From contig DCAA01000026.1 of assembly GCA_002311345.1 (NCBI GenBank), positions 214,829-278,828 on the forward strand: a stretch of 64,000 nucleotides of DNA. Direction: 5' to 3'. The position numbers were made by a program, and so were the translations under genes. This stretch comes from Planctomycetes bacterium UBA1146. GTDB lineage: Bacteria > Planctomycetota > UBA8108 > UBA1146. The notes under the pieces were generated by a model. That model had not been told where the DNA came from and did no database searches. It worked only from the letters and a program-made list of their open reading frames with translations. Shown piece after piece: positions 1 through 64,000 of this stretch (positions are counted from its first letter, which is position 1; each line of letters begins with the position of its first letter).

Positions 1-53
1 GAGTCCTTCCAGTGAGAAGGGGCAACCAGGGTGTTCATCTGCGCCTCGTTCAT
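1..53 (-). CDS. Putative FlhB C-terminal (FlhB-CC) domain ORF, 5' end only. It starts at an ATG complementary to nt 53-51, overlaps the upstream ORF's TGA stop as ATGA, and continues off the window.
   Basis: Reverse complement of nt 53-1 reads MNEAQMNTLVAPSHWKDS. The spacing from the conserved GDP motif (31 aa) matches the Salmonella FlhB distance to NPTH (30 aa). A purine-rich AAAAGGGAAG lies 5-14 nt upstream of the ATG. Confidence 0.35.
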   Translation of the reverse strand, partial: MNEAQMNTLVAPSHWKD

Positions 54-838
54 CGTTCTTCCCTTTTCACGAGCAGTTTCTCATGAAGGTCGCGGCGACG
101 GCGGCGCAGCAGCGGATCACCGTGAGCCTCCCGGTTCTCGTCTTCGACTTCTGTTCGGCTCATCATCAGCGACTGCCGGTACTGCCAGCGCTTATGTGCC
201 CAATCGCCAGCAGAAATCAGCAGCAATACTCCAGAGATCTTGATAAAGATCCACACCAGTCGGGATCCTGCAGTACTCACGATGATGGCAGGATCGGAGA
301 TTCCGGTACCCACAATTGCTTCGGGGCCCACCACCATCCCTCGCACTCCATGTACCAGAACTAGAATCACTGCCGAGATTTTTAAAAATCCGAAGGCCAA
401 TCTGCCAAATCCCTCATGGCTGAAAATTTTTCTCATATTCCTGAAGGGATCGATACGCCCCAGATCAGGAGCGATTTCCGCTAATCGGATCTGGAATCCT
501 ACCTGCAACCACGTCGACAGAACTGCGACAACAAAGGTAATCAACAATATGGGACCAGAAAATACGATGACTGTTTTGATCGCATCTTCGAGCAGCAGGA
601 TTGCTGTCGATCCGTCCAGTTTCACGCTCGAGAGGTTTCCCAGAATCACTTTCACTGTGGTCGACAAGAGAGCGTACATCGTCGCGCAGAAGAAAAGGAT
701 TCCACCGAACCCGGCTAGCATCACCGCCGATCCCACCAGGTCGCGGCTGAGGGCAGTTCTTCCCTCGATTCTGGCTCTCTCCAACCTTCTGGCAGTCGGA
801 GCTTCGGTCCGTTCATCATGGTGGATGCGTTCACTCAT
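50..838 (-). CDS. flhB: Flagellar export-apparatus protein FlhB: transmembrane domain plus linker (FlhB-TM/CN), 262 aa, ending before the NPTH-equivalent site
   Basis: N-terminus resembles FlhB/YscU; four hydrophobic TM segments; conserved linker 'MSRTEVEDENREAHGDP' is similar to FlhB 'MSKQEVKDEHKQSEGDP'. The ORF stops about 20 aa after GDP. Confidence 0.8.
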   Translation of the reverse strand: MSERIHHDERTEAPTARRLERARIEGRTALSRDLVGSAVMLAGFGGILFFCATMYALLSTTVKVILGNLSSVKLDGSTAILLLEDAIKTVIVFSGPILLITFVVAVLSTWLQVGFQIRLAEIAPDLGRIDPFRNMRKIFSHEGFGRLAFGFLKISAVILVLVHGVRGMVVGPEAIVGTGISDPAIIVSTAGSRLVWIFIKISGVLLLISAGDWAHKRWQYRQSLMMSRTEVEDENREAHGDPLLRRRRRDLHEKLLVKREER

Positions 839-841
839 GAG

Positions 842-1675
842 TCAGACCCCACCGATTCCACGGAGGATCAACTCCGAACCCTGGACACCCAGTTCAATGA
901 CAAATCGATAGATTTCTGCAATGAACGGCAATGTCATGAACAGCACCAACATCCCGACTCCGGTACGAATCGAGAATCCTACGACGAATACGTTCATCTC
1001 CGGCACTGCTCGAGCCAGCATTCCAAGACCGATTGTCGTGGCCAGCAGAGCAATGCTCGCAGGCAACGCAATCTGCAAACCAAGTTTCCAGAGTTGTCCA
1101 CCCAGTTCCCCCGTGAGCACTGTGGCAGATTCGGCAGTCAGACCACCGGTGAAAATATTGCCCATCATTCCCGGTGGAACCATTTCAAAAGAACCACACA
1201 GCGACAAGATGACGAGCCTGTGCCCCTCGAGAGCGAGGAAGACCAGGGCGGCAAATACCATCAAGAGTGTCGTCAGCGCAGTCGTGGATTGGCCCGTTAC
1301 CGGATCCACCACTTCTGAGAAAGCGAATCCCGAATCCTGTGACAGCAGTTGCCCCCCCAGGTGAGCAATCCACATCAAGATTCCTGCGGTGGCTCCCAGC
1401 ACCCAGCCGAGAGCGAGTTCTCCGCAGATGGAGAAGGCGGCGATGGCCGGGCTGGAGAGCAACGATGCCATGTCACCGGAACCAGCCTCGGCATGAGCCG
1501 CGGTTACGATCGGTGCCACACACAGAGCGATCAGTGCTGCTAATCCGGCCTTGATCCGTGCCGGGATGAGCTTCGAGGAAAAGACCGGGAGTACCATCAT
1601 CGCGCCAACGATTCTCGTAAATACAAGCAGCCAACCGCTCCAGGTACTGACAGAGAATTCCAGCAGATCGTTCAC
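842..1675 (-). CDS. fliR: Flagellar biosynthesis protein FliR
   Basis: 277-aa polytopic membrane protein in the fliP-fliQ-fliR-flhB position; 4-nt overlap with fliQ. Confidence 0.85.
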   Translation of the reverse strand: MNDLLEFSVSTWSGWLLVFTRIVGAMMVLPVFSSKLIPARIKAGLAALIALCVAPIVTAAHAEAGSGDMASLLSSPAIAAFSICGELALGWVLGATAGILMWIAHLGGQLLSQDSGFAFSEVVDPVTGQSTTALTTLLMVFAALVFLALEGHRLVILSLCGSFEMVPPGMMGNIFTGGLTAESATVLTGELGGQLWKLGLQIALPASIALLATTIGLGMLARAVPEMNVFVVGFSIRTGVGMLVLFMTLPFIAEIYRFVIELGVQGSELILRGIGGV

Positions 1676-1959
1676 TGCTGTTCACCTCCCTCGAATACCT
1701 GAGATGACTCCTGGATGGAATTCCTCGCATAGTCGGTTGCCCAACCCAGCAGTAGCGGCATCAGCAGCAGCAGCACCAGAGCCACTGCGATGATCTTGGG
1801 TACAAACGTGAGGGTCTGATCCTGCAGATGAGTCAAGGCCTGGAACAGGCTCACCACCACACCAACTGCTAACATCACCAGCAGAATCGGGACTGCCAGT
1901 TGCAGAGCCACGAACAGGGCTTCCTGAAGCAGGTCGATCGCTATTCCGAATCTCATCAT
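1672..1959 (-). CDS. fliQ: Flagellar biosynthesis protein FliQ
   Basis: About 95 aa with two TM helices (MMRFGIAIDLLQEALFVALQLAVPILL...). Start ATG at 1959 overlaps the fliP TGA as ATGA. The longer ORF-track start at 2013 was rejected. Confidence 0.85.
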   Translation of the reverse strand: MMRFGIAIDLLQEALFVALQLAVPILLVMLAVGVVVSLFQALTHLQDQTLTFVPKIIAVALVLLLLMPLLLGWATDYARNSIQESSQVFEGGEQQ

Positions 1960-2801
1960 CCACCCACCGTTACCATGGTGGAGACCATCAACTGCTCTAC
2001 GACCAGTCCCCATCCATCGACCAGAACAAACACGAGGACCTTGAATGGCAAGGAAACGATCACGGGGGGAAGCATCAGCATCCCCATCGAGACCAGAATT
2101 GCCGAGACCACCAGATCTATCACCACGAAGGGCAGATAGATCATGAAACCCATCTCGAAGGCCCTTCTCAGTTCGCTGAGAACAAATGCGGGCATGATCA
2201 CCGTTGTCGGCAAAGCTTCGAGAAACTTGCTCGAGATGAAACCGTTGTCGGTGTACTGGTTCTCGACGATCACGGGGGCACCAACGCGAGCCATCAACAA
2301 GAGATCACTCTCATCGATGGACCGATACATGAACTCCCTTATTCTCGTTTCTGCGTACTGAAACGCCTCTTCACCGGTGGGGACTCGACCGGTGGAAGGC
2401 GCAGGAACCTGGTCGGCGTAGGGCCCGATCGCATTGGTGTAGATGTCGCCCCAGATCGGTCCCATGACCGCGATGGTCAACATCAATGAAAGCCCGATCA
2501 AAACCTGATTCGGCGGTGATTCCTGGGTTCCGATCGCCCGACGAACAAATCCGAGCACCACGATGATTCTGGTGAAACAGGTGGTCAGGAGTAACAGGGC
2601 GGGCGCTATCGATAACACCGTCATGATGAGGATCAACCGCAGCGAGATCCCGATGTTCTCGGGAGACCCACTCAGGACTTTCTCGATGATGCCTGATTCG
2701 GAAGCGATGTCACCCTGGGCTACCGCTTCCGGTGCCACCACCCAGAGGATGACGAGAGCACCCAGAATTCCCAGTAGCAGAGAGCGGCGGAAAGTCTTCA
2801 A
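1956..2801 (-). CDS. fliP: Flagellar biosynthesis protein FliP, with signal peptide
   Basis: Conserved FliP core (…LTTCFTRIIVVLGFVRRAIGTQ…, …MGFMIYLPFVVIDLVVSAILVSMGM…). Confidence 0.9.
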   Translation of the reverse strand: MKTFRRSLLLGILGALVILWVVAPEAVAQGDIASESGIIEKVLSGSPENIGISLRLILIMTVLSIAPALLLLTTCFTRIIVVLGFVRRAIGTQESPPNQVLIGLSLMLTIAVMGPIWGDIYTNAIGPYADQVPAPSTGRVPTGEEAFQYAETRIREFMYRSIDESDLLLMARVGAPVIVENQYTDNGFISSKFLEALPTTVIMPAFVLSELRRAFEMGFMIYLPFVVIDLVVSAILVSMGMLMLPPVIVSLPFKVLVFVLVDGWGLVVEQLMVSTMVTVGG

Positions 2802-3511
2802 GTTCGTATCTCCTCCTCGACACGATCGCCATATCCATCAAGCCGGTCCCGTAGCCACTGAATCTCGTTACTCACGTCCTGTGATTCAGATGCCTCACCG
2901 CTGGGGAGCTCGAAGGGATCCTCATCAGCGCCTGTCTTGGCCTTGTTGATCTCGGTGCAAAATTCGAGTCCGTAACTGAGATCCTTCACTTCCTGGATAT
3001 CGGTGATCTCGCTGAGACAATCGATTCGGCCAGGGGAAGATCCGACAACGAGTACTCGCTCTCCAACCCTGACGATGATCATGCTCTGACGGTTTCCGAT
3101 GGGAATCCTCGTCAGCACCTTCATCCTCGCATCCGTTCCTGGAATGACCCCAGGAGCATACTTTCGAACAAGAATGAAGCCGCCGATGCCAAGTCCCGCA
3201 ATGATGATGATCGCACCTATCGCCTGGAGTGTTCGCCAGATGAACTCCGAACCACCAGTTGAATCCGTTGCAATAATTCCACCATTTGCAAGACGAACAT
3301 CGGGCCCAGCACTAGCAGTAACCGATGAAATTGTCTTTGTCGGTGGCATTACCTGCGACGCTATCGAGGCAGATGCCATCGAGAATACCAGTACCAGAGC
3401 CAACCCAACCTGAATCCAGTATCTGAATCGAATCCCTGGAAGTATCGGTATCGACATCTGTAACTGCTTTACTGATTCCATGCTCACCCACTTCCCCTGC
3501 AAGAAACTCAC
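2798..3511 (-). CDS. fliO: Flagellar biosynthesis protein FliO/FliZ-like
   Basis: TM helices plus C-terminal FliO motif (…LTRIPIGNRQSMIIVRVGERVLVVGSSPGRIDCLSEI…); located immediately upstream of fliP. Confidence 0.7.
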   Translation of the reverse strand: MSFLQGKWVSMESVKQLQMSIPILPGIRFRYWIQVGLALVLVFSMASASIASQVMPPTKTISSVTASAGPDVRLANGGIIATDSTGGSEFIWRTLQAIGAIIIIAGLGIGGFILVRKYAPGVIPGTDARMKVLTRIPIGNRQSMIIVRVGERVLVVGSSPGRIDCLSEITDIQEVKDLSYGLEFCTEINKAKTGADEDPFELPSGEASESQDVSNEIQWLRDRLDGYGDRVEEEIRT

Positions 3512-3990
3512 CCTGAAACCACCCGCTGGTCATCATTTTCCGACTGGATCCGTTTTGCGAAGCGAGTACTTGTCTCGTCATCAACGATCCGCTCACCCAT
3601 CTTGACGATCCGTTTAAGACTCTCTTCTCTCCTTCGATCTTGTAGATTTTCGACAATCCGGTAGCGATTGACTGCCACCTCGACCTGCTCTCGAATTTCA
3701 TCAGCAGCTGTAGCAAGTTGATCTGCAAGCTCTGCGTTCATCTTCGCTTCATTCCTTAATCTCGAGAGGTAATGGCGATGTACCAGCAACTGCTCGATGT
3801 CAATTCCAGCGTGATCCGATGCACGTATCGAGTCGATCACTGCATGGTGTTCGATTTCGGACTCTCGTATCCGCGCTTGTTGCAAATGAAGTTCTCGAAC
3901 ACGGCGGTACAACTTCGAGAGTTCTACATCCATCTCAGATTTCCTGAGGCGAAGCAGTGCATCGAGGCGGGAAGCGGATTTTGACATCAC
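3508..3990 (-). CDS. fliJ: Flagellar export chaperone/stalk protein FliJ
   Basis: 160-aa all-helical, charged coiled-coil protein immediately downstream of fliI; 4-nt overlaps on both sides. Confidence 0.6.
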   Translation of the reverse strand: MMSKSASRLDALLRLRKSEMDVELSKLYRRVRELHLQQARIRESEIEHHAVIDSIRASDHAGIDIEQLLVHRHYLSRLRNEAKMNAELADQLATAADEIREQVEVAVNRYRIVENLQDRRREESLKRIVKMGERIVDDETSTRFAKRIQSENDDQRVVSG

Positions 3991-5309
3991 ATGCCCTTCC
4001 TACAGGTGCCTCTGGAAATCTCGATTACCCGATTCCGTGTCTCGAAAAAGTCACTCGTTTCTTCAGGTTTCTGTCGCAGTAGTTGTTCAATCTGCGGAAG
4101 CGAATCGATGGCCTCGTCAGATCGCTTGTCATGCCCACGGACATAAGCACCGAGGCGCAACATGTCTTCGATCTCTCTGTGAATGGCAACCTTCTCGACC
4201 AATGACCGGGCGGCTTCTAGATGTTGTTCGTCAACCACGGAGTTCATGGTTCTGCTGGTACTGGAGCAGGGATCGATCGGAGGAAACCAACCCTTGTTGG
4301 CGAGATCCCTCGACAACCAGATCTGGCCATCGAGGATTCCACGGACGGAGTCACCGATGGGATCGTGCTGATCGTCGCCCTCGACCAATACCGAGTAGAA
4401 TGCCGTGATACTGCCATCCACTCCTGGCCCGGTTCTCTCGAGCAGCTTCGGGAGCATCGCGAATACACTCGGGGTGTAGCCCCGAGTGGTCGGTGGTTCT
4501 CCTGCGCAAAGCCCCACTTCACGCTGCGCGAGAGCAACACGCGTGATGGAGTCAACCAGCAACAGCACATCTTCTCCGCGATCCCGAAACCACTCGGCGA
4601 TGGATGTAGCGACCCTTGCCGCTCTCAAACGCATCACTGCCGCTTCGTCTCCGGTCGCCACCACAACAACACTTCGAGCCAGCCCCTCTGGTCCAAGATC
4701 TCTCTCGATGAACTCTCGGACTTCTCGACCTCGTTCTCCAACCAGAGCAATCACTCTTACCGGCAATGCGGTGTTTCGAGCGATCATGCCCAGAAGAGTT
4801 GATTTCCCCACTCCACTACCAGAGAAGATGCCGAGGCGTTGTCCAACTCCCACGGTCAGTATCGAATCGAGTGCGCGAACTCCCGTATGTACAGGTATGC
4901 GGATCTTCTGACGTTTGAGCGCCGGAACAGGGACATTGTTGATGGGCACCTTGTCTTTGATGGGTATGGGACCCAGTCCATCGATCGGAACCCCTCGCGC
5001 ATTCACGACCCTCCCGAGCAGATGGTGAGAAACCGCAACACAAGGAATCTCACCGTCGTGAATCACTTCATCTCGTGGAGCAATTCCTTCGCTTCCATCC
5101 TCGGGTAGCAGATGCGTTCTTCCCTCGTCAAAACCCACCACTTCCGCAATCACACGATTCCCATCGCGAGTCACGATGGTGCACTCAGCCCCAACTGGCA
5201 GTGCAAGCCCTTGCGCCTCGACAATGACACCGACGACACGGACCACTGCGCCACGAACTCGGATGAGTTCATCCAGGTTCACCGAATTCAGCGCGGAGAT
5301 CAGATTCAT
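3987..5309 (-). CDS. fliI: Flagellum-specific ATPase FliI
   Basis: Walker A GSGVGKST, F1/V1-like ATPase core, 440 aa. Confidence 0.9.
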   Translation of the reverse strand: MNLISALNSVNLDELIRVRGAVVRVVGVIVEAQGLALPVGAECTIVTRDGNRVIAEVVGFDEGRTHLLPEDGSEGIAPRDEVIHDGEIPCVAVSHHLLGRVVNARGVPIDGLGPIPIKDKVPINNVPVPALKRQKIRIPVHTGVRALDSILTVGVGQRLGIFSGSGVGKSTLLGMIARNTALPVRVIALVGERGREVREFIERDLGPEGLARSVVVVATGDEAAVMRLRAARVATSIAEWFRDRGEDVLLLVDSITRVALAQREVGLCAGEPPTTRGYTPSVFAMLPKLLERTGPGVDGSITAFYSVLVEGDDQHDPIGDSVRGILDGQIWLSRDLANKGWFPPIDPCSSTSRTMNSVVDEQHLEAARSLVEKVAIHREIEDMLRLGAYVRGHDKRSDEAIDSLPQIEQLLRQKPEETSDFFETRNRVIEISRGTCRKGM

Positions 5310-6125
5310 CTATTTCTCCTGTGTATCCTGGATCAGTGCAGCCTCGATCAAATCGAGTTGTATTTCTATTCCCAGATCCACACTTCCTGTGGCACTTCGA
5401 ACACGACATCCGCCACGAACGATCGACTCCACTCCCATCACCTCGGCACCCTCGGCTCCCTGTATCTTTTGGCCGAGAGTCGGTAGAAACTCGATGACTG
5501 TCGTCAAGTCGACAGGATTCACTTCGATCTGTATCTTGCGTCTGTCACCGATTCTCTGGATTGCCAGTTCGATGTTCTCGGTGACGAGTTGGGGGAATTC
5601 GACGATCTCTCTCCTGAGAATGCGTTCGGCGATCCCCCGAGCCAGTGCAACCGTATCTCGACGGATTTCATCGATGGTGAGTTTCCAGCAACAGGTGAAC
5701 TCATCGAGGACCTTCTCGAGCAACTGGGGCACCGAACCACAAGTATCTCCCAGCAGGGTCCTCGCCTGCTCCTGGATGAGAACATCCGCTTCACGCCTGC
5801 TCTCCTCGAGACCCTTTTGCATTCCTTGGGAAAATCCGGATTCAACACCTTCCCTGCGTCCAGCCGCTAATCCGCGCAAGCGTGCCTCTTGCTCGATCTC
5901 TGCCACTCGCTGGTTGGCTTCCGAGATCTTGCGACGAACGTGCTCATCTGTCTCTTTCCTGGCCGTCTCGATCGCGGCCGTCAATTCGTTTCCCTCCTGA
6001 ACCAGTTTCTTGCGCAAATCTGCGTATGCAGCCTGAAGAGCATTCAGTTGTTGCCGCGCCGACTCGACAGAACACTCATCTTGAGTGCTCCCGGTACCGG
6101 GTTGAGAGAACACGGGGTCACTCAT
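5310..6125 (-). CDS. fliH: Flagellar assembly protein FliH
   Basis: Charged coiled-coil N-terminus plus FliH/SctL C-terminal domain; sits between fliF and fliI. Start chosen at the internal ATG (MSDPVF…) that overlaps the fliF stop by 4 nt. Confidence 0.7.
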   Translation of the reverse strand: MSDPVFSQPGTGSTQDECSVESARQQLNALQAAYADLRKKLVQEGNELTAAIETARKETDEHVRRKISEANQRVAEIEQEARLRGLAAGRREGVESGFSQGMQKGLEESRREADVLIQEQARTLLGDTCGSVPQLLEKVLDEFTCCWKLTIDEIRRDTVALARGIAERILRREIVEFPQLVTENIELAIQRIGDRRKIQIEVNPVDLTTVIEFLPTLGQKIQGAEGAEVMGVESIVRGGCRVRSATGSVDLGIEIQLDLIEAALIQDTQEK

Positions 6126-8077
6126 GACGATTGAACCTCCTGAGAGCGATCTCCCTCGCGATTGCGTTCGATCAGGTCCGCAAGATTGGGATCCGTGGCT
6201 CGAATATCTTCGAGAACGGATTGATCCACTTCCGCTGGACTGGGAACGGTACTCACAAAGGACGGTAGGGAAATTCCACTCGAGCAAACAGTGTTAGAAC
6301 TTTTGAACAGATCGAGTGCCGCCATGGCATCCTCGATGATATCTGGATCGAGAACTCCTACCTCCTGGATCACTTCTCCAAGAACTGCCAGTTCGTCCGA
6401 TCCCAGTTGCTGGAAGATCTGTTCGCGATTTCCACCCTGATCCAGAATTAACAACGCCAGCACATCACTACCTGGTAGTTCTTCTCTGGTGTCGGAGAGC
6501 ACCTGACGCAGAATCGTGACCGATTGGGTCACGGTGAGATTTCGAATCGTCTCCATCGATTGGTCGTAGGAGGCTTGATTCTCTTCATTCACATAGGTGC
6601 TGATGGCCTCCTGGATCCCGGCAACAGAAGAGGCTCCGGCGACCCGGAAGCCCTGGATAGCGGCCTCTCGGGCAGTATCCGTCGGACCATCACGGAGCAT
6701 GACGAAAACCGAGATGACCCCGAAGAAGACCAGGACGAAGAAGGGGAAATTGTTCTTCTGGCTACCACTAGCGACATCAAACCCGACAACCGCAGCAGAA
6801 GCGGCAGCGACCAGGCCGAATCTGACCGGGAACACACGAGCCTCGATCTCGGTGCCTGACCCCAGGTGAACCCTCAGATGCGATTCTATTCCGCTGGCGA
6901 CCTCCCGGGTAAACCCGCGTAGAGCAAGACGAGTTTCGGGAGTCTCCTGGTATCCACGGCCAGCACTCGAGGTATTTCCCGCAAGTCCGAAATTGCCCTT
7001 GAAGTTCTCAGTGGCGAGCACCAGCGCCTTGTCACGATCGAGCATGACCGTGACGGCAACCGTGTCGACTACATTCATTACTGGATCGGATTCAACATAT
7101 GATGGGATCTGCTGAGCGGTTGCACGAGTGAGTACGGTGTCTGCAAATTGAGAGGAAACCGGAGCGAGATTTGAAACCTGTTCCTGGAAGTCGTAAACCC
7201 CCCGAACAACCGGGAATCGAGGTTCGATTAATCCAGGATCCTCTACTGGTACTTGCAGACTGACATCCACCGTAACCCGATACATCTCTTCAGAAAAGAT
7301 GGATGCAAGGTATCTGGAAACGTACTCCTCCACCTTTTTCTTCTTGTCAGCAACATCCCCGGTGGTCAATTTTGGATTGACGAGATCGTAGTAGTGACCA
7401 TACGTGTCGGTGAGGATGATATTGTCGAGGGTGATCGAATAAGCTCCCGAAACATGGAGCCCGATCGCGCGTGCAACTTGCTGGCTGATTCCTGCCTGAC
7501 GAATATCTTCATCGAGTTGAACCTGAACGCTCACGCCATTGATCTTGCGATTGGACCCGATGACTACACCCGCCGTGGAACGGCTAGGAGTCACACTCAC
7601 CGAGTAAATCCCATCGAGTCGTGCAAGATCTTCCTCGAGTTTCAAGATCTGAGACCGCTCCCACCTCTGCTCTCTCTGACGTGTAGTGCCCAGAATGGAA
7701 TCCGTCTGGCGAACCCAGCTGAAAGGATCCTCACTCACTCCGGGACCAGGAACCCCCTGAATCATGGAGAGAACCTGACCGATGTTTTTCCTCGCAACCT
7801 GGATCGCCCCTTCAGGTGAGAAGCGAAATTCCAGGTTCTCACCTCGGAGATTTTCGACGAATTGGGCCTGCTGTTGCGATTCTCCCTCCGCGAAGGGGAT
7901 CTCTACCCAGTTCGTCGTTCCCAGATTTGTGAAGGCAAAGTAAGCGGCAATAAAGACGAAGATCACCGCGAAGGCTCTTCCTCCAGCCCCGAGTCCCCCC
8001 CAGAAATTACCCAGGTCGAAGGACGACCCCACCGGACCGCGATCAAATCTATTCTGATTCGAATCCTGATTCCCCAT
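6122..8077 (-). CDS. fliF: Flagellar MS-ring protein FliF, 651 aa, with an unusually long C-terminal cytoplasmic region
   Basis: N-terminal TM at aa ~35-55, periplasmic ring-building-motif region (RBM), second TM (FPFFVLVFFGVISVFVML) at aa ~443-460, then ~190 cytoplasmic residues. Confidence 0.85.
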   Translation of the reverse strand: MGNQDSNQNRFDRGPVGSSFDLGNFWGGLGAGGRAFAVIFVFIAAYFAFTNLGTTNWVEIPFAEGESQQQAQFVENLRGENLEFRFSPEGAIQVARKNIGQVLSMIQGVPGPGVSEDPFSWVRQTDSILGTTRQREQRWERSQILKLEEDLARLDGIYSVSVTPSRSTAGVVIGSNRKINGVSVQVQLDEDIRQAGISQQVARAIGLHVSGAYSITLDNIILTDTYGHYYDLVNPKLTTGDVADKKKKVEEYVSRYLASIFSEEMYRVTVDVSLQVPVEDPGLIEPRFPVVRGVYDFQEQVSNLAPVSSQFADTVLTRATAQQIPSYVESDPVMNVVDTVAVTVMLDRDKALVLATENFKGNFGLAGNTSSAGRGYQETPETRLALRGFTREVASGIESHLRVHLGSGTEIEARVFPVRFGLVAAASAAVVGFDVASGSQKNNFPFFVLVFFGVISVFVMLRDGPTDTAREAAIQGFRVAGASSVAGIQEAISTYVNEENQASYDQSMETIRNLTVTQSVTILRQVLSDTREELPGSDVLALLILDQGGNREQIFQQLGSDELAVLGEVIQEVGVLDPDIIEDAMAALDLFKSSNTVCSSGISLPSFVSTVPSPAEVDQSVLEDIRATDPNLADLIERNREGDRSQEVQSS

Positions 8078-8106
8078 CTCTCCCCTTCCGGCTCCGCACA
8101 GCGGAG

Positions 8107-8493
8107 TTAGACATTCATCTTCTGAATTTTTTCCAGGGTTGAAGTGAACTGAACTCTCACCCTGGACAGTGCCTGATGCGCCAGATCCACTCGATCCAGT
8201 CGCTCAATCAACATCGACCATGATTCAGGAATTGCACTTCGCTCCGTATTCGAACTGATCTCGTTCGCAATGGTGTCGACTGTCTCTTTACCGCTGGGCC
8301 CCTGTGTCGGCTCGATACGAGCCGCTTGATCCAGCAATCGCGCCTCGCCGGATCCTGCAGGTGACAGTGCCGAAGAAGCGATGGTTCCTCCAACCGGAAC
8401 AGCGGTGCAGGAGATCGGTGCGAAAGCGCTGATGGCATTCACAGACATCCTCACTCCTATCTGTTCGACACTTGCCCTGCTCGAGATGACCAT
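8107..8493 (-). CDS. fliE: Flagellar hook-basal body protein FliE
   Basis: C-terminus …LAHQALSRVRVQFTSTLEKIQKMNV resembles the FliE C-terminal helix (…VRNKLVSAYQEIMxMQV); first gene of the operon. Exact start uncertain (internal Met possible). Confidence 0.6.
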   Translation of the reverse strand: MVISSRASVEQIGVRMSVNAISAFAPISCTAVPVGGTIASSALSPAGSGEARLLDQAARIEPTQGPSGKETVDTIANEISSNTERSAIPESWSMLIERLDRVDLAHQALSRVRVQFTSTLEKIQKMNV

Positions 8494-8837
8494 CCCTGAT
8501 CATCCCGATACCGCCCAGGGAGCCTGCCAGAGGCATCGAACTCTCGCCGATCTCCCAGCAGTCCCCACAAGAGTGAAGTCCGGGTCTCACAGAGGTCTCG
8601 CGTGCGAACCGAATCGAGTGCCTGATGAATCGATTCGGTTCGGAAATACCCCCATGGGCCGAACATCTCCGGCCAAAGAGTGGCATATGCTTTATAAACT
8701 GTAAAGTGCAATATACCCCAGATGTTCCGATAACACGGGGGCGGTATTCGGAGCACTGCATCCTGCGAATTGATCCCAGAAAGGTCCGATCCGGGTATGC
8801 TGGACCCAGGTGGTCTTTCCCACCTGGATGGAAGCCC

Positions 8838-9935
8838 GTGAACCTGCTCATCACTGTTGTCTCCCTGACAGTCACCACTTCATTTCTATGCTCTCTGCTC
8901 GAAGCAGCATTTCTCTCCGTCTCCATCGCGAGCCTGGAAGAACGCCGTGAACAGGGGATCGGTATCCGTTGGTTGCTGGAGATGAAGAAGGACAGGCTCG
9001 ACGATGCCATCGGTTCCATCCTGATCCTCAATACCATCTCGAATACGCTCGGAGCCTCGCTCGCAGGATTCCTGGTTGCCAGGGAGTTCGAGAACTTTCC
9101 AGCAGCCGTTGGCATCTTCTCTGCATTGCTCACCTTCCTGATCCTCACCTGTGCAGAGATCATTCCGAAGACGCTCGGGGCAGCCCATTCTCGTAAATTG
9201 TCCGGTTTCGTCGGAATCTGCCTGATGTTGCTCGCCCGCCTGTTGAAGCCCGCTCTCCTCATCACCGGTTTGATCACCAGGGTGTTCAAGAGCAAGTCGT
9301 CTGAAAATGTTTCCAGAGGCGAAGTGGATGCGATGATCCACCTGGCGGGAACCGAGGGAACCCTCGCCCACCACGAGGAAGTTCTCTATCGCAACATACT
9401 CCGACTAGATGAGATCCTGGTCGGTGATGTAATGACACCCCGAACGGTCGTCCGGGATCTATGGCAGGAAGCAACCATCGGAGATGTGCTTGCAGAAATC
9501 GACCGGGGGAAACTTCCGAGCCGGATCCCCATTCATGGATCAACTCGGGATGAAGTGACCGGCTACGTTCTTCTGAGGGAAATTCTACTGGCCCACATCG
9601 ACGGGGCACCAATTACCACTCCCCTATCGAAATATCGCCGTGACATTCGCTTTGTCCCCGAGGTCGCAACCCTTCGCCAGGCACTCGCGGATTTGACCAG
9701 CGGTAAGGACCCGATTGCGATGGTCGCCGACGAACATGGCGGTACATGCGGGCTGATAACCACCGAAGATCTGTTCGAAACGATCCTGGGCATCGAAGTC
9801 GTCGATGAACATGACCAGACTGAAGATCTACGAGATCTGGCCCAGGGGCTTCGAGAGAAACGTCTCGAACGATTGCGGAGCGAGCGCGTACTGCGTGGAC
9901 CCTCCGAGTCCGGTGATGAAAAGAAACGGATGTAG
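8838..9935 (+). CDS. CNNM/HlyC-CorC-type membrane protein (DUF21 transmembrane domain plus CBS pair)
   Basis: Four-TM DUF21-like N-terminus followed by two CBS motifs (…VGDVMTPR…, …GLITTEDLFETILG…). An in-frame GTG at 8838 is the proposed start; ORF-track upstream region 8625-8837 is probably non-coding. Confidence 0.7.
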   Translation: MNLLITVVSLTVTTSFLCSLLEAAFLSVSIASLEERREQGIGIRWLLEMKKDRLDDAIGSILILNTISNTLGASLAGFLVAREFENFPAAVGIFSALLTFLILTCAEIIPKTLGAAHSRKLSGFVGICLMLLARLLKPALLITGLITRVFKSKSSENVSRGEVDAMIHLAGTEGTLAHHEEVLYRNILRLDEILVGDVMTPRTVVRDLWQEATIGDVLAEIDRGKLPSRIPIHGSTRDEVTGYVLLREILLAHIDGAPITTPLSKYRRDIRFVPEVATLRQALADLTSGKDPIAMVADEHGGTCGLITTEDLFETILGIEVVDEHDQTEDLRDLAQGLREKRLERLRSERVLRGPSESGDEKKRM

Positions 9936-9970
9936 TAACCTGCTCTCTGCGTGCAAATTCGTTCATCGCT

Positions 9971-10060
9971 GGTGGGGTGGCAGAGTGGTCTAATGCACCG
10001 GTTTTGAAAACCGGCAGGGTGTAACAGCCCTCGTGGGTTCGAATCCCACCCCCACCGCCA
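9971..10060 (+). tRNA. tRNA-Ser (anticodon UGA), class II with long variable arm, genomically encoded CCA
   Basis: Acceptor stem GGTGGGG/CCCCACC, D-arm GCAGAGTGGTCTAATGC, anticodon stem CCGGT/ACCGG with loop TTTGAAA (anticodon TGA), long variable arm, T-arm GTGGGTTCGAATCCCAC, discriminator G plus CCA. Confidence 0.85.
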
Positions 10061-10084
10061 TTACGAAATGAAGGAGAACTGCCC

Positions 10085-10669
10085 ATGAAGGGTTTAGGAC
10101 TGCTGCCGCTCATCATCGTGCTGATTCTGGTGGCTCTCTTCCTGTTCACGGGCAACTATCAGCAACGCCAAATCGACAACCTGGAGGAAACCCAGGTGAC
10201 GATGCAGCATGAAGATGAACGTCTTGCCGATGAAATAATTCGCCTCGAAACCGAGGTGGTTGGCATCCGGACTGGCCTCGAAGGAGTCCAGACGGAGATG
10301 GTCGACATCGAGAAGAACATCGCGACTGTGGCGCTGGAGTCCGAAAATCTCAGGGCTGGCATCACCTCCGATCTTGAAAATCTCAACGAGGGCCTGGCCA
10401 CCAAACAGGATGTCCTCAAGAAAGAACTGGCTGCAGAACTGGAGAAGATGAAAAGTGCTCTGGAAGGCTCCGATAACGATCAGCAATCGTTGAAAGACCG
10501 CATCTTCTCTCTCGAGGGTCAGTTGGAAGTCGCCCGGCAAGACCGGATCGAACTGGCAACACGCCACCTCATGCTCGAAGAGGTACTGAAGGATCTGGCC
10601 AATACCCAGCAACTCCTCGAAAAAGCAATCCAGCGCATTGAGAACCCACCACCCGATCCCGAGAAGTAA
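10085..10669 (+). CDS. Hypothetical membrane-anchored coiled-coil protein
   Basis: AGGAG Shine-Dalgarno 9 nt upstream of ATG; N-terminal TM helix then ~160 aa of heptad-like E/L/Q-rich sequence. Confidence 0.55.
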   Translation: MKGLGLLPLIIVLILVALFLFTGNYQQRQIDNLEETQVTMQHEDERLADEIIRLETEVVGIRTGLEGVQTEMVDIEKNIATVALESENLRAGITSDLENLNEGLATKQDVLKKELAAELEKMKSALEGSDNDQQSLKDRIFSLEGQLEVARQDRIELATRHLMLEEVLKDLANTQQLLEKAIQRIENPPPDPEK

Positions 10670-10764
10670 CCGGCGCTCCGTGTCGTTACGCTATCGGCGG
10701 CCCACAACTGGAAATATACTCGGCAGATACAGTTGTCAGCATCGAAAGTAAATTAGGCGTACCC

Positions 10765-13700
10765 GTGAATCCCTCAGACTTCACTGCAGAACAGATCCGA
10801 GACCAATTTCTCTCCCGGCTGAGGGAGCGGATTCTGGTCATCGATGGTGCTACCGGAACTGCCCTCCAGGATCGAAATCTGAGCTCCGAGGACTTTGGCG
10901 GTGAAGATCTGGCAGGTTGCAATGAGAACCTCGTTCTCACTCGTCCCGAGGTGATTCGTTCGATCCACCAGTCATACCTGGAAGCTGGCTCTGACTGCAT
11001 CGAGACCAACACTTTCGGTGCCACCGAACTGGTACTCAATGAATATGAGTTGGGGCCAAAGGCAGAAGAGATCAATTTCATCGCTTCCCAGTTGGCCAGG
11101 GAGGAAGCGGATCGATTTTCCTCTGCAGAGCACCCCAGATGGGTTCTTGGATCGATGGGTCCGACGACAAAAACTCTATCGGTCACCGGAGGAATCACAT
11201 TCGACGAATTGAGGGATCACTTTCGGATCCAGGCACATGGACTGCTACGAGGAGGATGTGACATCCTGCTGGTAGAAACGGTCCAGGACACGCTCAATCT
11301 GAAAGCCGCGATGCATGGGATCGATGAAGCCGCCAGCGAACTGGGCTTTTCTCGTCCGGTCGCGATCTCCTGCACCATCGAACCGATGGGGACGATGCTG
11401 GCAGGTCAATCCATCGAAGCTTTCTACAACAGCGTGGAACATTTTCAGCCCCTGTTCATCGGATTGAATTGCGCTACCGGCCCACGCTTCATGACCGACC
11501 ATCTCCGGACGCTAGCGAGCATCTCTGCCTTCCCGGTCTCCGTCTACCCCAACGCTGGACTGCCCGATTCGGATGGCAACTATGAGGAGACTGCCGAGAT
11601 CCTGGCGCAGCACATCGAACCGTTCTTGGAACAGAACTGGGTCAACGTCATCGGTGGATGTTGTGGTACGACCCCCGATCACATCCGTGCGATGGTCGAT
11701 CTTGCTTCACGCTTCTCACCAAGATCATACTCAGACAGAAAACGTTCCATCGTCTCGGGCATCGAAACGATAGAGATCAGCGAAGACACAATTCCACTTG
11801 TGGTTGGTGAAAGAACCAACGTCATCGGAAGTCGTCGCTTCAAGAAATTGATCGCGCAGGACGAGTTCGAGAAAGCCGCAGAAATCGGAAGAAGGCAAGC
11901 CCGCGGTGGAGCTCATATCATCGATGTGTGTATGGCAGATCCGGACCGTGAGGAACTCGATGATATACTCAGGTTCCTTCCATTGTTGACCCGCATGGTC
12001 AAGATCCCCCTGATGATCGACTCCACGGATGCAGTCGTGCTCGAGGAAGCCCTGAAACTGTGCCAGGGAAAATCCATCATCAACTCCATCAACCTGGAGG
12101 ATGGTGAGGATCGATTCGAAACGGTCGTGCCTCTTGCAAAAAAATATGGTGCCTCTCTGGTGGTGGGCTGTATCGACGAGGATCCAGAAGATGGAATGGC
12201 CGTCACCGTCGAACGAAAACTCGAAATCGCGACGAGATCCCACGAACTTCTCACACAGAAGTACTCGATCCCGGAGCAAGATCTCATATTCGACCCGTTG
12301 GTCTTCCCGGTAGGGACAGGGGATCAGAAATACAGCGCTTCCGCTGTGGCCACCATCGATGGAGTCCGCGCCATCGCCGAGACCTTCCCGCATTGCAATA
12401 CCACGTTGGGAATCAGCAACGTCTCCTTCGGTTTGCCTCCGGCAGGTCGAGAGGTTCTGAACTCGGTCTTCCTCTATCATTGTATTCAGGCCGGACTCTC
12501 GATGGCCATCGTCAACTCCGAACGGATGCAACGCTATGCGAGCATCCCTGACATCGAACGGGAACTCTGCGAGGATCTGATCTGGCAGAGAACCCCGGAT
12601 CCCATCGCTGCTTTTACCGAGCACTTCCGTGGCCGGAGGATCGCGATGGAAGGGCAATCTCCCCTCCTCCAGCTTCCCATTCCGGAAAGATTGGCTCGCA
12701 ACATCATCGAGGGCACCAAGGAAGGTCTCGACGACGCACTCGCGCAAGCGCTCGAGAAATACGAGACCCCGCTTAAAATCATCAACGGCCCATTGATGAC
12801 CGGAATGGCAGAAGTAGGGCGGCTTTTCAACGACAACGAATTGATCGTGGCGGAAGTGTTGCAAAGCGCCGAGGCGATGAAGGCGGCCGTTTCCTTCCTC
12901 GAGCCTCACATGGAAAAGATTGAATCCATTAGTCGTGGAAAAGTGCTGCTTGCAACCGTGAAGGGGGATGTACACGACATTGGAAAGAATCTCGTTCACA
13001 TCATCCTCTCCAACAATGGCTTCGCGGTGGTAGACCTCGGAATCAAGGTTCCGCCAGCCCAGTTGATCGCCGCAGTCCAGGAACACCAACCCGACGCGAT
13101 CGGCCTTTCTGGGTTGCTGGTAAAGTCCGCCCAGCAGATGGTCGTTACCGCCGAAGATCTTCAAGCGGCTTCTATCGATCTCCCGATACTCGTAGGAGGT
13201 GCGGCTCTCTCGGAGAAGTTCACCGCCAAAAAGATCCAGAAGGTCACCGATTCTCCGGTGATCTACGCCAAGGATGCGATGAGGGGACTCGCAATCGTCA
13301 GCGACCTGTTCGATCAGGAACTTCGACCCGGTTTCCTCGAGGAAAACCGTCGCACCCAGGAGCGAATCGCTCTCGGTGGGTCGACCAAAACCGGAGCGGC
13401 AGTGGCACAGATCACCCTGCCCGATCGCTCTCCCGTGATCCAGGTGGTCGATACGGCCCCGGCGATTCCCGATGTGGAACTTCACATCGAGACCCAGATC
13501 GCACCAGAAGATGTCTTCCCCCTCATCAATCCGCAGATGCTTTACGGACGGCACATGGGTCTTCGAGGTAACTTCGAGAAGAAGATCGCTGCCGGAGATG
13601 TAAAGGCCGCTCGCCTTCAGAAGATGATGCTGGAACTTCTGGAAGAGGTTCGCGCGAGGGATTTGCTGTCGCCAAAAGCGATGTGGCAGCACTTCCCGGC

Positions 13701-14271
13701 CAGTTCGACTTCTGACGAGATCACCATTTACGATCCGGAGTCCCTTGAACCACTCGAGAAGGTCGCCTTCCCGCGCCAGCAGAAGCCGCCCCATCGTTCA
13801 GTCTGTGACTATCTCCTTGCACCAGCTAAAGACGGTAGTCCCGTCGATAATCTTGCCATTCTGGTCACCACGGCGGGATCCAAGGTTCGGGAACAATCTC
13901 AGGCCTGGATGCGTGAGGGCGAATATCTGAAATCTCATGCCATCCAGGCGCTGGCAGTCGAGATGGCAGAAGGACTGACAGAGAGGATTCACCGGATCAT
14001 TCGTTCGAACTGGGGATACCCTGACCCGGATTCGATGACGAAGATGGATCTATTCCGCGCCCAGTATCGGGGCAAGAGATACTCTTTCGGCTATCCGGCT
14101 TGCCCTGACCTCTCCTGCCAGGAAGTAATCTGGCGCCTGCTCGAGCCGCAACAACACCTCGGAGTCGAACTCACGGAGGGGTTCATGATGGATCCGGAGG
14201 CAAGCGTCTCGGCGCTGGTCTTCCATCATCCCGATGCGAGCTATTTCGGAGTCGGCAACAACGAAGAGTGA
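10765..14271 (+). CDS. metH: Cobalamin-dependent methionine synthase MetH (GTG start)
   Basis: Homocysteine-binding, pterin-binding, B12-binding (…GDVHDIGKN…) and AdoMet-activation modules all present; 1168 aa. Confidence 0.9.
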   Translation: MNPSDFTAEQIRDQFLSRLRERILVIDGATGTALQDRNLSSEDFGGEDLAGCNENLVLTRPEVIRSIHQSYLEAGSDCIETNTFGATELVLNEYELGPKAEEINFIASQLAREEADRFSSAEHPRWVLGSMGPTTKTLSVTGGITFDELRDHFRIQAHGLLRGGCDILLVETVQDTLNLKAAMHGIDEAASELGFSRPVAISCTIEPMGTMLAGQSIEAFYNSVEHFQPLFIGLNCATGPRFMTDHLRTLASISAFPVSVYPNAGLPDSDGNYEETAEILAQHIEPFLEQNWVNVIGGCCGTTPDHIRAMVDLASRFSPRSYSDRKRSIVSGIETIEISEDTIPLVVGERTNVIGSRRFKKLIAQDEFEKAAEIGRRQARGGAHIIDVCMADPDREELDDILRFLPLLTRMVKIPLMIDSTDAVVLEEALKLCQGKSIINSINLEDGEDRFETVVPLAKKYGASLVVGCIDEDPEDGMAVTVERKLEIATRSHELLTQKYSIPEQDLIFDPLVFPVGTGDQKYSASAVATIDGVRAIAETFPHCNTTLGISNVSFGLPPAGREVLNSVFLYHCIQAGLSMAIVNSERMQRYASIPDIERELCEDLIWQRTPDPIAAFTEHFRGRRIAMEGQSPLLQLPIPERLARNIIEGTKEGLDDALAQALEKYETPLKIINGPLMTGMAEVGRLFNDNELIVAEVLQSAEAMKAAVSFLEPHMEKIESISRGKVLLATVKGDVHDIGKNLVHIILSNNGFAVVDLGIKVPPAQLIAAVQEHQPDAIGLSGLLVKSAQQMVVTAEDLQAASIDLPILVGGAALSEKFTAKKIQKVTDSPVIYAKDAMRGLAIVSDLFDQELRPGFLEENRRTQERIALGGSTKTGAAVAQITLPDRSPVIQVVDTAPAIPDVELHIETQIAPEDVFPLINPQMLYGRHMGLRGNFEKKIAAGDVKAARLQKMMLELLEEVRARDLLSPKAMWQHFPASSTSDEITIYDPESLEPLEKVAFPRQQKPPHRSVCDYLLAPAKDGSPVDNLAILVTTAGSKVREQSQAWMREGEYLKSHAIQALAVEMAEGLTERIHRIIRSNWGYPDPDSMTKMDLFRAQYRGKRYSFGYPACPDLSCQEVIWRLLEPQQHLGVELTEGFMMDPEASVSALVFHHPDASYFGVGNNEE

Positions 14272-14293
14272 TCGTCTTCGAATCACCGAACCA

Positions 14294-17200
14294 TCAACGG
14301 GCAACCAGTTTCACCCGAATACTGAGCATCTCCCCGTCGCGCTCGATTTTCACGACCACCTCGGCTCCCGGTTCCAGTTGCCGCAACAATTGCGCGTAAC
14401 CACGCAAGTCAGTGATCTGCTCGTCGTCGATGGCAAGAAGGCGATCCCCGGCACGTAAACCGGACCGTGCTGCCGGTGAATCCTCGACCACATCGTCGAT
14501 CCTCACCCCCGGGCCGGTGTCGGTGAAATCGGGGACGGTACCGAGCATCACCCTTCGCCCCTGCTGGGGCTGAGCCGGATTTGGATCCCTGTGCTGTCCC
14601 ACCCCGAGGGTGGAGGTCAGCGCATCCGGGCGCTCGGAGAGATACAACAGCGCTTCCCTCAACCAGGTGGCGACCGAAACCAGCCCCTGGGCATCGATCT
14701 TGTCGGAGGTGTCGCTTGGTCGATGGTAATCCTGATGTGCGCCGGTGGTGAGCTGGATGCCGGGGATACCGATCTCGTGGAAAGGAACCTGATCGGACCC
14801 ACCGGGATCATCCTTGACCGCCGTAGAGAGCACTGCGGTGGTGAACCCGATCCCGCGGACGATATGGACCCACTCGGTCGCGGTGCCGGTTCCCAGTGCC
14901 AGCAACTCTCCTTCTGCGAGCCGACCGACAGCATCGACGCTGATCACCGCCAGCGCCCGTGCGGCGGGCCACTTCTCCATCGACTCGATGTAACGGCGGG
15001 CTCCTCGTAATCCCCACTCCTCGGCACTGGTGGCGACGAAGACGAGGGTCCGTGCTGGGCGATGGGTACCGGAGATGATCCGAGCCGTCTCGAGCATCAC
15101 CGCCACACCGGAGGCATTGTCGTCGGCTCCGGGGTGGATCCTTCCTTCATTCCCCGATCGAACATCGGGCCAACCTCGACCTAGATGATCAACATGCGCG
15201 AGAACCACCACCGATTGTCCCGTCAAGGCTTCGTCGGTCCCGGGAATCACGCCGATGACATTTCGCAATGTCGGTTCTTTCCTGGTTCGATTACGCAGTT
15301 CCTCTTCACTCCAGGAGTCGAAGAAACTGCCGTCCGGTGCTCCCGGTTGTAAACCGATCTCCTCGAAGCGATCCGCCACCCACTGGGTCGCTTGCTCCAG
15401 ACCCACCGAACCGTTTTCTCGTCCCTCCAGTTGCGGATCGGCAAGCCAACGGACATCGGAAATCATTCGATCGCCATCAAGAACCGGGCCAGGCCGTGCG
15501 AGAGGTTCACGTGCATCTTCGATCTGGGCGACCCGGATTCCCTTCGCCGTCCAGGAGAGGGCAGAAGTGTCAGTCTCCCATTCACCCTTGGCCACGTTGG
15601 TCGGTTCCTCGCCCTGGAACAGCAGATAGGAATACTTGCCATAGTGAGGCAGTTTTCGCGCCAGACCGGAAATCGCCGCCTCCTTGTAACAACGGATCAA
15701 CCCCACCGTGAGGTCTTCATCGTCGGGATGACGCGCCACCTGGATTCCAGAGTGATCCCATTGGAATAATTGTGGCCCTACATCCGTGGGCTTCATCGTC
15801 GGGAGTATCCATGTGGCATAACTAAGACTGAATTTCTCTAACATCCCCTTCTGGAGGGCCGCCTTCCGCAAGGTCTCATTCGCCACACCCATGGTCGGCT
15901 CGCCAAGGATCCAGACCGCTCTATCCGGCGGGATCTCTTCCAGTTCGGTGTCGAGGACGATGCGAACATCCCCATCGGTAGCCCAGGATTCGGCCAGCGC
16001 TCGCCATGCCTCGAGTCTCGGGCTGAGAGAAGGCAGGACGATCAGCTGGGAAGAGGCGCCAAAGATGTCGCCGATGGTCGGTGGAGTCTCCGATTGATCG
16101 AGTTGACGAAACACATCGAAAAAAGGATCGACCTTCACGGCAACTAGTTGCCCTGCCACCTCGAAGGACTGCTGTCGGGGAACCGTTGCATCGTCTCCGG
16201 GAGCAAACTCGAGAATCTGTTGCTGCCACCAGGAAGAAGTCGCCAGTTGATAGTGAACCGGAACCCGGACCCGATACGGGTCCTGCTCCTGAATCTGCTC
16301 GATGACGATCTTCGACATCTCCTCGCCCGGCTGCACTACAAGTCGAATCTGCGGGGCTCCGGTGCCCTCGATCCACGATCTCGCCCAATCACCCAGATCG
16401 GTTCCTGCGGCATCTCCGATGCAGGCGACGATGTCATCGAAGGAAGCGCGCCGGTGCATGAAATCGGCGAAAAAACTCTGAAGCCCCTGCTTGAACGCTT
16501 CCTCACCAACGCTGCGGCGAATCATGTGCCACAACATCAGGCACTTGCCGTATCCCACCGCCTCGGTGGCACCCGAGTGGCGACTACGAAATTCGCGAAG
16601 CGGAAAATCGAGGCCCTCCTGGACGTAGGATCCGAACTTCTTCAGCACATCGCGTCGGTACTCGGCCCCTCTGCCCTCACCTTCCTTCATCAGGTGATCG
16701 GCGAGATAAGCGGTGAGCCCTTCGCACCAGTTACCGCCCGGATAATCGACGTACACCGAGTTCCCCCACCAGTTGTGGAGGACCTCGTGCGGATAGGATG
16801 ACCTCAAGATGAAGGGCAGCCGGATCACCTGTGGACCCAGCAAGGTAAAAGAGGGCATGCCATAGCCGCTCTCCCAGAAATTCTCGACCAGCGCAAACTT
16901 CGAGTAGGGATAGGGGCCGATCAGTTGGGCGTACATGTCGACGTATTGCACCGTCGCTTCCAGGTACCTCGCTGCAAGATTCGGATCCTCATCACGAAGA
17001 AATACCAGCGCTTCGACCAGGGGAGTGATCTTCTTGTACTCGTGAAATCTGGCCGCGACGAGAAAGACCTCTTCCTGGGGAAGTTCGCAATCCCAGCGCA
17101 CGGTGGTGCGGTCCGCGCCAGTCTCCTTGTTTCGCCGGGAGCCCTGACTCACCGCATCCCAGCCGGCGGGAAGATTCACCTCCAACGAGAAGGTGACCAA

Positions 17201-17677
17201 CACGCCCTCCGGATGAGGCAACCACGAGCTGGCTCCTGCCAGGTACACACCGCGCTCCTCGATGGTTCCAGGTGTTGAGGAAAAGGACCTTCCGGCACCG
17301 GAAGCGACCTGCTCCAGATCTTCCCGGATCACACCGCGAGCGGAGATGAACACCGGCAAGTCGTCAGCCAACTCTTCTGGTACCGTCACTCTCCAGATTT
17401 TTCGGCTCACCGGTCTCTGGGGATCGAGTCCGGATCCCCCCTGCTGCTCGGTCTGGGTCACGAGAGTCAGGCTTCCCTGGGATTCGAGTCGAGGCGTGAT
17501 GCCCGAATGGAGTCCAAACTCGAATTGTTTCCCCAACCGTTCGAGGGACACCTGCCAGGAGATGGAGCCGGCAGACGGATCGAGGGTCACCTCGGCCACA
17601 AGATGAGGATGTAGTACAGGGACTTCCTGCACCGGAAGGCACCAGATCAGGCTGCCAAATAGCAGGGTAATGGACAT
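14294..17677 (-). CDS. Secreted multidomain metallopeptidase: M1 aminopeptidase-N-like domain, M28 peptidase domain and C-terminal PDZ
   Basis: Signal peptide; GxMEN-like GYGMPS plus HEVLHNWWGN-x18-E (M1 gluzincin); AHVDHLGRG…HPGADDNASGVAVMLE…EEWGLRG (M28); PDZ …GVRIDDVVEDSPAARSGLRAGDRLLAIDDEQI…. Confidence 0.8.
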   Translation of the reverse strand: MSITLLFGSLIWCLPVQEVPVLHPHLVAEVTLDPSAGSISWQVSLERLGKQFEFGLHSGITPRLESQGSLTLVTQTEQQGGSGLDPQRPVSRKIWRVTVPEELADDLPVFISARGVIREDLEQVASGAGRSFSSTPGTIEERGVYLAGASSWLPHPEGVLVTFSLEVNLPAGWDAVSQGSRRNKETGADRTTVRWDCELPQEEVFLVAARFHEYKKITPLVEALVFLRDEDPNLAARYLEATVQYVDMYAQLIGPYPYSKFALVENFWESGYGMPSFTLLGPQVIRLPFILRSSYPHEVLHNWWGNSVYVDYPGGNWCEGLTAYLADHLMKEGEGRGAEYRRDVLKKFGSYVQEGLDFPLREFRSRHSGATEAVGYGKCLMLWHMIRRSVGEEAFKQGLQSFFADFMHRRASFDDIVACIGDAAGTDLGDWARSWIEGTGAPQIRLVVQPGEEMSKIVIEQIQEQDPYRVRVPVHYQLATSSWWQQQILEFAPGDDATVPRQQSFEVAGQLVAVKVDPFFDVFRQLDQSETPPTIGDIFGASSQLIVLPSLSPRLEAWRALAESWATDGDVRIVLDTELEEIPPDRAVWILGEPTMGVANETLRKAALQKGMLEKFSLSYATWILPTMKPTDVGPQLFQWDHSGIQVARHPDDEDLTVGLIRCYKEAAISGLARKLPHYGKYSYLLFQGEEPTNVAKGEWETDTSALSWTAKGIRVAQIEDAREPLARPGPVLDGDRMISDVRWLADPQLEGRENGSVGLEQATQWVADRFEEIGLQPGAPDGSFFDSWSEEELRNRTRKEPTLRNVIGVIPGTDEALTGQSVVVLAHVDHLGRGWPDVRSGNEGRIHPGADDNASGVAVMLETARIISGTHRPARTLVFVATSAEEWGLRGARRYIESMEKWPAARALAVISVDAVGRLAEGELLALGTGTATEWVHIVRGIGFTTAVLSTAVKDDPGGSDQVPFHEIGIPGIQLTTGAHQDYHRPSDTSDKIDAQGLVSVATWLREALLYLSERPDALTSTLGVGQHRDPNPAQPQQGRRVMLGTVPDFTDTGPGVRIDDVVEDSPAARSGLRAGDRLLAIDDEQITDLRGYAQLLRQLEPGAEVVVKIERDGEMLSIRVKLVAR

Positions 17678-17812
17678 TCGAAGCCTTTCTCGATTCCTGG
17701 CGAGATGTTATCCGGCTGGCTCTTCCCGGTCCATGTTGACTCTCGCTCCCTCACACCTTCTCATCGGGGGACGCGGTGACGGGGAAAATCTGCCGTACTC
17801 GGGGAGCCTTGC

Positions 17813-20212
17813 ATGAAGAAGATCGATCAGTTGTTTCTGAAAGCCGCCCACAAGAAAGGGCTGCTCGATGACGCAGGAGTGACACAGATTGCAGATTCCC
17901 TGACCGAAGAGGGAGATGCAGCCTCTGCTGCGGTCGCGGCTGGCTTGATGACCCAGGGGCAGTCGCAACGACTTCTCACCAGCATCGAGTCCTCGGTGCC
18001 ACCCGAAGGAATTCCAGGATACGAAATCCTTTCTCCGATCGGTAGGGGTGCTACCAGTACTGTGTGGAAGGCACGGCAAGAATCTCTAGGAAAGATCGTT
18101 GCGCTGAAGATCTTATCGACCTCCATCTCGAGCACGACCCAACCGGAACAATTGATCTCGGAGGCACGAAATGCTGCCCTGCTCAATCATCCCCACATCG
18201 TTCATGCACTCGATGCTGGAGTCTCGAATGGAAATTGCTGGTTCGCGATGGAACTCGTCGAGGGAGAAACTCTCCAGCAACAACTGACACGTAGAGGAGC
18301 ACTCTCCGAACGTGAAGTGATTGAACTGGCACTTTGTTTGACCAAGGGTCTTGCGCATGCCCACAATGCAGGACTTCTGCATAGAGATCTGAAGCCCGCA
18401 AATATCCTGATTTCCGAAGATGGTATCCCCAAGATCACAGATCTCGGACTCGCTCTCGCCGAGCATGAAGTGATGGAACTCGATAGTTCCGAGAAAAGGA
18501 AAGGTACTCCTCATTACATCTCTCCTGAGCAGATAAAAGGCGAGACTCTCGATGTACGTACTGATCTCTACTCGCTTGGTGCAACCCTGTATCACTGCCT
18601 CACCGGACAACCTCCTTTCCAGGGAAAGACGAACCACGAAATCCTGAAAAAGCACATTCAGGAAGAAGTGATCCCCGTCGCTACCATTTCTTGTAAGGAA
18701 ACACCTCTCGATGCCATCGTCGAGAAACTCCTTTCGAAGACGCCAGATCAACGATTCGCAACCGCAGACCAGTTGATCGCAGCGCTCGAAAATGCATCGG
18801 GCAACGAAAGCACGGGAACTCCCACCGCTCCTCGACGAGGCCGATCCAAGATCCACGTGATCTCTGCAACAAACAGAAAGAGGGTCGTGGGAGGCGCCTC
18901 CAGAGCATCCCTCCACAGTCGCAAGACCATGATGACGAAGATCGGGATCGGTGCTGGTCTTGTCATCTCAGCACTACTGATTCTCTCCGCTTTTTCCAAG
19001 GCGAATGAAGGATCTCCCGATTTCGGGACGACTCTCGCTGACCACAGGTCGTTGATAGCCCAGCAAAAAATAGAAAAACGAATGGACGAATCGGAAAAGG
19101 ACAGGAAACGTCAAGAGGAGTCCGCACAGACGCTGCTCGATTCCATCCTGGCTCAGGATCAGGAACTGCGAATTCGGGCTCTTCGAAAAGCACTACGGTC
19201 TTACGGCGCAACACGAGTTGCAGTACAGATGACCGTTGAGCTGGATCGAGCCCAGGGTGAAATTGTCCAGTCCCGGCAGGCAGATGCACGGACCATCCTG
19301 GAAGAGGCCCGTACGATGGCCTCCGCTGGAAAACTGTGGGGCGCGGTAAAGCTACTCGATGAGAGACCACGATCTGCTCGACGCGATCAGGACCTCAATA
19401 ATGAGATCGAAATATTGCTCTCTGTCTGGGAAGAAGAAATCGATTCTCGATTTCTGCAGGACCGACAAAAGATCGATTTTCTGCGCAGCAAGAGAGAATA
19501 CAGCGAGGCCCTCACACTCATCGACGAGATCGAGCAATACGCTGATCCAGACACCATTGCGGAATTGACAGGTCTGCGGGAACAGATCATCGCAGCACGT
19601 ACTGAACTTGCTCGTGTGGAGGCAGAACGGCGGCGAACAGAGGAACTGCGCAAGTACATGGAGATCTGGCCCCGGTACAAGGATCTCGCCCTCGAGCGAG
19701 ATTTCAAGGGGATGATCAGTGTCTCGGTGGGCCTGGAGGCTGAACTGATCGTGGCAGAAGTGAAGAACCGGATCGAAATCGATCTGCTTGCTTTTGGGGT
19801 GCTCGACAAATTCATCAAGGAGGCACTACAGGAACTTCGAGAGAAGGGTGAGGACGGCAAGGAAGTTGTCGTGGAACGCATCCCACTCGGAGAAAGCACC
19901 CGCAACCGCAAAGATCGGGGTGTGGTGGATCGCATCGATACAGTTCACGTGTGGATTCGCCTCACCGCCGAGCGAGCTGTAATTCCGCTAAAAATCAGCG
20001 AGATCACCGATGCGTTCCTGTTCGATCAGGTCGCCGAGAGACATGGCAGTAGTAGCCCCGATTACCTGATCCCCATGGGGATTCTATCGATATATCGAGG
20101 GCTCGAGGATGTCGCGGAAGAGAACTTCAAAATCGTCGAAGAAAAAGGAACGCGCCCCGATACATGGATCGAACTTCTGAACTGGGTGAAAAAGAACGTC
20201 ACTAACCCCTGA
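17813..20212 (+). CDS. Membrane-spanning Ser/Thr protein kinase with large C-terminal extracytoplasmic coiled-coil-rich domain
   Basis: Hanks kinase motifs (GRGATSTVWKA…VALK, HRDLKPANIL, DLGLA, SPEQ); a TM helix (IGIGAGLVISALLILSAF) about aa 380; ~400 aa follow. Confidence 0.85.
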   Translation: MKKIDQLFLKAAHKKGLLDDAGVTQIADSLTEEGDAASAAVAAGLMTQGQSQRLLTSIESSVPPEGIPGYEILSPIGRGATSTVWKARQESLGKIVALKILSTSISSTTQPEQLISEARNAALLNHPHIVHALDAGVSNGNCWFAMELVEGETLQQQLTRRGALSEREVIELALCLTKGLAHAHNAGLLHRDLKPANILISEDGIPKITDLGLALAEHEVMELDSSEKRKGTPHYISPEQIKGETLDVRTDLYSLGATLYHCLTGQPPFQGKTNHEILKKHIQEEVIPVATISCKETPLDAIVEKLLSKTPDQRFATADQLIAALENASGNESTGTPTAPRRGRSKIHVISATNRKRVVGGASRASLHSRKTMMTKIGIGAGLVISALLILSAFSKANEGSPDFGTTLADHRSLIAQQKIEKRMDESEKDRKRQEESAQTLLDSILAQDQELRIRALRKALRSYGATRVAVQMTVELDRAQGEIVQSRQADARTILEEARTMASAGKLWGAVKLLDERPRSARRDQDLNNEIEILLSVWEEEIDSRFLQDRQKIDFLRSKREYSEALTLIDEIEQYADPDTIAELTGLREQIIAARTELARVEAERRRTEELRKYMEIWPRYKDLALERDFKGMISVSVGLEAELIVAEVKNRIEIDLLAFGVLDKFIKEALQELREKGEDGKEVVVERIPLGESTRNRKDRGVVDRIDTVHVWIRLTAERAVIPLKISEITDAFLFDQVAERHGSSSPDYLIPMGILSIYRGLEDVAEENFKIVEEKGTRPDTWIELLNWVKKNVTNP

Positions 20213-20812
20213 TCAATTATCGAGTAGAGGCGAGATCCGCTCCCAGTCACCGGGGTCATCGATATCTTCCAGGAGAAGTGCGTTTTCGCTGACGACGTGT
20301 TGAATCCGCATGTCATCGGACGAAATCAGGGCTCGGAGATGGGGAGGACCAGCCTTTTCCAGCAACCTCCTTGCCTTCTCACGTCTCAGCAACAGCGGAT
20401 GCCCTCGCTTCAGCTGGTGAGATACCACCCATGCATCAAAAGCATCTCCATCGCGCCGGTAAGACTCGATGAGATCGGAGACATCTCCCGCCCGCACACC
20501 CGCTACATCGACCGGATGAATCAGAATCGCGTCCCACTCGCCAGGAAATCTCAGGGCAACACGGATGCTACTGATCGGTCCATCTGTGGGATCCTCATTG
20601 ACGATCGACAGGACTCCTATTCGTTTCGATTCCGTCTCGATCAGCTCCTGGTGAGTCCCCCCGCAAACAACCAACAACTCATCACACCCCCCGGAAGAAA
20701 GAGCAAATGACACTCTCTCCAGTACCGTACGATCCTGGTACTCCAGTAGTGCCTTGGGTGAACCAAATCGACTCGACTCTCCGGCAGCGATGATGACTCC
20801 ACGGACCCTCAC
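20213..20812 (-). CDS. MobA/MocA-like nucleotidyltransferase (NTP_transf_3 fold)
   Basis: GVIIAAGESSRFGSPKALL… motif. Proposed GTG start at 20812 overlaps the upstream DinG-like gene's TGA as GTGA; the ORF track's longer start at 20878 lies inside the upstream gene. Confidence 0.65.
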   Translation of the reverse strand: MRVRGVIIAAGESSRFGSPKALLEYQDRTVLERVSFALSSGGCDELLVVCGGTHQELIETESKRIGVLSIVNEDPTDGPISSIRVALRFPGEWDAILIHPVDVAGVRAGDVSDLIESYRRDGDAFDAWVVSHQLKRGHPLLLRREKARRLLEKAGPPHLRALISSDDMRIQHVVSENALLLEDIDDPGDWERISPLLDN

Positions 20813-23367
20813 TGGAGCGACTCCTCGATCTCCTCTTCTGCGAAGAAGGCCTCGAGAGAGGTTCGAACATCCACCCATGGGCCCTCCGACCGACTGCAGT
20901 CCGGAAGACTATCGATGAAGCGTTTGCCATAGGGTCGCCGGACGATCCTGGTATCGGCGATCACTACCACTCCACGATCATCGACGGTACGAATCAATCG
21001 TCCAAATCCCTGCCTCAGTCCGAGAACCGCCCTCGGCAGGGCCAGGTGAGCAAACGGACTCTTGCCGCGGGATTTCAGTTCCTCGGCACGACCTTGTTCG
21101 AGAGGATGATGAGGTATTCTGAAAGGGAGCCTCGTGATGAAGACACAAGAGAGCGCTCCTCCGGGTACATCGATCCCTTCCCAGTACGACTGGTTTCCCA
21201 GCAATACCGCTCGCCCGGATGCAACAAATCTGCGCAGCAGTTCACTCCTGGGCTGCTCCCCTTGAACCAACAACGGCATACCAAGTGCCTGAAAACTGTC
21301 GCGCACACGTTGGGCTATACGCCGTAAGAATCTGTGAGAGGTAAACAGTCCGAAGGTTCTTCCGCTGGCCACTCGCGCCGTATCCACGATCATCTCAGCG
21401 ATACGCTGCTCGTAACCTGATCTGTCTGGTTCGGGAACATCCGTGGGAAGACCGAGCAAGACCTGCCTCTTCCATTCGAAAGGAGATGAGAAATTTTCCA
21501 GTCGAAGTCTCCCCCTCTCGACCCGTTCCCATCCGAGCCGATCCGCGAGAAAACTCCACGACTCTCCCACCCTGAGCGTCGCACTGGTCTGGATCACCGT
21601 GGCAACTGGCCGATACAGGTGTTCTGCAAGCAGTTCATCGACACGTAGAGGCGCCGCTTTCACGACGATCTGCTTGTGAGGTTGGGTGGTCATCTCGACC
21701 CACGGCTGGATTCCTCCTGCTGCCCCGAGGACAAAATCGATTGAAGAGATCTGCTCCACCACTGACCGGATCGCCGCCCTCAATTCCGCAACTGCAGCCT
21801 GAAACTCAACCTCGGGCTCGAACGGGGACTCCTCCAGCAATTCCGCACATCGCTGCAACAACCCCCGGAGATCATCCAGGCTGTCTTTTGCATCGATGAG
21901 GGGAGGGGAGACCACCGTCATCGGGAGCATTCCATCTCGTTCACCGATCCGCGCCATCAATGAACCATCACGTCCTTGGGTATCCCCCACGAGTTGTGCC
22001 GCGTCGCGAATTCGGTTCTCGAGTCTCTCCAGCGCCGTTTCGATCTCCTGTCGAACCGATTTCACACGAGGCATCACTTCCATCGAGAGTAGTTCATGCG
22101 CCTCTGCTTGCTGATGTCGGCCGAGATGACCTCTTAGCCACGGGATACGACCTCTCTCTTGGCTGTTTTTCTTGCGAGGAGAAACCAGCCTACCGAGCAC
22201 CTGGAGGAGACCTTTCCGTGAAACTTCCGCACCGAGGTGATGGCAGGCGACTTCCTCCAGATGGTGTGCCTCGTCGAAGATGATTCGCTGATATCCCGGA
22301 ATCACCAGGTCGCTATCGAAATCCCCGGAAGAACGACGCAGTTTGAGATCAGCAAAGAGAAGATGATGGTTGACCACCACCACATGGGCGCCAAACGACT
22401 TGCGACGCGCCTCGTAATAGAAACAGGTGCGGTAATGCGGGCAACGCGCCTTGAGAGATTGATCGGATGTAGACTGGAAGTCGGACCAGATCTCGTCAGG
22501 AACCTCCCCCGGCATCTCTTGCCTAGTCCCCTGCTTCGCTTCGCGCAGACGATCGATGACATCAGCAACCCAACTCTCTCGCTCCTCGCCTTCAGCAAAG
22601 ATCTCGGGTTCGGATGCAACCTGTTGTGTTTTTCGACGACAGGCGTAATTGCCCCGACCCTGGATGAGAGCGTATCGAAAATCGATGCCGAGAACCCTAT
22701 GGAGTGTGGGGAGATCGCGATGAACCAGTTGTTCTCCAAGCGGAATTGTGGCAGTCGAGACCACAACGCGACTGTGGTTTTTCACCGCCCACAGGATTGC
22801 CGGCACCAGGTAGGCATAGGACTTTCCGACTCCTGTTCCCGCCTCGAGTGCCGCAACATCTCCATCATTGAGAGCACGAGCTACTGATTTCGACATCTCA
22901 ACCTGGCCAGGTCTCTCCTCGAAATCTGGAATGGAACTGGAGAAGACCCCGCCGGAACAGAAGATATCTTCGATCTCCTTTTCCTCCACCGGAGATTCTT
23001 CCTGCTCAGGAAATGGTTCGACAACCCGGTTCACCCTGCCGCCGTCATTACTGACGATGAAAAAACCCAGTCGACGAGCACCCGCTTCCGCTGCGATGGA
23101 GAGATCTGCCGGACTCGGCGTCAGATCGCCGCCGGGATGGTTGTGGATGAGAACCTGGAACCCCTCCTCTGCCCGAGACAGAAAAACGGGTACTGCAGTA
23201 GACGACCCGCGCGCCACTACCAGGGTCTCGTCGAGCAAACCTTGATCATCGATGCGACCAAGGAAGAAGACCTCGTTATCGCCCGCTTTCTCGATCTCGT
23301 CGGAGATTTTCTGGCGGATCCCAGGAGCAAAGAGAGGAGTGCTGTCGAGTCCTTCGGTCCAGCTCAA
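20809..23367 (-). CDS. Fusion protein: N-terminal RadC-like JAB/MPN domain plus DinG/Rad3-family (XPD-like) DNA helicase
   Basis: N-terminal E…HNHPGGDLTPSPAD (JAMM HxHx7Sx2D) in a RadC-like context; then Walker A LEAGTGVGKSY, DEAH box IIFDEAHHLEE and C-terminal helicase motifs; 852 aa. Confidence 0.8.
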   Translation of the reverse strand: MSWTEGLDSTPLFAPGIRQKISDEIEKAGDNEVFFLGRIDDQGLLDETLVVARGSSTAVPVFLSRAEEGFQVLIHNHPGGDLTPSPADLSIAAEAGARRLGFFIVSNDGGRVNRVVEPFPEQEESPVEEKEIEDIFCSGGVFSSSIPDFEERPGQVEMSKSVARALNDGDVAALEAGTGVGKSYAYLVPAILWAVKNHSRVVVSTATIPLGEQLVHRDLPTLHRVLGIDFRYALIQGRGNYACRRKTQQVASEPEIFAEGEERESWVADVIDRLREAKQGTRQEMPGEVPDEIWSDFQSTSDQSLKARCPHYRTCFYYEARRKSFGAHVVVVNHHLLFADLKLRRSSGDFDSDLVIPGYQRIIFDEAHHLEEVACHHLGAEVSRKGLLQVLGRLVSPRKKNSQERGRIPWLRGHLGRHQQAEAHELLSMEVMPRVKSVRQEIETALERLENRIRDAAQLVGDTQGRDGSLMARIGERDGMLPMTVVSPPLIDAKDSLDDLRGLLQRCAELLEESPFEPEVEFQAAVAELRAAIRSVVEQISSIDFVLGAAGGIQPWVEMTTQPHKQIVVKAAPLRVDELLAEHLYRPVATVIQTSATLRVGESWSFLADRLGWERVERGRLRLENFSSPFEWKRQVLLGLPTDVPEPDRSGYEQRIAEMIVDTARVASGRTFGLFTSHRFLRRIAQRVRDSFQALGMPLLVQGEQPRSELLRRFVASGRAVLLGNQSYWEGIDVPGGALSCVFITRLPFRIPHHPLEQGRAEELKSRGKSPFAHLALPRAVLGLRQGFGRLIRTVDDRGVVVIADTRIVRRPYGKRFIDSLPDCSRSEGPWVDVRTSLEAFFAEEEIEESLQ

Positions 23368-23453
23368 GTCAGAGCCCCCTCCCCAGGATGGTGAGAAGCA
23401 TCTTCGTCGGCGCCCACCTCTACGGCAAGCCTACCTGTACCATTTCCCGGGAT

Positions 23454-23494
23454 GAGAAAACTCCCTGCCAGGAATCGAGATTCCTGGCAGGGAG
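23454..23494 (-). terminator. Rho-independent terminator for the upstream secreted-protein gene
   Basis: Perfect 34-nt palindrome CTCCCTGCCAGGAATC-GA-GATTCCTGGCAGGGAG (23461-23494), followed on the minus strand by TTTTCTC. Confidence 0.65.
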
Positions 23495-23533
23495 TCGCTC
23501 TCGACCGAAGTCCACTACCGTTGGGTACGGGCC

Positions 23534-25288
23534 TTAACACCCGCCAGTCGGCGTAACGCAGTCAAGGGCATCAGTGTCAGTCGGATCGATTCCGCAGTTA
23601 TCTCCCGGTGGCGGGGCATCTGGCCCACCCGTGAAGAGGAAACCGAGCAGGTAGATCGCATCGGCGATGTTCACTGCGCCATCGTCGTTTACATCTGCAG
23701 CATCGAAACAACCGGGAGCAGTGCCATTGGTGAAGAGGAATCCGAGCATGAAGATCGCATCGGCGATGTTCCTGGCTCCATCAGAGTTGACATCGCCTCG
23801 ACGGAACTCGATACCGCCTGGATTACAGATGGCAGCGCAGTCCGGATCATCGCAATCGATCAGACCATCCCCATCATCATCGACGCCGTTGGAGCAATCC
23901 TCGACAGGGCCACCGGGGTCCGGAGGCGAACTGTGGTACAACTGGCAAGTGATACCGGCAAATGTGAACACCGCCGAGTAGGACTCGAAGACTCCGTCCA
24001 TGTCGGCATCGACATCCGGAAGAATGCCGAAAGCAGTGAGCAAGTCCACCAGCGTCCCCTGGAAGGGAGCCGGAGCCGGCTGTGTCTCCAGGAATGCCTG
24101 GGTGAGGAACGCTTCAATCTCGTCGCTCTGGAATTGGTAGGTTCCTGCAAAAGGTCCGGGGAAGAAATCGGCTTCCACGGTCAGGCCCTTGAGCGGGATT
24201 CCCGCCACGTAGATCGTTCCCGGACCGGCGGTCATATGGCTATCGACGATGGTGCCACCGGGAAAACTCGAGGTAGGATCTCCCGTGATCGGATCGTAAC
24301 CAGCTGGATCGACCACGAACTCGTTGAATCCCGAGGCATCGTTGGTCGGATCCTGGTCGAGGTCGAAACCACCATGAGCACTCAGGGTGATGTCGTCATC
24401 ATTGGTGTAGGTCGGATCATCCAGTTCTGTCACTTCCAGCAGGAAGGGGAACTCGGCCAGATTCGAGGCGAGAATATCGTTCAGTCCCGCAGTGATGGTC
24501 GGGTCCGATCCTAGAATCCCACCCACCACGATCTGCTCAGTTGCCACAAAGCCTTGTGTGGAAGGAATGTAGGAGTAGTAGAGGGTGCAAGAGATACCGG
24601 CAAAGGTGAAGACAGCAGAGTAAGACTCGTTGTTTCCGTCATTGTCGGCATCGATATCCGGCAGAATGCCGAAAGCAGTCAGCAAGTCCACTATGCTGCC
24701 GGTGAAGGGTGCCGGAGCCGGCAGTGTTTCCAGGAATTCCTGGGTGAGGAACGCCGAGGTCTCGGTGCTCTGGAACTCGTACACTCCTGGGGTGCCAGTT
24801 TCCGTGAAATCCGCCTCCACGGTCAGATCATTGAGTGGAATCCCTCCCACGATGATGGTTCCCGGTCCGGCGGTCAGATGGCTATCGACGAGGGTCCCAT
24901 TGGGGAAACTCGAGATCGCATCTCCCGTGGCCGGATCGTAATCGAGGGGATCGATCACAAACTCGTTCTCGCCAGAACCATTGTTGGTATTATCACCGTC
25001 AAGGTCGATTCCCCCGAAAACATTCAGGGTGATGTTGTCGTCGTTGGTATAGGTCGGATCATCGAGATCCGCCACTTCAAGAAGAAAAGGAGAGCTCAAC
25101 AGTCGAGCAGCAAGAAGGTCGTTCAAACCTGCAGTGATGGTCGGATCCGATCCGAGGATCCCTCCCACTACGATCTGCTCGGTCGCCACGAGCCCAGGAC
25201 GACCCAATTGCGCGAAACTCTCGTTTGGAGCCAGAATCGTGAGAACAAAGGCAACTGGAACAAGTGCAAAGATGGTTCTACGGATCAT
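23534..25288 (-). CDS. Secreted protein with two tandem ~215-aa repeat domains, a Cys/Asp-rich motif and two dockerin-type (EF-hand-like) repeats
   Basis: Signal peptide; repeats beginning G[LF]VATEQIVVGGILGSDPTITAGLND…; CSNGVDDDGDGLIDCDDPDC; GDVNSDGARNIADAIFMLGFLF and ADVNDDGAVNIADAIYLLGFLF; GGAGG Shine-Dalgarno. Confidence 0.7.
   Translation of the reverse strand: MIRRTIFALVPVAFVLTILAPNESFAQLGRPGLVATEQIVVGGILGSDPTITAGLNDLLAARLLSSPFLLEVADLDDPTYTNDDNITLNVFGGIDLDGDNTNNGSGENEFVIDPLDYDPATGDAISSFPNGTLVDSHLTAGPGTIIVGGIPLNDLTVEADFTETGTPGVYEFQSTETSAFLTQEFLETLPAPAPFTGSIVDLLTAFGILPDIDADNDGNNESYSAVFTFAGISCTLYYSYIPSTQGFVATEQIVVGGILGSDPTITAGLNDILASNLAEFPFLLEVTELDDPTYTNDDDITLSAHGGFDLDQDPTNDASGFNEFVVDPAGYDPITGDPTSSFPGGTIVDSHMTAGPGTIYVAGIPLKGLTVEADFFPGPFAGTYQFQSDEIEAFLTQAFLETQPAPAPFQGTLVDLLTAFGILPDVDADMDGVFESYSAVFTFAGITCQLYHSSPPDPGGPVEDCSNGVDDDGDGLIDCDDPDCAAICNPGGIEFRRGDVNSDGARNIADAIFMLGFLFTNGTAPGCFDAADVNDDGAVNIADAIYLLGFLFTGGPDAPPPGDNCGIDPTDTDALDCVTPTGGC
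23924..25195. repeat. Intragenic tandem direct duplication (two units of ~640 bp) inside the secreted-protein gene
   Basis: Protein repeats aa 32-246 and 247-455 are highly similar; antisense ORFs 23933-24514 and 24554-25369 mirror each other. Confidence 0.5.
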
Positions 25289-25467
25289 GAATCCTCCTCA
25301 TCGGAAATATGTATCGCTTTGAGATCTACCAGATCTTCAATCTTCCTGGATGATGGCGACTGCCGATAGTCACTATCTTTTTGTGCTGGTGAGACTGGTA
25401 CCCATCGAACACGGCGGACACCCTTCGGAGACCACCCCAAGTCCTTATCCATAAAGGGTTTCAGTCG

Positions 25468-25731
25468 TCAATCCTCAGTCAAAACCTCAGCCAGAATTGA
25501 AGCGTGATTGTCGAGCATCTCCAGGAATCCACCACTAACCTGCCATTTTCGATCATCCTGTCCTTCAATGCGAATTCGCAGCGGTCCATCTCCAAGAGCC
25601 GTGATGATGGGAGCGTGATTCGGCAGAATTCCCAGGCGACCATCGAGTGCATGGGCTTCGATAAAAGTAACTTCACCCTCGAAAATCGATCCCTCCGGAG
25701 AGAGTACCGAACAGTGGATCGTGTCGGCCAT
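25468..25731 (-). CDS. atpC: F1 ATP synthase epsilon subunit, short form (beta-sandwich only, 87 aa)
   Basis: Downstream of atpD; N-terminal epsilon fold sequence; no C-terminal helical hairpin. Confidence 0.8.
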   Translation of the reverse strand: MADTIHCSVLSPEGSIFEGEVTFIEAHALDGRLGILPNHAPIITALGDGPLRIRIEGQDDRKWQVSGGFLEMLDNHASILAEVLTED

Positions 25732-25735
25732 CGAC

Positions 25736-28112
<2,377 letters not shown>

Positions 28113-28130
28113 TGGTTACTCCTCGCCCGG

Positions 28131-29654
28131 CTAGTTCTGAGGCTGCTGGGCGCTGAAATCCTTGGTAAAGTTTCCGACGACCGAATCCAAACTCGCTTCG
28201 ATCTCCTCGGAGATCTCTCCGCTACTGGAAATTCCCTCGAGAATCTCGGGGAACTCGTCACGAACATACGCCAGCAATGCCTCTTCGTACGCCGCCAGGC
28301 TGTTGACGGGGAGATCATCGAGATGGCCCTTGGAACCACACCAGATGATCACCACCTGTTCAGCGATGGGCATCGGCTTGTACTGGGGCTGCTTGAGGAT
28401 CTCCACCATGCGGAATCCTCGATCGAGCTGAGCCTGGGTCGCCTTGTCTAGATCAGTGCCCAGCTGGGCAAAGGCTTCCAGCTCACGGAATGCAGAGAGG
28501 TCGAGTCGAAGAGATCCCGCGATCTTCTTCATCGCCTTGATCTGGGCGCTTCCTCCCACTCGAGAGACAGAGATCCCGACATTCACAGCCGGACGCTGCC
28601 CAGCATAGAACAGGTTCGGCTCCAGATAGATCTGGCCATCGGTGATCGAAATCACGTTGGTCGGGATATATGCGGAGACTTCCCCTTCCTGGGTTTCGAT
28701 CACTGGCAGAGCGGTCATCGAGCCACCCCCGAGATCATCGGAGAGTTTCGCGGCCCGTTCGAGCAGGCGCGAATGTAAGTAGAAGACATCCCCTGGGTAA
28801 GCCTCTCGTCCCGGAGGACGACGTAGAAGCAAGGACAGTTGCCGATATGCAGCAGCCTGCTTGGAGAGATCATCATAGACGCACAAGGTGTGTCCGCCTT
28901 TGTACATGAAGTACTCGGCCATCGCAGCACCCGAGTAAGGTGCTATGTATTGCAGCGGAGCGGGACAGGAAGCCGGAGCACTGACCACGATGGTGTAATC
29001 CATCGCACCATCACGCTTGAGCCGGTCCACCACGCCTGCAACCGTCGAACCCTTTTGCCCGATGGCAACGTAGACACAGATCACATCTCCGCCACGCTGA
29101 TTGATGATGGTATCGATGGCAATTGCGGTCTTGCCGATTCCACGGTCCCCGATGATCAACTCTCGCTGACCCCGACCGATGGGAATCGTTGAATCGATCG
29201 CCTTGATCCCGGTTTGCAGTGGCTGGTGCACGGATCTCCGATCCGCAATTCCAGGAGCAGGAGATTCCACAGGACGGAAATGCTTGGTCTTGATCGGACC
29301 TTTCCCGTCGATCGGGTTCCCGAGTGGGTCAACCACACGCCCGAGCATCGCTTCGCCGCAGGGGACCTGCATCACGGTTCCGGTTCTCTTGACCTCGTCA
29401 CCCTCCTTGAGGGTCGCGAACTCACCGAGAATCACCGCTCCGATGGAGTTTTCTTCGAGGTTGAAGGCAAGGCCATTGGCCCCGTTCGCGAACGTCAGCA
29501 TCTCTCCTGCCATGCAATTTGAGATGCCGTAGATCCTCGCGATTCCATCTCCCACCTCGAGTACAGTTCCAACTTCGTCTACCGCGAGGTCAGACTGATA
29601 GTTTTCGATCTCCTTCTTGAGTATTGAGGAGATCTCGTCAGCATTAATTTTCAT
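28131..29654 (-). CDS. atpA: F1 ATP synthase alpha subunit
   Basis: GDRGIGKT P-loop, 507 aa. Confidence 0.95.
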
Positions 29655-30228
29655 CGATCAGGTCTTTCCCGAATCGAGTTAGTGACAATTCTTGACGGAT
29701 CTTCTCCAATTGAGTGCGGAGACTTCCGTCTACAACCAAATCACCTATCTGGACGGTCAATCCAGCGAGCAGGTCAGGATCGACCCGTTCGGTCGAAACC
29801 ACTTCCCTGTTCAATTTTTTCGTGATCGCTCCGACGAGAGCTTCTCGAATAGCAGAAGAGAGGCTAGTTGCCGACGTAATTGTGGCATTGACTCTTCCCG
29901 CCATCGCATCCATTCGATCTTTATAAGCATGAGTGATGTCATCGATCAGACCCTGCCTTCCTCGATCGATCAGGATTCGTAACAGATTCAGAACTGGCTC
30001 GGAGACTTGACCTGACAGGGCCTTTTCGATGGCCGCTTTCTTGTCACTTCGCCGAATCTTCGGGCTCTCGAGGAAGATCTGAATCTGCGTATCTTCCTCG
30101 ACGGTCGTGGAGATAGCCTCCAACTGATCCCTGTAGAGATCAGCCTCTTTCTTCTCGATACCCACATCCAGCAATGCACTGGCGTAAGCCTGGGCTACCG
30201 GATGTCGTTGTTTGATGCCTGCTGCCAA
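29644..30228 (-). CDS. atpH: F1 ATP synthase delta (OSCP) subunit
   Basis: 194 aa, OSCP-like, positioned between atpF and atpA. Confidence 0.8.
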
Positions 30229-30237
30229 CGTGAACTC

Positions 30238-30864
30238 CTAGTTGATCTTCTCGTACTCGGAAATGGTGTCCTTGGCGATTCGATCCTGATCCTTTTCGTT
30301 GATCGAGTGACCGATTAATTTCTCCGCGATCGTGATCGAGAGATCAACCGCACGTGTATGGATCTCATCGACCGCTTTTTCCTTCGCCTGATCGATCTCG
30401 GACAGAGCGCGAGTCTTGATCTCTTCGGCCTGAGTCTTGGCATCACTGACAACCTGGTCGCGAACAACCTCCGCGTCCCTCTTGCCCTCGGCGACGATTG
30501 CGCTCGCATCTTTTCGAGCCGCAGCAAGGATCTTCTCCTGCTCGGTCTGGAATACCTGTTGTTCCTCACGCATACGATCCGCAGCCTCGAGAGACTCACG
30601 GATTTTCTGCTCTCGTTCGTCGAGCGCGGTCAAGATCGGACCCCATGCCTTCTTCTTCAGGATCCAGAAGGCGAGCAAGAAAACCACCACCGTGTAGATG
30701 AAGGTCTCGGTGTCAGGATCCAGCAATCCCTTTCTGGCACCATCGGCTTCATCGGCAGCAAACAACTGCCCCGACGCCATCAAGATGCAACACGGAATCA
30801 AGACCAGCAGGGTCAGGATCGATCGAAAAATGATGAATTTCCTAGCCACCTTCGGCCATCCCAA
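30238..30864 (-). CDS. atpF: Fo ATP synthase b subunit (start uncertain, possibly with N-terminal extension)
   Basis: TM (TFIYTVVVFLLAFWIL) followed by a long charged helix; ORF start overlaps the atpE 3' end, so the true start may be internal. Confidence 0.7.
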   Translation of the reverse strand: MGWPKVARKFIIFRSILTLLVLIPCCILMASGQLFAADEADGARKGLLDPDTETFIYTVVVFLLAFWILKKKAWGPILTALDEREQKIRESLEAADRMREEQQVFQTEQEKILAAARKDASAIVAEGKRDAEVVRDQVVSDAKTQAEEIKTRALSEIDQAKEKAVDEIHTRAVDLSITIAEKLIGHSINEKDQDRIAKDTISEYEKIN

Positions 30865-31135
30865 TGATCGAGTTGTAGATCATGAAACAGAACACCACTG
30901 CAAAGAGAGCAACACCTTCGACAAGTGCTGCAGTCAGAAGCATCGTTCCTCGAACATCACCAGAAGCCTCCGGCTGACGAGCGATCGCTTCACAAGCAGA
31001 ACCACCGATTCCTCCGATTCCGATTCCCGCACCGACAGCAGCCAGACCGGCACCGATCCCGGCTCCCATGATGCCGTTGGTAACAAAACTGCTGTCAGCA
31101 GCCGCCAGGCTCAGGAGCCCCATGAGCATTTCCAT
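30842..31135 (-). CDS. atpE: Fo ATP synthase c subunit
   Basis: Gly-rich TM1 (GAGIGIGGIGG), loop ARQPE, TM2 with conserved carboxylate (LVEGVALFAVV). Confidence 0.8.
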   Translation of the reverse strand: MEMLMGLLSLAAADSSFVTNGIMGAGIGAGLAAVGAGIGIGGIGGSACEAIARQPEASGDVRGTMLLTAALVEGVALFAVVFCFMIYNSIIGMAEGG

Positions 31136-31196
31136 CGCAAATCCCTTTCACATGCCCGCCCTTGAGCGGATCCCCGTTTCTATGCCCCCTGGGGGC

Positions 31197-31973
31197 CTAG
31201 TGTTCTGGATGTATCGCCAACGACAGAAAAACTGTCGTCAAAAACGCAAAGATGTAAGCCTGGATACCGGCCACCAGCAATTCCAGAAACATCAGCAAGA
31301 CGCAACTTGCCAGAGAAATCACTGTGATGGTCGTCCCCAGGAAAAAACTCTCGGCAGATAGGATCCCGGCGAATCCCAGGATCACCGCCAGCATGATGTG
31401 TCCACCAACCATGTTCGCAAACAGTCGGATGGCAAGCGCGCAGGGTCTGATGATCTGACTGAGAATCTCGATCGGGATCATCATGGGCCACAGCAGTGCG
31501 GGCCCCACCAGCAGGCTATCCTTCAGATACTTGACGAGTCCGTTTCTCTTGACGCCAACTGCGTGGTAGGTGACAAACGCGATCAGAGCCAGCCCAGCGG
31601 TCACACTGATGTTGCTGGTTGCAGTTGCAGACCCCGGAACCAGACCCAACAGATTGCAGAAGAGTACGAAGAAGAAGAAGGTCCAGATCAATGGCACGAA
31701 CTTGCGAGTGTCATCACCGAGAAAAGGCTCGACCATCTGGTCACGAATGTAGATGAGAATCACTTCGAACAGTCCAGTGAACCTACCGCCAGGGGCACCG
31801 CCAGCTATTCTCTTGGCCACCATCGGAAATACGATCAAACACAGTGCCGCAGCCAGGACGAGAAACAGTACGTGACGGGTGATCTGGAGATTTTCTGTGA
31901 GCCAGTAGAGATCGTGGTCGAGTACGTGACCCAGAGGATCGCTACTAGCAAGAGTCACCAGGAACCCGGTCAT
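31197..31973 (-). CDS. atpB: Fo ATP synthase a subunit
   Basis: 258-aa polytopic protein with conserved a-subunit Arg region (…LAIRLFANMVGGH…). Confidence 0.9.
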   Translation of the reverse strand: MTGFLVTLASSDPLGHVLDHDLYWLTENLQITRHVLFLVLAAALCLIVFPMVAKRIAGGAPGGRFTGLFEVILIYIRDQMVEPFLGDDTRKFVPLIWTFFFFVLFCNLLGLVPGSATATSNISVTAGLALIAFVTYHAVGVKRNGLVKYLKDSLLVGPALLWPMMIPIEILSQIIRPCALAIRLFANMVGGHIMLAVILGFAGILSAESFFLGTTITVISLASCVLLMFLELLVAGIQAYIFAFLTTVFLSLAIHPEH

Positions 31974-32455
31974 TTACCAGCCTCTTCTTCGGCCCCTTCT
32001 GGGCTCATCGGATCGGTTTGCTCCGCTTCGGGAGTTCTCTCGAGACGCGTGACTTCGCTGGCCGGAGCCAGGTCACCCCTTTTCAGCGCCTGATTGAGAG
32101 TCACAATCTCGACACCAAGCACCAGCAAGTAGAGGAGCGTGGTGGTCAACAACGCTCTTTGACTCCACTGACCTCCTGCAACGGCATATACCAGCCCCAT
32201 ACTCGCAAACAGGACCAGCGCTCGTTGCAGCACACCCTTGAGCAACTCACCGCTCATCTTCTGAGGATCACAGGTCAGAGCAGCTCGCATACTCCGAAAA
32301 CCGAGAAGTCCCAACCCCACGGCCCAGAGAACTCCCCAGACCAGACACAGTAATCCTTCTCGACCCCATTGCTCACGTACGAACAACGCCGAGATACCAC
32401 CTGCGACCAACACGACTCCACAAATGCGATAGAGGAACAGTCGAGAGAGGCTCAT
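31970..32455 (-). CDS. atpI: AtpI-like ATP synthase-associated membrane protein
   Basis: Four-TM 161-aa protein immediately upstream of atpB, 4-nt overlap. Confidence 0.5.
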   Translation of the reverse strand: MSLSRLFLYRICGVVLVAGGISALFVREQWGREGLLCLVWGVLWAVGLGLLGFRSMRAALTCDPQKMSGELLKGVLQRALVLFASMGLVYAVAGGQWSQRALLTTTLLYLLVLGVEIVTLNQALKRGDLAPASEVTRLERTPEAEQTDPMSPEGAEEEAGK

Positions 32456-32814
32456 TCGGTCGCCTCTCCTGATTTTTTGTCCTCCGAATCGCGGGTCGGA
32501 TCTTCACTCGAAGTCGCCTCCGAGGTCCGGCTGTCAGTACCTTCTCGCAGCAGGATCTTCACCATCGCGACGAGCGCCAGTCCGATGCCACCGAGGGTTC
32601 CCCAGGGTGAACTTCCGAACTTGCCATCCAGCCAGTACCCACCGAGTGCTAGCGCGACAAACGTGATGACAACCTGGAAACCGAGAGTCGAAAGACGGAT
32701 GTAAGCCGCCGACTTCGCTGGATCCCCATCTCGATCGGAATCGGAGCTGCCTCTTCTCGTCACGTCACTCCTGACCTGTTTCTCGGTAAGGTGCTGGAAC
32801 GTAGTGATCGACAT
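32452..32814 (-). CDS. atpZ: AtpZ-like putative F0F1-ATPase-associated small membrane protein (ATPase_gene1 family)
   Basis: …LSTLGFQVVITFVALALGGYWLDGKFGSSPWGTLGGIGLALV… motif; first gene of the atp operon. Confidence 0.55.
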   Translation of the reverse strand: MSITTFQHLTEKQVRSDVTRRGSSDSDRDGDPAKSAAYIRLSTLGFQVVITFVALALGGYWLDGKFGSSPWGTLGGIGLALVAMVKILLREGTDSRTSEATSSEDPTRDSEDKKSGEATE

Positions 32815-32952
32815 CGCAGCAAGATGGGAAAAGTACCAACGGCCCTGTGAGAGGTCAAGGAAATCGGCCCCTCACAGAAGGCAGAAGACCGTTGTATTGG
32901 CGTGTTTCAGGGCCATCGAAAAGCGGATTCTGGACCTTCATCTACGGTCCCA

Positions 32953-35823
32953 TCAACCCCCACCGTCATCGTCTTCGGACGCTTTATCTCCCAGAGCATC
33001 GAGAACCTGCCGCGGGCGTACCGCCGCTGGCTCGAGTCTCAGAGCCCTGCGAGCTATCTTGCGTGCCTCGTCATCTTCTCCCAGTTTCCACAACACCCAG
33101 GAGAGATCCGGGTAGATCTGGCCGAGTTTCGGCGAAGACGCACTCAGTCGCGCTTCCAGTTCTGTCTTGGCCTTTCCCCACGCCTCGATTCCGATATAAC
33201 CCAGCGCCAGTAATTCATGCCCCTTTTCGTTGTATGGATCGATGAACGGAAGATCCCAGGCAACATCAACGACCCCTGCCCAGTCACCCTTATTGGCCAG
33301 GCTCTCCGACACCAACAAACGGGTGCGTGCGTCAGACCGATCGTAGAGAGCCTGTGATCGCAACGATTCGACGGCGTCATCATCGAGCCCGAGATCCCTC
33401 TGGATGGTAGCCAGTTCCACCCACGGACTGCGCCCCCCGACCGGCGAGGCCGTCCCCGATGGAGCCATCGTGGTCGCCTCGAGGTACAGTTTCAACGCCT
33501 CCTCGTTCTTTCCTTGCTCGCGCAAAGTTTTCGCCAGCAGTAAACGACTACGCCATGCCCAGATGGTGTCGCCCGCGATTGCACCTCGCAGTGATTCTTG
33601 TGCGGATGAGACCAGCCCATCGGCCATCTCCATCAAACCACGAATCGCCAGAAGGTCCGGATTATCCTCATCGATCTTTTCTGCCTTACCCAGGGTAAGT
33701 TCGGCATCCGCCTTGCGCCCGGATGCCAGGTATGCTGCCGCAAGCCAGACCCACACACGAACATCACCAGGCCGAACCACGGTTCGCTCACGCAGATAAT
33801 CGATGTGTCGTTGCTGAAAACTGGGTCCTATTCCTGCATCTGCGACTCTGGCACTCATCCACTCGAGAAATTCCTTGTCGAATTGGCCGGCGGACTTCCC
33901 CAGAACTTCCTTGAGGACCTGAAGGGTAGTTTGCCCTCTCGAATACGCATCGAGCATCTTGCGAATCGAACCGAGACCCTTTGTTTCGACAATCCATTCG
34001 CAGATCAAACCCGACTGAACGTAGCCGACCAGAATCTCTCCTCGCCAACGAGGATTGGTGAAGGCTCCCTGCAAATCCTCGATGCTACGAAACCCACCCC
34101 CGTGAAACTCGGACGAAACCAATAACGGTTCAGACCTCTTCCAGCGAGGTTCGGTTCTTCCTTCCTCCAGTACAGAAAGTCCTTCACCGAACCAACGGGG
34201 GATTCTGTGTTTGGCTTTTTGCAGAGTCGCAACATGCGCGAGCTCATGAACAGCAACAGCGCCCCAATTTCCAGGAATCGCACGAGGAGTGGTGAGAGTA
34301 ACCAGGTGACCGAAACAAACCCCACTTGCAGCGAGACCAGGCAATCCTATTGAACGTGCGGAAAAATAAGCATGATCAGAGAAGTCTTCTACGGTGAGTG
34401 GCCGTAACATCGCCAGCTGGTAATCGCGTTCCAGCATCGTCCTGGTATCTGTCAGCAACGGACGCAGATAAGGCATCAACCATGGCTTCTCATCGGTTCG
34501 CATCCGGATGATGAGACCGTCCTCTTCGGTGGTCGTGAATTTTTCATCGATGTGTTCCATGAGCGTTCGCGTGTTCTTGATCCAGACATTGAACCTGTCT
34601 CGCGCCCACGCCTCGTCCAACACCTCCCGCCCCTTCTTTTCCCATCCACTCCGAAGTGCGTTGATGGCGAAAACGGCATAGGCCCTGAAAAGTCCCTCAT
34701 CGAGTTCCATCGCTTTCAGAGCATGCTCTGCCGATTCCCGGTAAAAGAAACGATCGACCAGTCTCTCGGCCAGAGTGACATGGAAGACTGCCGGTGCAGG
34801 GTGGGAAGCCTCCACTTTCTGTTGCAACTCCTCGAACTCCTCGATACGTGCCATCGACCACAATATTGCTGCCAGCAACCCCTGAGCTTTCTGGTTACCC
34901 GGGTCCTGTTGCAGGACCTCCTTGTAGATCTTCTCGGCACGCGCCCAATCTTCACCGGCAAAGGCGATGTCTCCTTGTAGCAACAACAACTCGGGGTACT
35001 TTTCCCAGATGAATTGTGCCCTGCTGGTCAGTTGCTGAACTTCCTTGCCACGATCTCCCGGAAAACGAAAGTCCGCCCATGTCGCTCGCGCGAGACCAAC
35101 GAGCGCTTCCGCACTATTTGGATTTCGTTCGATAGCATCTTTGAAGTGGCTGCGGGCATCGGGATAGTTGTACTTGTTGAAGAGCGCCCAACCGCTCGCT
35201 ACGTGGGCCGCCACCGATTGCTTATCGATGTCGAGAGCACTGTCATACATCACTTCATAGGCATCTCGAAATCTCTCCATCCCTTCACACGCTTTCCCGA
35301 ACCATACGAATTGCTCGGGGGCGAGACGCTCCGCTTCTTCCGGTGACATTTTCCTGTAGATGTCGATGGCCTTGCGAAGGAGCAGTTGACCTTCAGATCG
35401 TTTCCCCTGGTCGATCCTCAGCAAACCAAGTCGGCACATCGCTTCGATGTGCTCTGGAGATGTCTCGAGAACTATTGCCAACTTCTGGGCAGCTGCTTGA
35501 TCACGACCCAGTTCCATCTCGATTCCTGCAGTCGCAGTGAGAAGTTCGGGATCTCCAGCAGCGAAACGTGGATGATTTTCTAGACTCTTCAGAGCATCTG
35601 CCGAGCGACCTGTTTCTCGAAATAACCGGGCTTCAAGAAGCGGATAGTTACCCGGTTCCTCTTCGACCCATTCTGTCGCTTCCTGATATTCACCCGTCTC
35701 GATGAGAAGCCTGAGTTCTTCCCGCCCGTCGCTTTCCTGGCCATCGACAACCCCGGACACCGACAAGATCTGCAACAAGAACAGGCAGATCAACAACTGG
35801 GGGGCAATCCGACGATCAGACAA
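32953..35823 (-). CDS. Secreted TPR-repeat protein with embedded HExxH zinc-metallopeptidase-like (MA-clan) domain
   Basis: Signal peptide; many TPR-like helical repeats; VAVHELAHVATLQ…WFGEGLSVLEE (HExxH plus downstream Glu). Confidence 0.7.
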   Translation of the reverse strand: MSDRRIAPQLLICLFLLQILSVSGVVDGQESDGREELRLLIETGEYQEATEWVEEEPGNYPLLEARLFRETGRSADALKSLENHPRFAAGDPELLTATAGIEMELGRDQAAAQKLAIVLETSPEHIEAMCRLGLLRIDQGKRSEGQLLLRKAIDIYRKMSPEEAERLAPEQFVWFGKACEGMERFRDAYEVMYDSALDIDKQSVAAHVASGWALFNKYNYPDARSHFKDAIERNPNSAEALVGLARATWADFRFPGDRGKEVQQLTSRAQFIWEKYPELLLLQGDIAFAGEDWARAEKIYKEVLQQDPGNQKAQGLLAAILWSMARIEEFEELQQKVEASHPAPAVFHVTLAERLVDRFFYRESAEHALKAMELDEGLFRAYAVFAINALRSGWEKKGREVLDEAWARDRFNVWIKNTRTLMEHIDEKFTTTEEDGLIIRMRTDEKPWLMPYLRPLLTDTRTMLERDYQLAMLRPLTVEDFSDHAYFSARSIGLPGLAASGVCFGHLVTLTTPRAIPGNWGAVAVHELAHVATLQKAKHRIPRWFGEGLSVLEEGRTEPRWKRSEPLLVSSEFHGGGFRSIEDLQGAFTNPRWRGEILVGYVQSGLICEWIVETKGLGSIRKMLDAYSRGQTTLQVLKEVLGKSAGQFDKEFLEWMSARVADAGIGPSFQQRHIDYLRERTVVRPGDVRVWVWLAAAYLASGRKADAELTLGKAEKIDEDNPDLLAIRGLMEMADGLVSSAQESLRGAIAGDTIWAWRSRLLLAKTLREQGKNEEALKLYLEATTMAPSGTASPVGGRSPWVELATIQRDLGLDDDAVESLRSQALYDRSDARTRLLVSESLANKGDWAGVVDVAWDLPFIDPYNEKGHELLALGYIGIEAWGKAKTELEARLSASSPKLGQIYPDLSWVLWKLGEDDEARKIARRALRLEPAAVRPRQVLDALGDKASEDDDGGG

Positions 35824-36041
35824 CGCTATGGTCTCCTGGCTGCGGGAATCATGAAACGACCTCTGAAGGCGACGATGAGCAGCATCCTACACGAGGGGCC
35901 GTTGCGGATCATTATTCACCATCCCCGGATATCCCGGTAAGCAGCCCTGGAGCGCCGATTTGTCGTCATCCGCCTCATCATCCTAGACTCCTATGACGGC
36001 ATCGGCCGTCCAGGGATTGGATTTCCGGAGGGAGTGTCGGC

Positions 36042-38507
36042 GTGGCTGTAAAGTTCACCGAAAAAGCCGAAAAAGTGCTGCAACTGGCGCAAAGCGACGC
36101 GAAACGTCTCGGACACGGCTACATCGGAACCGAGCACATTCTCTGGGCCTTGCTCCATCAGCCGGATTCGGTCGCCGTGCAGGCAATCTTACGTTGCGAT
36201 CGCACCGTCGAGGAACTCCTGAGTTCGCTTCGAGAAAGTCTCGGACGAATTCCATGCAGTTCTGGCCCGACGGATAACGACGCTCCTTATACCCCACATG
36301 CCAAGCGAAGCCTCGAACTCGCCCGTGAGCAAGCCGTCCTGCTAGACCAGTACTACATCGGCACAGAACACCTCTTGATCGGCCTCAGCAAAGAGGAAGA
36401 AGGAGAAGCCTCTCGAATCCTCGCCGAGAGAGATCTCGGTAAAGACCGACTGCAGAATGTGATTCAAAGAATGCTGGGAGGCGATGTGGATCAATCGCAG
36501 GGAAGCACCGTGAAGCGTACTGGGATTGCAACGCCAACCCTTGACTCCAATGGAGTCGATCTGACCCATCTTGCATCTCAGAACAGACTGGACCCCGTCA
36601 TCGGGCGAAAAAAAGAGATCACTCGGGTCATCCAGATCCTGTCCAGAAAAACGAAGAACAACCCCGTAGTTATAGGGGAGCCAGGTGTCGGAAAAACCGC
36701 GATCGTCGAAGGACTTGCCCAGAAGATCGCCGATGGTGCTGTACCGGAACTTCTCGCGCGCAAACGAGTCGTATCTCTTGATCTTGCATCATTGCTGGCG
36801 GGCACCAAATACCGCGGTGAATTCGAAAAACGCATCAAGGCGATCATCAAGGAGATCTCCGAATCAGGGAACGTCATCCTGTTCATCGATGAACTCCACA
36901 CCATCATGGGAGCTGGAGCTTCTGAATCGAGCCTGGATGCCTCGAACATCCTCAAGCCTGCTCTGTCTCGCGGTGAGATCCAGTGCATCGGTGCCACGAC
37001 CCTCGATGAATATCGCAAGCACATCGAGAAGGATGGAGCGATGGAGCGTCGTTTCCAGCCGATCATCGTGGACCCTCCAAGCAGGACCGATGCCCTGGAG
37101 ATCCTGGTTGGACTCCGCGACACATTCGAAGCTCACCACAGGGTCCAGATCACCGACTGCGCTCTGGATGCAAGCGTCGATCTCGCCATTCGATACATCT
37201 CGAATCGGTTTCTCCCTGACAAGGCCATCGATGTTCTCGATGAGGCCTGTGCTTGCGAACGCCTGCGGAAGACAACCCGTCCTCCCGATCTCACCGAGAT
37301 CGAAGAAGAAATCGATCAACTGCTGCGCGAGAAAAACGAAGCCGTGTTTTCACAGGACTTCGAACTCGCTGCTGAAATCCGGGACAGCCTCGAGAATCGC
37401 AAGAACAGCAAGGAGCAGATGATCCTCGAGTGGAAAGCAAGTACCAAGGAAGTCGATGGGATGGTTGATGCTTCCAACATCGCCGCCACCGTCTCCGAGA
37501 TGACTGGAATCCCGATTCAAAACCTCCAGGAAGAGGAAGCCGACCGGCTCAAGAAGATGGAAGAATCAATCCATCTCGATGTTGTGAGCCAGGACCATGC
37601 GATCAATTCCATCAGCCGAGCCACGCGCCGTGCACGTGCAGGACTTCGTGATCCGCAAAGACCGATGGGATCCTTCATCTTCGTTGGACCCACCGGTGTT
37701 GGAAAAACACTGTTGGCGAAGTCTCTCGCCAAATTCCTCTTCGGTACCGAAGATGCACTGCTCTCGATAGACATGTCCGAATACTCCGAAAAACACTCGG
37801 TATCACGCCTGATCGGATCTCCTCCTGGATACATCGGATACGATGAGGGGGGACTTCTGACGGAAAAAGTGCGCCGCAAACCCTACATGGTGGTTCTCTT
37901 CGATGAGATCGAAAAGGCCCACCTGGACATCTCGAACACTCTCCTGCAGGTACTCGAAGAAGGACGTCTCACCGATGCGTTCGGGCGCAAAGTCGATTTC
38001 AGGAACACCATCGTCATCTTCACCTCCAATCTGGGTGTGAAGGAGTCGATGAACAGTTCTTCTCTCGGCTTCGGAGATTCTGACGAATCCGAGAAAAAAG
38101 GGTCCTACAACAAGGCGATCATGGAAACCGTGAAAAACTACTTCCGTCCCGAATTCCTGAATCGTGTCGACGAAGTGGTCATGTTCGAAGAACTCAATGA
38201 AACAGACATGATCAAGATCCTCGATCTAGAAGTCTCCAAACTGGAGAAGCGGGTCAGGGGATTGAACCTGTCAATTCAGATCGATGACGATGCGAAACTG
38301 CTCCTGGTCCGTGAAGGTGCGACTCCTGATACAGGAGCTCGAGGACTACGCCGTGTTCTGGAAGATCATCTCCAGGACAAAATTGCGGACCTGATCCTCG
38401 ACGGAAAACTGTTCAATGGAGGAAACGTCAAGGTATCTGTCGACCCTGACAAAAATCTGAACATCGTCGTCGAGCAGCAAGACACTGTCCCTCAGACCGA
38501 ACAGTGA
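36042..38507 (+). CDS. clpC: ATP-dependent Clp protease ATP-binding subunit ClpC (GTG start)
   Basis: Two Clp_N repeats, AAA1 (GEPGVGKT), UVR-like linker, AAA2 (GPTGVGKT), 821 aa. Confidence 0.9.
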
Positions 38508-38509
38508 AA

Positions 38510-38545
38510 AACGAGCACCCCACCAGATTTGTGGGTGCTCAGCTG
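38510..38545 (+). terminator. Possible intrinsic terminator after clpC (hairpin, weak U-tract)
   Basis: GAGCACCCCAC…GTGGGTGCTC imperfect inverted repeat directly after the clpC stop. Confidence 0.3.
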
Positions 38546-38592
38546 TAAGGATCCACGGATCTTTGTTGTTCCAGACCAACTGACGAGGAGGA

Positions 38593-38916
38593 GTGATGGA
38601 ATCGATGGAGTGCCCCCACTGCGGCGCTCTCGTTCCTTCTCACAGGATCTGTTGCGCCGGCTGTGGCAGTGACCTGGAAACCGGCTGGATGGATCCTGAA
38701 CAGATCGACTATAAGTCCCTCGACCTTCCTGAAGATGAACTCCCTTCCACTCCAGATAATGAACCAGGTCAGGCGATATCCCAATCAGTGGTAGTCCTGC
38801 TGGCTCTTTTCATCGCGGCCCCCCTGTCCTTCTTCATGTTCGATAACATCGCCCAGATTGTGGGAGTGTGGGTGATCCTGGGGCTTCTCATGGGGATCAA
38901 GAAGTCACGGGACTAG
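38593..38916 (+). CDS. Small zinc-ribbon plus two-TM membrane protein, hypothetical
   Basis: CPHCG…CAGCG zinc-ribbon motif then hydrophobic C-terminus; 107 aa. Confidence 0.5.
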   Translation: MMESMECPHCGALVPSHRICCAGCGSDLETGWMDPEQIDYKSLDLPEDELPSTPDNEPGQAISQSVVVLLALFIAAPLSFFMFDNIAQIVGVWVILGLLMGIKKSRD

Positions 38917-39846
38917 GTCAGCTGCTCGATCTGGGCCATGCCTACCCCCCTGTGTACCTCTCCAGGCAACGGCCACGATCCCGCAGACAACCAGTGGACT
39001 GCCGATCCAGAACACATCGGGAGGTGTCTCCCCCAACATCATCCAGACCAGCAAAGGAGCACCAGCCACCTCACCGAGGAATGCCGTGGAAACCACCGAT
39101 GGAGGCAGATAATTCAAGGCAGCATTGAGAGGAGTGTGCCCCAACAAGGTCGGAAAGAGAGCCAGCAGAAGCGCAAGGGACCATTCCTTGCCACTCTCGG
39201 GTGCATGCAGTTCTCCGGTCGTCAACAGGTACGCCGTCAAGAGCAAAGCAGCTACTCCGTATGCACGACAGGTGTAAATCGAAGTGGGAAGATCACGGCT
39301 GGCCGCCCTGCCCGCGAAGATGTATCCGACAAAGGCAAAGGAACCGATCAGCGCGAGAACGACACCCAGGGTCGGATCTCTTTGTTCGAAATCGCCAGCA
39401 CCATCACCTGCATTCAGTGCGAGTAGCATGGTCCCCGTCAAGGCGACCATCACTCCAAGAAGGCGTATTCCATCTGCGCGAGCCTGTTTTCGGGCGACTT
39501 CGATGACGTATACGATCACTGGATGGACATAGACCAGTACCACGGAGATCGCCACGGACAGATGGGCCAACGAAGCCATCCACGCACCGAAGTGCACCGC
39601 GAGACAGGCGCCCGAGATGAGAACTGCTCGCCCACTCGTTTTCAGGGCAACTCTATGGCCACCCCTTCTCGACAACATCCACAACACGGGAACTGCGATG
39701 GCGAGTCTACGCAGTGCAAGGTTCACCTCTTCGCTATCAGAGAGACGAATCCACAACGTCGATGTCGAGATCCCGATGATCCCGATGATCAGCAGCCACC
39801 AGACATGGCTCCCTACTGCCTTCAATTTCGGGACTTCCTGGTTCAA
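38905..39846 (-). CDS. EamA/DMT-family permease
   Basis: 10-TM, 313 aa, two EamA-like halves; last gene of the co-directional block. Confidence 0.8.
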   Translation of the reverse strand: MNQEVPKLKAVGSHVWWLLIIGIIGISTSTLWIRLSDSEEVNLALRRLAIAVPVLWMLSRRGGHRVALKTSGRAVLISGACLAVHFGAWMASLAHLSVAISVVLVYVHPVIVYVIEVARKQARADGIRLLGVMVALTGTMLLALNAGDGAGDFEQRDPTLGVVLALIGSFAFVGYIFAGRAASRDLPTSIYTCRAYGVAALLLTAYLLTTGELHAPESGKEWSLALLLALFPTLLGHTPLNAALNYLPPSVVSTAFLGEVAGAPLLVWMMLGETPPDVFWIGSPLVVCGIVAVAWRGTQGGRHGPDRAADLVP

Positions 39847-41423
39847 GAGTTACCGGACTCCTGCCAGTGACCATCGATCCTGCGCATTCCGGATGCTCCC
39901 GTGCGCAACTCATCCGGGAGTGCACCATCGGGGAATCCCTGCCAGCAAACGGGACGCAGGAACCTGTCCATCGCAGCGGAACCTACCGAGGTCCAGCGCG
40001 AATCGGTGGTCGCAGGCCAGGGACCGCCATGTTGCATCGCTTCCCCGACCTCGACCCCGGTGGGGAAGGAGTTGAAGACCAGTCGACCAGCACGGTCCTC
40101 GAGCAGATGCAGAAGGGGCTTCATCTGTGACAGTTCCTCCTCGGACGCGTGTACCGTCGCCGTCAATTGCCCCTCGAGAACTCGTGCAACTTCCAGAAAC
40201 TCCTCAGGAGAATTGCACTCAACAAGCAAGGCTCCCGGCCCGAACACCTCACTCTGCATCGCTGGGTCCGCGATGAAACTGGCGAAGTCTACTCTCAACA
40301 AGGAAGCCCCCGCCGCGCAGGAACCGTCGCCTGGGGGACCTCTTTCAATCACTTCGACCCCGCCTCGGGTAACGAGTTGCTCCACCGCATCGCGATAACC
40401 CTGCTGGATTCCCAGATGGAGCATCGTTCCAGCCGGTTCACTACAGAGCGACTGACTCAGTTCATCCCTGAACGCCGAGGCATTTTCGTCGGATACGATC
40501 ACGACGATCCCGGGACAGGTACAGAACTGTCCAACTCCAAGGCGAACGCTCGCTGCAAGCCCTTCGGCAATCTCCTGACGCCGGGTTTGCATCGCTTCCG
40601 GCAGGACGAAGACAGGATTGGCGCTTCCCATCTCGGCAAATACATCGACGGGAACCTCTCGATCTCTGGCCAATCGCCACAAAGCAATTCCTCCCGCACG
40701 AGAACCGGTGAAGGCGACGGCGCGAATACCCGGGTGCTGAACCAACTGTGTTCCCACATCAAAGGATTCCCCTTGAAGCAGGCTGAACATCCCTGCAGGG
40801 AATCCGACATCGCGAACCGCATCTTGCAATGCCCGACCTACCAGTTCACAAACACCCGGATGGGCCGGATGCCCTTTCGCAACGACAGGACAACCCGCCG
40901 CCCAGGCGCTGGCGGTATCTCCGCCTGCGACTCCGAAAGCCAACGGGAAATTACAGGCGCCAAATACCGCCACGGGACCGATGGCCCGCATCCCGAGGCG
41001 AAGATCCGGCCGAGGGATGGGCTGCCGGTCGGGAAGCGCGGTCTCGATGACGGGCTTCTGAAACGGACCTTCTCGTACCACCGAGGCAAAAAGTCGAAGT
41101 TGATGACAGGTGCGACCCCGCTCACCCTCGAAACGCGCCTGCGGAAGACCGGTTTCCTGCATTCCCCGGGCGGTGATCTCGGAGCCCAACGCTTCGATCC
41201 GTTCGGCAGCGGCTTCCAGTAATCTCGCCCGCTGCTCGGGATCGGACGCTGATCTGCTCTCGTGGACCGAGAGTGCCGCCAAGACAGCAACGTCGATGTT
41301 CTCGGCGGTTGCCTCCGCAAATGTAGGCTCCAGTTCGAGGCCACTGACCGGGTTGATCGCCCGGAGGGTTCCCTCTCCCTCGATCTCCTCACCTGCGATG
41401 AGGTGAACACCCTGGATGCTCAT
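39843..41423 (-). CDS. NAD(P)-dependent aldehyde dehydrogenase (alpha-ketoglutarate-semialdehyde dehydrogenase-like)
   Basis: ALDH family motifs (…FTGSRAGG…, …EMGSANPVFVL…), 526 aa. Confidence 0.85.
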   Translation of the reverse strand: MSIQGVHLIAGEEIEGEGTLRAINPVSGLELEPTFAEATAENIDVAVLAALSVHESRSASDPEQRARLLEAAAERIEALGSEITARGMQETGLPQARFEGERGRTCHQLRLFASVVREGPFQKPVIETALPDRQPIPRPDLRLGMRAIGPVAVFGACNFPLAFGVAGGDTASAWAAGCPVVAKGHPAHPGVCELVGRALQDAVRDVGFPAGMFSLLQGESFDVGTQLVQHPGIRAVAFTGSRAGGIALWRLARDREVPVDVFAEMGSANPVFVLPEAMQTRRQEIAEGLAASVRLGVGQFCTCPGIVVIVSDENASAFRDELSQSLCSEPAGTMLHLGIQQGYRDAVEQLVTRGGVEVIERGPPGDGSCAAGASLLRVDFASFIADPAMQSEVFGPGALLVECNSPEEFLEVARVLEGQLTATVHASEEELSQMKPLLHLLEDRAGRLVFNSFPTGVEVGEAMQHGGPWPATTDSRWTSVGSAAMDRFLRPVCWQGFPDGALPDELRTGASGMRRIDGHWQESGNS

Positions 41424-42415
41424 CGCTTCTCCTCCACGTCCTGGACCGGATTGGAGGCGAGTGATTCACGAATCACCTCGAGTGCCCCCGTTCGAAGCGC
41501 TCCTGCGGCAGGAAAGCGAGGAGCGCGTACTCTCTCCGATCCTCGCCCCACCTCCTGCTGGACCAGTTTGATCAGTTGCACGAACTCTGGCACACAATCG
41601 AGCCGCAACAGCGGCAAGAACCAGCTGTATATTTGATCCGCCTCGCGGGCCGCGGCTGGATCCTCGAGCCCTTGAACTGCTTTCTCGAACAGCAGCACTG
41701 ACTCTCTGGGCATTGCATTGACCAGACCGGCAATCCAACCCACTGCCCCCTGACGCACCGCTTCCACAACCATGTCATCGAGTCCCGCAAACAGGGCGAG
41801 TCGATCACCAACGATGGAATGTATTGCAGTGATACGACGAGCATCTCCACTCGAGTCCTTCACCGCACAAAGTCTCTCGCTTCGCTCGGCCAGACTTGCG
41901 ATCCAGCCCGGAGAAAAATCGACTCCGTATGCGATGGGATTGTTGTAGAGGATGCAGGGAAGATCTGTCGACTCGATCACCGCTTCGACGTGCGCCTCGA
42001 CTTCATGGAAGGGTCCCCTGTGGATGTAAGGGGGAAGAACCATCAATCCCCGAGCCCCCATCACCTTCGCGGTCGCGGCGAGTCTCCCCGCTTCCCGGGT
42101 AGAAGCTGCAGCGATACCAGGAATCACCGGAACCCGATCCCCGACCGCTCTGACAACAGTGTCGATGATCTTCTGCTTCTCATCGAATGAAAGAGTGGCT
42201 CCTTCGCCAAGCGATCCGCACGGGATGATTCCGGAGGCACCCTGTTGGACGAGCCAGTTGCAGTGCTCCGCGAGAAAAGCGTAATCCACATCATCCGCTT
42301 CGGTGAAGGGTGTGGTCACCGCTGGCATGACACCTGCCCAGGTGATGGAGGCGATGGGATTCGGATTCATAGATCTCCTTTGTGTGCAGGGGCACCCGAG
42401 GCCCGGATGGTGCAC
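41420..42415 (-). CDS. DapA/dihydrodipicolinate-synthase-family enzyme (candidate pyrroline-4-hydroxy-2-carboxylate deaminase or related lyase)
   Basis: Class I aldolase DapA-family sequence (…GVMPAVTTPF…GSLGEGATLS…). Start may be the internal Met (MNPNPIAS…). Confidence 0.75.
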   Translation of the reverse strand: MHHPGLGCPCTQRRSMNPNPIASITWAGVMPAVTTPFTEADDVDYAFLAEHCNWLVQQGASGIIPCGSLGEGATLSFDEKQKIIDTVVRAVGDRVPVIPGIAAASTREAGRLAATAKVMGARGLMVLPPYIHRGPFHEVEAHVEAVIESTDLPCILYNNPIAYGVDFSPGWIASLAERSERLCAVKDSSGDARRITAIHSIVGDRLALFAGLDDMVVEAVRQGAVGWIAGLVNAMPRESVLLFEKAVQGLEDPAAAREADQIYSWFLPLLRLDCVPEFVQLIKLVQQEVGRGSERVRAPRFPAAGALRTGALEVIRESLASNPVQDVEEKR

Positions 42416-42493
42416 GATCCTACCAGCGCAGGAAAGGCGTCACATCCGCTGATGGAAAGTGAATTCGTGCCGGGGCCAGGAGCACCCTCGAGC

Positions 42494-43444
42494 CTAATTG
42501 CGAGATCTGCGTGTCACGAGCCAGAAGAGTACCGGGGCTCCGAGGGCTGCCGTCACAACTCCTACCGGAATCTCCCGCTGATCCACCAGAACCCTGCCGA
42601 TGGAATCGCAAAGTGGTAAGAAGACCGCGCCCAGCAACATCGAACCGGGAATCAGGATTCTCGGAGCAGCCCCGACAATTCTCCGAACGATGTGTGGACA
42701 GATCAGGCCGACGAACGCAATGGGACCACAGGTCGCTACACACGCCGCCACGCCGAGGGATGCAAAACCTAACCCGAGAGTTCGAATGCGAGGCACCTCG
42801 ACGCCACGAGTCCGAGCTCGCTCTGTCCCGGAAACGAGCACTTCCAGCGGTCGGATCAACCACACCAATCCAAGCAGTGTGATCACTACGAACGGGGTCA
42901 ACATCGCGATGCGATCCATTCCTACCATCGTCAAACTCCCCAGCGACCAGCGCAGGGCACTGAGTGACGTGATCTGGTCAACACCGAGTCGTAACGTTGA
43001 AGACACGGCACCGGTTGCTAACGTCAGGGCGATTCCTGCCAGCAAGACGTCTTCCGTGCGAGCACGATTTCTCGAGGCAACCGCGGAGATCACCAGCGTC
43101 ACCGTCAACGCACCGATGAAGGCCGCCGCTGGTAACAGTGGAAAACCGAGCAGAGTACTTCCACTGCCGAGGACCAGCGCTGCCAGAACTCCGAGAGTCG
43201 CTCCCGCCGTGGTCCCGACGGTGCTCGGGGTTGCCAGCGGATTCTGGAGCAGGATCTGCACAACTGCCCCCGCCGCAGAAAGAACCGCTCCGACCAGTGC
43301 CCCGGCCAGAGCCCGGGGAAGTCTCAGTTCGATGAGAATCAGATCACCGCGCTCTCCGGCCAGCGATGGCCCGACCCACGCGGTTGCCACCACGATGGCG
43401 GTACCCACCAGGGTCCATCCGAGCAGACGAAGCGGAGCCGTCAT
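42494..43444 (-). CDS. FecCD-family ABC transporter permease (metal-chelate/B12-type)
   Basis: BtuC/FepD-like 9-10 TM protein, 316 aa. Confidence 0.85.
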   Translation of the reverse strand: MTAPLRLLGWTLVGTAIVVATAWVGPSLAGERGDLILIELRLPRALAGALVGAVLSAAGAVVQILLQNPLATPSTVGTTAGATLGVLAALVLGSGSTLLGFPLLPAAAFIGALTVTLVISAVASRNRARTEDVLLAGIALTLATGAVSSTLRLGVDQITSLSALRWSLGSLTMVGMDRIAMLTPFVVITLLGLVWLIRPLEVLVSGTERARTRGVEVPRIRTLGLGFASLGVAACVATCGPIAFVGLICPHIVRRIVGAAPRILIPGSMLLGAVFLPLCDSIGRVLVDQREIPVGVVTAALGAPVLFWLVTRRSRN

Positions 43445-44223
43445 GACAGATCCTCCTCCATTGCCGGCAGCCAGAACTCATTGCCTGCCGATTCCATGCG
43501 ATGGAAGGGCACCCCATGAATCTGCTCGAGACCTTGCCCGAACTGGTCGTGATCGAGTTGCCCCTGCCAGACGATCTTCCCTTCGCGCAGGCCGATGACC
43601 CGAGTCCTGGATGCATCGACATGGCCCAGCAGATGAACGTCATGAAGTGCGACCAGTGCTGTAGTTCCCTCGCTGACCTTACCGTCGAGAAAACGTAGGG
43701 TTCTGGCTCGCCACACCGGATCGAGATGATTGGCGGGTTCATCGAGGAGCCAACATCGAGCCTGTTGGGCGACCATCGTCGCCAGTTCGACACGCTGACG
43801 CTCTCCACCGGAGAGTTCCGTCACATAGCGTCGAGCAAGATCTCCCGCTCCCGCCTCTGCCAGCGCGATGTGGGCTGCCTCGAGAGCCACGGCCCTCGGT
43901 TCGTCGAACCGATACCGAGATGCCGCCACTACATCTTCAACCAGCAGTGCATCGGTAGTGGATCCCTCCTGGGGAAGCCATGCCATCACACTCGCACGAT
44001 GTTTCGCACCCATCGATGAGAGTTGCTTTCCTTCCACCTGGACGGTGCCCGAATCGAGCGATACAAGTCCGAGCAGGGCCTTGATCAGCGTGGTTTTCCC
44101 TGAACCGTTAGCCCCGATGATGGCGATCATCTCCCCCTCTGCGACCTCGATGGAAACGTCATCGAGGATGGGGAGACCGCCGGCGAGAACCGTTGCGTTG
44201 TTGAGAGCCAGCAGTGCTGCCAT
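43441..44223 (-). CDS. ABC transporter ATP-binding protein (FepC/BtuD-like)
   Basis: Walker A GANGSGKTT, signature LSGGERQRV, Walker B LLDEP. Confidence 0.9.
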   Translation of the reverse strand: MAALLALNNATVLAGGLPILDDVSIEVAEGEMIAIIGANGSGKTTLIKALLGLVSLDSGTVQVEGKQLSSMGAKHRASVMAWLPQEGSTTDALLVEDVVAASRYRFDEPRAVALEAAHIALAEAGAGDLARRYVTELSGGERQRVELATMVAQQARCWLLDEPANHLDPVWRARTLRFLDGKVSEGTTALVALHDVHLLGHVDASRTRVIGLREGKIVWQGQLDHDQFGQGLEQIHGVPFHRMESAGNEFWLPAMEEDLS

Positions 44224-45101
44224 CAGGGATCTCCCCGCTCCAGTTGCTCGACCTGTTGGCGGATCGCTGCAACCAGTTCAATCAACTCCGGTCCCTCGTC
44301 GAGGACGCGGGGGTGAAATATGCGCGCTATTTTTTTCCGCCTGACCGCCTGGAGCCCCTCCAGCGCCGAGTATTCTCGCCTCAGTTGCTCGGACGTACCA
44401 CTCGATGCGCCATTCCCGGTGGCCAGATGCAAAATGATGTCGGGATCGATCTGGTGCAGACGCTCGAGGGACATCTGCGGGGTGCCTCGCATCGTTTCCG
44501 TGATGGCATTTCGACATCCTGCTGCTTCCAGCGCCGCTCCATGAATTGAGTTCGGTTTGATGACCCAGAGTCCACCCGACTCGTCGAAGGAATTCCCGAT
44601 GACCAGAAGAACCCGTGGCGACTCGGGGGTAACTTGCGAATGGAGGGCCTCTCGCATTCTCCGCGCCAGATCAACTGCAGCCTCCTGACGATTCACCAGA
44701 GATCCGATGATCTCGATGCTGTTTGCCACCTCCTCGACCGTGGACCAGGGAAGTTCCACCGGAGTTCCGACCCTCCTCAATTCATCGTGGGGTAATCCTG
44801 CTGCAGAACGAACCAGCAACAGACGAGCACCGGAGCGTAAGATCCGTTCCAGATCTGGTGCGAGAGCTGTCCCCCCTCGGGGAATTTCATCGGGGGCAAA
44901 ACAGTAATCACTCACCAGCGTGATGGACCCGGCAGCATCGAGAGCCTGCAATGTTGCAGTGATGCAGGGCGCCAATGAGGCGATCGGTTGACCCGCCTCC
45001 ACTGCGGGAATTCCCGACAGCGGTTGAGGTGCCAGCATCCCGGAGATGGTGATCGCCAGCGCTGCCAGGCTGCAGATGATGATGAGAGAGACACGGTCCA
45101 T
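44223..45101 (-). CDS. Periplasmic substrate-binding protein, cluster-A/TroA-BtuF-like (Peripla_BP_2)
   Basis: Signal peptide; class III SBP length and fold-type sequence; first gene of the three-gene ABC set. Confidence 0.7.
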   Translation of the reverse strand: MDRVSLIIICSLAALAITISGMLAPQPLSGIPAVEAGQPIASLAPCITATLQALDAAGSITLVSDYCFAPDEIPRGGTALAPDLERILRSGARLLLVRSAAGLPHDELRRVGTPVELPWSTVEEVANSIEIIGSLVNRQEAAVDLARRMREALHSQVTPESPRVLLVIGNSFDESGGLWVIKPNSIHGAALEAAGCRNAITETMRGTPQMSLERLHQIDPDIILHLATGNGASSGTSEQLRREYSALEGLQAVRRKKIARIFHPRVLDEGPELIELVAAIRQQVEQLERGDP

Positions 45102-45153
45102 CGGCTCGCTCCGAACTGAAGTGATCCGGAGGAAGATACCCGATCAGAAAGCC

Positions 45154-46707
45154 CTAGTGTCCATCGGTCGAGGAGAGTTCCGTCCTTGGAGAAGGGCAGG
45201 TAGACCACGGTGGCCGCACCGAATCGTGCTCGAGGGTATCGCCGAGCGCCAGGATCGGCATGCAGACCCTCCCCTGGCAGGGACCCATGCCGATCCGGTG
45301 CTGGATCCGGGCCTGCCTCAGCGACCTGACCCCGCGGATGCTGGAAGAGACAACGTCCTCGCAGCGACAGACGATGACGTCTTCAACCACTGATCGGATC
45401 AAATCAGGACGCAGCGAATGAGTCCGCTCGAGGGCAATCCCCCAGCCTCGATGACGCCGTAGTTTCTGCATCAGTTGAAAAGAAGGAGTACCTGCCGCCG
45501 CCACGGTTCCTGCGATCTGTCCCGAGGCCAGAGCCGCCTCGCTTCCTGCGATACCGGTCGGCTCCCCGGCACACAGTACTCCCTCGACACTCGTGCGCTG
45601 GTAGCGGTCCACTTTCACTCGACCGTCCTTTTCGAGCACGCAACCGAGACCTTGTGCAACACGGGTTTCAGGAATAAGACCATAACCAACGGCCAGACCA
45701 TCGACCTCCTCGACTCGCGTTACGTTGCCGATCTTCAGATATACCTTCTCGACACGCTGGTTCCCCTGCGCCTTCACCGGCCAGCAAGATGAAATTTTCT
45801 CGACTCCCCGAAGAGTCTTCCACAGTTGCCACACTTCTCTCATCCGTTCGGGCGAAGCCAACAGGGAGAAAGCCAGTGGGACACGCTGAAGTAAGGATGC
45901 CTGCTCGGCGAGAATCACCTCGGCACCTTCCGAGACCGCTATCGCTGCGACCGCCAGAAGAAGTGGACCGGTACCTGCGATGACATATCGTTTCCCCTTC
46001 ACATCGAGGCCCCCTTTGATGAGGGATTGCAGTGCGCCGGCTCCCACCACCCCCGGAAGAGTCCAGCCGGGGAAGGGCAGAAATCGTTCACGGGCACCGG
46101 TGGCGACGATGATCTTCTGGCAACGGACGCGGGTACGGGCGCCGCTGATGACGGAGGCTGCCTCGAGCCATCCGACCTCCCCGTCGATCACCGTGGCTCC
46201 CTGCAACCGGCGAACTCCCGCTCGATCGGCTTTATCGATCCAGTATCGAACCACGGCAGGCATCTGGCCCCGATGGGCCCAGATCCGCCCTCCTGGCCGA
46301 GCAGACTCATCGATCAGCAGCACGTCCTGTCCCAGTTCTGCAGCGACACAGGCAGCGGAGAGACCTGCCGGTCCCGATCCGATGACGACCACACCGGTCT
46401 CATCTTCGACGATGTCGGTAGTTTCCACGGTGGGAAGGAGTTTCTTCTCGAGCGGACGCTCGGTGGTGATCTCCATCCCGTCTTGCACGGTGACGAGACA
46501 GGTTCTCACCAGGCGATGACCATCGACCATCGCTCGGCACTCATAGCAACTCCCCATGGCGCAAAGCACACCACGCTTGTCCCCACACGGAGAAGAACGG
46601 AACGCAACGATTCCTTCTCCCATCAAAGCGGCCGCCAGTTGAGTCCCGGATCGCACTTCGAGAACGGTACCGTCGACTCGGATGGATACTTTCTCCTGTG
46701 AGTTCAT
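45154..46707 (-). CDS. Opine-oxidase subunit A / HcnB-like FAD/NAD(P)-binding oxidoreductase with N-terminal [2Fe-2S] module and BFD-like [2Fe-2S] domain
   Basis: N-terminal Cys cluster (SPCGDKRGVLCAMGSCYEC), Rossmann GVVVIGSGPAGLSAA, BFD-like CRCEDV…CQGRVC. Confidence 0.8.
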   Translation of the reverse strand: MNSQEKVSIRVDGTVLEVRSGTQLAAALMGEGIVAFRSSPCGDKRGVLCAMGSCYECRAMVDGHRLVRTCLVTVQDGMEITTERPLEKKLLPTVETTDIVEDETGVVVIGSGPAGLSAACVAAELGQDVLLIDESARPGGRIWAHRGQMPAVVRYWIDKADRAGVRRLQGATVIDGEVGWLEAASVISGARTRVRCQKIIVATGARERFLPFPGWTLPGVVGAGALQSLIKGGLDVKGKRYVIAGTGPLLLAVAAIAVSEGAEVILAEQASLLQRVPLAFSLLASPERMREVWQLWKTLRGVEKISSCWPVKAQGNQRVEKVYLKIGNVTRVEEVDGLAVGYGLIPETRVAQGLGCVLEKDGRVKVDRYQRTSVEGVLCAGEPTGIAGSEAALASGQIAGTVAAAGTPSFQLMQKLRRHRGWGIALERTHSLRPDLIRSVVEDVIVCRCEDVVSSSIRGVRSLRQARIQHRIGMGPCQGRVCMPILALGDTLEHDSVRPPWSTCPSPRTELSSTDGH

Positions 46708-47882
46708 CGACCGACACCGGCCACAAAGAACTCGATCTTCTCTGCCGCCTCCCCGGCATCCATGATCGCCCCTGCTAGCGATGCGAGTCGCGCCACTTCA
46801 AGAAGGTGCTCACGATCACGCTCGAGATCGATGCGGTTCAACAGCATCGATTGTGACTGGTGGCCGTTGAGCCATGCGGTGAAGGCGAGGCCCACCTTGT
46901 AAAGATGGGTGGGTTCCTCGAAGACCTTTTGACCATATTTCTCACAGGGTTCCATCCAGCGTCTGTATCCGCTCACATCACCTGCCGCCAGGTGGCGAAG
47001 AGCGCGACCGGCAGGGATCGCGACTCCGTCGAGAACTCCGAGCAACGGATGGCTGAAGTCGCCATCAGGAATCTGACGATCTCCCAGCAACACGGTCCCT
47101 GTCGGTGCCTGACCATCTCCCTCGATGAGAGCACTGAAGTGCAAATCATCTCCGGTCAGCACGATCTGGCCGCGATCTCGACAGTGGCCACGAACCTGCA
47201 GCTCCAGATCGTGATCCAGTAGCGACATCTTGACCCCCCGGACCTTGTCCGGGTCGATCTCCAGGATCTTCCGCAGCGAATCGCCAGGGAAGTAGCCCTC
47301 CAGTTCGGCAAGAAACATCGGGCCGAGCCAGTGGATGAAGAGCGGTCCTTCACACTGCTCGAAGATGGAGCGATAGGTCGAGATGAACTGTTCCTCGTCA
47401 CTCCCCCACTGACACAGCCACGGCATCGGCAAGATGATGGGGATGCCGCCGACCTGCTGGATGATGCCAACCTGCTCGACCACTGCATCGATCAGGGTCG
47501 TGAGATCGGCGACATCGTCACACTGATCCGCTCCGGCACCGGCGATGAACCCCGTCTTCAGCTCCAGCGCACCGCACTCATCGATGAGCCGACGAGCGGT
47601 TGGCCAACCCAGTTCAAAACGCTGCGCGGTGTCCATCGCCTCGGCGATGCCAAATCCCTGTCGAGCCAGATGCTGGCGAAAGACCATCGTTTGGTTCCAG
47701 TCGACATGCTCGCTGACATTCGATGGTTTTGGATCATCGCTGTAGGAGTCCTTGAGGATGATATGCGCTGCAGCGTAGCCGATTCGTACCGATGCAGAGG
47801 TAACCGGTTCCGGCTCGCTGTCGAGATGCCCATCTTCGAGCAGAAGAGGTTCTCTCCCCGTGATAGGAAGTTCGATCCTCAT
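46704..47882 (-). CDS. DUF993-like TIM-barrel protein of unknown function
   Basis: …RIGYAAAHIILKDSY…DWNQTMVFRQHLARQGFGIAEAMDTAQR… recalls DUF993; start set at the internal ATG overlapping the upstream stop by 4 nt. Confidence 0.45.
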   Translation of the reverse strand: MRIELPITGREPLLLEDGHLDSEPEPVTSASVRIGYAAAHIILKDSYSDDPKPSNVSEHVDWNQTMVFRQHLARQGFGIAEAMDTAQRFELGWPTARRLIDECGALELKTGFIAGAGADQCDDVADLTTLIDAVVEQVGIIQQVGGIPIILPMPWLCQWGSDEEQFISTYRSIFEQCEGPLFIHWLGPMFLAELEGYFPGDSLRKILEIDPDKVRGVKMSLLDHDLELQVRGHCRDRGQIVLTGDDLHFSALIEGDGQAPTGTVLLGDRQIPDGDFSHPLLGVLDGVAIPAGRALRHLAAGDVSGYRRWMEPCEKYGQKVFEEPTHLYKVGLAFTAWLNGHQSQSMLLNRIDLERDREHLLEVARLASLAGAIMDAGEAAEKIEFFVAGVGR

Positions 47883-49312
47883 CCGGTGAGACCTGCCCAC
47901 CAGCCAGGAACCGCGGAAACCGTCACCCAGATCAGGAATGCACTCAGCACCAGTGTCGCCAGCAAGATGGTGCCCTGCCACAGCATCGCTTTCATCCCCT
48001 CAGGACGCTCGTCACCGAGATATGCCTTGGATCGCTGCATCTTGAGAATACCGATGTAGACCGCAGGAAGCAGAAATCCGGTCAGAATCGTCGTCGGTAC
48101 AGCGATCCAGATCCGAATATCTCCCCAGAAGAATGCCCCCAGAACTCCCGGCGTCGGCAGCAAACAAGCCAGGCGAAACTTGGTCGATCCAACCTTCCAG
48201 CCAAAGGCCTCACAGGCAGCGAAACCGCAGCAAACCATGTGCATCGTGATGCTACTGGTGACCATGGCCAGGAGCCCCAGATCGAACAGAATTCGAGAAG
48301 TCACGGTGCCGAAGGTCTGACCGAGGATCTTCGCCGCATCTACGGGAGCGAAGCCCTTGCCGGGGAAGGGGATTCCATCGGGTCCGAAGGTACTCGCTGC
48401 CGCCACCACGATGAGTGTCGTGGTCAACAGGTAAGGAACGAACATTCCGGCGAACAGATCAAACTTCGCCAGTGATCTGTGTTCCTTTCCCCATCCCCTC
48501 GCCAGTAACGAATACGGGTAGAGAAATACCATGTTGGCACCGATGGCGGCCGCCAACCCGGCCACCACCAGACTCAGGGCATCAATTGACTTGGTCTCGT
48601 CGCCTCCCGGAGTGAATGTCTCCCCAATCCCACCAGGGACAAACCCCGAGAAGAATGCGCCGGGATCACTGAGCCCCGTCTTCACGACAACGGCAGCGAA
48701 ACACAGCACGATCAGCCACACCATCACCTGCATGCTGCGCTCGAACAGTCTCAGTAGCACCGGCGACCGACCATAGGTGGTCGACCACATGACGGCCCAC
48801 GTCAGAACCAGCAGCCCCCCCATCCAGCGCGAAATTCCCGTTCCGCTGACCGCTCCGATGTCCTCGATCGCTGCCGATGCGAGGGCGTACTGGGCAAAGT
48901 GCCAGATGACACTCGACAGCACCGCTCCGGCGATGAAGGCAAAGGCGAAGAAGGGTCCGGCGTGTTCGCGAATTGCCGGCAATGGTCTTTTTCCGGTCGA
49001 CAGGGTCTGGTGCGCGACCGCCGACAGCACCGCCATTCCCAGCAGCATCGAAACCGGAGCAACCCACAACAGCCGGTAACCGAAAGCGCCACCGGCCAAC
49101 AAGGTTGCGGCCGCAGTACCGCCGCCGAGGGTCAATGCACTCTGCAGATAACCCGGGCCACCTCGCCTGAGATAAGACATCCATCTCCTGGCGACGGGGG
49201 CACTCTCGAGTGACGTGAGCCACTTCTTTTCCTCGGCCAACACCGCCGGATCTGGTGGCTGCACCATCGGAAGGACTACTGGCTCCTGCTGACCCGATTC
49301 TGATTCATTCAT
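47879..49312 (-). CDS. NRAMP-related membrane transporter lacking the canonical DPGN metal-binding motif
   Basis: NRAMP-like GPGYLQSALTLGGGTAAATLLAGGAFGY (compare [23 protein letters not shown]); 11-12 TM, 477 aa. Confidence 0.65.
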   Translation of the reverse strand: MNESESGQQEPVVLPMVQPPDPAVLAEEKKWLTSLESAPVARRWMSYLRRGGPGYLQSALTLGGGTAAATLLAGGAFGYRLLWVAPVSMLLGMAVLSAVAHQTLSTGKRPLPAIREHAGPFFAFAFIAGAVLSSVIWHFAQYALASAAIEDIGAVSGTGISRWMGGLLVLTWAVMWSTTYGRSPVLLRLFERSMQVMVWLIVLCFAAVVVKTGLSDPGAFFSGFVPGGIGETFTPGGDETKSIDALSLVVAGLAAAIGANMVFLYPYSLLARGWGKEHRSLAKFDLFAGMFVPYLLTTTLIVVAAASTFGPDGIPFPGKGFAPVDAAKILGQTFGTVTSRILFDLGLLAMVTSSITMHMVCCGFAACEAFGWKVGSTKFRLACLLPTPGVLGAFFWGDIRIWIAVPTTILTGFLLPAVYIGILKMQRSKAYLGDERPEGMKAMLWQGTILLATLVLSAFLIWVTVSAVPGWWAGLTG

Positions 49313-50769
49313 CCATTCTTCCCCTCCCGGGAACTCTGTTTGGCACTCGCTTTGGCAATTTTCAGATCAGCAGCAGCGGGGTGATTCTTGTAATGATCAT
49401 CAAGCGGAAAACAGCCGCTCAGAAGGCCATTGCGTGGCGCCGTTGTGCAATCGCTGAATGTTCTGCAGATGAGTTTTTTTGGCATCTGTCGTCCGTGAAT
49501 GACATCTCTTGGCAAGTCTGGATAAGAAAGCATCGAACGACCGAGACCGATCACATCCTGGTAACCGTTGCGGATCTCGTGCTGGGCCACCGCAGGGAGC
49601 CACTCCTGCAGATAACTCCAACCGGTTCCGACCAGACCGAGATCGGGGAATTCGCTACGAATCCGTCTCGCCGCCCGCAAGTGCTGGGCCACTCCAACGA
49701 GCGGATCTTCCGGCGGTAGATATCCATCACTGGGTGGATACTGCGCAGGTCGCTGCCGGTGGGGACAATAGTACGGAGATCCGATGGTCAGGTTGAGCCA
49801 ATCGATACCGGCCTGCTGGAGCATCGAGACCAGTTGCAACGGTTCATCCCAGCATGGCTGCAGCGGGTCTTGCGGATCGATGCCGAAACCATGTTCGTAG
49901 GATTCGCTGCCGGGCCAGTCCGGCTCGCCAGCCCCATCAGTGGACTCGCGGAAGGGCACCACATCGGTCACCGACAATCGGACCCCGATGCCGAGACCGG
50001 GAACAGCACTCCTTACCTGTGCGATCAAATCCCTCAGGAAGCGACTTCGGCCCTCGAGATCTCCGCCGTAGCGACCCGGGCGAGCACGAGCGGATAACAA
50101 CTCATGGATCAGATATCCGTGACAGGCCTTGAGATCGACGAAGTCAAACCCGGTATCGAGGGCGCATCTGGCCACCTCGACGTAACGCTGTGCGATCGTT
50201 TCCAGATCGGTATCGGAGAGGATCTGGTCGGATGTCGCACCGACCCGGGCATCGAGTATCGGATGCTCGAAGGCGATAAGAGGAGAGGCCCCCTGGCGGT
50301 TCGGCCGTGACCACCTTCCCGAGTGCGTCAGTTGCAATCCGGTGATCGACTGCCTGGGCGCTTCTTCTCCGATGCCCTCGCGACCGCTGGCAAGAGCGGA
50401 TCGGAGGGATTCCAGTGCGCGACAGGTATTGTCTCGATCCCGATGAAACAGTTGATTCGGATTTGCACGCCCATCCTCACGCACGGCGAACGCCTCACCG
50501 CCCCAGATCAGAGCAGCACCACTCTGGCCGAAGCGTCGCCAGCGACGCAGTGTCTCCTCGGAAGGAAAACCATCGGACTGTGCATCCCAGCCCTCCATGG
50601 GATGAACGGCGAAACGGTTCGACAGTGCCCAACCCCCCTTCTCGATGGCCGATCCCAGTGGACCTGGCGACTCGACCTCGTCATCGAGATCGAGTTCGGG
50701 GGCAATCTCCTTCCAACGAGCGCGAAAGGCATCGACATCTCTATAGCGGTTAGGAGAGACGATCTTCAT
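49309..50769 (-). CDS. Old Yellow Enzyme-family NADH:flavin oxidoreductase
   Basis: Old Yellow Enzyme (OYE) TIM-barrel motifs (…LKACHGYLIHELLS…); start at internal ATG (MKIVSP…) overlapping the upstream stop as ATGA. Confidence 0.8.
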   Translation of the reverse strand: MKIVSPNRYRDVDAFRARWKEIAPELDLDDEVESPGPLGSAIEKGGWALSNRFAVHPMEGWDAQSDGFPSEETLRRWRRFGQSGAALIWGGEAFAVREDGRANPNQLFHRDRDNTCRALESLRSALASGREGIGEEAPRQSITGLQLTHSGRWSRPNRQGASPLIAFEHPILDARVGATSDQILSDTDLETIAQRYVEVARCALDTGFDFVDLKACHGYLIHELLSARARPGRYGGDLEGRSRFLRDLIAQVRSAVPGLGIGVRLSVTDVVPFRESTDGAGEPDWPGSESYEHGFGIDPQDPLQPCWDEPLQLVSMLQQAGIDWLNLTIGSPYYCPHRQRPAQYPPSDGYLPPEDPLVGVAQHLRAARRIRSEFPDLGLVGTGWSYLQEWLPAVAQHEIRNGYQDVIGLGRSMLSYPDLPRDVIHGRQMPKKLICRTFSDCTTAPRNGLLSGCFPLDDHYKNHPAAADLKIAKASAKQSSREGKNG

Positions 50770-52208
50770 CCGTTTTCTCCGGTTCGATCCTGCAGGTGGC
50801 GACGTCTGGCATCGGGAGTCGGTTCGATGGTGCAACCATATCCCTCGCAGTCGAGCGAACCGATGGCCAGATTCCCGTTCTCGATGATGAGTTCGCCCGA
50901 ATTTTCAAATGGACGATACATATCAGGGTGCTGGCTCAGAAGTTGTGCCACTTCCTGCTCGGGCAGATGATCGAGACCTCGAAAATAGTGATGGCCATTT
51001 CTCTCGACATGGTGCAATCCCAATGCAGCCACCGTCAACAGATCCTGGTGCAGCCCCCACGGTGGCAAGTTGGTCAGATCCTCGGCGCTGATGAAGCAAC
51101 CATCGTGGAGATCACAGATACCCTGATGAGCGATCGATCGCGAAACTCCCTTGCAGTTCTTGGCGGAAACTCCCCGATAACCGAGCCTCAACGCCTCGAT
51201 GAAAGCCTCCGGACCGTGATCCGCCTCATCGATGATCACCGGGGCAATGGCAGCCAATGATGTGGGCGCCGCAGCATCATCGAAGGTACTGGCCCGCGGA
51301 ACCGGTTGCTCGATGCTGACGATGTTCGAGACGAAGTTCTGACCGGTGGAAGTTCGGCCGAGTTGGTCGATCACTCCGGCGAGCAGATCCGGATCCTGAT
51401 ACTGCTCGTTTCCATCCAGGGTCACCCGGAATTGGGGGTCCGCTTCACGCGAAAGGATCGATGCAATCCTCTCCAGGCGTTCCAGATCCTGTTGAGGATC
51501 TCCCCCAACCTTGACCTTGAACCAGAGCAGTCCATGTCTCTGGATGTCCTCGATGAGTGTCACCGGTAAACCATCCTCCGGTGCCTCCTGTGACCGTGTT
51601 TCCAAATCATCGAGCAAACCCACCGTATGACGAACTGCAAGTTTCTCGGGTAGCGGTGCTGGTTCGAATTTCCAATCGCCGAGTTGCGGGTAAAATCGCG
51701 CGGGGTCGATTCTGAACAGGTCGCAGTCGAGAGAGGTGAGAAAAGAGAGCCCCACTCCCCTACAGGTGGCATCCATCATCGCCCGCTCACAGATGGCACA
51801 TCCGAATCCACGGGTGAGACGATCCTGCGCGGTGACGGGCACACTGAGAACGCGGGCTTCGAGCATCCTCCAGTAATGATCGAAAACACTCGCCAGGGAT
51901 CCATCGGTGAGGATCTCGCCGGCGCAATCGATACTATCGACAAGACTACGGATATCATCTTCAACGGATCGTTCAGGATCCTTCTCGAACCAGCGAGGAA
52001 CCAGTAGTTCCGATGACCAGCCAGCCAGCGCTGTTCCATCCGATGTCTCCGCCGTCAGAGCCACCACCGCCATCGGTGCTTCGGTCAGGGTATGGATACC
52101 GAAACGAAACGGGATTCTGGTGGTGCAGTTGTGCAACTCCAGATCGACTCCGGTCACCCTGATCTGCAATGTGCAGCCTCCCACCGAAGAATGGCGCTCA
52201 GAGGGCAT
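50766..52208 (-). CDS. Enolase-superfamily (mandelate racemase/muconate lactonizing enzyme-like) protein with N-terminal extension
   Basis: KxK-like FKVKVG, candidate metal ligands in …RVTLDGNEQY…, …SIEQPV…, …VIIDEAD…; 480 aa. Confidence 0.55.
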   Translation of the reverse strand: MPSERHSSVGGCTLQIRVTGVDLELHNCTTRIPFRFGIHTLTEAPMAVVALTAETSDGTALAGWSSELLVPRWFEKDPERSVEDDIRSLVDSIDCAGEILTDGSLASVFDHYWRMLEARVLSVPVTAQDRLTRGFGCAICERAMMDATCRGVGLSFLTSLDCDLFRIDPARFYPQLGDWKFEPAPLPEKLAVRHTVGLLDDLETRSQEAPEDGLPVTLIEDIQRHGLLWFKVKVGGDPQQDLERLERIASILSREADPQFRVTLDGNEQYQDPDLLAGVIDQLGRTSTGQNFVSNIVSIEQPVPRASTFDDAAAPTSLAAIAPVIIDEADHGPEAFIEALRLGYRGVSAKNCKGVSRSIAHQGICDLHDGCFISAEDLTNLPPWGLHQDLLTVAALGLHHVERNGHHYFRGLDHLPEQEVAQLLSQHPDMYRPFENSGELIIENGNLAIGSLDCEGYGCTIEPTPDARRRHLQDRTGENG

Positions 52209-52241
52209 CCTGCACCGCTGGTGATCTGGATCAAGGATCGA

Positions 52242-53360
52242 TCAATTCCTGCCGGGATCCCACGGCGTGGGGTCGATGACAGGCTCCTCGTCAAAAATTG
52301 AAGCAGCGATCAGTTCCGCTGCTGCAGGTGCCTGGGTGATTCCAAGGCCCTCGAAACCGGCAGCGACCCACAGCGAGGAAGATCCAGGAAGGAGTCCGAT
52401 CAATGGACGACCATCGGCGCTGGCAGCACGAGTCCCGGTCCACTTGCGTATGATGGGCAGTCCTGCGATTCCTGGGATGAAGCGTTCAGCACGGTGGATG
52501 ATCCTCTCCATCAGATCGGAATCCAAGCCGCCTGCCCTCCTGGGGCGACGCGATGATCCGATGCAGAGTTGATCGGTCGATCTTGGCAATACCGCGCAGG
52601 CAACTGCCTCATCCTCTTCACCCTGGGCTCCCTTCTGGTAACCGGCCTCCACCACATGGTGAGAGATGATACAGGTTCCGCGCGTGGTGATCGCCAGGTG
52701 CCCTTCTCTCGGGTGAATGGGAATGCAATTTTCTGACCCAGGGCACAGTTCGAGTGCATCGAGACCGGATGCAATCACGATGGCATCGGCGACCATGCTC
52801 TCTCCGTGGGCGAATACAACCCGGTTTTCCTCTACCGATGTCACCCGGGTTCTGCATCGGATCGTCGCTCCGAGTCTACGGGACTCCGCGACGAGAGCTG
52901 CAGCGGCAGCGGGAGCATAGAGAACCCCGTCCTGGGGCAACTGAAGTCCACCGATGAGATCTCGTGACAGAGCAGGTTCTGCATCGAAGAGTGCGGCTCC
53001 CTCGAGGAGGTGCGCTGTCACACCGGCAGTTGCCAACCTATCAGCAGCTCGCGATAGATTATCGAGGCCGTGCTGGTCTTCGGCCATCCAGAGTGTGCCG
53101 GATTCGATGAAACCATCATCTGGATTCATCGGGGGCGCATCTTCACGCCACAATTTCCTACCCAGAAGACACAACTGAAGCCCGGCGGGCTCTGCATCGT
53201 TGACCACGATGTGGCCCATCCCCGCTGCAGTGGCTCCGTGCAACCCGGGGCCATCTCCGGCTTCGATGATCTCTACCTGGCCCCCACGTCTGACCAGACT
53301 CCTGGCACAGGCGGCACCCACAATGCCTCCTCCGACCACGATGATCCGCAGAGTGCTCAT
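52242..53360 (-). CDS. FAD-dependent oxidoreductase, DAO family (opine oxidase subunit B / D-amino-acid dehydrogenase-like)
   Basis: N-terminal Rossmann IIVVGGGIVGAACA; 372 aa. Confidence 0.8.
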   Translation of the reverse strand: MSTLRIIVVGGGIVGAACARSLVRRGGQVEIIEAGDGPGLHGATAAGMGHIVVNDAEPAGLQLCLLGRKLWREDAPPMNPDDGFIESGTLWMAEDQHGLDNLSRAADRLATAGVTAHLLEGAALFDAEPALSRDLIGGLQLPQDGVLYAPAAAAALVAESRRLGATIRCRTRVTSVEENRVVFAHGESMVADAIVIASGLDALELCPGSENCIPIHPREGHLAITTRGTCIISHHVVEAGYQKGAQGEEDEAVACAVLPRSTDQLCIGSSRRPRRAGGLDSDLMERIIHRAERFIPGIAGLPIIRKWTGTRAASADGRPLIGLLPGSSSLWVAAGFEGLGITQAPAAAELIAASIFDEEPVIDPTPWDPGRN

Positions 53361-54511
53361 CTGACTTTCTCCATCGATGTGGCCGGGTTGGCTTCGCCAC
53401 TCTCACCGATGGCAACTTCCCGGGCGGCGCGATACACCTCCAGTGTTTCGCGAGCGCAACGTTGCCAGTTGAACGAGGTCGCATATTCGCGGGCAGCAGC
53501 GCGGTTCGAATCTTGTTGCGAAAGCGCCCGAAGCAGTGCCTGCGCGATCGAAAGTGGATCATCCGGTTGGCAAGTCTCGGCGAATCCACCCGCGATCTCC
53601 GGTGCAGCACCTTGACCGGCTATCACGACGGGACAACCGCATCCCATCGCCTCGAGGATCGGCATCCCGAAACCCTCGTAAAAACTGCAATACAACAACG
53701 CGCGAGATGATGAATATAGTGCCGGGAGCACATCATCCCCCACCCATCCAACGTGATGGATCAGGCCTTTGCCTTCCTCCTCGATGAAGGACTGCAACTC
53801 TTCGCCTCCAAAGGTGAGGTCTCCCGCGAGAACGAGAGGAACATCTCCAAGATCAGCAGCCATGAATCCGCGAATGATCCCGGGAATATTCTTCCGATGG
53901 GAAAGATCTCCGACGTACAGGATCGCTCGCTCTGGAATCCCTTTCTGCCTCAGGATATCCGCGCTCATCTCGGGTGGCATCGGGGAAAAGATGCGGTCAA
54001 CCCCGTGGTACACCTTCACGACCTTCTCTTCGGGACAATCGATGTGACTGAGGAAGTCGTGACGTGTCGTCTCGCTCACAGCGATGATCCGATGACAATC
54101 GCGGGCGATGGCACGATATCCCTCGATCATTCGATCCCTGAAACCGGTGGTCGAGATCGGTTCTTTGCCCAACAGGTCCGGAACCAGGTGCATTACATCG
54201 TGAAGGGTCGCCACCCGCGCGGCTCGCCAGCGTGGGACCCGCGAATCAGTGACATGAACTACATCCGGCCTCATCAATGGAGGCCACCACGGCTCCTGGA
54301 TCCAGAATCTAGAACAACTGCCTACCTCGAGACGGTGACGGTGGTGACGCAGATGAGAAAAACGGGTTCCGAGCGCGATGTCGACATCGAGATCGGACAG
54401 TGATCTGGCGAGTTGTGCGGTATATCTGCCGATACCCGTCGGTCGGGGCGTACAGGCAGCAGTGGCGTCTATGGCGATACGCAAGGAACCTCCAGGCGGA
54501 GGATAGGTCAC
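53357..54511 (-). CDS. GT4-family glycosyltransferase
   Basis: GT-B fold with C-terminal EX7E-type region (…YCSFYEGFGMPILEAMGCGCPVV…). Confidence 0.8.
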   Translation of the reverse strand: MTYPPPGGSLRIAIDATAACTPRPTGIGRYTAQLARSLSDLDVDIALGTRFSHLRHHRHRLEVGSCSRFWIQEPWWPPLMRPDVVHVTDSRVPRWRAARVATLHDVMHLVPDLLGKEPISTTGFRDRMIEGYRAIARDCHRIIAVSETTRHDFLSHIDCPEEKVVKVYHGVDRIFSPMPPEMSADILRQKGIPERAILYVGDLSHRKNIPGIIRGFMAADLGDVPLVLAGDLTFGGEELQSFIEEEGKGLIHHVGWVGDDVLPALYSSSRALLYCSFYEGFGMPILEAMGCGCPVVIAGQGAAPEIAGGFAETCQPDDPLSIAQALLRALSQQDSNRAAAREYATSFNWQRCARETLEVYRAAREVAIGESGEANPATSMEKVR

Positions 54512-54517
54512 CAGTGG

Positions 54518-55471
54518 CTACAGGTCGATGCCATGGCGAAAAGGATCGTCTTCCATGAAGTGAAGCGTTCCTTCGCCAGTGAGGTAAGCACTACCCCGGA
54601 TCGTCGGATAGACCCCATCCCCGTCCGCCACAAAGGTGCCCGAGAACCGGGTTCCGAGAACTCCCATCTGGATCCACGGGGCACCCTCCTGTAACTGCCC
54701 ACGGGCATGCAAGCAGGCCAGAGTCGCACTGGTTCCGGTTCCACAGGGTGAACGATCCCATTCCTTGCCGGGACAGAGAACGAAGGATCGCACCCCTACC
54801 TGCTGTTTTGAAGGCAGTGATTGATGCAACTCGATATGGTCGATCGCGGCCCCGGAAGTGCCCGTTACTCCATCGGCCTCGAGAGCGGTACGGATCTCAC
54901 AGCAAAGGTCGATGAGTTGGTCAATTCGAGAAGGTTCGATGGGAACGCCAGGACTTTCGGTGATGAAGAACCAGTTCCCCCCCCAGGCAACATCTCCGAT
55001 GAGTTCGATGCCTTCATGGGTGGTGACCGATACATCCGACATTTCCCGGAAACTTCTGACGTTACGAACCGAAACATCTCCTTCTGGATGCAAGATGGTC
55101 TCGATGACCCCCGCCGGAGTCTCCAGTGTGCAACCGCCCACCTCGATCTTGCCGATGTGGTGTAATGCTTTCACCACACCGATGGCACCGTGACCACACA
55201 TAGCGAGGGTGCCTACGTTGTTGAAAAAGATCACTCCCGCATCACATTCCGCGATGGACGAATCGAGTAACAAAGCGGCGACCATCGCCTCGTGTCCACG
55301 CGGCTCTCGGACGATCCCCGCTCTGAGGGCATCGTGATCCCTGGTGAGCACATCGCGGCAATCAGAGACGCTCTCCCCCTCGAGATGGGGGAAACCATCG
55401 ATGATGATGCGCGTCGGTTCACCAGCAGTGTGGGTATCGATGTAGCGGATATCCGCGGCAGCCATACTCAT
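54518..55471 (-). CDS. Proline-racemase-family enzyme with both catalytic Cys (4-hydroxyproline 2-epimerase / proline racemase type)
   Basis: …LAMCGHGAIG… and …DRSPCGTGTSA… Cys-Cys pair; 317 aa. Confidence 0.85.
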   Translation of the reverse strand: MSMAAADIRYIDTHTAGEPTRIIIDGFPHLEGESVSDCRDVLTRDHDALRAGIVREPRGHEAMVAALLLDSSIAECDAGVIFFNNVGTLAMCGHGAIGVVKALHHIGKIEVGGCTLETPAGVIETILHPEGDVSVRNVRSFREMSDVSVTTHEGIELIGDVAWGGNWFFITESPGVPIEPSRIDQLIDLCCEIRTALEADGVTGTSGAAIDHIELHQSLPSKQQVGVRSFVLCPGKEWDRSPCGTGTSATLACLHARGQLQEGAPWIQMGVLGTRFSGTFVADGDGVYPTIRGSAYLTGEGTLHFMEDDPFRHGIDL

Positions 55472-56157
55472 CTGACCTGAGCAACCAGAAGCCCCTGACG
55501 CATCGGAAGGATCGTTCCCTGCATACGGGGGTGTTCGGAGACCATCTTGTTGAAGTTATCGATGGCAACACGGGATGGCTCCTCGTCGATGGAGCCGGGA
55601 ACCCAGCCTTTCCCCGCCCCGAGAACGTTGTCGGCCACGATCAGCCCACCACTTCTGACGAGCGGAAATCCAGCCTCCAGGTAACCGGGATACTCGGTCT
55701 TGATGGCATCGATGAAGAGCAGATCACAACTCTCGACTCCCAGTTCCTCGACCAGATCCGGTAACACCTTCAAGCCCTCGCCAACCCGGATATCGATCCG
55801 ATGTTCCTTCGCCCGCGAGATCGCTCCCCGGGCAAAGTCAGCATGGTGGGGATCGGACTCGATGGTGACGATCTTGCCCTCGGGAGAAAGCCCCCTCGCC
55901 AGCGCCAGAGCACTGGCTCCGCCAAGAGTTCCCACCTCGACGATCAGGTGAGCTCCTCCCTCACGGCTCATCGTAGCCAGCAGTGACAACCAGCGTCCCA
56001 CCGCTGCCCCGACCGAGATGGCAGGTAATCCGGCTTCTACCGCAGCATCATGTTCTCGTGACCAGCGCTCACGATCATCACTGAAGAGTTGCTCGATGTA
56101 CTCGTGAGTGGCTTCCCAACGCTGCTGGGACATCCCCTCGGAGGTAGAATCCGCCAT
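55468..56157 (-). CDS. Class I SAM-dependent O-methyltransferase (family 3, caffeoyl-CoA OMT-like)
   Basis: …LIVEVGTLGGASALALA… (motif I) and …DLLFIDA…; 229 aa. Confidence 0.8.
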   Translation of the reverse strand: MADSTSEGMSQQRWEATHEYIEQLFSDDRERWSREHDAAVEAGLPAISVGAAVGRWLSLLATMSREGGAHLIVEVGTLGGASALALARGLSPEGKIVTIESDPHHADFARGAISRAKEHRIDIRVGEGLKVLPDLVEELGVESCDLLFIDAIKTEYPGYLEAGFPLVRSGGLIVADNVLGAGKGWVPGSIDEEPSRVAIDNFNKMVSEHPRMQGTILPMRQGLLVAQVR

Positions 56158-56175
56158 CGAGTTTTCCCTCCAGGT

Positions 56176-57393
56176 TCAGCCGTTTCGCTTGATCTGCAGG
56201 TTCTCGGCGAGTTTCGCCAGGAACTCTTCTGTATTCATGAACGGAGTGTCATCACCAACCAGGATCGCCAGATCCCTGGTCATGTGCCCCGACTCCACCG
56301 TCTCGATACAGACCTTTTCCAGATCATGAGAGAAACCTGCCAGTTCGTCGTTTCCATCGAGACGCGCTCGGTGAGCAAAGCCACGGGTCCATGCAAAGAT
56401 GCTGGCGATGGGATTGGTCGAGGTGGGATTCCCTTGCTGATGCTGGCGGTAGTGGCGGGTGACGGTCCCGTGTGCGGCTTCCGCCTCTACCGTCTTGCCA
56501 TCAGGAGTCATCAGGACGCTGGTCATCAGGCCGAGAGATCCGAATCCCTGCGCTATGGTGTCGGATTGGACGTCTCCGTCGTAGTTCTTGCACGCCCACA
56601 CGAAACCGCCTTCCCACTTCATGACACAGGCGACCATGTCATCGATGAGACGGTGCTCGTAAGTGATGCCCGCATCCTCGAACGCACCACGAAACTCGTC
56701 ATCAAACACTTCCTCGAACAGATCCTTGAAGCGCCCGTCATAGGCCTTGAGGATGGTGTTCTTGGTCGAGAGGTAGACGGGCCACTTCCGCTGCAATCCA
56801 AAATTCATGCAGGCACGAGCGAATCCGCGGATCGATTCATCGAGATTGTACATTCCCATGGCGATGCCGGGGGCCTCGAACTCCATCACATCGTAGGTTT
56901 GAATGTCTCCACCCTCGTCGGGTGTAAAGGTCATCGTCAGTTTTCCAGCACCCGGGATCAGGAAATCAGTCGCGCGATACTGATCTCCGTGAGCGTGACG
57001 ACCTATGACAATCGAGTTGGTCCAGCCGGGAACCAGGCGCGGAACATTGTTGCAGATGATGGGCTCGCGAAAGACGGTGCCCCCGAGGATGTTGCGGATC
57101 GTCCCGTTGGGTGAGCGCCACATCTTCTTCAGGCCGAACTCCTCCACCCTCTGTTCATCTGGAGTGATGGTGGCGCACTTGACACCGACTCCATGTTCAC
57201 GAATCGCAGCAGCCGCATCGATGGTGATCTGGTCATCGGTTGCGTCTCGGCTCTCGATGCCAAGATCGAAGTACTTCAGTTCGACATCGACGTAAGGAAG
57301 AATCAGGCGATCCTTGATGAACTGCCAGATGATGCGGGTCATCTCATCACCGTCGAGTTCGACGACCGGATTGCTCACCTTGATCTTGTCCAC
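56176..57393 (-). CDS. icd: NADP-dependent isocitrate dehydrogenase (homodimeric eukaryote-like type, ~405 aa)
   Basis: Strong similarity to type II NADP-IDH (…[21 protein letters not shown]…). Confidence 0.9.
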
Positions 57394-57410
57394 TGAGTCG
57401 CTCCTGACGA

Positions 57411-57463
57411 CCGGGAGTGCTCCCGGCGAGATCTTCCCGACAGAATCCTGACCCGTGGATTCT
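57411..57463 (-). terminator. Two stem-loops between fpg and icd; possible fpg terminator or icd leader structure
   Basis: CCGGGAG-TG-CTCCCGG (57411-57426) and AGAATCC-N8-GGATTCT (57442-57463); no clear U-tract. Confidence 0.3.
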
Positions 57464-57505
57464 AGGTTCTCGTCCGTTCGGTGGGAAGCGGACCCGACCG
57501 GGAAG

Positions 57506-58321
57506 CTACCTCTGGCAACCGGGGCAGTAGAAGAGCGAACGATTGCCCTTCACCGCCCGCCGAATCAAGTCATCACAACGACTACAGGGCTCTCCGTCCC
57601 GGCCATACACCTCGAAGGTATGCTGGAAGTAACCCGGTTCTCCGTCCGGATGGACGAAGTCCCTGAGGGTGGTCCCTCCCTGGGCGATTGCTCGAGTGAG
57701 TACATCCTGGATCGCCGTCGCGAGACTCAGATACCTCTTCCGTGCGATCCGTCCGCAAGCGCGATCGGGACGAATCCTCGCCTTCCAGGCCGCTTCGTTG
57801 GCATAGATGTTACCGATCCCCGCAATTATCTTCGAGTCGAGCAGAAAGTCACGCAACTTCAGGCGACGCCCACGAGAACTTCGATAGAGTACTTCACCGA
57901 GTTGGTCGTTATCGAGCGGTTCGGGACCGAGGTCCTTCAACAGCGGATGCATCGGTGGGTCATCTCCTGCCCACGTGACAATTCCGAAACGGCGGGGATC
58001 GTGAAAACGAAGCTGACGACCATCATCGAGATACCAGATGACATGATCATGAGGCCGATGGTCATCGGTACCCTCGGAGATCCGCAGGCTACCGGACATG
58101 CCGAGATGAACCAGCAACACTCCTGCCGTGGTTTCAAGGAGCAGGTACTTGGCACGTCGATCCGTCTGACCGAATGTTGCCGCCCGCAATCTCTCATCGA
58201 GATCACCCGGAACCGGTAGCCTCAGTTTCGAATTACGGATCACAACTTCCTCGATACGCGAGCCCTGGATCTGGTCCGAGATCCCTCGCCGGGTGGTCTC
58301 CACTTCAGGTAATTCTGGCAC
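57506..58321 (-). CDS. fpg: Formamidopyrimidine-DNA glycosylase Fpg/MutM (GTG start giving N-terminal PELPEVE)
   Basis: [13 protein letters not shown]-terminus, C-terminal zinc finger CxxC…CPGCQR; start assigned to the GTG preceding PELPEVE. Confidence 0.85.
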
Positions 58322-58546
58322 GGCGACGGCCCTTCCACGGCGCAGAAGCAGATTAGCGGGGAATTTCCCCATTCCGTTCTCAAGCGGTCGAATCGGCAGC
58401 ATGACCCCGTTTTCGGCCGTTTCCAGCCCACAACATCGGCCACCTGGACAAAAAGAGGGCTTGAAAGGGGGACCCGTTGCCGGGTACCCGTAGAAGAGAG
58501 CACCCCCGGCCTGGCGCCGGCCGCGGGGAGAAGGGCCGAAAATATC

Positions 58547-61204
58547 ATGCCGAGACGGCTCGTGATCGTCGAGTCACCCACCAAGGCCAAGACCATCCAG
58601 AAGTATCTCGGCGAGGGCTTCGTCGTCGAGGCCACCGTTGGTCACATCCGCGATTTGCCCCGCAAGGCAAGCCAGGTTCCCGAGGAGCACAAGGAGAATC
58701 AGGTCGTCACCGGGATCACCAACGATTTCGAGGCGATCTACATCCTCGACGAAGACAAGAAATCAACGATTAGCGAGATTCGCAAACAACTGAAGACCGC
58801 TGATGAACTGTACCTCGCCACCGACGCCGACCGCGAGGGTGAAGCCATCTCCTGGCACATTCTCCAGGTACTGAAACCCAAGAAGAGCATCCCTGTAAAA
58901 AGACTGCGTCTGGGTCAGATCACAAAAAGTGCGCTGGAGAAAGCCATCGCCGAACCGGAAGAACTCGATACCTTGCTGGTCGAAGCGCAGGAGGCCAGAC
59001 GCCTGGTCGATCGCCTCTACGGATTTCCCGTCTCCAGTCTTCTGTGGCGCAAAATCGCCCAGGGTCTCTCGGCAGGGCGAGTACAGACAGTGGCCATCCG
59101 GCTGCTTGTGGACCGTGAAAAAGAACGACTCGTCTTCATCTCGGCGGTTTTCTGGGATCTGGATGCAGTCTTTCGTACCGGTGCCGGCGATACCTTCGAG
59201 ACGAAGTTGCTCGACATCGGCGGAAATGCGATCGCCCAGAGCAAGGACTTCGGTGACAACGGGAAACTCAAGAAGGAATCCGCCGACCGCAAAATCCTGA
59301 CCTCCGACGAGGCGCACTCTCTTCGTGATCGATTCTCCTCATCTTCCTTCAAGGTCTCATCTCTGGAGGAAAAGCCCTACACGCGAAAACCTCCCGTTCC
59401 CTTCATCACCAGCGGACTCCAGCAGGAGGCGAGCAACCGCCTCGGTTACTCCCCTTCCAGGACGATGCGAGCGGCCAATGCACTGTTCCAGAAGGGATTC
59501 ATCACCTACGTACGCACCGACAACTATGTGCTGGCTGCCGAGGCGCTGCAGGCGATCGAGGATCTGATCTCCAGCAGGTTCGGCGCCTCGGAGCATGCCC
59601 CCCGTAACTTCGGAACCCTCTCCGAGAAGGCTGGAGGGGAGCACGAGCCGATCCGTCCCGCCGATTTCGTCGATCCGCAGGATGTTGCCGGCAAGGTCGG
59701 AGATGACGAAGGCCGACTCTACGAACTGATCTGGAAGCGTACCGTCGCCACCCAGATGAAGCCTGCTACTGGACGCACCGTGATCGTCGAGGTTGAAGAA
59801 GAGCACGATGACGGCGCACGTTACCAGGCTCGAGGCACCGTCATCGACGATCCAGGTTTCCTCCGTGTCGATCCTGCCGGTACCAAGGAGACGATTCTGC
59901 CACCGGTGGCAATCGGAGATAAGGTCGACATCTCCGACCTGAATCCGGAAGAACACAGCACACAACCGATCGGTCGCTACACGGAAGCCGGTCTCATCAA
60001 AGAGATGGAAAAGCGTGGTATCGGTCGCCCCAGTACCTACGCCGCGATCATCGAACGGATCCAGCAGGCGGCCTATACGTTCCGCAAGAACAAGGCCCTG
60101 GTTCCAACATGGACCGCCTTCGCTGTGGTTCGCCTGATGGAAGAACACTTCGCGCACTTCGTCGAGTACACATTTACCAAGAAGATGGAAGACGACCTCG
60201 ACGAGATCGCAAGGGGCGTGAAAAGTCGACAGGAATATCTACGAAACTTCTGGTCCGGAAACGGCGAGACGGGACTCTCTGGACTCATCGAAGCCGGCAT
60301 GAAATCGATCGATCCGGCGCAGATCTGCCGCTTCCCGATGCCCTTTGCCAATGGAGATCCGTGGAAATTCCGGGATCAAGAAGTGGTACTCCGGGTCGGT
60401 AGATACGGACCCTACCTGGAAGCCGGCGAAATTCGAGGCAACATCCCGGAGGAACTGTGCCCTGACGAACTCGATGAGAAAAAGATGGATGAAATCCTTC
60501 AGGCCGGTGCGCGCAAGGACGAACCACTCGGTCATTGCAGCGCCACCGGCAAACCGATCTTCATCAAGAGTGGTCGCTTCGGTCCTTATATACAGCGCGG
60601 AGATTCCGATTCGGATGAGAAACCGGAGTTCGCCTCGCTTCTGAAGGATATGGAGCCTGAAAGCGTGACCGTGGATGTCGCCATCCAACTACTTCAACTG
60701 AAGGAAGGACGCGTCTGCGGAACCACCACAGAAGGCCAGAAAATCCGCGTCTGTAACGGCCGCTACGGGCTCTACATAAAAGCAGACAAGGAAACTCGCA
60801 GTCTCGAGGAAGGGGATGATCCCTTCACCGTCGATGAGGAGCGTTGCCGCGTTCTGCTCGCACAACCGAAGAAGCGCGGACGGGCGGCAGCAAGACCACC
60901 GATCCAGGTCTTCGAAAATGTCATCGAACTAGACGGAGCCACCATCGAGATCAAGGACGGTCGCTTCGGGCCTTACGCCACCGATGGAGAGACCAACGCC
61001 ACCCTCACCCGCGACCAGGATCCGGAAAAGATCTCCTCCTCCCAGGCCGCCAACCGCATCCTCGAGAAACGTGAACGTGACGCCAAGAAGGGCAAGAAAA
61101 AAACCAAGAAGAAGACCACCAAGAAAAAGGCCAAAAAGAAGACCACTAAGAAAAAGGCCAAAAAGAAGACCACTAAAAAGAAAACTACTAAAAAGAGCGA
61201 GTGA
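58547..61204 (+). CDS. topA: DNA topoisomerase I with C-terminal GRxGPY-type repeats and lysine-rich tail
   Basis: Toprim (TopA) motifs (LVIVESPTKAKTI…, …ATDADREGEAIS…), active-site Tyr region, four C-terminal GR[FY]GPY repeats, tail KKGKKKTKKKTTKKKAKKK…. Confidence 0.9.
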   Translation: MPRRLVIVESPTKAKTIQKYLGEGFVVEATVGHIRDLPRKASQVPEEHKENQVVTGITNDFEAIYILDEDKKSTISEIRKQLKTADELYLATDADREGEAISWHILQVLKPKKSIPVKRLRLGQITKSALEKAIAEPEELDTLLVEAQEARRLVDRLYGFPVSSLLWRKIAQGLSAGRVQTVAIRLLVDREKERLVFISAVFWDLDAVFRTGAGDTFETKLLDIGGNAIAQSKDFGDNGKLKKESADRKILTSDEAHSLRDRFSSSSFKVSSLEEKPYTRKPPVPFITSGLQQEASNRLGYSPSRTMRAANALFQKGFITYVRTDNYVLAAEALQAIEDLISSRFGASEHAPRNFGTLSEKAGGEHEPIRPADFVDPQDVAGKVGDDEGRLYELIWKRTVATQMKPATGRTVIVEVEEEHDDGARYQARGTVIDDPGFLRVDPAGTKETILPPVAIGDKVDISDLNPEEHSTQPIGRYTEAGLIKEMEKRGIGRPSTYAAIIERIQQAAYTFRKNKALVPTWTAFAVVRLMEEHFAHFVEYTFTKKMEDDLDEIARGVKSRQEYLRNFWSGNGETGLSGLIEAGMKSIDPAQICRFPMPFANGDPWKFRDQEVVLRVGRYGPYLEAGEIRGNIPEELCPDELDEKKMDEILQAGARKDEPLGHCSATGKPIFIKSGRFGPYIQRGDSDSDEKPEFASLLKDMEPESVTVDVAIQLLQLKEGRVCGTTTEGQKIRVCNGRYGLYIKADKETRSLEEGDDPFTVDEERCRVLLAQPKKRGRAAARPPIQVFENVIELDGATIEIKDGRFGPYATDGETNATLTRDQDPEKISSSQAANRILEKRERDAKKGKKKTKKKTTKKKAKKKTTKKKAKKKTTKKKTTKKSE
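61094..61195 (+). repeat. Short tandem nucleotide repeat (27-nt unit AAGAAAAAGGCCAAAAAGAAGACCACT, ×2 plus partial copies) encoding the topA lysine-rich tail
   Basis: Direct repeat visible at 61121-61174 with degenerate flanking copies. Confidence 0.5.
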
Positions 61205-62250
61205 AGGCGGACAAGGTGAAGGAACAGCAATCGAATCGTCCTGCCGGGACCATCTCGAGTGCGGTGATGGTATCCATCTGCATCGTGTTGATCACCATCT
61301 GTGGATGTGCCGGCTCGGATGGAAAAACCACGGGCGACTCGCCGGGGCTATCCGCTTCTGCTCCCGATGATCTGGCCTTCGAGGTGCGCTGGAACGACTC
61401 CCGCGATCAGGTCGAGATTTCCGCCGGTTGTCAATTGCTGACAACCTTGCGCCTCGACCAGCAGCGGCCATGCCTCTTCCCCCTCTATTCGCCGGGTGGA
61501 TCGATGGTGCTTCGACGCTGGCCCATCGAAGAGGCGATCGAGGGTGAATCGAAGGATCACCCCCATCATGCCGGTGCCTGGATCGCTCATGGTTCCGTCG
61601 CCGGGCATGATTTCTGGCACGGAAAAGGAACACGTCAGGTTCCGAGCGAGTGGGAATCCTATCTACTTGATGATGACCATATCCTCATCGTTAGCGGTAA
61701 GTTGTCCTGGGTCGCCGGAGACAACAGGATCCTCGAAGAAACCCGCACCTATGACTTCAGGGTCATCGAAGATGCGTACCGCATCGAAATCTGGAGTCTC
61801 TGGAAATCCGCCAGTGGCCAGACCGTCACGATCGGTGATACAAAGGAGGGCACCTTTGCCCTGCGGCTGGCTCCGACCATGAGACTCGATGGTCCGGTGG
61901 CCGCTGGCAAGAGTTTCAATGCCGATGCCGCGATTGCCGGTGCCATCTGGGGAATGCGCAGCCGCTGGGCCGCCTACAGTGGTCCGATCGATGGACAGCA
62001 AGCAACGGTTGCCCTGCTCGATCATCCGGAGAATCCGAGATATCCGACCTGGTGGCACGCTCGACCTTACGGGCTGTTCGCCGCCAATCCATTCGGCCAG
62101 CATGATTTCGAGAAGGCACCCGCAGGTAGCGGTGATCTTGAAATTGGTCCCGAAGATCACCTGTTCTTTCGCCATCAGTTGCTCATCTTCGATGGTGCGG
62201 TGACTTCCGAACGCGTCGAGCAGGAGTGGATGGATTTCTCCAACAGATAA
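61201..62250 (+). CDS. PmoA-family (DUF6807) putative lipoprotein
   Basis: GTG start overlapping the topA TGA (GTGA); hydrophobic N-terminus with Cys (…VLITICGCAG…); conserved …HHAGAWIAHG…FWHG… region typical of DUF6807. Confidence 0.6.
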   Translation: MKADKVKEQQSNRPAGTISSAVMVSICIVLITICGCAGSDGKTTGDSPGLSASAPDDLAFEVRWNDSRDQVEISAGCQLLTTLRLDQQRPCLFPLYSPGGSMVLRRWPIEEAIEGESKDHPHHAGAWIAHGSVAGHDFWHGKGTRQVPSEWESYLLDDDHILIVSGKLSWVAGDNRILEETRTYDFRVIEDAYRIEIWSLWKSASGQTVTIGDTKEGTFALRLAPTMRLDGPVAAGKSFNADAAIAGAIWGMRSRWAAYSGPIDGQQATVALLDHPENPRYPTWWHARPYGLFAANPFGQHDFEKAPAGSGDLEIGPEDHLFFRHQLLIFDGAVTSERVEQEWMDFSNR

Positions 62251-62293
62251 TCTCATCGAAGCGACGAGCACCGACGCAGTGTTCAGACCGGCA

Positions 62294-62332
62294 TTGACTT
62301 GGAAGAGCCGGACCATCTATCATTTCAGCATG
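62294..62332 (+). promoter_or_regulatory. Sigma70-like promoter (TTGACT-18 nt-TATCAT) positioned to give a leaderless transcript of the downstream hydrolase gene
   Basis: -35 at 62294-62299, -10 at 62318-62323, ATG at 62330 only 6 nt after the -10; no Shine-Dalgarno. Confidence 0.4.
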
Positions 62333-64000
62333 AGAATCTACAAATCACCGCTTCCATCGCTGATTGTGCCGCTGCTGTTGCTGTCCTCCATCGTCTTACC
62401 ATGCAGCGTTCATTCGGCCGAGATCGACCTCACCGGAATGTGGCGCGGTGATATCGATCCGACAGGCACTCCGATTGAACTGATCTTTCACATCACAGCG
62501 ACAGCTGACGGCGGTTGGAGCGGTACCGTCGATACTCCCGCCCAGAACTCCTACGCATTGCCCCTGAGCGGGATTTCCGTCACCACCGATGGTGCTATCA
62601 CCATCGGCGTGGCAGCAACCGGTGGCCTCTACGAGGCGACACTCGATCCCGAAGGCAGTGAGCTGCAAGGGACCTGGAAGCAACGTGGTGCAGAACTGGT
62701 ACTCAACTGCAAGCGAGAACCGCTGCCACCTCCAGTGCCACAAGAAATGGCCGAGACCCTCACCGGAAACTGGGAGGGAATTCTCGAAATTGGAGCGATC
62801 GAGTTGAGAATCGTGGTGAATCTCGTGGCTCATGATGCGGGCTCACTGTCTGGATACATGGTCAGTCCCGATCAGTCCCCCGCCGAGATACCCGTAACCC
62901 GCGTAGATCTTCTCGACGGCGACAAGGTCCGGATCGCCGTCGGATCCGCCTTTCTCAGTCTTGAAATGGCACCCTCCGATGACGGGAATCAACTGTCGGG
63001 ATCTTTCATCCAGGGGCGTGGAAAATTCGACATCACCCTCGAAAAAAAGCAAACCATCACCGGGGTACGGCGCCACCAGGAACCGAAACCACCGTTCCCG
63101 TACCGGGCAGAAGAGATCGCTTACGATAATGAAGGGGCAGGCGTCACTTTCGCAGGGACCCTGACGATCCCCGAGGGAGACGGGCCCTTCCCATCGGTTT
63201 TGATGATCACCGGTTCGGGGGGCCAGGACCGCGACGAGACCATCTTCCAGCATCGCCCCTTCTTCGTCATCGCCGATCACCTGAGCCGCCGCGGCATCGC
63301 GGTGTTGCGAGTCGATGACCGCGGCGTTGGAGGAACCACCGCTGGCGACGAACCGGAAAAAGCGACTACCGAGGACTTCGTCGGAGATGCCCTGTGCGGT
63401 GTCGAGTTCCTGAAGGGGCGCACCGAGATCGCTGCAGACCGGATCGGCCTCATCGGACACAGCGAGGGAGGCGTGATCGCACCGATGGTGGCTCTGAGAA
63501 GCGACGATGTGGCCTTCATCGTCATGATGGCAGGAACCGGAATCCGCGGTGACGATCTGTTACTCAGGCAAAATGAACTGATCGCCAGGGTTTCCGAGGT
63601 CGAAGAGGAAAAGATCAAAGAAGGACTAGAACTCTCGGGAAAGATGTTCGCTGTCGTCCTCGAGGACAGCCTCGATGAGGAGCAGATGCGCTCCCGGCTG
63701 GAAACCATCCTGCGCGAGTCCACGGATCTTAACGAGGAAGAAGAGGGTGTTGAGGTTGAATCCGCGATCGCCTCCACCATCGACCAGTTGATGCTCCCCT
63801 GGGTGCGCTGGTTCCTGCGCTACGATCCGGCGCCGACGCTCGAAAAACTCACCTGCCCGGTACTGGCCATCAACGGTACCCTCGATCTACAGGTCCCCTG
63901 CAAGGAGAACATGGAAGCGATCGAAGCTGCACTGAAACGGGGAAAGAACCCTGACTTCGAGATGATCGAGTTTCCACAACTCAACCATCTGTTCCAGCAT
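62330..64000 (+). CDS. Secreted alpha/beta-hydrolase (GxSxG: GHSEGG) with N-terminal beta-rich domain; 3' end beyond window
   Basis: Open frame from ATG 62330 to the window end (557 codons, no stop). Signal peptide MRIYKSPLPSLIVPLLLLSSIVLPCSVHSA; nucleophile elbow GHSEGG; not in the ORF track because it lacks a stop. Confidence 0.7.
   Translation, partial: MRIYKSPLPSLIVPLLLLSSIVLPCSVHSAEIDLTGMWRGDIDPTGTPIELIFHITATADGGWSGTVDTPAQNSYALPLSGISVTTDGAITIGVAATGGLYEATLDPEGSELQGTWKQRGAELVLNCKREPLPPPVPQEMAETLTGNWEGILEIGAIELRIVVNLVAHDAGSLSGYMVSPDQSPAEIPVTRVDLLDGDKVRIAVGSAFLSLEMAPSDDGNQLSGSFIQGRGKFDITLEKKQTITGVRRHQEPKPPFPYRAEEIAYDNEGAGVTFAGTLTIPEGDGPFPSVLMITGSGGQDRDETIFQHRPFFVIADHLSRRGIAVLRVDDRGVGGTTAGDEPEKATTEDFVGDALCGVEFLKGRTEIAADRIGLIGHSEGGVIAPMVALRSDDVAFIVMMAGTGIRGDDLLLRQNELIARVSEVEEEKIKEGLELSGKMFAVVLEDSLDEEQMRSRLETILRESTDLNEEEEGVEVESAIASTIDQLMLPWVRWFLRYDPAPTLEKLTCPVLAINGTLDLQVPCKENMEAIEAALKRGKNPDFEMIEFPQLNHLFQH

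What the first reader, a model, noticed from the sequence alone, without database searches (positions are those of the whole stretch)
20213..23367. Operon encoding a RadC-like JAB domain fused to a DinG/XPD-family helicase, translationally coupled to a MobA-like nucleotidyltransferase
The 852-aa protein has an N-terminal RadC-type JAMM/MPN+ motif (HNHPGGDLTPSPAD) followed directly by a full DinG/Rad3 helicase (Walker A, DEAH, C-terminal motifs). Known DinG N-terminal fusions are DEDD exonucleases; a JAB/RadC module in that position is not a described architecture to my knowledge. Its stop overlaps (GTGA) the start of a MobA/MocA-fold NTP-transferase. This is an unexpected partner for a DNA helicase and hints at a nucleotide-modifying or defence-type function, not molybdenum cofactor metabolism.
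Basis: partly seen in the sequence, partly recalled or inferred. Interest (0 to 1): 0.6.

Follow-up and report, generated by a model that had tools for sequence, protein, structure and literature searches.

The report
Known RadC-DinG helicase with MocA-like neighbour
This is a chromosomal DNA-repair-type helicase carrying an N-terminal RadC/JAB zinc-hydrolase domain, a fusion already described in the literature though never studied experimentally, and in Planctomycetota it sits in a two-gene operon with a MocA-like nucleotidyltransferase that looks like lineage-specific gene order and not a new defence or nucleotide-modifying system.

Summary
An 852-aa ORF (20809-23367, minus strand) encodes a RadC-type JAB domain followed by a full DinG/YoaA-like helicase. 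Its TGA stop overlaps the GTG start of a 199-aa MobA/MocA-fold NTP transferase (20213-20812).

The novelty claim fails. Iyer et al. 2011 (PMC3239186) reported this fusion, naming planctomycetes. [quoted passage not shown]

The gene pair is conserved, but only within Planctomycetota:
- It is present in 9 of 11 loci sampled, at helicase identity from 100% down to 39%.
- The RTGA overlap and an upstream GGAG recur in the closer relatives.
- The linked transferases form one clade.
- None of 23 RadC-DinG loci from other phyla has the transferase. All 7 Gemmatimonadota loci carry an FAA-hydrolase gene in that slot instead.

The neighbourhood is housekeeping (ATP synthase, MetH, peptidase, flagellar export) and holds no defence genes or mobile-element marks.

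Best reading: this is a vertically inherited repair helicase whose JAB domain acts on the unwound substrate, probably as a nuclease. The MocA-like gene is most likely a clade-specific operon mate, and a functional link is possible but unproven.

Interest is low to moderate.

The parts
23455..23494 (-). Intrinsic-terminator-like hairpin (17-bp stem, 4-nt loop) followed by UUUUCUCAU, downstream of the 584-aa secreted-protein gene. It marks the upstream boundary of the helicase transcription unit.
   Evidence: Sequence read. RNA fold gives -37.7 kcal/mol, z = -5.4, with 0 of 200 shuffles folding as well. The consensus scan did not list it.
20809..23367 (-). Gene for the 852-aa RadC-like DinG helicase, TTG start.
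22993..23367 (-). N-terminal RadC-type JAB/MPN+ domain, about residues 1-125.
   Evidence: AF2 pLDDT 90.1. Foldseek top hit is RadC 2qlc, followed by JAMM peptidases. Profile against PDB sequences hits 2qlc at 1.5e-6.
23104..23145 (-). JAMM metal-binding motif HNHPGGDLTPSPAD (H75, H77, S85, D88). The upstream catalytic Glu32 is encoded at 23272-23274.
   Evidence: Present in all 118 top homologues that retain the N-terminus. These columns are invariant in alignment A1.
22819..22845 (-). Walker A / motif I, EAGTGVGKS (residues 175-183).
   Evidence: Invariant in A1.
22423..22641 (-). Fe-S cluster domain, residues 243-315. C243, C309 and C315 are present. The second ligand position is Ser304 instead of Cys.
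   Evidence: This position is Ser in 80, Thr in 2 and Cys in 35 of 117 homologues.
22264..22275 (-). DEAH box / motif II (residues 365-368, within FDEAHHLEE).
   Evidence: D365, E366 and H368 are invariant or nearly invariant in A1.
20899..21390 (-). Helicase_C_2 domain (motor domain 2, residues 660-823).
   Evidence: Pfam 6.9e-40.
20821..20826 (-). GAGGAG, a Shine-Dalgarno-like element 8 nt upstream of the transferase start, inside the end of the helicase coding region.
   Evidence: A GGAG or GAGGAG recurs at the same distance in the orthologous junctions of L083, L085, L087, L096, L099 and L102.
20809..20812 (-). GTGA stop/start overlap (helicase TGA, transferase GTG).
   Evidence: RTGA is conserved in L082, L083, L085, L087 and L096.
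20213..20812 (-). Gene for the 199-aa MobA/MocA-fold NTP transferase of a Planctomycetota subfamily linked to the helicase.
   Evidence: NTP_transf_3 at 2.6e-31. Best NCBIfam models are the DVU_1551 family and MocA, both below their cutoffs. Best PDB matches are the M. tuberculosis MobA/MocA-related proteins 2waw and 2we9 at about 5e-10. Conserved AAGxSxRxGxxK, hPVD and RRGHP motifs.

Best explanation
The 852-aa protein is an orthologue of the already-described "RadC-like DinG" subgroup. It is a YoaA-like XPD/DinG-family SF2 DNA helicase with an N-terminal RadC-type JAB/MPN+ zinc-hydrolase domain. It is encoded as a vertically inherited chromosomal housekeeping gene of a marine Planctomycetota genome.

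Likely mechanism:
- Inferred from the family: the two motor domains bind ssDNA and translocate 5'->3' on ATP, unwinding forked or nascent-strand substrates as E. coli YoaA does.
- Shown here: the JAB domain has a complete E...HxH...S..D metal site.
- Inferred: the JAB domain acts on what the motor exposes. The most likely activity is a metal-dependent nuclease that trims the displaced strand. This follows the non-homologous-displacement argument that the JAB domain occupies the position of the DnaQ exonuclease in ExoDinG.

The downstream gene:
- It encodes an apparently catalytically intact MocA-like small-molecule nucleotidyltransferase.
- Shown here: it is co-transcribed and translationally coupled with the helicase.
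- Inferred: the coupling is a Planctomycetota-specific operon arrangement retained by descent. It is not a mechanistic partnership or a defence module.
For: Family membership:
- NCBIfam's best model is YoaA (2.3e-166), followed by DinG.
- The 118 top homologues that retain the N-terminus keep both the architecture and the JAMM motif.
- The JAB-domain profile finds 573 clusters (50% identity level) at E <= 1e-10, nearly all about 810-920 aa with the domain at the N-terminus.
- Fold and profile both match RadC.
- The literature already describes the fusion, including in planctomycetes.

Housekeeping context:
- Neighbours are ATP synthase, MetH, an M1/M28 peptidase, a Ser/Thr kinase, flagellar export genes, Fpg and TopA.
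- GC content is even across the locus.
- The ATP-synthase-to-helicase linkage persists in distant Planctomycetota.

Operon:
- There is a terminator hairpin upstream.
- The RTGA overlap and upstream GGAG are conserved.

The pairing is lineage-specific:
- It is present in 9 of 11 Planctomycetota-clade loci.
- It is present in 0 of 23 RadC-DinG loci from other phyla.
- All 7 Gemmatimonadota loci carry an FAA-hydrolase gene in the same slot. Other lineages carry an acyltransferase, a GGDEF protein, an epimerase or ThrE.
- A more distant homologue of the transferase (29% identity, Lacunimicrobium album) is a textbook MocA inside a Fer2-FAD-MoCoBD-XdhC operon.
Against: - No member of the RadC-like DinG subgroup has been studied experimentally, so helicase polarity and JAB chemistry are inferences.
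- The helicase-transferase adjacency outlasts every other adjacency in the neighbourhood. It holds down to 39% helicase identity while both flanks change.
- The linked transferases form their own clade.
- All 8 metagenome loci with a transferase at >=48% identity have the helicase directly upstream. These three points are what a real functional link would also produce.
- The transferase scores far below the MocA equivalog cutoff (99 against 186 bits), and no molybdoenzyme gene lies in the 64-kb window.
Confidence: 0.72

Rival explanations
1. The helicase and the MocA-like transferase form a true two-component system. The transferase would make or attach a nucleotide-linked molecule that the RadC-DinG enzyme needs or acts upon, for example a nucleotidylated cofactor, a nucleotide signal or a DNA/nucleotide modification.
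For: - The adjacency is kept in 9 of 11 Planctomycetota loci down to 39% helicase identity, while both flanking genes change.
- The RTGA overlap and SD-like GGAG are conserved.
- In the reverse test, all 8 loci with a close transferase have the helicase directly upstream.
- The linked transferases are monophyletic in a neighbour-joining tree.
- The transferase is below every NCBIfam equivalog cutoff.
- Iyer et al. noted an archaeal association between a JAB domain and a nucleotidyltransferase.
Against: - The partner is absent from all 23 RadC-DinG loci outside Planctomycetota, by both tblastn and HMM.
- It is absent from 2 of 11 loci inside the clade. For one of them, P0031, the contig ends 0.5 kb downstream of the helicase gene.
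- In one genome an AhpC gene sits between the two genes, and two others have gaps of 92 and 378 nt.
- Gemmatimonadota show an equally strict pairing with an unrelated FAA hydrolase (7 of 7). So a conserved metabolic operon mate is normal for this helicase without implying shared function.
- No fusion between the two proteins was seen among the listed hits.
Confidence: 0.15
2. The JAB domain is a peptidase, not a nuclease. The enzyme would remove proteins covalently trapped on DNA: the DinG-type motor runs into and unfolds the adduct and the fused JAMM metalloprotease cleaves it. This would be a single-polypeptide bacterial analogue of eukaryotic FANCJ plus SPRTN.
For: - The full peptidase-type E/HxH/S/D site is invariant.
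- FANCJ, a helicase of the same XPD/DinG family, unfolds DNA-protein crosslinks so that SPRTN can cleave them (Yaneva et al. 2023, as cited in PMC10505908).
Against: - There is no experimental evidence for any RadC activity.
- The Aravind-lab contextual analysis favours a nucleic-acid substrate, based on fusions to HhH, primase and ArdC domains and on displacement of a 3'-5' exonuclease.
- No ubiquitin-like or substrate-recognition module is present in the protein or among its neighbours.
Confidence: 0.12
3. The locus is an anti-phage defence module: a CasDinG-like or otherwise novel helicase system with a nucleotide-modifying partner.
For: - PADLOC type-IV DinG models hit the helicase (best 1.5e-120).
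- The adjacent kinase hits the PD-T4-6 kinase models.
- One orthologue has an EVE-domain gene downstream.
Against: - The PADLOC hits are generic family homology to a DinG helicase core and a Ser/Thr kinase domain.
- There are no cas genes, and no restriction-modification or Abi genes, among the annotated large ORFs of the window or in 11 orthologous loci. CRISPR arrays were not looked for.
- The gene order with ATP synthase is conserved in five of the loci, including three at about 39% helicase identity.
- Base composition is uniform.
- The transferase has no PADLOC hit.
Confidence: 0.02

Closest known systems
RadC-like DinG subgroup (Iyer et al. 2011, PMC3239186; 2025 review PMC11981726, section 3.8; model protein from Desulfuromonas soudanensis)
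   Same: - Same architecture: an N-terminal RadC-type JAB domain with conserved E, H, H and D, followed by MD1, the Fe-S domain, the Arch domain and MD2 of a YoaA-like helicase.
- Same length class, about 840-880 aa.
- Planctomycetes are explicitly listed among the host lineages.
- Homologues from Desulfuromonadales and KSB1 align over 97-98% of the query.
   Different: - The Planctomycetota clade, including this protein, has Ser instead of Cys at the second Fe-S ligand position.
- It carries a clade-specific MocA-like gene downstream. The review does not mention this gene: it contains no occurrence of MobA or nucleotidyltransferase.
E. coli YoaA (DinG-family Fe-S helicase that works with HolC)
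   Same: - It is the best NCBIfam model for the helicase part (2.3e-166).
- Same XPD/DinG core and Helicase_C_2 domain.
- The review reports a YoaA-like overall fold and a C-terminal alpha7 helix for RadC-like DinG.
   Different: - The score of 555 bits is below the YoaA equivalog cutoff of 680.
- YoaA has no N-terminal JAB domain.
- The review reports no HolC homologues in organisms that encode RadC-like DinG.
ExoDinG (DnaQ-family exonuclease fused to a DinG helicase; TIGR01407 / PRK07246)
   Same: - A hydrolase domain sits in the same N-terminal position on a closely related helicase.
- The helicase part matches these models (1.4e-96 and 1.2e-41).
- This parallel is the basis for the proposal that the JAB domain is a nuclease.
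   Different: The N-terminal domain has a JAB/deaminase-like fold, not the RNase-H-fold DEDD exonuclease. The query's match to these models begins at residue 148 (TIGR01407) or later, so its N-terminal domain does not match their exonuclease part.
Stand-alone RadC / YicR (Pfam PF04002; PDB 2qlc)
   Same: - Same fold.
- Same HNHPxGxxxPSxxD motif.
- It is the best PDB match by both sequence profile and fold.
   Different: - The domain here is a diverged subfamily. The single sequence scores below Pfam's gathering threshold, and the TM-score to 2qlc is only about 0.44-0.48.
- There is no N-terminal HhH module.
- The domain is covalently attached to a helicase.
MocA (CTP:molybdopterin cytidylyltransferase) and MobA
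   Same: - NTP_transf_3 fold.
- N-terminal AAGxSxRxG...K loop, hPVD motif and RRGHP motif.
- Sources annotate close relatives as MocA.
- A 29%-identical homologue sits in a genuine Mo-hydroxylase/XdhC operon.
   Different: - It scores 99 bits against the MocA cutoff of 186, and 35 bits against the MobA cutoff of 152.
- It forms a separate clade found directly downstream of the helicase, except in one genome where an AhpC gene is interposed.
- No XdhC or molybdoenzyme gene is nearby.

Membership tests
RadC-like DinG | N-terminal RadC-type JAB domain with the E...HxHx7SxxD metal site | tested here: met
   E32, H75, H77, S85 and D88 are invariant. The fold's top hit is RadC 2qlc. The profile hits 2qlc at 1.5e-6. 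The single-sequence Pfam RadC hit alone is sub-threshold.
RadC-like DinG | Complete DinG/XPD SF2 helicase core (Walker A, DEAH, Helicase_C_2) | tested here: met
   Pfam Helicase_C_2 at 6.9e-40, plus DEAD and DEAD_2. NCBIfam YoaA and DinG models. Walker A and DEAH are invariant in A1.
RadC-like DinG | Fe-S domain with the CCCC motif | tested here: inconclusive
   Three Cys are invariant (C243, C309, C315). The second position is Ser304 here and in 80 of 117 homologues, and Cys in 35. Whether a cluster still binds cannot be determined from sequence.
RadC-like DinG | Full-length homology to recognised members (Desulfuromonadales and deltaproteobacterial proteins) | tested here: met
   Desulfuromonadales, Geobacteraceae and KSB1 proteins align over 97-98% of the query at 36-39% identity.
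YoaA (NCBIfam NF053712 equivalog) | Score above the curated cutoff | tested here: not met
   555.2 bits against a cutoff of 680.
YoaA (NCBIfam NF053712 equivalog) | HolC partner in the genome | not testable with these tools
   Only 64 kb of the genome is available. The review reports no HolC homologues in organisms that encode RadC-like DinG.
CasDinG / type IV CRISPR Csf4 | Association with csf/cas genes and a CRISPR array | tested here: not met
   No cas-family Pfam hits among the annotated large ORFs of the window or in 11 orthologous loci. TIGR03117 scores 90.6 bits against a cutoff of 400. CRISPR arrays were not searched for.
MocA (TIGR03310) / MobA (TIGR02665) | Score above the equivalog cutoff | tested here: not met
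   MocA 99.1 bits against 186.45. MobA 34.9 bits against 151.85.
MocA (TIGR03310) / MobA (TIGR02665) | NTP_transf_3 fold with the nucleotide-binding and catalytic motifs | tested here: met
   PF12804 at 2.6e-31 over 156 of 160 profile positions. Invariant A10, G11, S13, R15, G17, K20, D102, H138, P139 and D183.
MocA (TIGR03310) / MobA (TIGR02665) | Genomic link to molybdoenzymes, XdhC or MoCo biosynthesis | tested here: not met
   None in the 64-kb window or in the orthologous loci. Whole-genome presence of a MoCo pathway is not testable here.

The most novel reading that the evidence does not exclude
In Planctomycetota the RadC-like DinG helicase and its translationally coupled, clade-specific MocA-like nucleotidyltransferase might work together in DNA-damage processing. 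For example, the transferase might supply a nucleotide-linked cofactor or signal. This clade has also replaced one Fe-S cysteine with serine. Separately, the JAB domain might be a DNA-protein-crosslink peptidase driven by the helicase, which would make the enzyme a one-protein bacterial analogue of FANCJ-SPRTN.
Probability: 0.12. Interest if true: 0.7.

Novelty: new member of a known kind. Interest (0 to 1): 0.27.

Why it matters
The architecture itself is not new, so the finding does not open a new category.

What remains of value is modest:
1. RadC-like DinG is a widespread repair-type enzyme: 573 clusters at 50% identity match the JAB-domain profile at E <= 1e-10. No experiment has been published on it. 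It is also the best natural test of the 15-year-old proposal that RadC JAB domains are nucleases and not peptidases.
2. The Planctomycetota branch adds two undocumented features. One is a conserved, translationally coupled MocA-like operon mate. The other is a Cys-to-Ser change at an Fe-S ligand.

If the transferase proved to be functionally linked, it would be an unusual helicase partner. The data here favour simple inherited gene order.

Tried and rejected
- Defence reading: PADLOC gives only generic DinG and kinase homology and nothing for the transferase. No cas, restriction-modification or Abi genes were found among the annotated ORFs of the window or the orthologous loci. Rejected.
- Horizontal acquisition: GC and skew are even across the locus. 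Synteny with ATP synthase is conserved in three of the loci with about 39% helicase identity. Rejected.
- Longer ATG start for the transferase (20878, 70-nt overlap): rejected in favour of GTG at 20812. The Pfam domain starts at residue 27 of the long form. The JGI call and all orthologues start at the RTGA position.
- Apparent loss of the transferase in the 73%-identical relative: this turned out to be a gene-calling miss. The ORF is there, with an HMM hit of 4e-68 and an ATGA overlap.
Only 23 of the 80 loci were RadC-DinG, and none came from the close Planctomycetota clade. These 23 were used as the out-group sample.
It was repeated with 7 closer sequences. That version samples only close relatives plus generic MocA-like genes, so it does not test the deep branches.
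- Sigma-70 promoter scan of the operon region: no hits, uninformative for Planctomycetota. The same scan missed the strong terminator hairpin, which was then found by eye and confirmed by folding.
- Literature search for RadC biochemistry since 2015: nothing beyond comparative-genomics papers.


Full report
**What is in the sequence**

On the minus strand, an ORF at 20809..23367 encodes 852 aa from a TTG start. A second ORF ends at 20213.

The junction reads CAGTGAGG. The helicase TGA lies at 20811-20809 and a GTG at 20812-20810. Starting at that GTG gives a 199-aa product. The window is part of JGI metagenome contig 3300003702|PicMicro_10000005 (372 kb), and the gene call there uses the same two genes with a 4-nt overlap.

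A GAGGAG lies 8 nt upstream of the GTG. The RTGA overlap recurs in the orthologous junctions L082, L083, L085, L087 and L096, and an upstream GGAG in L083, L085, L087, L096, L099 and L102.

Upstream of the helicase, the preceding 584-aa gene is followed by a 17-bp hairpin and a U-tract (-37.7 kcal/mol, z = -5.4). Downstream, the stop codon of a convergent Ser/Thr-kinase gene abuts the transferase stop codon (TGATCA). The unit is therefore a two-gene operon.

**Domain assignment**

- Pfam gives Helicase_C_2 (6.9e-40), DEAD and DEAD_2.
- NCBIfam's best models are YoaA (2.3e-166), then DinG, all below their equivalog cutoffs.
- The single-sequence Pfam RadC hit is weak: E = 0.0015, 18.9 bits against a cutoff of 22.1, over 21 residues.

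The JAB assignment rests on stronger evidence:

- All 118 top homologues that retain the N-terminus, down to 36% identity, carry HNHPxxxLxPSxxD at the same place.
- In a 33-sequence alignment E32, H75, N76, H77, P78, S85 and D88 are invariant. This is the complete JAMM E...HxHx7SxxD site.
- A profile of the domain hits the RadC crystal structure 2qlc at 1.5e-6, and AfJAMM weakly.
- An AF2 model of residues 1-138 has mean pLDDT 90.1. Its best PDB fold match is RadC 2qlc, followed by AF2198, CSN5 and Rpn11.

Walker A (EAGTGVGKS) and DEAH are invariant.

The second ligand position is Ser304 here. It is Ser in 80, Thr in 2 and Cys in 35 of 117 homologues.

**The architecture is already known**

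Iyer et al. [quoted passage not shown] They note that these helicases are close relatives of versions fused to a 3'-5' exonuclease. From that they infer, by non-homologous domain displacement, that the JAB domain may be a nuclease.

A 2025 review (PMC11981726) defines "RadC-like DinG" as one of ten DinG subgroups. [quoted passage not shown] No other held paper uses the term.

The family is large. The full-length query has 6721 hits at E <= 1e-10, many of which are plain DinG. The JAB-domain profile alone finds 573 cluster representatives at E <= 1e-10. Those listed are mostly 810-920 aa with the domain at the N-terminus, and the shorter ones are probably gene fragments.

**Is the MobA-like partner conserved?**

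Within the Planctomycetota clade the answer is yes. A same-strand NTP_transf_3 gene lies downstream of the helicase in these orthologous loci:

| Orthologue | Helicase identity | Arrangement |
|---|---|---|
| P0008 | 73% | gene caller missed it; HMM hit 4e-68; ATGA overlap |
| P0014 | 62% | 4-nt overlap |
| P0016 | 56% | 4-nt overlap |
| P0035 | 49% | 4-nt overlap, different flanks |
| P0065 | 40% | 92-nt gap |
| P0069 | 39% | 8-nt overlap |
| P0049 | 39% | 378-nt gap |
| P0077 | 39% | an AhpC gene interposed |

It is absent next to P0031, where an EVE-domain gene follows and the contig ends 0.5 kb later. It is also absent next to P0080. Counting the window, that is 9 of 11 loci.

In a reverse scan of metagenome contigs, all 8 loci with a transferase at >=48% identity have the helicase directly upstream. 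None of the 51 with a more distant MocA-like gene does.

In a neighbour-joining tree, all helicase-linked transferases fall into one clade, apart from other MocA-like proteins. The tree is crude and has no support values.

**Controls that limit the interpretation**

Of 80 genome loci recovered with the helicase alignment, 23 are RadC-DinG from Desulfuromonadales/Geobacter, Gemmatimonadota, Spirochaetes, Fusobacteria, Sumerlaeota, Terriglobia and PVC lineages. None has a relative of the transferase within 6 kb, by tblastn or by a subfamily HMM.

Each lineage has its own downstream gene instead:

- All 7 Gemmatimonadota loci carry an FAA-hydrolase-family gene immediately after the helicase.
- Others carry an acyltransferase, a PAS-GGDEF protein, an epimerase or ThrE.

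So a strictly conserved, functionally unrelated downstream gene is normal for this helicase within a phylum. This fits inherited operon structure better than a shared mechanism.

The wider Planctomycetota neighbourhood is also partly conserved, as ATP synthase - (MTHFR) - helicase - transferase - AhpC - B3_4.

A more distant transferase homologue, at 29% identity in Lacunimicrobium album, sits in a textbook Fer2-FAD-MoCoBD-XdhC-MocA operon. Sources annotate close relatives as MocA. The protein keeps the nucleotide-binding and catalytic motifs. It scores well below the MocA cutoff, at 99 against 186 bits.

**Context**

The 64-kb window encodes the following:

- flagellar export genes (FlhB, FliR, FliP, FliO, FliI, FliH, FliF)
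- a CNNM transporter and MetH
- an M1/M28 peptidase and a Ser/Thr kinase
- the operon itself and a 584-aa secreted protein
- the F-type ATP synthase and a Clp ATPase
- a putative hydroxyproline-catabolism cluster
- an iron-type ABC transporter
- Fpg and topoisomerase I

No defence, cas or mobile-element genes, and no molybdoenzyme genes, were found among the large ORFs annotated. Composition is even across the locus. PADLOC returns only generic type-IV DinG models for the helicase, generic kinase models for the neighbour and nothing for the transferase.

**Mechanism**

Shown here:
- an intact helicase core
- an intact JAMM metal site on a confidently predicted JAB fold
- an operon with translational coupling
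- clade-limited conservation of the partner gene

Inferred from family knowledge:
- 5'->3' translocation on ssDNA and YoaA-like unwinding of fork or nascent-strand substrates. YoaA is thought to expose 3' ends for nuclease removal.
- The JAB domain processing the exposed substrate.

I favour a nuclease role for the JAB domain, by analogy with ExoDinG. The structural neighbours are peptidases, so a peptidase role remains a live alternative. One example would be a DNA-protein-crosslink peptidase analogous to FANCJ-assisted SPRTN cleavage.

The transferase is most simply a MocA-like metabolic enzyme that shares a promoter with the helicase.

**Verdict**

- The domain and operon reading is correct.
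- The novelty claim is wrong.
- The defence or nucleotide-modification hint is unsupported.
- The conserved Planctomycetota operon and the Cys-to-Ser change are minor new details on an already-described, experimentally untouched enzyme family.

Noticed in passing
window 22453-22455 (codon for Ser304 of the helicase); homologues P0001-P0120: The second of the four canonical Fe-S cluster cysteines of DinG/XPD helicases is Ser here. It is Ser in 80, Thr in 2 and Cys in 35 of 117 RadC-DinG homologues. The Ser/Thr form seems confined to the branch closest to the query (P0001-P0075 and scattered later hits; the few that are named are Planctomycetota), the same clade that carries the MocA-like operon mate. 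No other conserved Cys is available as a fourth ligand.
   Followed up: partly
L007, L008, L009, L010, L012, L014, L017 (Gemmatimonadota loci), immediately downstream of the helicase: All 7 Gemmatimonadota RadC-DinG genes are followed on the same strand by an FAA-hydrolase-family gene of about 206-249 aa (Pfam PF01557, about 1e-62 to 1e-69). This is a phylum-specific conserved pairing that parallels the Planctomycetota MocA-like pairing.
   Followed up: partly
L082 6897-7496 (GCA_965661685.1, contig CBFIET010000131.1): The public gene call for this Planctomycetota MAG has a 128-aa antisense ORF where the MocA-like gene actually lies. The real gene gives an HMM hit of 4e-68 and has an ATGA overlap with the helicase stop. 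An annotation-only survey would undercount the pair.
   Followed up: yes
window 20210-20215: The convergent Ser/Thr-kinase gene (17813-20212, plus strand) and the transferase gene (minus strand) end back to back with no intergenic base (TGATCA). In L083 and L085 the two convergent genes overlap by 4 nt. There is no room for a terminator between them.
   Followed up: no
window 23534-25288 (minus strand): A 584-aa secreted-looking protein with no Pfam hit. By eye it consists of two tandem copies of a roughly 230-aa module, followed by a Cys-rich stretch and dockerin-like Asp-rich repeats (DVNSDGARNIADAI / DVNDDGAVNIADAI). A similar 559-586-aa gene with no Pfam hit precedes the helicase in L082 and L083.
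   Followed up: no
window 50-8077 (minus strand): A cluster of flagellar type III export and basal-body genes (FlhB, FliR, FliP, FliO, FliI, FliH, FliF).
   Followed up: no
window 39843-55471 (minus strand): A run of genes that resembles a hydroxyproline or D-amino-acid catabolic cluster: proline-racemase family, FAD-dependent DAO, DHDPS-family enzyme, aldehyde dehydrogenase, Fer2/pyridine-nucleotide oxidoreductase and DUF993. An Fe-type ABC transporter and an Nramp gene are interleaved.
   Followed up: no
L088 8567-9037: In one Planctomycetota orthologue (P0031, 51% identity) the gene overlapping the helicase stop encodes an EVE (PUA-like) domain protein instead of the transferase. The contig ends shortly after.
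   Followed up: no
L091 7610-8781: In a 9.18-Mb genome (P0077) an AhpC/Redoxin gene lies between the helicase and the MocA-like gene, with overlapping junctions on both sides. AhpC-family and B3_4-domain genes also lie within a few kb downstream in L089, L090 and L092 (AhpC alone in L093), which suggests an older conserved block.
   Followed up: partly
window 23455-23494: The consensus terminator scan did not report the strongest hairpin plus U-tract in the region (-37.7 kcal/mol). It was found by reading the sequence.
   Followed up: yes

What the first reader, a model, noticed from the sequence alone, without database searches (positions are those of the whole stretch)
38905..56157. ~17-kb co-directional, translationally coupled block uniting a hydroxyproline/imino-acid oxidation pathway with transporters and unusual tailoring enzymes
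Fifteen consecutive minus-strand genes, most joined by 4-nt overlaps. They include a proline-racemase-family epimerase with both catalytic Cys (54518-55471), OoxB/DAO-like (52242-53360) and OoxA/HcnB-like (45154-46707) oxidase subunits, a DapA-family enzyme (41420-42415) and an aldehyde dehydrogenase (39843-41423). These are the four activities of the known trans-4-hydroxy-L-proline → D-Hyp → pyrroline-4-hydroxy-2-carboxylate → alpha-ketoglutarate semialdehyde → 2-oxoglutarate route, with an opine-oxidase-type dehydrogenase. Interleaved are an OYE flavoenzyme, an enolase-superfamily enzyme, DUF993, a GT4 glycosyltransferase and an O-methyltransferase. Those are not part of any described Hyp pathway, which points to catabolism of a modified, glycosylated, methylated or opine-like imino acid.
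Basis: partly seen in the sequence, partly recalled or inferred. Interest (0 to 1): 0.6.

Follow-up and report, generated by a model that had tools for sequence, protein, structure and literature searches.

The report
Hydroxyproline operon split by unrelated cassette
This 17-kb gene block from a marine Planctomycete is a standard hydroxyproline-degradation operon that has been split by unrelated insertions, one of which is a self-contained four-gene operon of unknown function that occurs on its own in hundreds of related genomes.

Summary
Fifteen minus-strand genes lie at 38905-56157, and 10 of the 14 junctions are start/stop overlaps. The same-strand run continues through icd and fpg, giving 17 genes.

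Five genes match the characterised P. aeruginosa hydroxyproline (Hyp) enzymes over their full length and lie in the canonical order:
- epimerase, LhpA (48% identity)
- dehydrogenase beta subunit, LhpB (42%)
- a fused LhpE+LhpF subunit (38% and 36%)
- deaminase, LhpC (40%, and lacking the Arg138 of true DHDPS)
- aldehyde dehydrogenase, LhpG (45%)

The supposed tailoring enzymes are not part of that pathway. The enolase-superfamily, OYE-like, Nramp-like and DUF993 genes form an autonomous, translationally coupled four-gene operon. It stands alone, with no Hyp genes within 10 kb, in all the more distant related loci examined, mostly Planctomycetota. A sister lineage keeps the same block in the same position but lacks this cassette and the methyltransferase.

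The GT4, a BtuCD-type ABC importer and the EamA gene are older companions of the Hyp genes, and their link to Hyp is unproven.

The cassette's substrate is unknown. The transporter has lost every Nramp metal ligand, and DUF993 has the DHDPS/NAL aldolase fold. No paper in the searched library mentions DUF993.

The parts
55468..56157 (-). Class I cation-dependent O-methyltransferase (Methyltransf_3). Present only in the window's own lineage and absent from the sister lineage L096.
   Evidence: Pfam E 1.1e-35. The best PDB relatives are generic family-3 O-methyltransferases. There is no match in L096. An ATGA overlap joins it to the epimerase gene.
54518..55471 (-). 4-hydroxyproline 2-epimerase (LhpA/HypE type) with a Cys/Cys catalytic pair.
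   Evidence: The best NCBIfam match is 4-hydroxyproline epimerase at 346 bits, against 205 bits for proline racemase. The PDB top hits are 4-Hyp epimerases, including PA1268/2AZP. It is 48% identical to P. aeruginosa LhpA. Both catalytic Cys align.
53357..54484 (-). GT4 glycosyltransferase with an intact E-x7-E motif, intercalated between the epimerase and the dehydrogenase beta subunit. It is also present in the sister lineage.
   Evidence: Pfam Glycos_transf_1 and Glyco_transf_4. It is 52% identical to the syntenic gene in L096. It has only weak, generic PDB and NCBIfam relatives such as MshA and BshA.
52242..53360 (-). D-hydroxyproline dehydrogenase beta subunit (LhpB type, DAO family).
   Evidence: Pfam DAO E 4e-59. 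It is 42% identical to LhpB over the full length. In the plasmid collection its best matches, at 36-42%, are LhpB-type genes beside epimerases. Identity then drops sharply below 31%, and no Ti-plasmid opine oxidase appears among the records shown.
50766..52169 (-). Cassette gene 1: a divergent enolase-superfamily enzyme with a catalytic layout like the MLE subgroup.
49309..50769 (-). Cassette gene 2: an OYE-like FMN oxidoreductase of 486 aa, with a family-specific insertion and a C-terminal three-cysteine motif.
   Evidence: Pfam Oxidored_FMN matches only profile positions 10-231 of 342. Sixty-three homologues keep NRFAxHPMEGWD, GLQLTHSGR, KxCHGYL and CRTFSDCTTxPRNGxxSGC.
47879..49312 (-). Cassette gene 3: an Nramp-fold membrane transporter that lacks the Nramp metal-binding residues. 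It is the presumed importer of the cassette's substrate.
   Evidence: Pfam Nramp E 1e-26. NCBIfam Nramp_1 scores 44.7 bits, below its cut-off of 50. E. coli MntH D34, N37, M209 and H211 are replaced by G, T, G and N in all or nearly all 46 cassette homologues.
46704..47882 (-). Cassette gene 4: a DUF993 protein with a DHDPS/NAL-type class I aldolase fold and an invariant Lys on strand beta-6.
45154..46707 (-). D-hydroxyproline dehydrogenase gamma-alpha fusion: a 2Fe-2S domain followed by an FAD/NAD(P)-binding domain (LhpE + LhpF).
   Evidence: Pfam Fer2_4 plus Pyr_redox_2. Residues 7-83 are 38% identical to LhpE and residues 129-482 are 36% identical to LhpF. The fusion architecture is common, and JGI often names it D-hydroxyproline dehydrogenase subunit alpha.
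44223..45101 (-). Substrate-binding protein of a type II (BtuCD/Fhu-like) ABC importer. Its ligand is unknown.
   Evidence: Pfam Peripla_BP_2 E 1.7e-12. It has only one weak PDB relative, 4OVK at 25 bits. It is conserved in the sister lineage at 49% identity.
43441..44223 (-). ATPase of the ABC importer.
   Evidence: Pfam ABC_tran. The closest NCBIfam models are the heme, F420-0 and corrinoid importer ATPases, all below their cut-offs.
42494..43444 (-). FecCD-family permease of the ABC importer.
   Evidence: Pfam FecCD E 1e-76. NCBIfam BtuC, FhuB and FecD models match below their cut-offs.
41420..42370 (-). [quoted passage not shown]
   Evidence: It is 40% identical (215 bits) to LhpC, against 30% (111 bits) to E. 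coli DapA. K161 and Y133 are kept, while R138 becomes Ala, Y107 becomes Ile and T44/T45 become Ser/Leu, as is also seen in LhpC. It scores below the NCBIfam dapA cut-off.
39843..41423 (-). Alpha-ketoglutarate semialdehyde dehydrogenase (LhpG type, 526-aa NADP-type ALDH).
   Evidence: It is 45% identical to LhpG across 521 residues. The PDB top hits are the 528-aa 'aldehyde dehydrogenase (NADP+)' 3V4C (450 bits) and 1EYY.
38905..39846 (-). EamA-family (drug/metabolite transporter) membrane protein. It is the last gene of the run and its start codon is uncertain (TTG).
   Evidence: Pfam EamA, two repeats. It is conserved in the sister lineage at 57% identity.
56176..58372 (-). Isocitrate dehydrogenase (56176-57393) and Fpg DNA glycosylase (57506-58372). 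These are housekeeping genes at the head of the same co-directional run and are not part of the pathway.
   Evidence: NCBIfam NADP-dependent isocitrate dehydrogenase at 747 bits, above its cut-off. Pfam Fapy_DNA_glyco and H2TH. The gap to the methyltransferase gene is 18 nt. The same synteny is seen in L002, L008 and L096.

Best explanation
The block is a lineage-specific mosaic, not one pathway.

**Backbone.** The backbone is the ordinary bacterial route from trans-4-hydroxy-L-proline to 2-oxoglutarate:
1. An LhpA-type epimerase makes cis-4-hydroxy-D-proline.
2. A flavin and iron-sulfur D-hydroxyproline dehydrogenase oxidises it to delta1-pyrroline-4-hydroxy-2-carboxylate. This enzyme is built from an LhpB-type beta subunit and a fused LhpE-LhpF gamma-alpha subunit.
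3. An LhpC-type DHDPS-family deaminase gives alpha-ketoglutarate semialdehyde.
4. An LhpG-type NADP aldehyde dehydrogenase gives 2-oxoglutarate.

These genes keep the canonical order A-B-(E)F-C-G. Their enzyme identities are shown by homology. Their activities are inferred.

**Insertions.** Other genes are wedged between the backbone genes.
- A GT4 glycosyltransferase, a BtuCD-type ABC importer and a terminal EamA transporter are shared with a sister lineage. They are old companions of unproven relevance. The ABC system is the only importer in the ancestral block, so it may bring in the substrate (inferred).
- An O-methyltransferase and a complete four-gene operon were inserted only in the window's own lineage. 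The operon sits exactly between the beta and gamma-alpha subunit genes.

**The cassette.** That operon encodes a divergent enolase-superfamily enzyme, an OYE-like flavoenzyme, an Nramp-fold transporter without metal ligands, and DUF993. It is an independent unit found alone across Planctomycetota.

My best guess for its action is inferred and of low confidence. The transporter imports an unidentified carboxylic acid. The enolase-type enzyme abstracts the alpha-proton, giving epimerisation, dehydration or cycloisomerisation. The OYE-like enzyme carries out a flavin-dependent redox step on the activated product. DUF993 then uses a Schiff-base lysine on a 2-oxo-acid intermediate, as its DHDPS/NAL relatives do.
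For: **Hyp backbone.**
- All five proteins match the characterised P. aeruginosa Lhp proteins over their full length at 36-48% identity.
- The epimerase has both catalytic Cys and groups with solved 4-Hyp epimerases.
- The DHDPS-family protein lacks the residues specific to true DHDPS.
- The DAO protein's only strong relatives are LhpB-type.
- A Deinococcus plasmid carries the same genes contiguously in the same order. Another Planctomycete has epimerase, DAO and the fused subunit contiguous.

**Autonomy of the cassette.**
- tblastn of all 17 window proteins against 87 related loci found the enolase-like gene in 87, OYE in 68, Nramp in 62 and DUF993 in 52, in the same order and on the same strand in nearly all of them.
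- Every Hyp gene, GT4, the methyltransferase, the binding protein and the FecCD permease was found only in the 7-9 loci of the window's own clade, where the enolase-like protein is at least 68% identical.
- The next closest relatives (62% and 57% identical) carry the cassette as a tight four-gene operon. In one it is flanked on both sides by opposite-strand genes; in the other, on the downstream side only.
- No other gene family recurs next to it beyond single clades.

**Natural deletion control.**
- Locus L096 keeps TopA, Fpg, ICDH, epimerase, GT4, DAO, the fused subunit, the ABC importer, DHDPS-family, ALDH and EamA, out to ClpC, at 49-89% identity.
- It has no cassette and no methyltransferase. 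DAO overlaps the fused-subunit gene directly, as in other bacteria.

**Cassette protein features.**
- The enolase-like protein has the enolase fold with the full set of MLE-type catalytic residues.
- DUF993 has the DHDPS/NAL fold with an invariant Lys on beta-6.
- The transporter has lost the Nramp metal ligands.
Against: - Translational coupling continues across the insertion: there is an ATGA overlap between DUF993 and the fused-subunit gene, and only 72 nt between DAO and the enolase-like gene. The arrangement is kept in at least seven related metagenome-assembled genomes. Co-expression with the Hyp genes is therefore likely, and a functional link cannot be excluded.
- The enolase MLE subgroup includes a hydroxyproline-betaine epimerase and a cis-3-hydroxyproline dehydratase (the latter is my own knowledge). 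The DHDPS/NAL fold includes Pyr4H2C deaminase and dehydratases that form alpha-ketoglutarate semialdehyde. The cassette's chemistry could therefore converge on the Hyp route.
- No enzyme activity, substrate or transcript has been measured.
- All NCBIfam matches of the Hyp proteins fall below the curated equivalog cut-offs.
- Conservation of GT4, the ABC importer and EamA with the Hyp genes is seen only inside a larger syntenic region that also holds housekeeping genes. It does not prove or disprove a shared function.
- Loci were examined only within 10 kb of the cassette. Hyp genes elsewhere in those genomes were not looked for.
Confidence: 0.7

Rival explanations
1. All fifteen genes act together on one modified imino acid that is glycosylated, methylated or opine-like. 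The OYE, enolase-superfamily, DUF993, GT4 and methyltransferase proteins would be tailoring or de-tailoring enzymes that feed the Hyp core.
For: The genes are tightly packed, with 10 of 14 junctions overlapping. The whole layout is conserved in at least seven related genomes.
Against: - The cassette is autonomous in every related locus examined outside the window's own clade, with no Hyp gene within 10 kb.
- A sister lineage lacks the cassette and the methyltransferase but keeps all the other genes.
- GT4 and the O-methyltransferase add groups and do not remove them, so they make no sense in a catabolic de-tailoring role.
- The same co-directional run also holds icd and fpg, which shows that adjacency here is not specific to one pathway.
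Confidence: 0.08
2. This is a model of adaptive convergence. The cassette degrades a different compound, but its product enters the Hyp route. The entry point could be cis-4-hydroxy-D-proline or Pyr4H2C from a hydroxyproline derivative such as a betaine. It could also be alpha-ketoglutarate semialdehyde from an acid sugar or lactone. Inserting the cassette into the Hyp operon would then let both routes share the downstream deaminase and/or aldehyde dehydrogenase and a common regulation.
For: - The insertion lies precisely inside the dehydrogenase gene pair, and translational coupling is preserved.
- The fold neighbours of DUF993 include Pyr4H2C deaminase, L-2-keto-3-deoxyarabonate dehydratase and keto-deoxy-galactarate dehydratase. 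By established pathway knowledge, all of these feed the step that oxidises alpha-ketoglutarate semialdehyde.
- The described betaine pathway combines an enolase-superfamily epimerase with a flavin demethylase (PMC3950512).
Against: - Stand-alone cassettes have no ALDH, DHDPS-family, DAO or epimerase homologue within 10 kb.
- The block contains no Rieske demethylase.
- The OYE-like protein lacks the C-terminal FAD/NAD domain that, to my knowledge, N-methylproline demethylases carry.
- The enolase-like protein shows no sequence-level affinity to HpbD. Only dipeptide epimerases reach E of about 1e-3.
Confidence: 0.17
3. This model proposes a metallophore or opine system. The siderophore-type ABC importer, Nramp-like transporter, EamA exporter and opine-oxidase-like dehydrogenase would together make, export, re-import and recycle a metal-chelating opine-type compound.
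For: - The FecCD and Peripla_BP_2 importer belongs to the class used for metal chelates, heme and B12.
- Some opine-metallophore systems use EamA-family exporters (my own knowledge).
- The dehydrogenase family also contains opine dehydrogenases (PMC4575208).
Against: - The DAO subunit is LhpB-like, and no Agrobacterium opine oxidase appears among its matches.
- The Nramp-like protein has lost its metal ligands.
- No nicotianamine-synthase-like or NAD(P)H opine-dehydrogenase gene is present.
- The epimerase, deaminase and ALDH all match the Hyp enzymes.
Confidence: 0.03

Closest known systems
[quoted passage not shown] 2012, cited in PMC4575208)
   Same: The same five enzyme families are present, with full-length identity of 36-48%. 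The relative gene order is the same: epimerase, then beta, then gamma and alpha, then deaminase, then ALDH. The dehydrogenase has the same heteromeric architecture, encoded by beta, gamma and alpha genes in tandem (PMC4575208).
   Different: - The gamma and alpha subunits are fused into one 517-aa protein.
- The operon is interrupted by GT4, the four-gene cassette and a BtuCD-type ABC importer.
- There is no GntR or LysR regulator and no amino-acid-type ABC transporter.
- There are no trans-3-Hyp genes: neither the second racemase-family paralogue nor LhpD.
Compact Hyp operon on a Deinococcus sp. QL22 plasmid (locus L091)
   Same: It has the closest epimerase in the plasmid collection, at 52% identity. 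The order is epimerase, DAO, 2Fe-2S protein, FAD oxidoreductase, DHDPS family, ALDH(NADP+). This equals the window's order once the insertions are removed.
   Different: The Deinococcus genes are contiguous, the gamma and alpha subunits are separate, a branched-chain-type binding protein follows, and an AraC regulator lies upstream.
Hydroxyproline-betaine and proline-betaine pathway: HpbD enolase-superfamily epimerase, HpbB/C Rieske demethylases and HpbA flavin demethylase (PMC3950512)
   Different: - Identity is only 15%, with no sequence-level match.
- There is no Rieske protein.
- The OYE-like protein lacks the FAD/NAD domain that, to my knowledge, N-methylproline demethylases carry.
- The cassette normally occurs without any proline or hydroxyproline genes nearby.
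SMc04132 of Sinorhizobium meliloti (PDB 4DNH), a DUF993 protein, and the DHDPS/N-acetylneuraminate-lyase superfamily
   Different: 4DNH has no assigned function. Alphaproteobacterial DUF993 genes sit in a different context, with CoA-transferase, acyl-CoA dehydrogenase, enoyl-CoA hydratase and sugar-phosphate-isomerase genes. DUF993 does not match the DHDPS Pfam model.
Nramp/SLC11 divalent-metal transporters (for example E. coli MntH)
   Same: It matches the Pfam Nramp domain over almost its whole length.
   Different: The metal-coordinating Asp, Asn and Met, and the conserved His, are replaced by Gly, Thr, Gly and Asn in all or nearly all 46 cassette homologues. It scores below NCBI's Nramp cut-off. 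It is encoded inside an enzyme operon.

Membership tests
Bacterial trans-4-hydroxy-L-proline catabolic pathway (LhpA/HypE, LhpB-E-F/HypO, LhpC/HypD, LhpG/KGSADH) | A proline-racemase-family enzyme with a Cys/Cys catalytic pair that is closer to 4-Hyp 2-epimerases than to proline racemases or 3-Hyp dehydratases. | tested here: met
   Both Cys align. The 4-Hyp epimerase model scores 346 bits, against 205 for proline racemase and 174 for the dehydratase. The PDB top hits are 4-Hyp epimerases. It is 48% identical to LhpA and 28% to the paralogue.
Bacterial trans-4-hydroxy-L-proline catabolic pathway (LhpA/HypE, LhpB-E-F/HypO, LhpC/HypD, LhpG/KGSADH) | A heteromeric D-hydroxyproline dehydrogenase with a DAO-family beta subunit, a 2Fe-2S gamma subunit and an FAD/NAD-binding alpha subunit. 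| tested here: met
   The beta subunit is 42% identical to LhpB. One protein carries an LhpE-like domain (38%) followed by an LhpF-like domain (36%). The best matches of the beta subunit are LhpB-type only.
Bacterial trans-4-hydroxy-L-proline catabolic pathway (LhpA/HypE, LhpB-E-F/HypO, LhpC/HypD, LhpG/KGSADH) | A DHDPS-family Pyr4H2C deaminase that is distinct from lysine-biosynthetic DapA. | tested here: met
   It is 40% identical (215 bits) to LhpC, against 30% (111 bits) to E. coli DapA. DapA Arg138, Tyr107 and Thr44/45 are not conserved, while Lys161 and Tyr133 are. It scores below the NCBIfam dapA cut-off.
Bacterial trans-4-hydroxy-L-proline catabolic pathway (LhpA/HypE, LhpB-E-F/HypO, LhpC/HypD, LhpG/KGSADH) | An alpha-ketoglutarate semialdehyde dehydrogenase of the roughly 526-aa NADP-type ALDH class. 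| tested here: met
   It is 45% identical to LhpG across 521 of 526 residues. The PDB top hit is the 528-aa 'aldehyde dehydrogenase (NADP+)' 3V4C.
Bacterial trans-4-hydroxy-L-proline catabolic pathway (LhpA/HypE, LhpB-E-F/HypO, LhpC/HypD, LhpG/KGSADH) | Scores above the curated equivalog cut-offs. | tested here: not met
   The epimerase scores 346 bits against a cut-off of 450. No Hyp-specific model for the other proteins reaches its cut-off. This reflects phylogenetic distance from the proteobacterial seed sequences and is not a different fold or motif.
Bacterial trans-4-hydroxy-L-proline catabolic pathway (LhpA/HypE, LhpB-E-F/HypO, LhpC/HypD, LhpG/KGSADH) | Enzyme activities on Hyp intermediates, induction by Hyp and growth on Hyp. 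| not testable with these tools
   The organism is uncultured and known only from a metagenome contig.
Flavin-containing opine oxidase/dehydrogenase (OoxA/OoxB, NoxA/NoxB, OdhABC) | A beta subunit that is closer to opine oxidase subunits than to LhpB. | tested here: not met
   A tblastn search of the plasmid collection found 88 matching records. The strong ones (36-42%) are LhpB-type genes beside epimerases. Agrobacterium is not among the ten most frequent genera, and no Agrobacterium record is among the 40 shown. The remaining 48 records and 17 further genera were not displayed.
Hydroxyproline-betaine / proline-betaine pathway (HpbD, HpbB/C, HpbA) | A Rieske-type betaine demethylase and a long FMN/FAD N-methylproline demethylase are present. 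| tested here: not met
   There is no Rieske domain in the block. The OYE-like protein is 486 aa and has no Pyr_redox domain. The pathway composition comes from PMC3950512; the domain architecture of the demethylase is my own knowledge.
Hydroxyproline-betaine / proline-betaine pathway (HpbD, HpbB/C, HpbA) | An enolase-superfamily member that is orthologous to HpbD. | tested here: not met
Enolase superfamily, MLE subgroup | A capping domain plus a modified TIM barrel. Metal ligands at the ends of strands 3, 4 and 5. A KxK motif on strand 2 and a Lys on strand 6. | tested here: met
Enolase superfamily, MLE subgroup | Recognised by the Pfam MR_MLE models. | tested here: inconclusive
   The window protein gives no Pfam hit at E 1e-3. 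About half of its homologues carry a precomputed PF13378 hit.
Nramp/SLC11 divalent-metal transporters | The DPGN and MPH motifs that supply the metal ligands. | tested here: not met
   These are replaced by GGGT and G-x-N in the cassette homologues. The Gly at the D34 and M209 positions and the Asn at H211 are invariant in all 46; the N37 position is Thr in 43 and Ser in 3. The score is below the NCBIfam Nramp_1 cut-off. The fold-level Pfam match is met.
DHDPS / N-acetylneuraminate lyase class I aldolase superfamily (for DUF993) | A TIM barrel with the family's helical C-terminal extension. | tested here: met
DHDPS / N-acetylneuraminate lyase class I aldolase superfamily (for DUF993) | A Schiff-base lysine on strand beta-6. 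| tested here: inconclusive
   An invariant K218 lies in a G-x-K-x-S motif on the sixth predicted strand. No structural superposition of the active sites and no chemical trapping was possible.
Old Yellow Enzyme family | An FMN-binding barrel with the His-His or His-Asn substrate-binding pair and a Tyr proton donor. | tested here: inconclusive
   The Pfam match covers only the first two thirds of the model. The motif is KxCHGYL, so the first His of the pair is Lys while the second His and the Tyr are kept in 63 homologues. The assignment of these positions rests on my knowledge of the YqjM and OYE1 motifs.

The most novel reading that the evidence does not exclude
The four-gene cassette (divergent enolase-superfamily enzyme, OYE-like flavoenzyme with three invariant cysteines, Nramp-fold transporter without metal ligands, and DUF993) would encode an undescribed catabolic pathway for a small organic acid that is widespread in Planctomycetota. 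This would give DUF993 its first function. To my knowledge it would also be the first Nramp/SLC11-fold transporter shown to carry an organic substrate instead of a metal ion.
Probability: 0.4. Interest if true: 0.7.

Novelty: new variant of a known kind. Interest (0 to 1): 0.4.

Why it matters
- **A caution for annotation.** Tight packing and 4-nt overlaps in a Planctomycete genome do not by themselves define a pathway. Here a textbook hydroxyproline operon has absorbed unrelated genes without losing translational coupling. Guilt-by-association annotation would have mislabelled four proteins.
- **A possible new catabolic trait.** The library search found only one paper linking hydroxyproline epimerase with Planctomycetota. 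If these marine Planctomycetota do catabolise hydroxyproline, that is relevant to the turnover of collagen-derived and algal cell-wall nitrogen in the sea.
- **A well-defined target of unknown function.** The four-gene operon has relatives in at least 583 matched stretches of species-representative genomes. It contains a domain of unknown function that already has a solved structure, and a metal-site-less Nramp homologue. It comes with a natural with/without pair of genomes for comparison.

Tried and rejected
- **Promoter and terminator scan of 38650-58600.** Promoter-like sites were no more frequent than in shuffled sequence (4 found, 5.9 expected). Terminator-like sites were somewhat more frequent (19 found, 12.5 expected, sd 3.2), but none of the minus-strand ones falls in an intergenic gap. 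Planctomycete promoters are not covered by the tool.
- **Rfam and tRNA scans.** No riboswitch or other RNA lies in the block. The only hit is a tRNA-Ser at 9971-10060.
- **Literature.** No paper mentions DUF993, and none combines Nramp, enolase superfamily, old yellow enzyme and Planctomycetes.
- **Recurrent neighbours of the cassette.** All-against-all clustering of naive ORFs in 80 loci mostly returned antisense shadow ORFs of the four genes. Real neighbour families recur only within single clades. Naive ORF calling in these GC-rich loci is unreliable, so I used the databases' own gene calls instead.
- **PDB sequence searches.** The binding protein, GT4 and the methyltransferase gave only generic or very weak relatives and no substrate clue.
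- **DUF993 context in cultured bacteria.** Paracoccus and Sagittula plasmids show a different, CoA-dependent neighbourhood that does not carry over to the cassette.
- **Metallophore or opine reading.** I considered and rejected this (see the rival explanations).
- **Shared aldehyde dehydrogenase.** I considered that the cassette shares the alpha-ketoglutarate semialdehyde dehydrogenase. No ALDH homologue lies within 10 kb of stand-alone cassettes, so I keep this only as a minor rival.

Full report

The junctions read from the sequence are eight ATGA overlaps, one TTGA and one TGATG, so 10 of 14 junctions overlap. Two caveats apply. The same-strand run continues upstream through isocitrate dehydrogenase (18-nt gap) and fpg, making 17 genes with two housekeeping genes at the head. 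In addition, 4-nt overlaps also occur elsewhere in the window.

**The hydroxyproline backbone is real.** I retrieved the experimentally characterised P. aeruginosa lhp cluster, which is present on a large replicon in the plasmid collection, and compared its proteins with the window's.

| Window protein | P. aeruginosa match | Identity |
|---|---|---|
| Racemase family | LhpA | 48% |
| DAO family | LhpB | 42% |
| Fer2_4 + Pyr_redox_2, N-terminal domain | LhpE | 38% |
| Fer2_4 + Pyr_redox_2, C-terminal domain | LhpF | 36% |
| DHDPS family | LhpC | 40% |
| ALDH | LhpG | 45% |

All of these matches cover the full length.
- The racemase-family protein keeps both catalytic cysteines. It scores far higher against 4-Hyp epimerase models and structures than against proline racemases or 3-Hyp dehydratases.
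- The DHDPS-family protein is closer to LhpC (215 bits) than to E. coli DapA (111 bits). It lacks DapA Arg138, Tyr107 and Thr44/45 but keeps the Schiff-base Lys161 and Tyr133, and LhpC likewise lacks Arg138 and Tyr107.
- The only strong relatives of the DAO subunit among 72,556 plasmids are LhpB-type genes next to epimerases. No Agrobacterium opine oxidase appears among the records shown.

According to PMC4575208, the D-Hyp dehydrogenase of P. aeruginosa is an alpha4-beta4-gamma4 enzyme whose beta, gamma and alpha genes lie in tandem. A fused gamma-alpha version is common in metagenomes, and JGI often names it D-hydroxyproline dehydrogenase subunit alpha. A Deinococcus plasmid carries exactly this gene set contiguously in the order epimerase, beta, gamma, alpha, deaminase, ALDH. 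No protein reaches a curated equivalog cut-off, however, and no activity can be measured here.

**The 'tailoring enzymes' are a separate operon.** Homologues of the enolase-like protein are numerous: more than 7,500 protein clusters, and at least 583 matched stretches in species-representative genomes. I fetched 80 of these loci with 10-kb flanks, plus several metagenome contigs, and searched all of them with all 17 window proteins.
- The enolase-like gene was found in 87 loci, the OYE-like gene in 68, the Nramp-like gene in 62 and DUF993 in 52. Many of the misses are contig ends.
- In nearly all of these loci the genes are in the same order and on the same strand. A few loci in Myxococcota and Deltaproteobacteria bins have the OYE gene inverted.
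- The epimerase, DAO, fused subunit, DHDPS-family gene, GT4, methyltransferase, binding protein and FecCD permease were found only in the 7-9 loci of the window's own clade. In that clade the enolase-like protein is at least 68% identical, and fpg and icd are syntenic as well.

Database gene calls for more distant members show a clean four-gene operon with 4-nt overlaps. This holds at 62%, 57%, 49% and 47% identity. Neighbours are unrelated in all four, and opposite-strand genes bound the operon on both sides in two of them and on one side in the other two. No other gene family recurs beside it beyond single clades.

**A natural control.** Searching with the fused dehydrogenase subunit recovered a sister lineage, locus L096 (54% identity). 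It has the same chromosomal context: TopA, Fpg, ICDH, epimerase, GT4, DAO, fused subunit, binding protein, ABC ATPase-permease, DHDPS family, ALDH and EamA, out to ClpC. It lacks both the four-gene cassette and the methyltransferase. In L096 the DAO gene overlaps the fused-subunit gene directly, as in another Planctomycete (L097) and as the contiguous genes do in Pseudomonas and Deinococcus. The parsimonious reading is that the cassette was inserted between the two dehydrogenase genes in the window's lineage. GT4, the ABC importer and EamA are older residents of the block. Their conservation is seen only inside a larger syntenic region that includes housekeeping genes, so it does not establish a role in Hyp metabolism.

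**What the cassette proteins look like.**
- *Enolase-like protein.* Its invariant residues K218-x-K220, D252, E287, D314 and K337 fall at the ends of predicted barrel strands 2 to 6. This is the layout of the muconate-lactonising-enzyme subgroup. Its nearest structures are dipeptide epimerases, cycloisomerases and N-succinyl-amino-acid racemase, together with 2PMQ, which I recall to be the hydroxyproline-betaine epimerase HpbD. Identity is only 13-21%. A family profile barely detects dipeptide epimerases in the PDB, at E of about 1e-3. It is a very divergent new family within the superfamily.
- *OYE-like protein.* It keeps the FMN-barrel motifs. It has Lys in place of the first His of the OYE His pair, a conserved proline-rich insertion and a C-terminal C-x5-C-x11-C motif that is invariant in 63 homologues. 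This motif resembles a three-cysteine remnant of the 4Fe-4S motif of dienoyl-CoA-reductase-type enzymes. That comparison rests on my own knowledge and was not tested. It has no C-terminal NAD/FAD domain.
- *Nramp-like protein.* When aligned with E. coli MntH, it has Gly, Thr (Ser in 3 of 46), Gly and Asn in place of D34, N37, M209 and H211 in the 46 homologues. It falls below NCBI's Nramp cut-off. It is unlikely to be a Mn/Fe transporter.

No paper in the searchable library mentions DUF993 or this gene combination.

**Mechanism.** For the backbone I commit to the standard route: Hyp, then cis-4-hydroxy-D-proline, then Pyr4H2C, then alpha-ketoglutarate semialdehyde, then 2-oxoglutarate. The homology is shown and the activity is inferred.

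For the cassette I propose, with low confidence, the following sequence. The Nramp-fold carrier takes up an unidentified carboxylate. The enolase-type enzyme abstracts the alpha-proton, giving epimerisation, dehydration or cycloisomerisation. The OYE-like enzyme performs a flavin-dependent redox step. DUF993 then carries out Schiff-base chemistry on a 2-oxo acid. The order of these steps and the substrate are unknown.

**Why the cassette sits inside the dehydrogenase gene pair.** Neutral capture into an expressed operon is the simplest explanation. A convergent-pathway explanation is not excluded. In that reading the product would enter at D-Hyp, Pyr4H2C or alpha-ketoglutarate semialdehyde and share the downstream enzymes. 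I give it about 0.17. The precedent is the betaine pathway, in which an enolase-superfamily epimerase and a flavin demethylase feed proline and hydroxyproline catabolism (PMC3950512). Against it, the block has no Rieske demethylase, and stand-alone cassettes have no Hyp-type or ALDH genes within 10 kb.

**Verdict.** The idea of a single pathway for a modified imino acid is not supported. The Hyp part is a new member of a known kind, in a phylum for which the library search found only one paper linking hydroxyproline epimerase with Planctomycetota. The mosaic arrangement is a variant of a known kind. The most interesting by-product is the autonomous four-gene cassette, which is widespread, uncharacterised and now well delimited for experiments.

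Noticed in passing
window 56176-58372 (minus strand): Isocitrate dehydrogenase and fpg head the same co-directional run. Only 18 nt separate icd from the methyltransferase gene, so housekeeping and catabolic genes may share transcripts.
   Followed up: partly
window 49309-50769; 63 homologues in loci L004-L087: The OYE-like family has an invariant C-terminal CRTFSDCTTxPRNGxxSGC motif (C-x5-C-x11-C) and Lys in place of the first His of the OYE His pair. This could be a three-cysteine Fe-S site without the usual reductase domain.
   Followed up: partly
L096 12491-14209: In the sister lineage the ABC ATPase and the FecCD permease are called as one fused 572-aa protein, with the ATPase N-terminal. 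In the window they are two genes joined by an ATGA overlap.
   Followed up: no
L094 9001-10149 and L095 9001-10152 (Paracoccus and Sagittula plasmids): DUF993 homologues (about 35% identical, annotated 'dihydrodipicolinate synthase family protein') sit in a conserved cluster. The cluster also holds CoA-transferase, enoyl-CoA hydratase, acyl-CoA dehydrogenase, SDR, sugar-phosphate isomerase and aldo/keto reductases, plus ETF in the Paracoccus locus and a TRAP transporter in the Sagittula locus. This is a different and also uncharacterised context for the family.
   Followed up: partly
L088 23528-24430: The P. aeruginosa lhp cluster also has an EamA-family transporter gene directly after lhpF, on the opposite strand. 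It shows no detectable similarity to the window's EamA at E 1e-3, so the recurrence may be analogous or coincidental.
   Followed up: partly
L041, L054, L056, L075 (bins labelled Myxococcota or Deltaproteobacteria): These loci carry a rearranged version of the cassette. The OYE-like gene is divergent on the opposite strand, the enolase-like and Nramp-like genes are adjacent, and no DUF993 lies within the locus.
   Followed up: no
L022, L033, L034, L036, L040: In these loci only the enolase-like and OYE-like genes were detected next to each other, without the Nramp-like or DUF993 genes. L034 and L040 end soon after the OYE-like gene, so their downstream genes may simply be cut off. In the others, the enolase-OYE pair may be the core of the cassette.
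   Followed up: no
window 40149-41222 (+), 42600-43598 (+) and similar: Long plus-strand ORFs lie antisense to the ALDH and permease genes. These are shadow ORFs typical of GC-rich coding DNA. The same artefact produced 'conserved' antisense clusters across the related loci.
   Followed up: partly
window 9971-10060 (+): A tRNA-Ser (anticodon TGA) is the only RNA gene detected in the 64-kb window.
   Followed up: no
L097 11617-12183: In another Planctomycete the epimerase, DAO and fused-subunit genes are followed by an SBF-like (bile acid:sodium symporter family) gene at the contig end. This could be an alternative Hyp importer in that lineage.
   Followed up: no

Follow-up and report, generated by a model that had tools for sequence, protein, structure and literature searches.

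The NRAMP proteins are a textbook family of metal-selective transporters. Among the branches described, the NRMTs carry the site signature DxxG in TM1 and TxxA/T in TM6, and the plant Al3+ transporters of the NRAT group carry DxxN-AxxT (PMC8806188). NRAMP homologues without the canonical motifs were placed in an 'outgroup' inside PF01566 by Cellier (PMC9606685), and a phylogeny from the Gaudet laboratory, presented in a 2026 preprint, describes 'Nramp-related' groups that are without DPGN, MPH, and the proton-pathway residues and are paraphyletic to the canonical Nramps; save for the NRMT-like group and G-motif 3, these groups are termed 'entirely uncharacterized' (PMC12873925). Bacillus subtilis YcsG/MntG, the only G-motif relative studied, is reported to import Mn2+ and to increase the Mn2+ content of the cell (PMC10448178). 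In C. glutamicum, growth on 5-oxoproline depends genetically on the homologue PxpT, which is 50% identical to YcsG and 'likely mediates 5-OP uptake' (PMC13274462). The pocket of LeuT-fold transporters is formed by main-chain hydrogen-bond partners of the unwound TM1 and TM6 (PMC5809530).

The 64,000-nucleotide stretch of Planctomycetes bacterium UBA1146 analysed here (the window) encodes an NRAMP-like protein of 477 residues, whose relationship to the NRAMP family is far beyond chance. The protein matches the Pfam Nramp profile PF01566 with an E-value of 1.1e-26 and 94.1 bits (gathering score 29.8), covering profile positions 2-352 of 357. A family profile search of the solved NRAMPs recovers BfraNramp (8e-12), EleNRMT (1e-11), NRAT (7e-6), and DraNramp (8e-5), with EleNRMT the best solved relative in a single-sequence phmmer search (1.5e-8), and the NCBIfam NRAMP/MntH cut-offs are all missed (44.7 vs 50, 33.9 vs 430, and 30.3 vs 272.5). 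In the AF2 model (pLDDT 81, pTM 0.84), TM1 is unwound at L62-G63 and the TM6 helix is broken at residues 262-266. The top 26 Foldseek matches to this model are without exception NRAMP-family entries, the best being 6d91 (DraNramp, target-normalised TM-score 0.84), with non-NRAMP LeuT-fold transporters scoring clearly lower. The gene product is thereby shown, as modelled, to be an 11-TM secondary transporter of the NRAMP (SLC11, LeuT-type) fold. Pfam, the family profile, and AF2/Foldseek all agree with the fold claimed in an earlier note on this DNA, and the alternative raised there, an unrelated branch of the APC superfamily, was not borne out, NRAMP structures matching far better.

The earlier note had also read the DPGN motif as replaced by LGGGT, with Asp becoming Gly and Asn becoming Thr, relative to a comparator string given there; real MntH/Nramp sequences give the same outcome. 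The register of TM1, which lies within GPGYLQSALTLGGGTAAATLLAGGAFGY (residues 52-79), was tested by phmmer against EleNRMT and BfraNramp, by MAFFT with E. coli MntH, and by profile alignments to four solved NRAMPs. LGGGT lies under DPGN in four independent alignments, with TLGGGT beneath YIDPGN in the MAFFT alignment, and because the register is identical across every test, the replacements Asp to Gly63 and Asn to Thr66 hold. TM1 had been correctly placed, and the protein has no DPGN at any other site. Of the expected loss of the D, N, A, and M residues of the site, the D, N, and M are indeed gone and the His is lost too, whereas the Ala position is kept: the TM6 A-x-x-M-P-H aligns with A-A-I-G-A-N, with Met becoming Gly258 and His becoming Asn260, and the TM6 Ala of the NRAMP site acts via its backbone. 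Profile alignment to DraNramp places His138 and Gln141 at the TM3 residues Asp131 and Glu134, Phe379 and Arg380 at the TM9 residues Arg352 and Arg353, and Thr408 at TM10 Gln378, leaving the Arg353 equivalent as the sole proton-pathway charge kept. No carboxylate stands in for the lost Asp in TM1, TM3, or TM6 in these alignments, from which we infer that metal transport may have been lost. Within the family, G52, P53, G54, Y55, Q57, T61, L62, G63, and G65 of TM1 are invariant, and the TM2-end motif HQTLSTGKRP has no counterpart in canonical NRAMPs.

The LGGGT substitution is not singular, but belongs to a large and already-noticed clade, whose members share a TM1 motif, TLG[GSA]G[ST], and a TM6 motif, GxNMxFLxPY. 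It comprises 225 clusters at 50% identity (E<=1e-30), with relatives encoded in 418 species genomes, and its TM1, TM2, and TM6 motifs are essentially invariant across 78 genome-derived sequences and the full-length 50%-identity representatives among the matches listed. Judged by alignment, this 'Nramp-related' clade is shown to be large and coherent in sequence, with the canonical Mn2+/Fe2+ ligands replaced by Gly, Thr, or Asn, among them the Asp that the NRMT (Mg2+) and NRAT (Al3+) branches retain. Its members lie in varied genomic contexts, namely an ENOL/OYE/DUF993 module as in the window (ENOL being a divergent enolase-superfamily enzyme), sugar-type clusters, stand-alone genes, and fusions to ApbE. 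A C-terminal ApbE domain (PF02424, E-values of 1e-63 to 1e-81) is fused to four of the 50%-identity representatives, and NRAMP-like and ApbE domains occur together in 63 of the best 120 clusters at 90% identity when one fusion is used as query. Over 446 residues, the window protein and the NRAMP portion of one such fusion share 39% identity, and their TM1 and TM6 motifs are the same. The literature searched on Nramp-related groups makes no mention of the ENOL-OYE-DUF993 operon or of the ApbE fusions.

Table 1. Features of the NRAMP-like gene and of the surrounding cluster, with positions in the window.
Feature	Position	Strand	Remarks
O-methyltransferase	55468-56157	-	Upstream cluster gene (upstream block 53357..56157)
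Proline-racemase family protein, best match 4-hydroxyproline epimerase	54518..55471	-	Pfam 1.6e-84; NCBIfam 346 bits, cut-off 450
GT4 glycosyltransferase	53357-54511	-	Stop overlaps DAO start
DAO-family FAD oxidoreductase	52242..53360	-	Candidate beta-like subunit, D-hydroxyproline / D-amino-acid dehydrogenase
Divergent enolase-superfamily enzyme (ENOL)	50766..52208	-	480 aa; stop overlaps OYE start (ATGA)
OYE-like FMN oxidoreductase	49309..50769	-	486 aa from ATG at 50769; Pfam Oxidored_FMN 1.5e-23
NRAMP-like secondary transporter ('TLGGG' G-motif clade, Nramp-related)	47879..49312	-	ATG start, 477 aa, 11 predicted TM helices
TM1 signature GPGYLQSALTLGGGTA	49112..49159	-	Residues 52-67; LGGGT at 49115-49129 in place of (I/M)DPGN
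TM2-end signature HQTLSTGKRP	48983..49012	-	Residues 101-110; nearly invariant in family
TM6 signature GLAAAIGANMVFLYPYS	48509..48559	-	Residues 252-268; AAIGAN in place of AxxMPH
DUF993 TIM-barrel protein	46704..47882	-	392 aa from ATG at 47882; Pfam DUF993 4e-81
2Fe-2S (Fer2_4) + Pyr_redox_2 flavoprotein	45154..46707	-	Start overlaps DUF993 stop
ABC importer	42494..45101	-	Peripla_BP_2 44223-45101; ATPase 43441-44223; FecCD permease 42494-43444
DHDPS-family protein	41420..42415	-	Candidate pyrroline-4-hydroxy-2-carboxylate deaminase
Aldehyde dehydrogenase	39843..41423	-	Candidate 2,5-dioxovalerate / alpha-ketoglutarate semialdehyde (KGSA) dehydrogenase
EamA-family transporter	38905..39846	-	Last gene of cluster

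The placement of the gene inside a catabolic operon, as first proposed from the sequence, is upheld, the operon being tightly packed and of catabolic type, with ATGA overlaps of 4 nt at the ENOL/OYE, OYE/NRAMP-like, NRAMP-like/DUF993, and DUF993/FeS-flavoprotein junctions (Table 1). For NRAMP-like homologues of at least 65% identity, the gene immediately upstream is OYE in 15/15 loci, and the next gene downstream is DUF993 in 18/18. The module is traceable to ~50% identity (OYE in 13/55 and DUF993 in 15/55), but among homologues of 49-64% identity about one in two is without it, those of Acidobacteriota in particular. It also occurs on its own, as an operon preceded by a gene for an AraC-type regulator. 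In Planctomycetota, ENOL, the OYE-like protein, the NRAMP-like protein, and DUF993 are thus shown to form a conserved, translationally coupled module. The OYE-like protein matches ene-reductases in the PDB at 1e-17, and the DUF993 protein matches the uncharacterised protein 4dnh at 1e-46. ENOL itself has no Pfam match, with its relatives carrying PF13378, and its enolase-superfamily fold is confirmed by an AF2 model (pLDDT 90) whose Foldseek matches are MR/MLE/acid-sugar dehydratases with a target-normalised TM-score of ~0.75. The residues KxK, D265, E300, D327, and K350/K353, comprising the D/E/D metal ligands and the second Lys, are invariant. Enzymes of the enolase superfamily abstract an alpha-proton from a carboxylate substrate, and because of this chemistry and of the fold and active-site residues of ENOL, the substrate of the module is expected to be a carboxylate. 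The model lies no closer to racemases than to cycloisomerases or acid-sugar dehydratases, and either an imino acid or an acid sugar would be a candidate substrate.

Comparison of 80 metagenomic loci, found with an ENOL profile, shows that where ENOL is at least 41% identical OYE, the NRAMP-like gene, and DUF993 come after it (9 of these loci have the NRAMP-like gene), whilst a sister group of 36-40% identity has neither OYE nor the NRAMP-like gene. In this sister group DUF993 lies 2-3 kb from ENOL in 10 loci, genes for DHDPS-like, xylose-isomerase-like TIM, and Gfo/Idh/MocA proteins recur, and the importers are of the TctABC tricarboxylate type (11 loci) or the NMT1-type ABC family (23 loci), neither of which occurs together with the NRAMP-like gene in any of the 80 loci. 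The NRAMP-like gene may therefore have undergone non-orthologous displacement by TctABC/ABC importers, though the ENOL groups are just 36-40% identical and so may use different substrates.

Within the window the module is embedded in a 15-gene cluster resembling, by family assignment, one for hydroxyproline catabolism. L-hydroxyproline gene clusters can include an enolase-superfamily hydroxyproline dehydratase/epimerase (PMC5144071), and all four family types of such a cluster are present in the window, namely genes resembling those for a Hyp 2-epimerase (the best match), DAO with an FeS-flavoprotein, a DHDPS-type deaminase, and a KGSA dehydrogenase. The flavoprotein with Fer2_4 and Pyr_redox_2 domains may be a fusion of alpha- and gamma-like subunits of a heteromeric dehydrogenase acting on imino acids or opines. 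The NCBIfam scores of the hydroxyproline-type genes are all under their equivalog cut-offs (346 vs 450; 96 vs 750).

The NRAMP-like protein probably has a substrate other than a bare metal ion, and an organic substrate is plausible by analogy, having precedent. We tentatively favour, at somewhat less than an even chance, uptake of the module's own substrate, a carboxylate or an imino acid. The protein would take up a small carboxylate-bearing organic molecule for processing by the module enzymes, with H+ or Na+ as candidate coupling ion. In the window, an imino acid related to proline or hydroxyproline, or a derivative of one, is the likeliest such molecule. In a binding mode modelled on LeuT-fold amino-acid transporters, two unwound segments, the Gly-rich one of TM1 (TLGGGT) and that of TM6 (GANMVFLYPY), would hold the substrate by its carboxylate and polar groups through their backbone amides, with conserved hydroxyl, amide, and aromatic side chains contributed by Q57, T61, T66, Q102-T106, H138, Q141, Y142, N260, and T407/T408. 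Counting against organic-substrate import, the window operon has an ABC importer and an EamA transporter besides, the module is missing around roughly half of the 49-64%-identical homologues, and YcsG/MntG is reported as an Mn2+ importer (PMC10448178). The site motifs, near-invariant despite differing contexts, also point more towards a general substrate, for instance an ion or a cofactor, than towards one tied to a pathway, and the same invariance speaks for a divalent-metal supply, in which largely hydrated Mg2+ or Mn2+ would pass an enlarged site by way of backbone carbonyls and Thr/Asn/Gln to feed metal-dependent enzymes such as ENOL. Such a supply is unlikely, although both enolase-superfamily enzymes and ApbE, the partners encountered here, are Mg2+-dependent, the TM9 Arg is kept (R380, equivalent to DraNramp R353), and the solved proteins closest to it in sequence all transport metals (EleNRMT at 1.5e-8; BfraNramp and EleNRMT at ~1e-11). 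The sister ENOL/DUF993 clusters have organic-solute importers and no metal transporter, which implies that ENOL needs no dedicated metal supply; Mg2+ is plentiful in sea water; and no Mn, Mg, or FMN riboswitch, M-box and yybP-ykoY included, was found in the window or 14 homologue loci. Whilst the expanded site of EleNRMT binds an ion that is still mostly hydrated (PMC8806188), and over-expression of YcsG/MntG, a G-motif protein of a catabolic operon, raises cellular Mn2+ (PMC10448178), the TM1 Asp kept in canonical NRAMP, NRMT (DxxG), and NRAT (DxxN) proteins (PMC8806188) is here invariantly Gly, with no replacement carboxylate and with the Met and His gone too. The Mn2+ phenotype of YcsG/MntG (PMC10448178) could be reconciled with the 5-oxoproline requirement of PxpT (PMC13274462) by metal-carboxylate co-transport, in which the substrate carboxylate would fill the space left by the change of Asp to Gly and supply the missing ligand of a divalent cation carried along with it. 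A scaffold still of NRAMP type that has lost its single acidic ligand, and a carboxylate as pathway substrate, would suit this mechanism, yet it is purely inferential and very unlikely, and YcsG/PxpT probably belong to a different G-motif group from the window protein.

The widespread C-terminal ApbE fusions among 39%-identical relatives suggest another general substrate, with the clade moving FAD, FMN, or riboflavin. Where ApbE is fused, FAD would be delivered to, or FMN taken from, the periplasmic flavin-transferase domain, an 11-TM N-in topology, as derived from the AF2 model and established NRAMP topology, placing the C-terminal ApbE outside the membrane at its site of action. In the window operon, the NRAMP-like protein would provision the adjacent FMN-dependent OYE-like enzyme, and the two genes are adjacent, overlapping, and jointly absent from the sister ENOL clusters. 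The site, lined by Gly and the conserved aromatics W137, F139, Y142, F263, Y265, and Y267, may suit a flavin, although FAD is large for a LeuT-fold site. Flavin transport is nevertheless quite unlikely: no FMN riboswitch was found in the 15 loci, a substrate-inducible catabolic operon rarely needs a cofactor importer of its own, no flavinylation target is encoded next to the fused genes in the loci examined, the literature searched has no precedent, and the fusion to ApbE might instead serve membrane anchoring or stem from Mg2+ dependence. In its fullest form, with the fusions as self-contained units passing FAD out to the flavin transferase or recovering its FMN product, and the operon copy provisioning or exchanging flavin with its OYE-like partner, we consider the proposal very unlikely. 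If true, the SLC11 fold would gain its first cofactor substrate that is not a metal, and this could explain how ApbE gets FAD in the many bacteria without a known FAD exporter.

With its sharp sequence signature, the locus makes one Nramp-related clade experimentally approachable. The enzymes of the conserved four-gene operon offer a route to the substrate of the transporter, the hydroxyproline-like setting narrows the candidates, classical carboxylate importers replace the NRAMP-like transporter in the sister clusters, and the ApbE fusions provide an independent, testable lead. Were an SLC11-fold protein shown to carry an organic acid or cofactor, thousands of 'divalent metal cation transporter' and 'manganese transport protein' annotations would call for rereading.

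Compared with canonical NRAMP/MntH proteins (DraNramp, E. coli MntH, BfraNramp, and DMT1), the window protein has the fold, the TM arrangement, and the TM1 flanks GPG...AG..FGY..LWV in common, but is only ~20% identical, carries additional helices at its N terminus and an invariant HQTLSTGxRP motif of its own, and departs from them in DPGN, AxxMPH, the proton-pathway charges, and the NCBIfam cut-offs. EleNRMT (PDB 7qia) likewise has a site enlarged by small residues and is without most proton-pathway charges, however NRMT keeps the TM1 Asp and a Thr in TM6 where the window protein has GxxT and AxxG. Membership of NRAT was rejected, the signature not being matched in an alignment to 8ont and the window protein being bacterial, not plant. 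The Nramp-related G-motif groups and Cellier's 'outgroup' are a match by description, with DPGN, MPH, and the proton pathway lost and Gly in TM1. YcsG/MntG and PxpT are similarly NRAMP-family proteins with the canonical motif missing and a place in an operon for the breakdown of a cyclic compound resembling proline, their partners being pxpABC (5-oxoprolinase) rather than ENOL/OYE/DUF993; no LamB/YcsF- or KipI/KipA-type genes occur in the window cluster or the homologue loci examined. YcsG, perhaps absent from the set searched, was not among the sequence matches to the window protein, whilst its model 9a52 is the Foldseek match at rank 10, with 16% identity in the structural alignment. The APC/NSS LeuT-fold amino-acid transporters LeuT, AdiC, ApcT, and LAT1 give weaker but significant structural matches, with no detectable sequence relationship, and LeuT-type substrate binding is proposed as an analogy of mechanism, not as family membership, in which the substrate would be held by the main chain of the Gly-rich unwound TM1/TM6 and by side chains of TM3/TM8 (PMC5809530).

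The NRAMP-like gene encodes, from an ATG start, a protein of 477 residues that matches the Pfam Nramp family PF01566 over profile positions 2–352 of 357 (E = 1.1e-26, 94 bits, with a gathering score of 29.8), and scores below the cut-offs of all NCBIfam NRAMP/MntH models (44.7 vs 50, 33.9 vs 430, and 30.3 vs 272.5). Among solved structures, a single-sequence search matched EleNRMT (7qia, a Mg2+ transporter) at 1.5e-8, the Bacteroides fragilis Nramp (BfraNramp, 10ky) at 3e-5, and the plant Al3+ transporter NRAT weakly, with a family profile giving ~1e-11 for EleNRMT and BfraNramp (8e-12 and 1e-11) and 7e-6 for NRAT, and newly finding DraNramp. The AlphaFold2 model, with 35 family members as input (pLDDT 81, pTM 0.84), breaks TM1 at L62-G63 and TM6 at residues 262–266, the hallmark of NRAMPs. 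Its top 26 Foldseek matches in the PDB are all NRAMP-family proteins, including DraNramp (6d91, target-normalised TM-score of 0.84), EleNRMT, BfraNramp, the YcsG model 9a52, DMT1, NRAMP1, and NRAT, with NKCC1, LAT1, ApcT, AdiC, and CodB ranking after the NRAMPs at E-values several orders of magnitude worse.

The earlier note proposed an NRAMP relationship with LGGGT lying under the metal-coordinating DPGN motif, and this is borne out by Pfam, by the model and its Foldseek matches, and by every alignment in a single register. Both alternatives that the note set against it are excluded by fold and alignments: an unrelated APC-superfamily branch, by the lead in E-value of NRAMP structures over other LeuT-fold matches, and a true TM1 located elsewhere, by the model, Foldseek, and sequence matches. 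The LGGGT codons lie at 49115–49129, within the stretch encoding residues 52–79 (GPGYLQSALTLGGGTAAATLLAGGAFGY), and the TM1/TM6 register is identical in phmmer alignments to EleNRMT and BfraNramp, a MAFFT alignment to E. coli K-12 MntH, and profile alignments to four solved NRAMPs. DraNramp residues D56 and N59 of TM1 are replaced by G63 and T66, M230 and H232 of TM6 by G258 and N260, D131 and E134 of TM3 by H138 and Q141, and Q378 of TM10 by T408, with A227 of TM6 (A255/A256) and R353 of TM9 (R380) kept. The anticipated loss of the TM1/TM6 metal-site residues thus holds for the Asp, Asn, and Met, and extends to the His, but not for the Ala. The TM1 Asp is conserved in canonical NRAMPs, NRMTs (DxxG-TxxA/T), and NRATs (DxxN-AxxT) (PMC8806188), whereas the NRAMP-like protein carries Gly at the same position. 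As read from the alignments, these replacements leave a putative site lined by Gly, Thr, and Asn, and devoid of acidic and thioether ligands.

More than 1,100 relatives emerged from a search of 5.8 billion proteins; the best 120 are 49–99% identical, come chiefly from Planctomycetota MAGs, and include annotations of ‘divalent metal cation transporter’ and ‘manganese transport protein’. Matches at 98–99% identity evidently assign the window to a marine Planctomycetota MAG within the UBA1146 lineage. In species-representative genomes, 418 stretches from Planctomycetota and Acidobacteriota (Thermoanaerobaculia/‘Multivorans’, Holophagales, and Vicinamibacterales) encode a relative, with the cultured Engelhardtia mirabilis Pla133 among the species. 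Four motifs are near-invariant across a subset of 78 of these relatives: GPGY[LM]QS.[LM]TLG[GS]G[TS] in TM1, HQTLSTGxRP at the end of TM2, S..WHF[AP]QY in TM3, and GL.AA.G.NM.FLYPY[ST] in TM6. Searched with a profile, 1.84 billion cluster representatives yielded 225, 618, and 1,329 50%-identity clusters at E<=1e-30, E<=1e-10, and E<=1e-3 respectively, with TLG[GAS]G[ST] and AVG[IV]NM[TV]FL.PY[ST] retained among the full-length cluster matches listed. Judged from these sequences, the replacement of DPGN is a trait of the whole family and not an accident. Among 72,556 plasmids, tblastn found just two weak haloarchaeal matches. At two metagenomic loci of one clade member (P0244; L096/L097), the clade member is separated by a few genes from another, longer Nramp-family gene (683 aa), which is neighboured by a URO-D-like gene and Gfo/Idh/MocA/DUF6807 genes; some genomes therefore hold several clade paralogues within one neighbourhood.

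The catabolic operon position claimed for the gene is upheld by a compact cluster of 15 minus-strand genes, running from 56157 down to 38905 (~17 kb). ATGA start/stop overlaps of 4 nt occur at eight junctions, including those between the enolase-superfamily gene (ENOL) and the OYE-like gene (OYE), OYE and the NRAMP-like gene, the NRAMP-like gene and the TIM-barrel gene DUF993, and DUF993 and the flavoprotein gene, with TGATG at one further junction. These overlaps indicate that the cluster genes are co-transcribed and translationally coupled. The bacterial L-hydroxyproline cluster comprises an epimerase, a DAO with an FeS-flavoprotein, a DHDPS-type enzyme, and a semialdehyde dehydrogenase, with an enolase-superfamily hydroxyproline dehydratase/epimerase also possible (PMC5144071). 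The same enzyme combination is present in the window; however, NCBIfam scores all fall below equivalog cut-offs, and the cluster is therefore called ‘hydroxyproline-like’, a tentative assignment.

Genes of the minus-strand cluster, and the tRNA gene of the window
Feature	Position	Strand
O-methyltransferase (Methyltransf_3)	55468-56157	-
Proline-racemase family, best match 4-hydroxyproline epimerase	54518-55471	-
GT4 glycosyltransferase	53357-54511	-
DAO-type FAD oxidoreductase	52242-53360	-
ENOL, enolase-superfamily, 480 aa	50766-52208	-
OYE-like FMN oxidoreductase	49309-50769	-
NRAMP-like gene	47879-49312	-
DUF993	46704-47882	-
2Fe-2S + Pyr_redox_2 flavoprotein	45154-46707	-
ABC importer (Peripla_BP_2 / ATPase / FecCD)	42494-45101	-
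DHDPS-family protein	41420-42415	-
Aldehyde dehydrogenase	39843-41423	-
EamA transporter	38905-39846	-
tRNA gene (sole Rfam match above gathering score in the window)	9971-10057	+

The density of overlaps is unusually tight for a cluster of this length. G+C content is ~0.53–0.56 over positions 1–40000 (with a local peak of 0.59–0.60 at 14–18 kb) and ~0.57–0.61 from ~40 kb, a rise that coincides with the cluster start. Peripla_BP_2/FecCD-type ABC importers are normally tied to siderophore, haem, or cobalamin uptake, and here one lies within an apparent imino-acid catabolic operon. The GT4 and O-methyltransferase genes are translationally coupled to the catabolic genes, which is unexpected in a pathway that only degrades, and the annotation of a distant relative (P0480, 652 aa) joins NRAMP to Methyltransf_3, a fusion that may be real or an assembly artefact.

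Comparison of neighbourhoods at 80 genome loci, with genes chosen by cross-locus conservation, narrows the conserved unit. Where enough flank is present, homologues at least 65% identical have OYE directly upstream in 15/15 cases and DUF993 directly downstream in 18/18, falling to 13/55 and 15/55 respectively at 49–64% identity, and ENOL usually lies upstream of OYE. Only in the closest relatives (11–14 loci) are the ABC importer and hydroxyproline-like genes also present. The four genes make up an operon of their own, preceded by an AraC-type regulator, in one more distant planctomycete; a further one retains just OYE, the NRAMP-like gene, and DUF993, and other planctomycete copies stand alone. 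Acidobacterial homologues occur without these partners; in contrast to the planctomycete arrangement, a Thermoanaerobaculia homologue (P0088, locus L084) has a sugar-type ABC transporter (ATPase, BPD_transp_2 permease, and Peripla_BP_1) 20 nt downstream. On this pattern, the functional unit is the ENOL-OYE-NRAMP-like-DUF993 module, which does not accompany the Engelhardtia mirabilis Pla133 homologue (L074). Residues 64, 66, 259, and 408 co-vary with this module and were considered as specificity determinants, but were dropped as the signal follows phylogeny, being explained by the split between Planctomycetota and Acidobacteriota, with dozens of other columns behaving alike.

The partner enzymes offer some indication of the substrate. 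ENOL has no Pfam or NCBIfam match, its relatives carry PF13378, and >3,000 homologues were found. Its AF2 model (pLDDT 90) lies about equally near mandelate racemase, muconate-lactonising enzymes, talarate/galactarate dehydratases, dipeptide epimerases, and N-succinylamino-acid racemases (Foldseek target-normalised TM-score ~0.75), and as these matches are all 11–18% identical, with no subgroup singled out, the substrate may be an imino acid or an acid sugar. On this model, ENOL looks like a deep-branching, uncharacterised lineage of the enolase superfamily; the family conserves the KxK motif, the D/E/D metal ligands, and one further Lys. Enolase-superfamily enzymes take the alpha-proton from a carboxylate substrate bound to Mg2+, which suggests that the substrate of the module bears a carboxylate. 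OYE is a flavoenzyme of the ene-reductase type. DUF993 is a TIM-barrel whose solved relative (4dnh, 1e-46) is itself uncharacterised, with homologues annotated as DHDPS-family by PGAP, and a literature search found no papers on it. Its homologues on alphaproteobacterial plasmids share clusters of CoA and organic-acid genes with TRAP transporters, which at 35% identity does not settle its function.

Fold, clade, lost ligands, and operon are secure, and function is inferred. We tentatively propose that the NRAMP-like protein imports the carboxylate or imino-acid substrate of the module, which would be held by the backbone of the unwound TM1/TM6, as LeuT-fold amino-acid carriers bind their substrates through main-chain atoms at this position (PMC5809530). 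The strongest computational support for an organic solute comes from a metagenome scan with the ENOL profile, in which 80 loci were examined. Where the contig extends far enough, OYE, the NRAMP-like gene, and DUF993 come after every ENOL at least 41% identical to that of the window, with the NRAMP-like gene in 9 loci. A sister group (36–40% identical, largely from other environments) occurs without OYE and the NRAMP-like gene, has DUF993 2–3 kb from ENOL in 10 loci, and recurrently includes DHDPS-like, xylose-isomerase-like TIM-barrel, and Gfo/Idh/MocA genes. These sister loci carry importers of the TctABC tripartite tricarboxylate type (11 loci) or the NMT1-type ABC (23 loci), and in none of the 80 loci does either accompany the NRAMP-like gene. 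Classical organic-anion importers are thus present where the NRAMP-like gene is missing, a displacement that suggests an organic-solute role, with the sister ENOLs, at 36–40% identity, possibly acting on another compound. By the same argument, the enolase-type enzyme would not need a dedicated metal supply, which counts against transport of a hydrated divalent metal, a reading we consider rather unlikely. The main counter-argument to the import of the module substrate is that the presumed site residues are near-constant whilst the genomic contexts of the clade differ greatly, which would better suit a general substrate. Over-expression of the Bacillus subtilis relative YcsG, renamed MntG, raises cellular Mn2+ (PMC10448178), so absence of the motif need not mean absence of metal transport.

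Flavin transport, which we regard as unlikely, is allowed by the invariable pairing of OYE with the NRAMP-like gene and by fusions to ApbE (FAD:protein FMN transferase) elsewhere in the clade. Four representatives of 762–842 aa (P0257, P0263, P0288, and P0312; loci L093-L095 and L100) carry a C-terminal ApbE domain (E 1e-63 to 1e-81), a fusion absent from the window, and both domains occur in 63 of the 120 best clusters in a search with P0263, mostly from Hydrogenedentota and Planctomycetota MAGs, with unfused close relatives also present. Over 446 aa, the NRAMP-like protein shares 39% identity with the transporter half of one such fusion, and the TM1 and TM6 motifs of the two are the same. 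ApbE works outside the membrane, where 11 TM helices following a cytoplasmic N-terminus would also place the fused domain. However, the neighbours of the fusions and of more distant clade members, a DeoC-family divergent aldolase and a Gfo/Idh/MocA oxidoreductase with nothing else consistent, are uninformative, and a search for ApbE plus Nramp found nothing relevant, NRAMP-ApbE fusions being undescribed in the searched literature. Scans found no FMN, Mn, or Mg riboswitch in the window or 14 homologue loci, a weakly informative result that speaks against both flavin and metal. Co-transport of a metal with the carboxylate, which would stand in for the lost Asp, seems very unlikely, and the remainder of our weight falls on something other than these four readings.

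An Nramp-related class without the metal motif is already known. PF01566 takes in the Slc11 family, an ‘outgroup’, and the NRMTs (PMC9606685). The named ‘NRMT-like’ and ‘G-motif’ groups are described as ‘entirely uncharacterized’ save for EleNRMT and MntG, a hypothesised Mn2+ importer (PMC12873925; also PMC13060092). New here are the clade signature, the ENOL-OYE-NRAMP-like-DUF993 operon with its hydroxyproline-like setting, the mutual exclusion with TctABC and ABC importers, and the ApbE fusions, which would not shock a specialist and make an acknowledged open question on motif-less NRAMPs directly testable. The organic-substrate idea has one genetic precedent, from a different subgroup: Corynebacterium glutamicum requires PxpT to grow on 5-oxoproline, and the protein ‘likely mediates 5-OP uptake’, with metal transport not excluded by its authors (PMC13274462). 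Like the NRAMP-like protein, PxpT and YcsG (16% identical to the NRAMP-like protein in structural alignment) are NRAMP-family members of catabolic operons, in their case for 5-oxoprolinase, and a proline-like organic acid has thus already been proposed as the substrate of an NRAMP relative from a catabolic operon.
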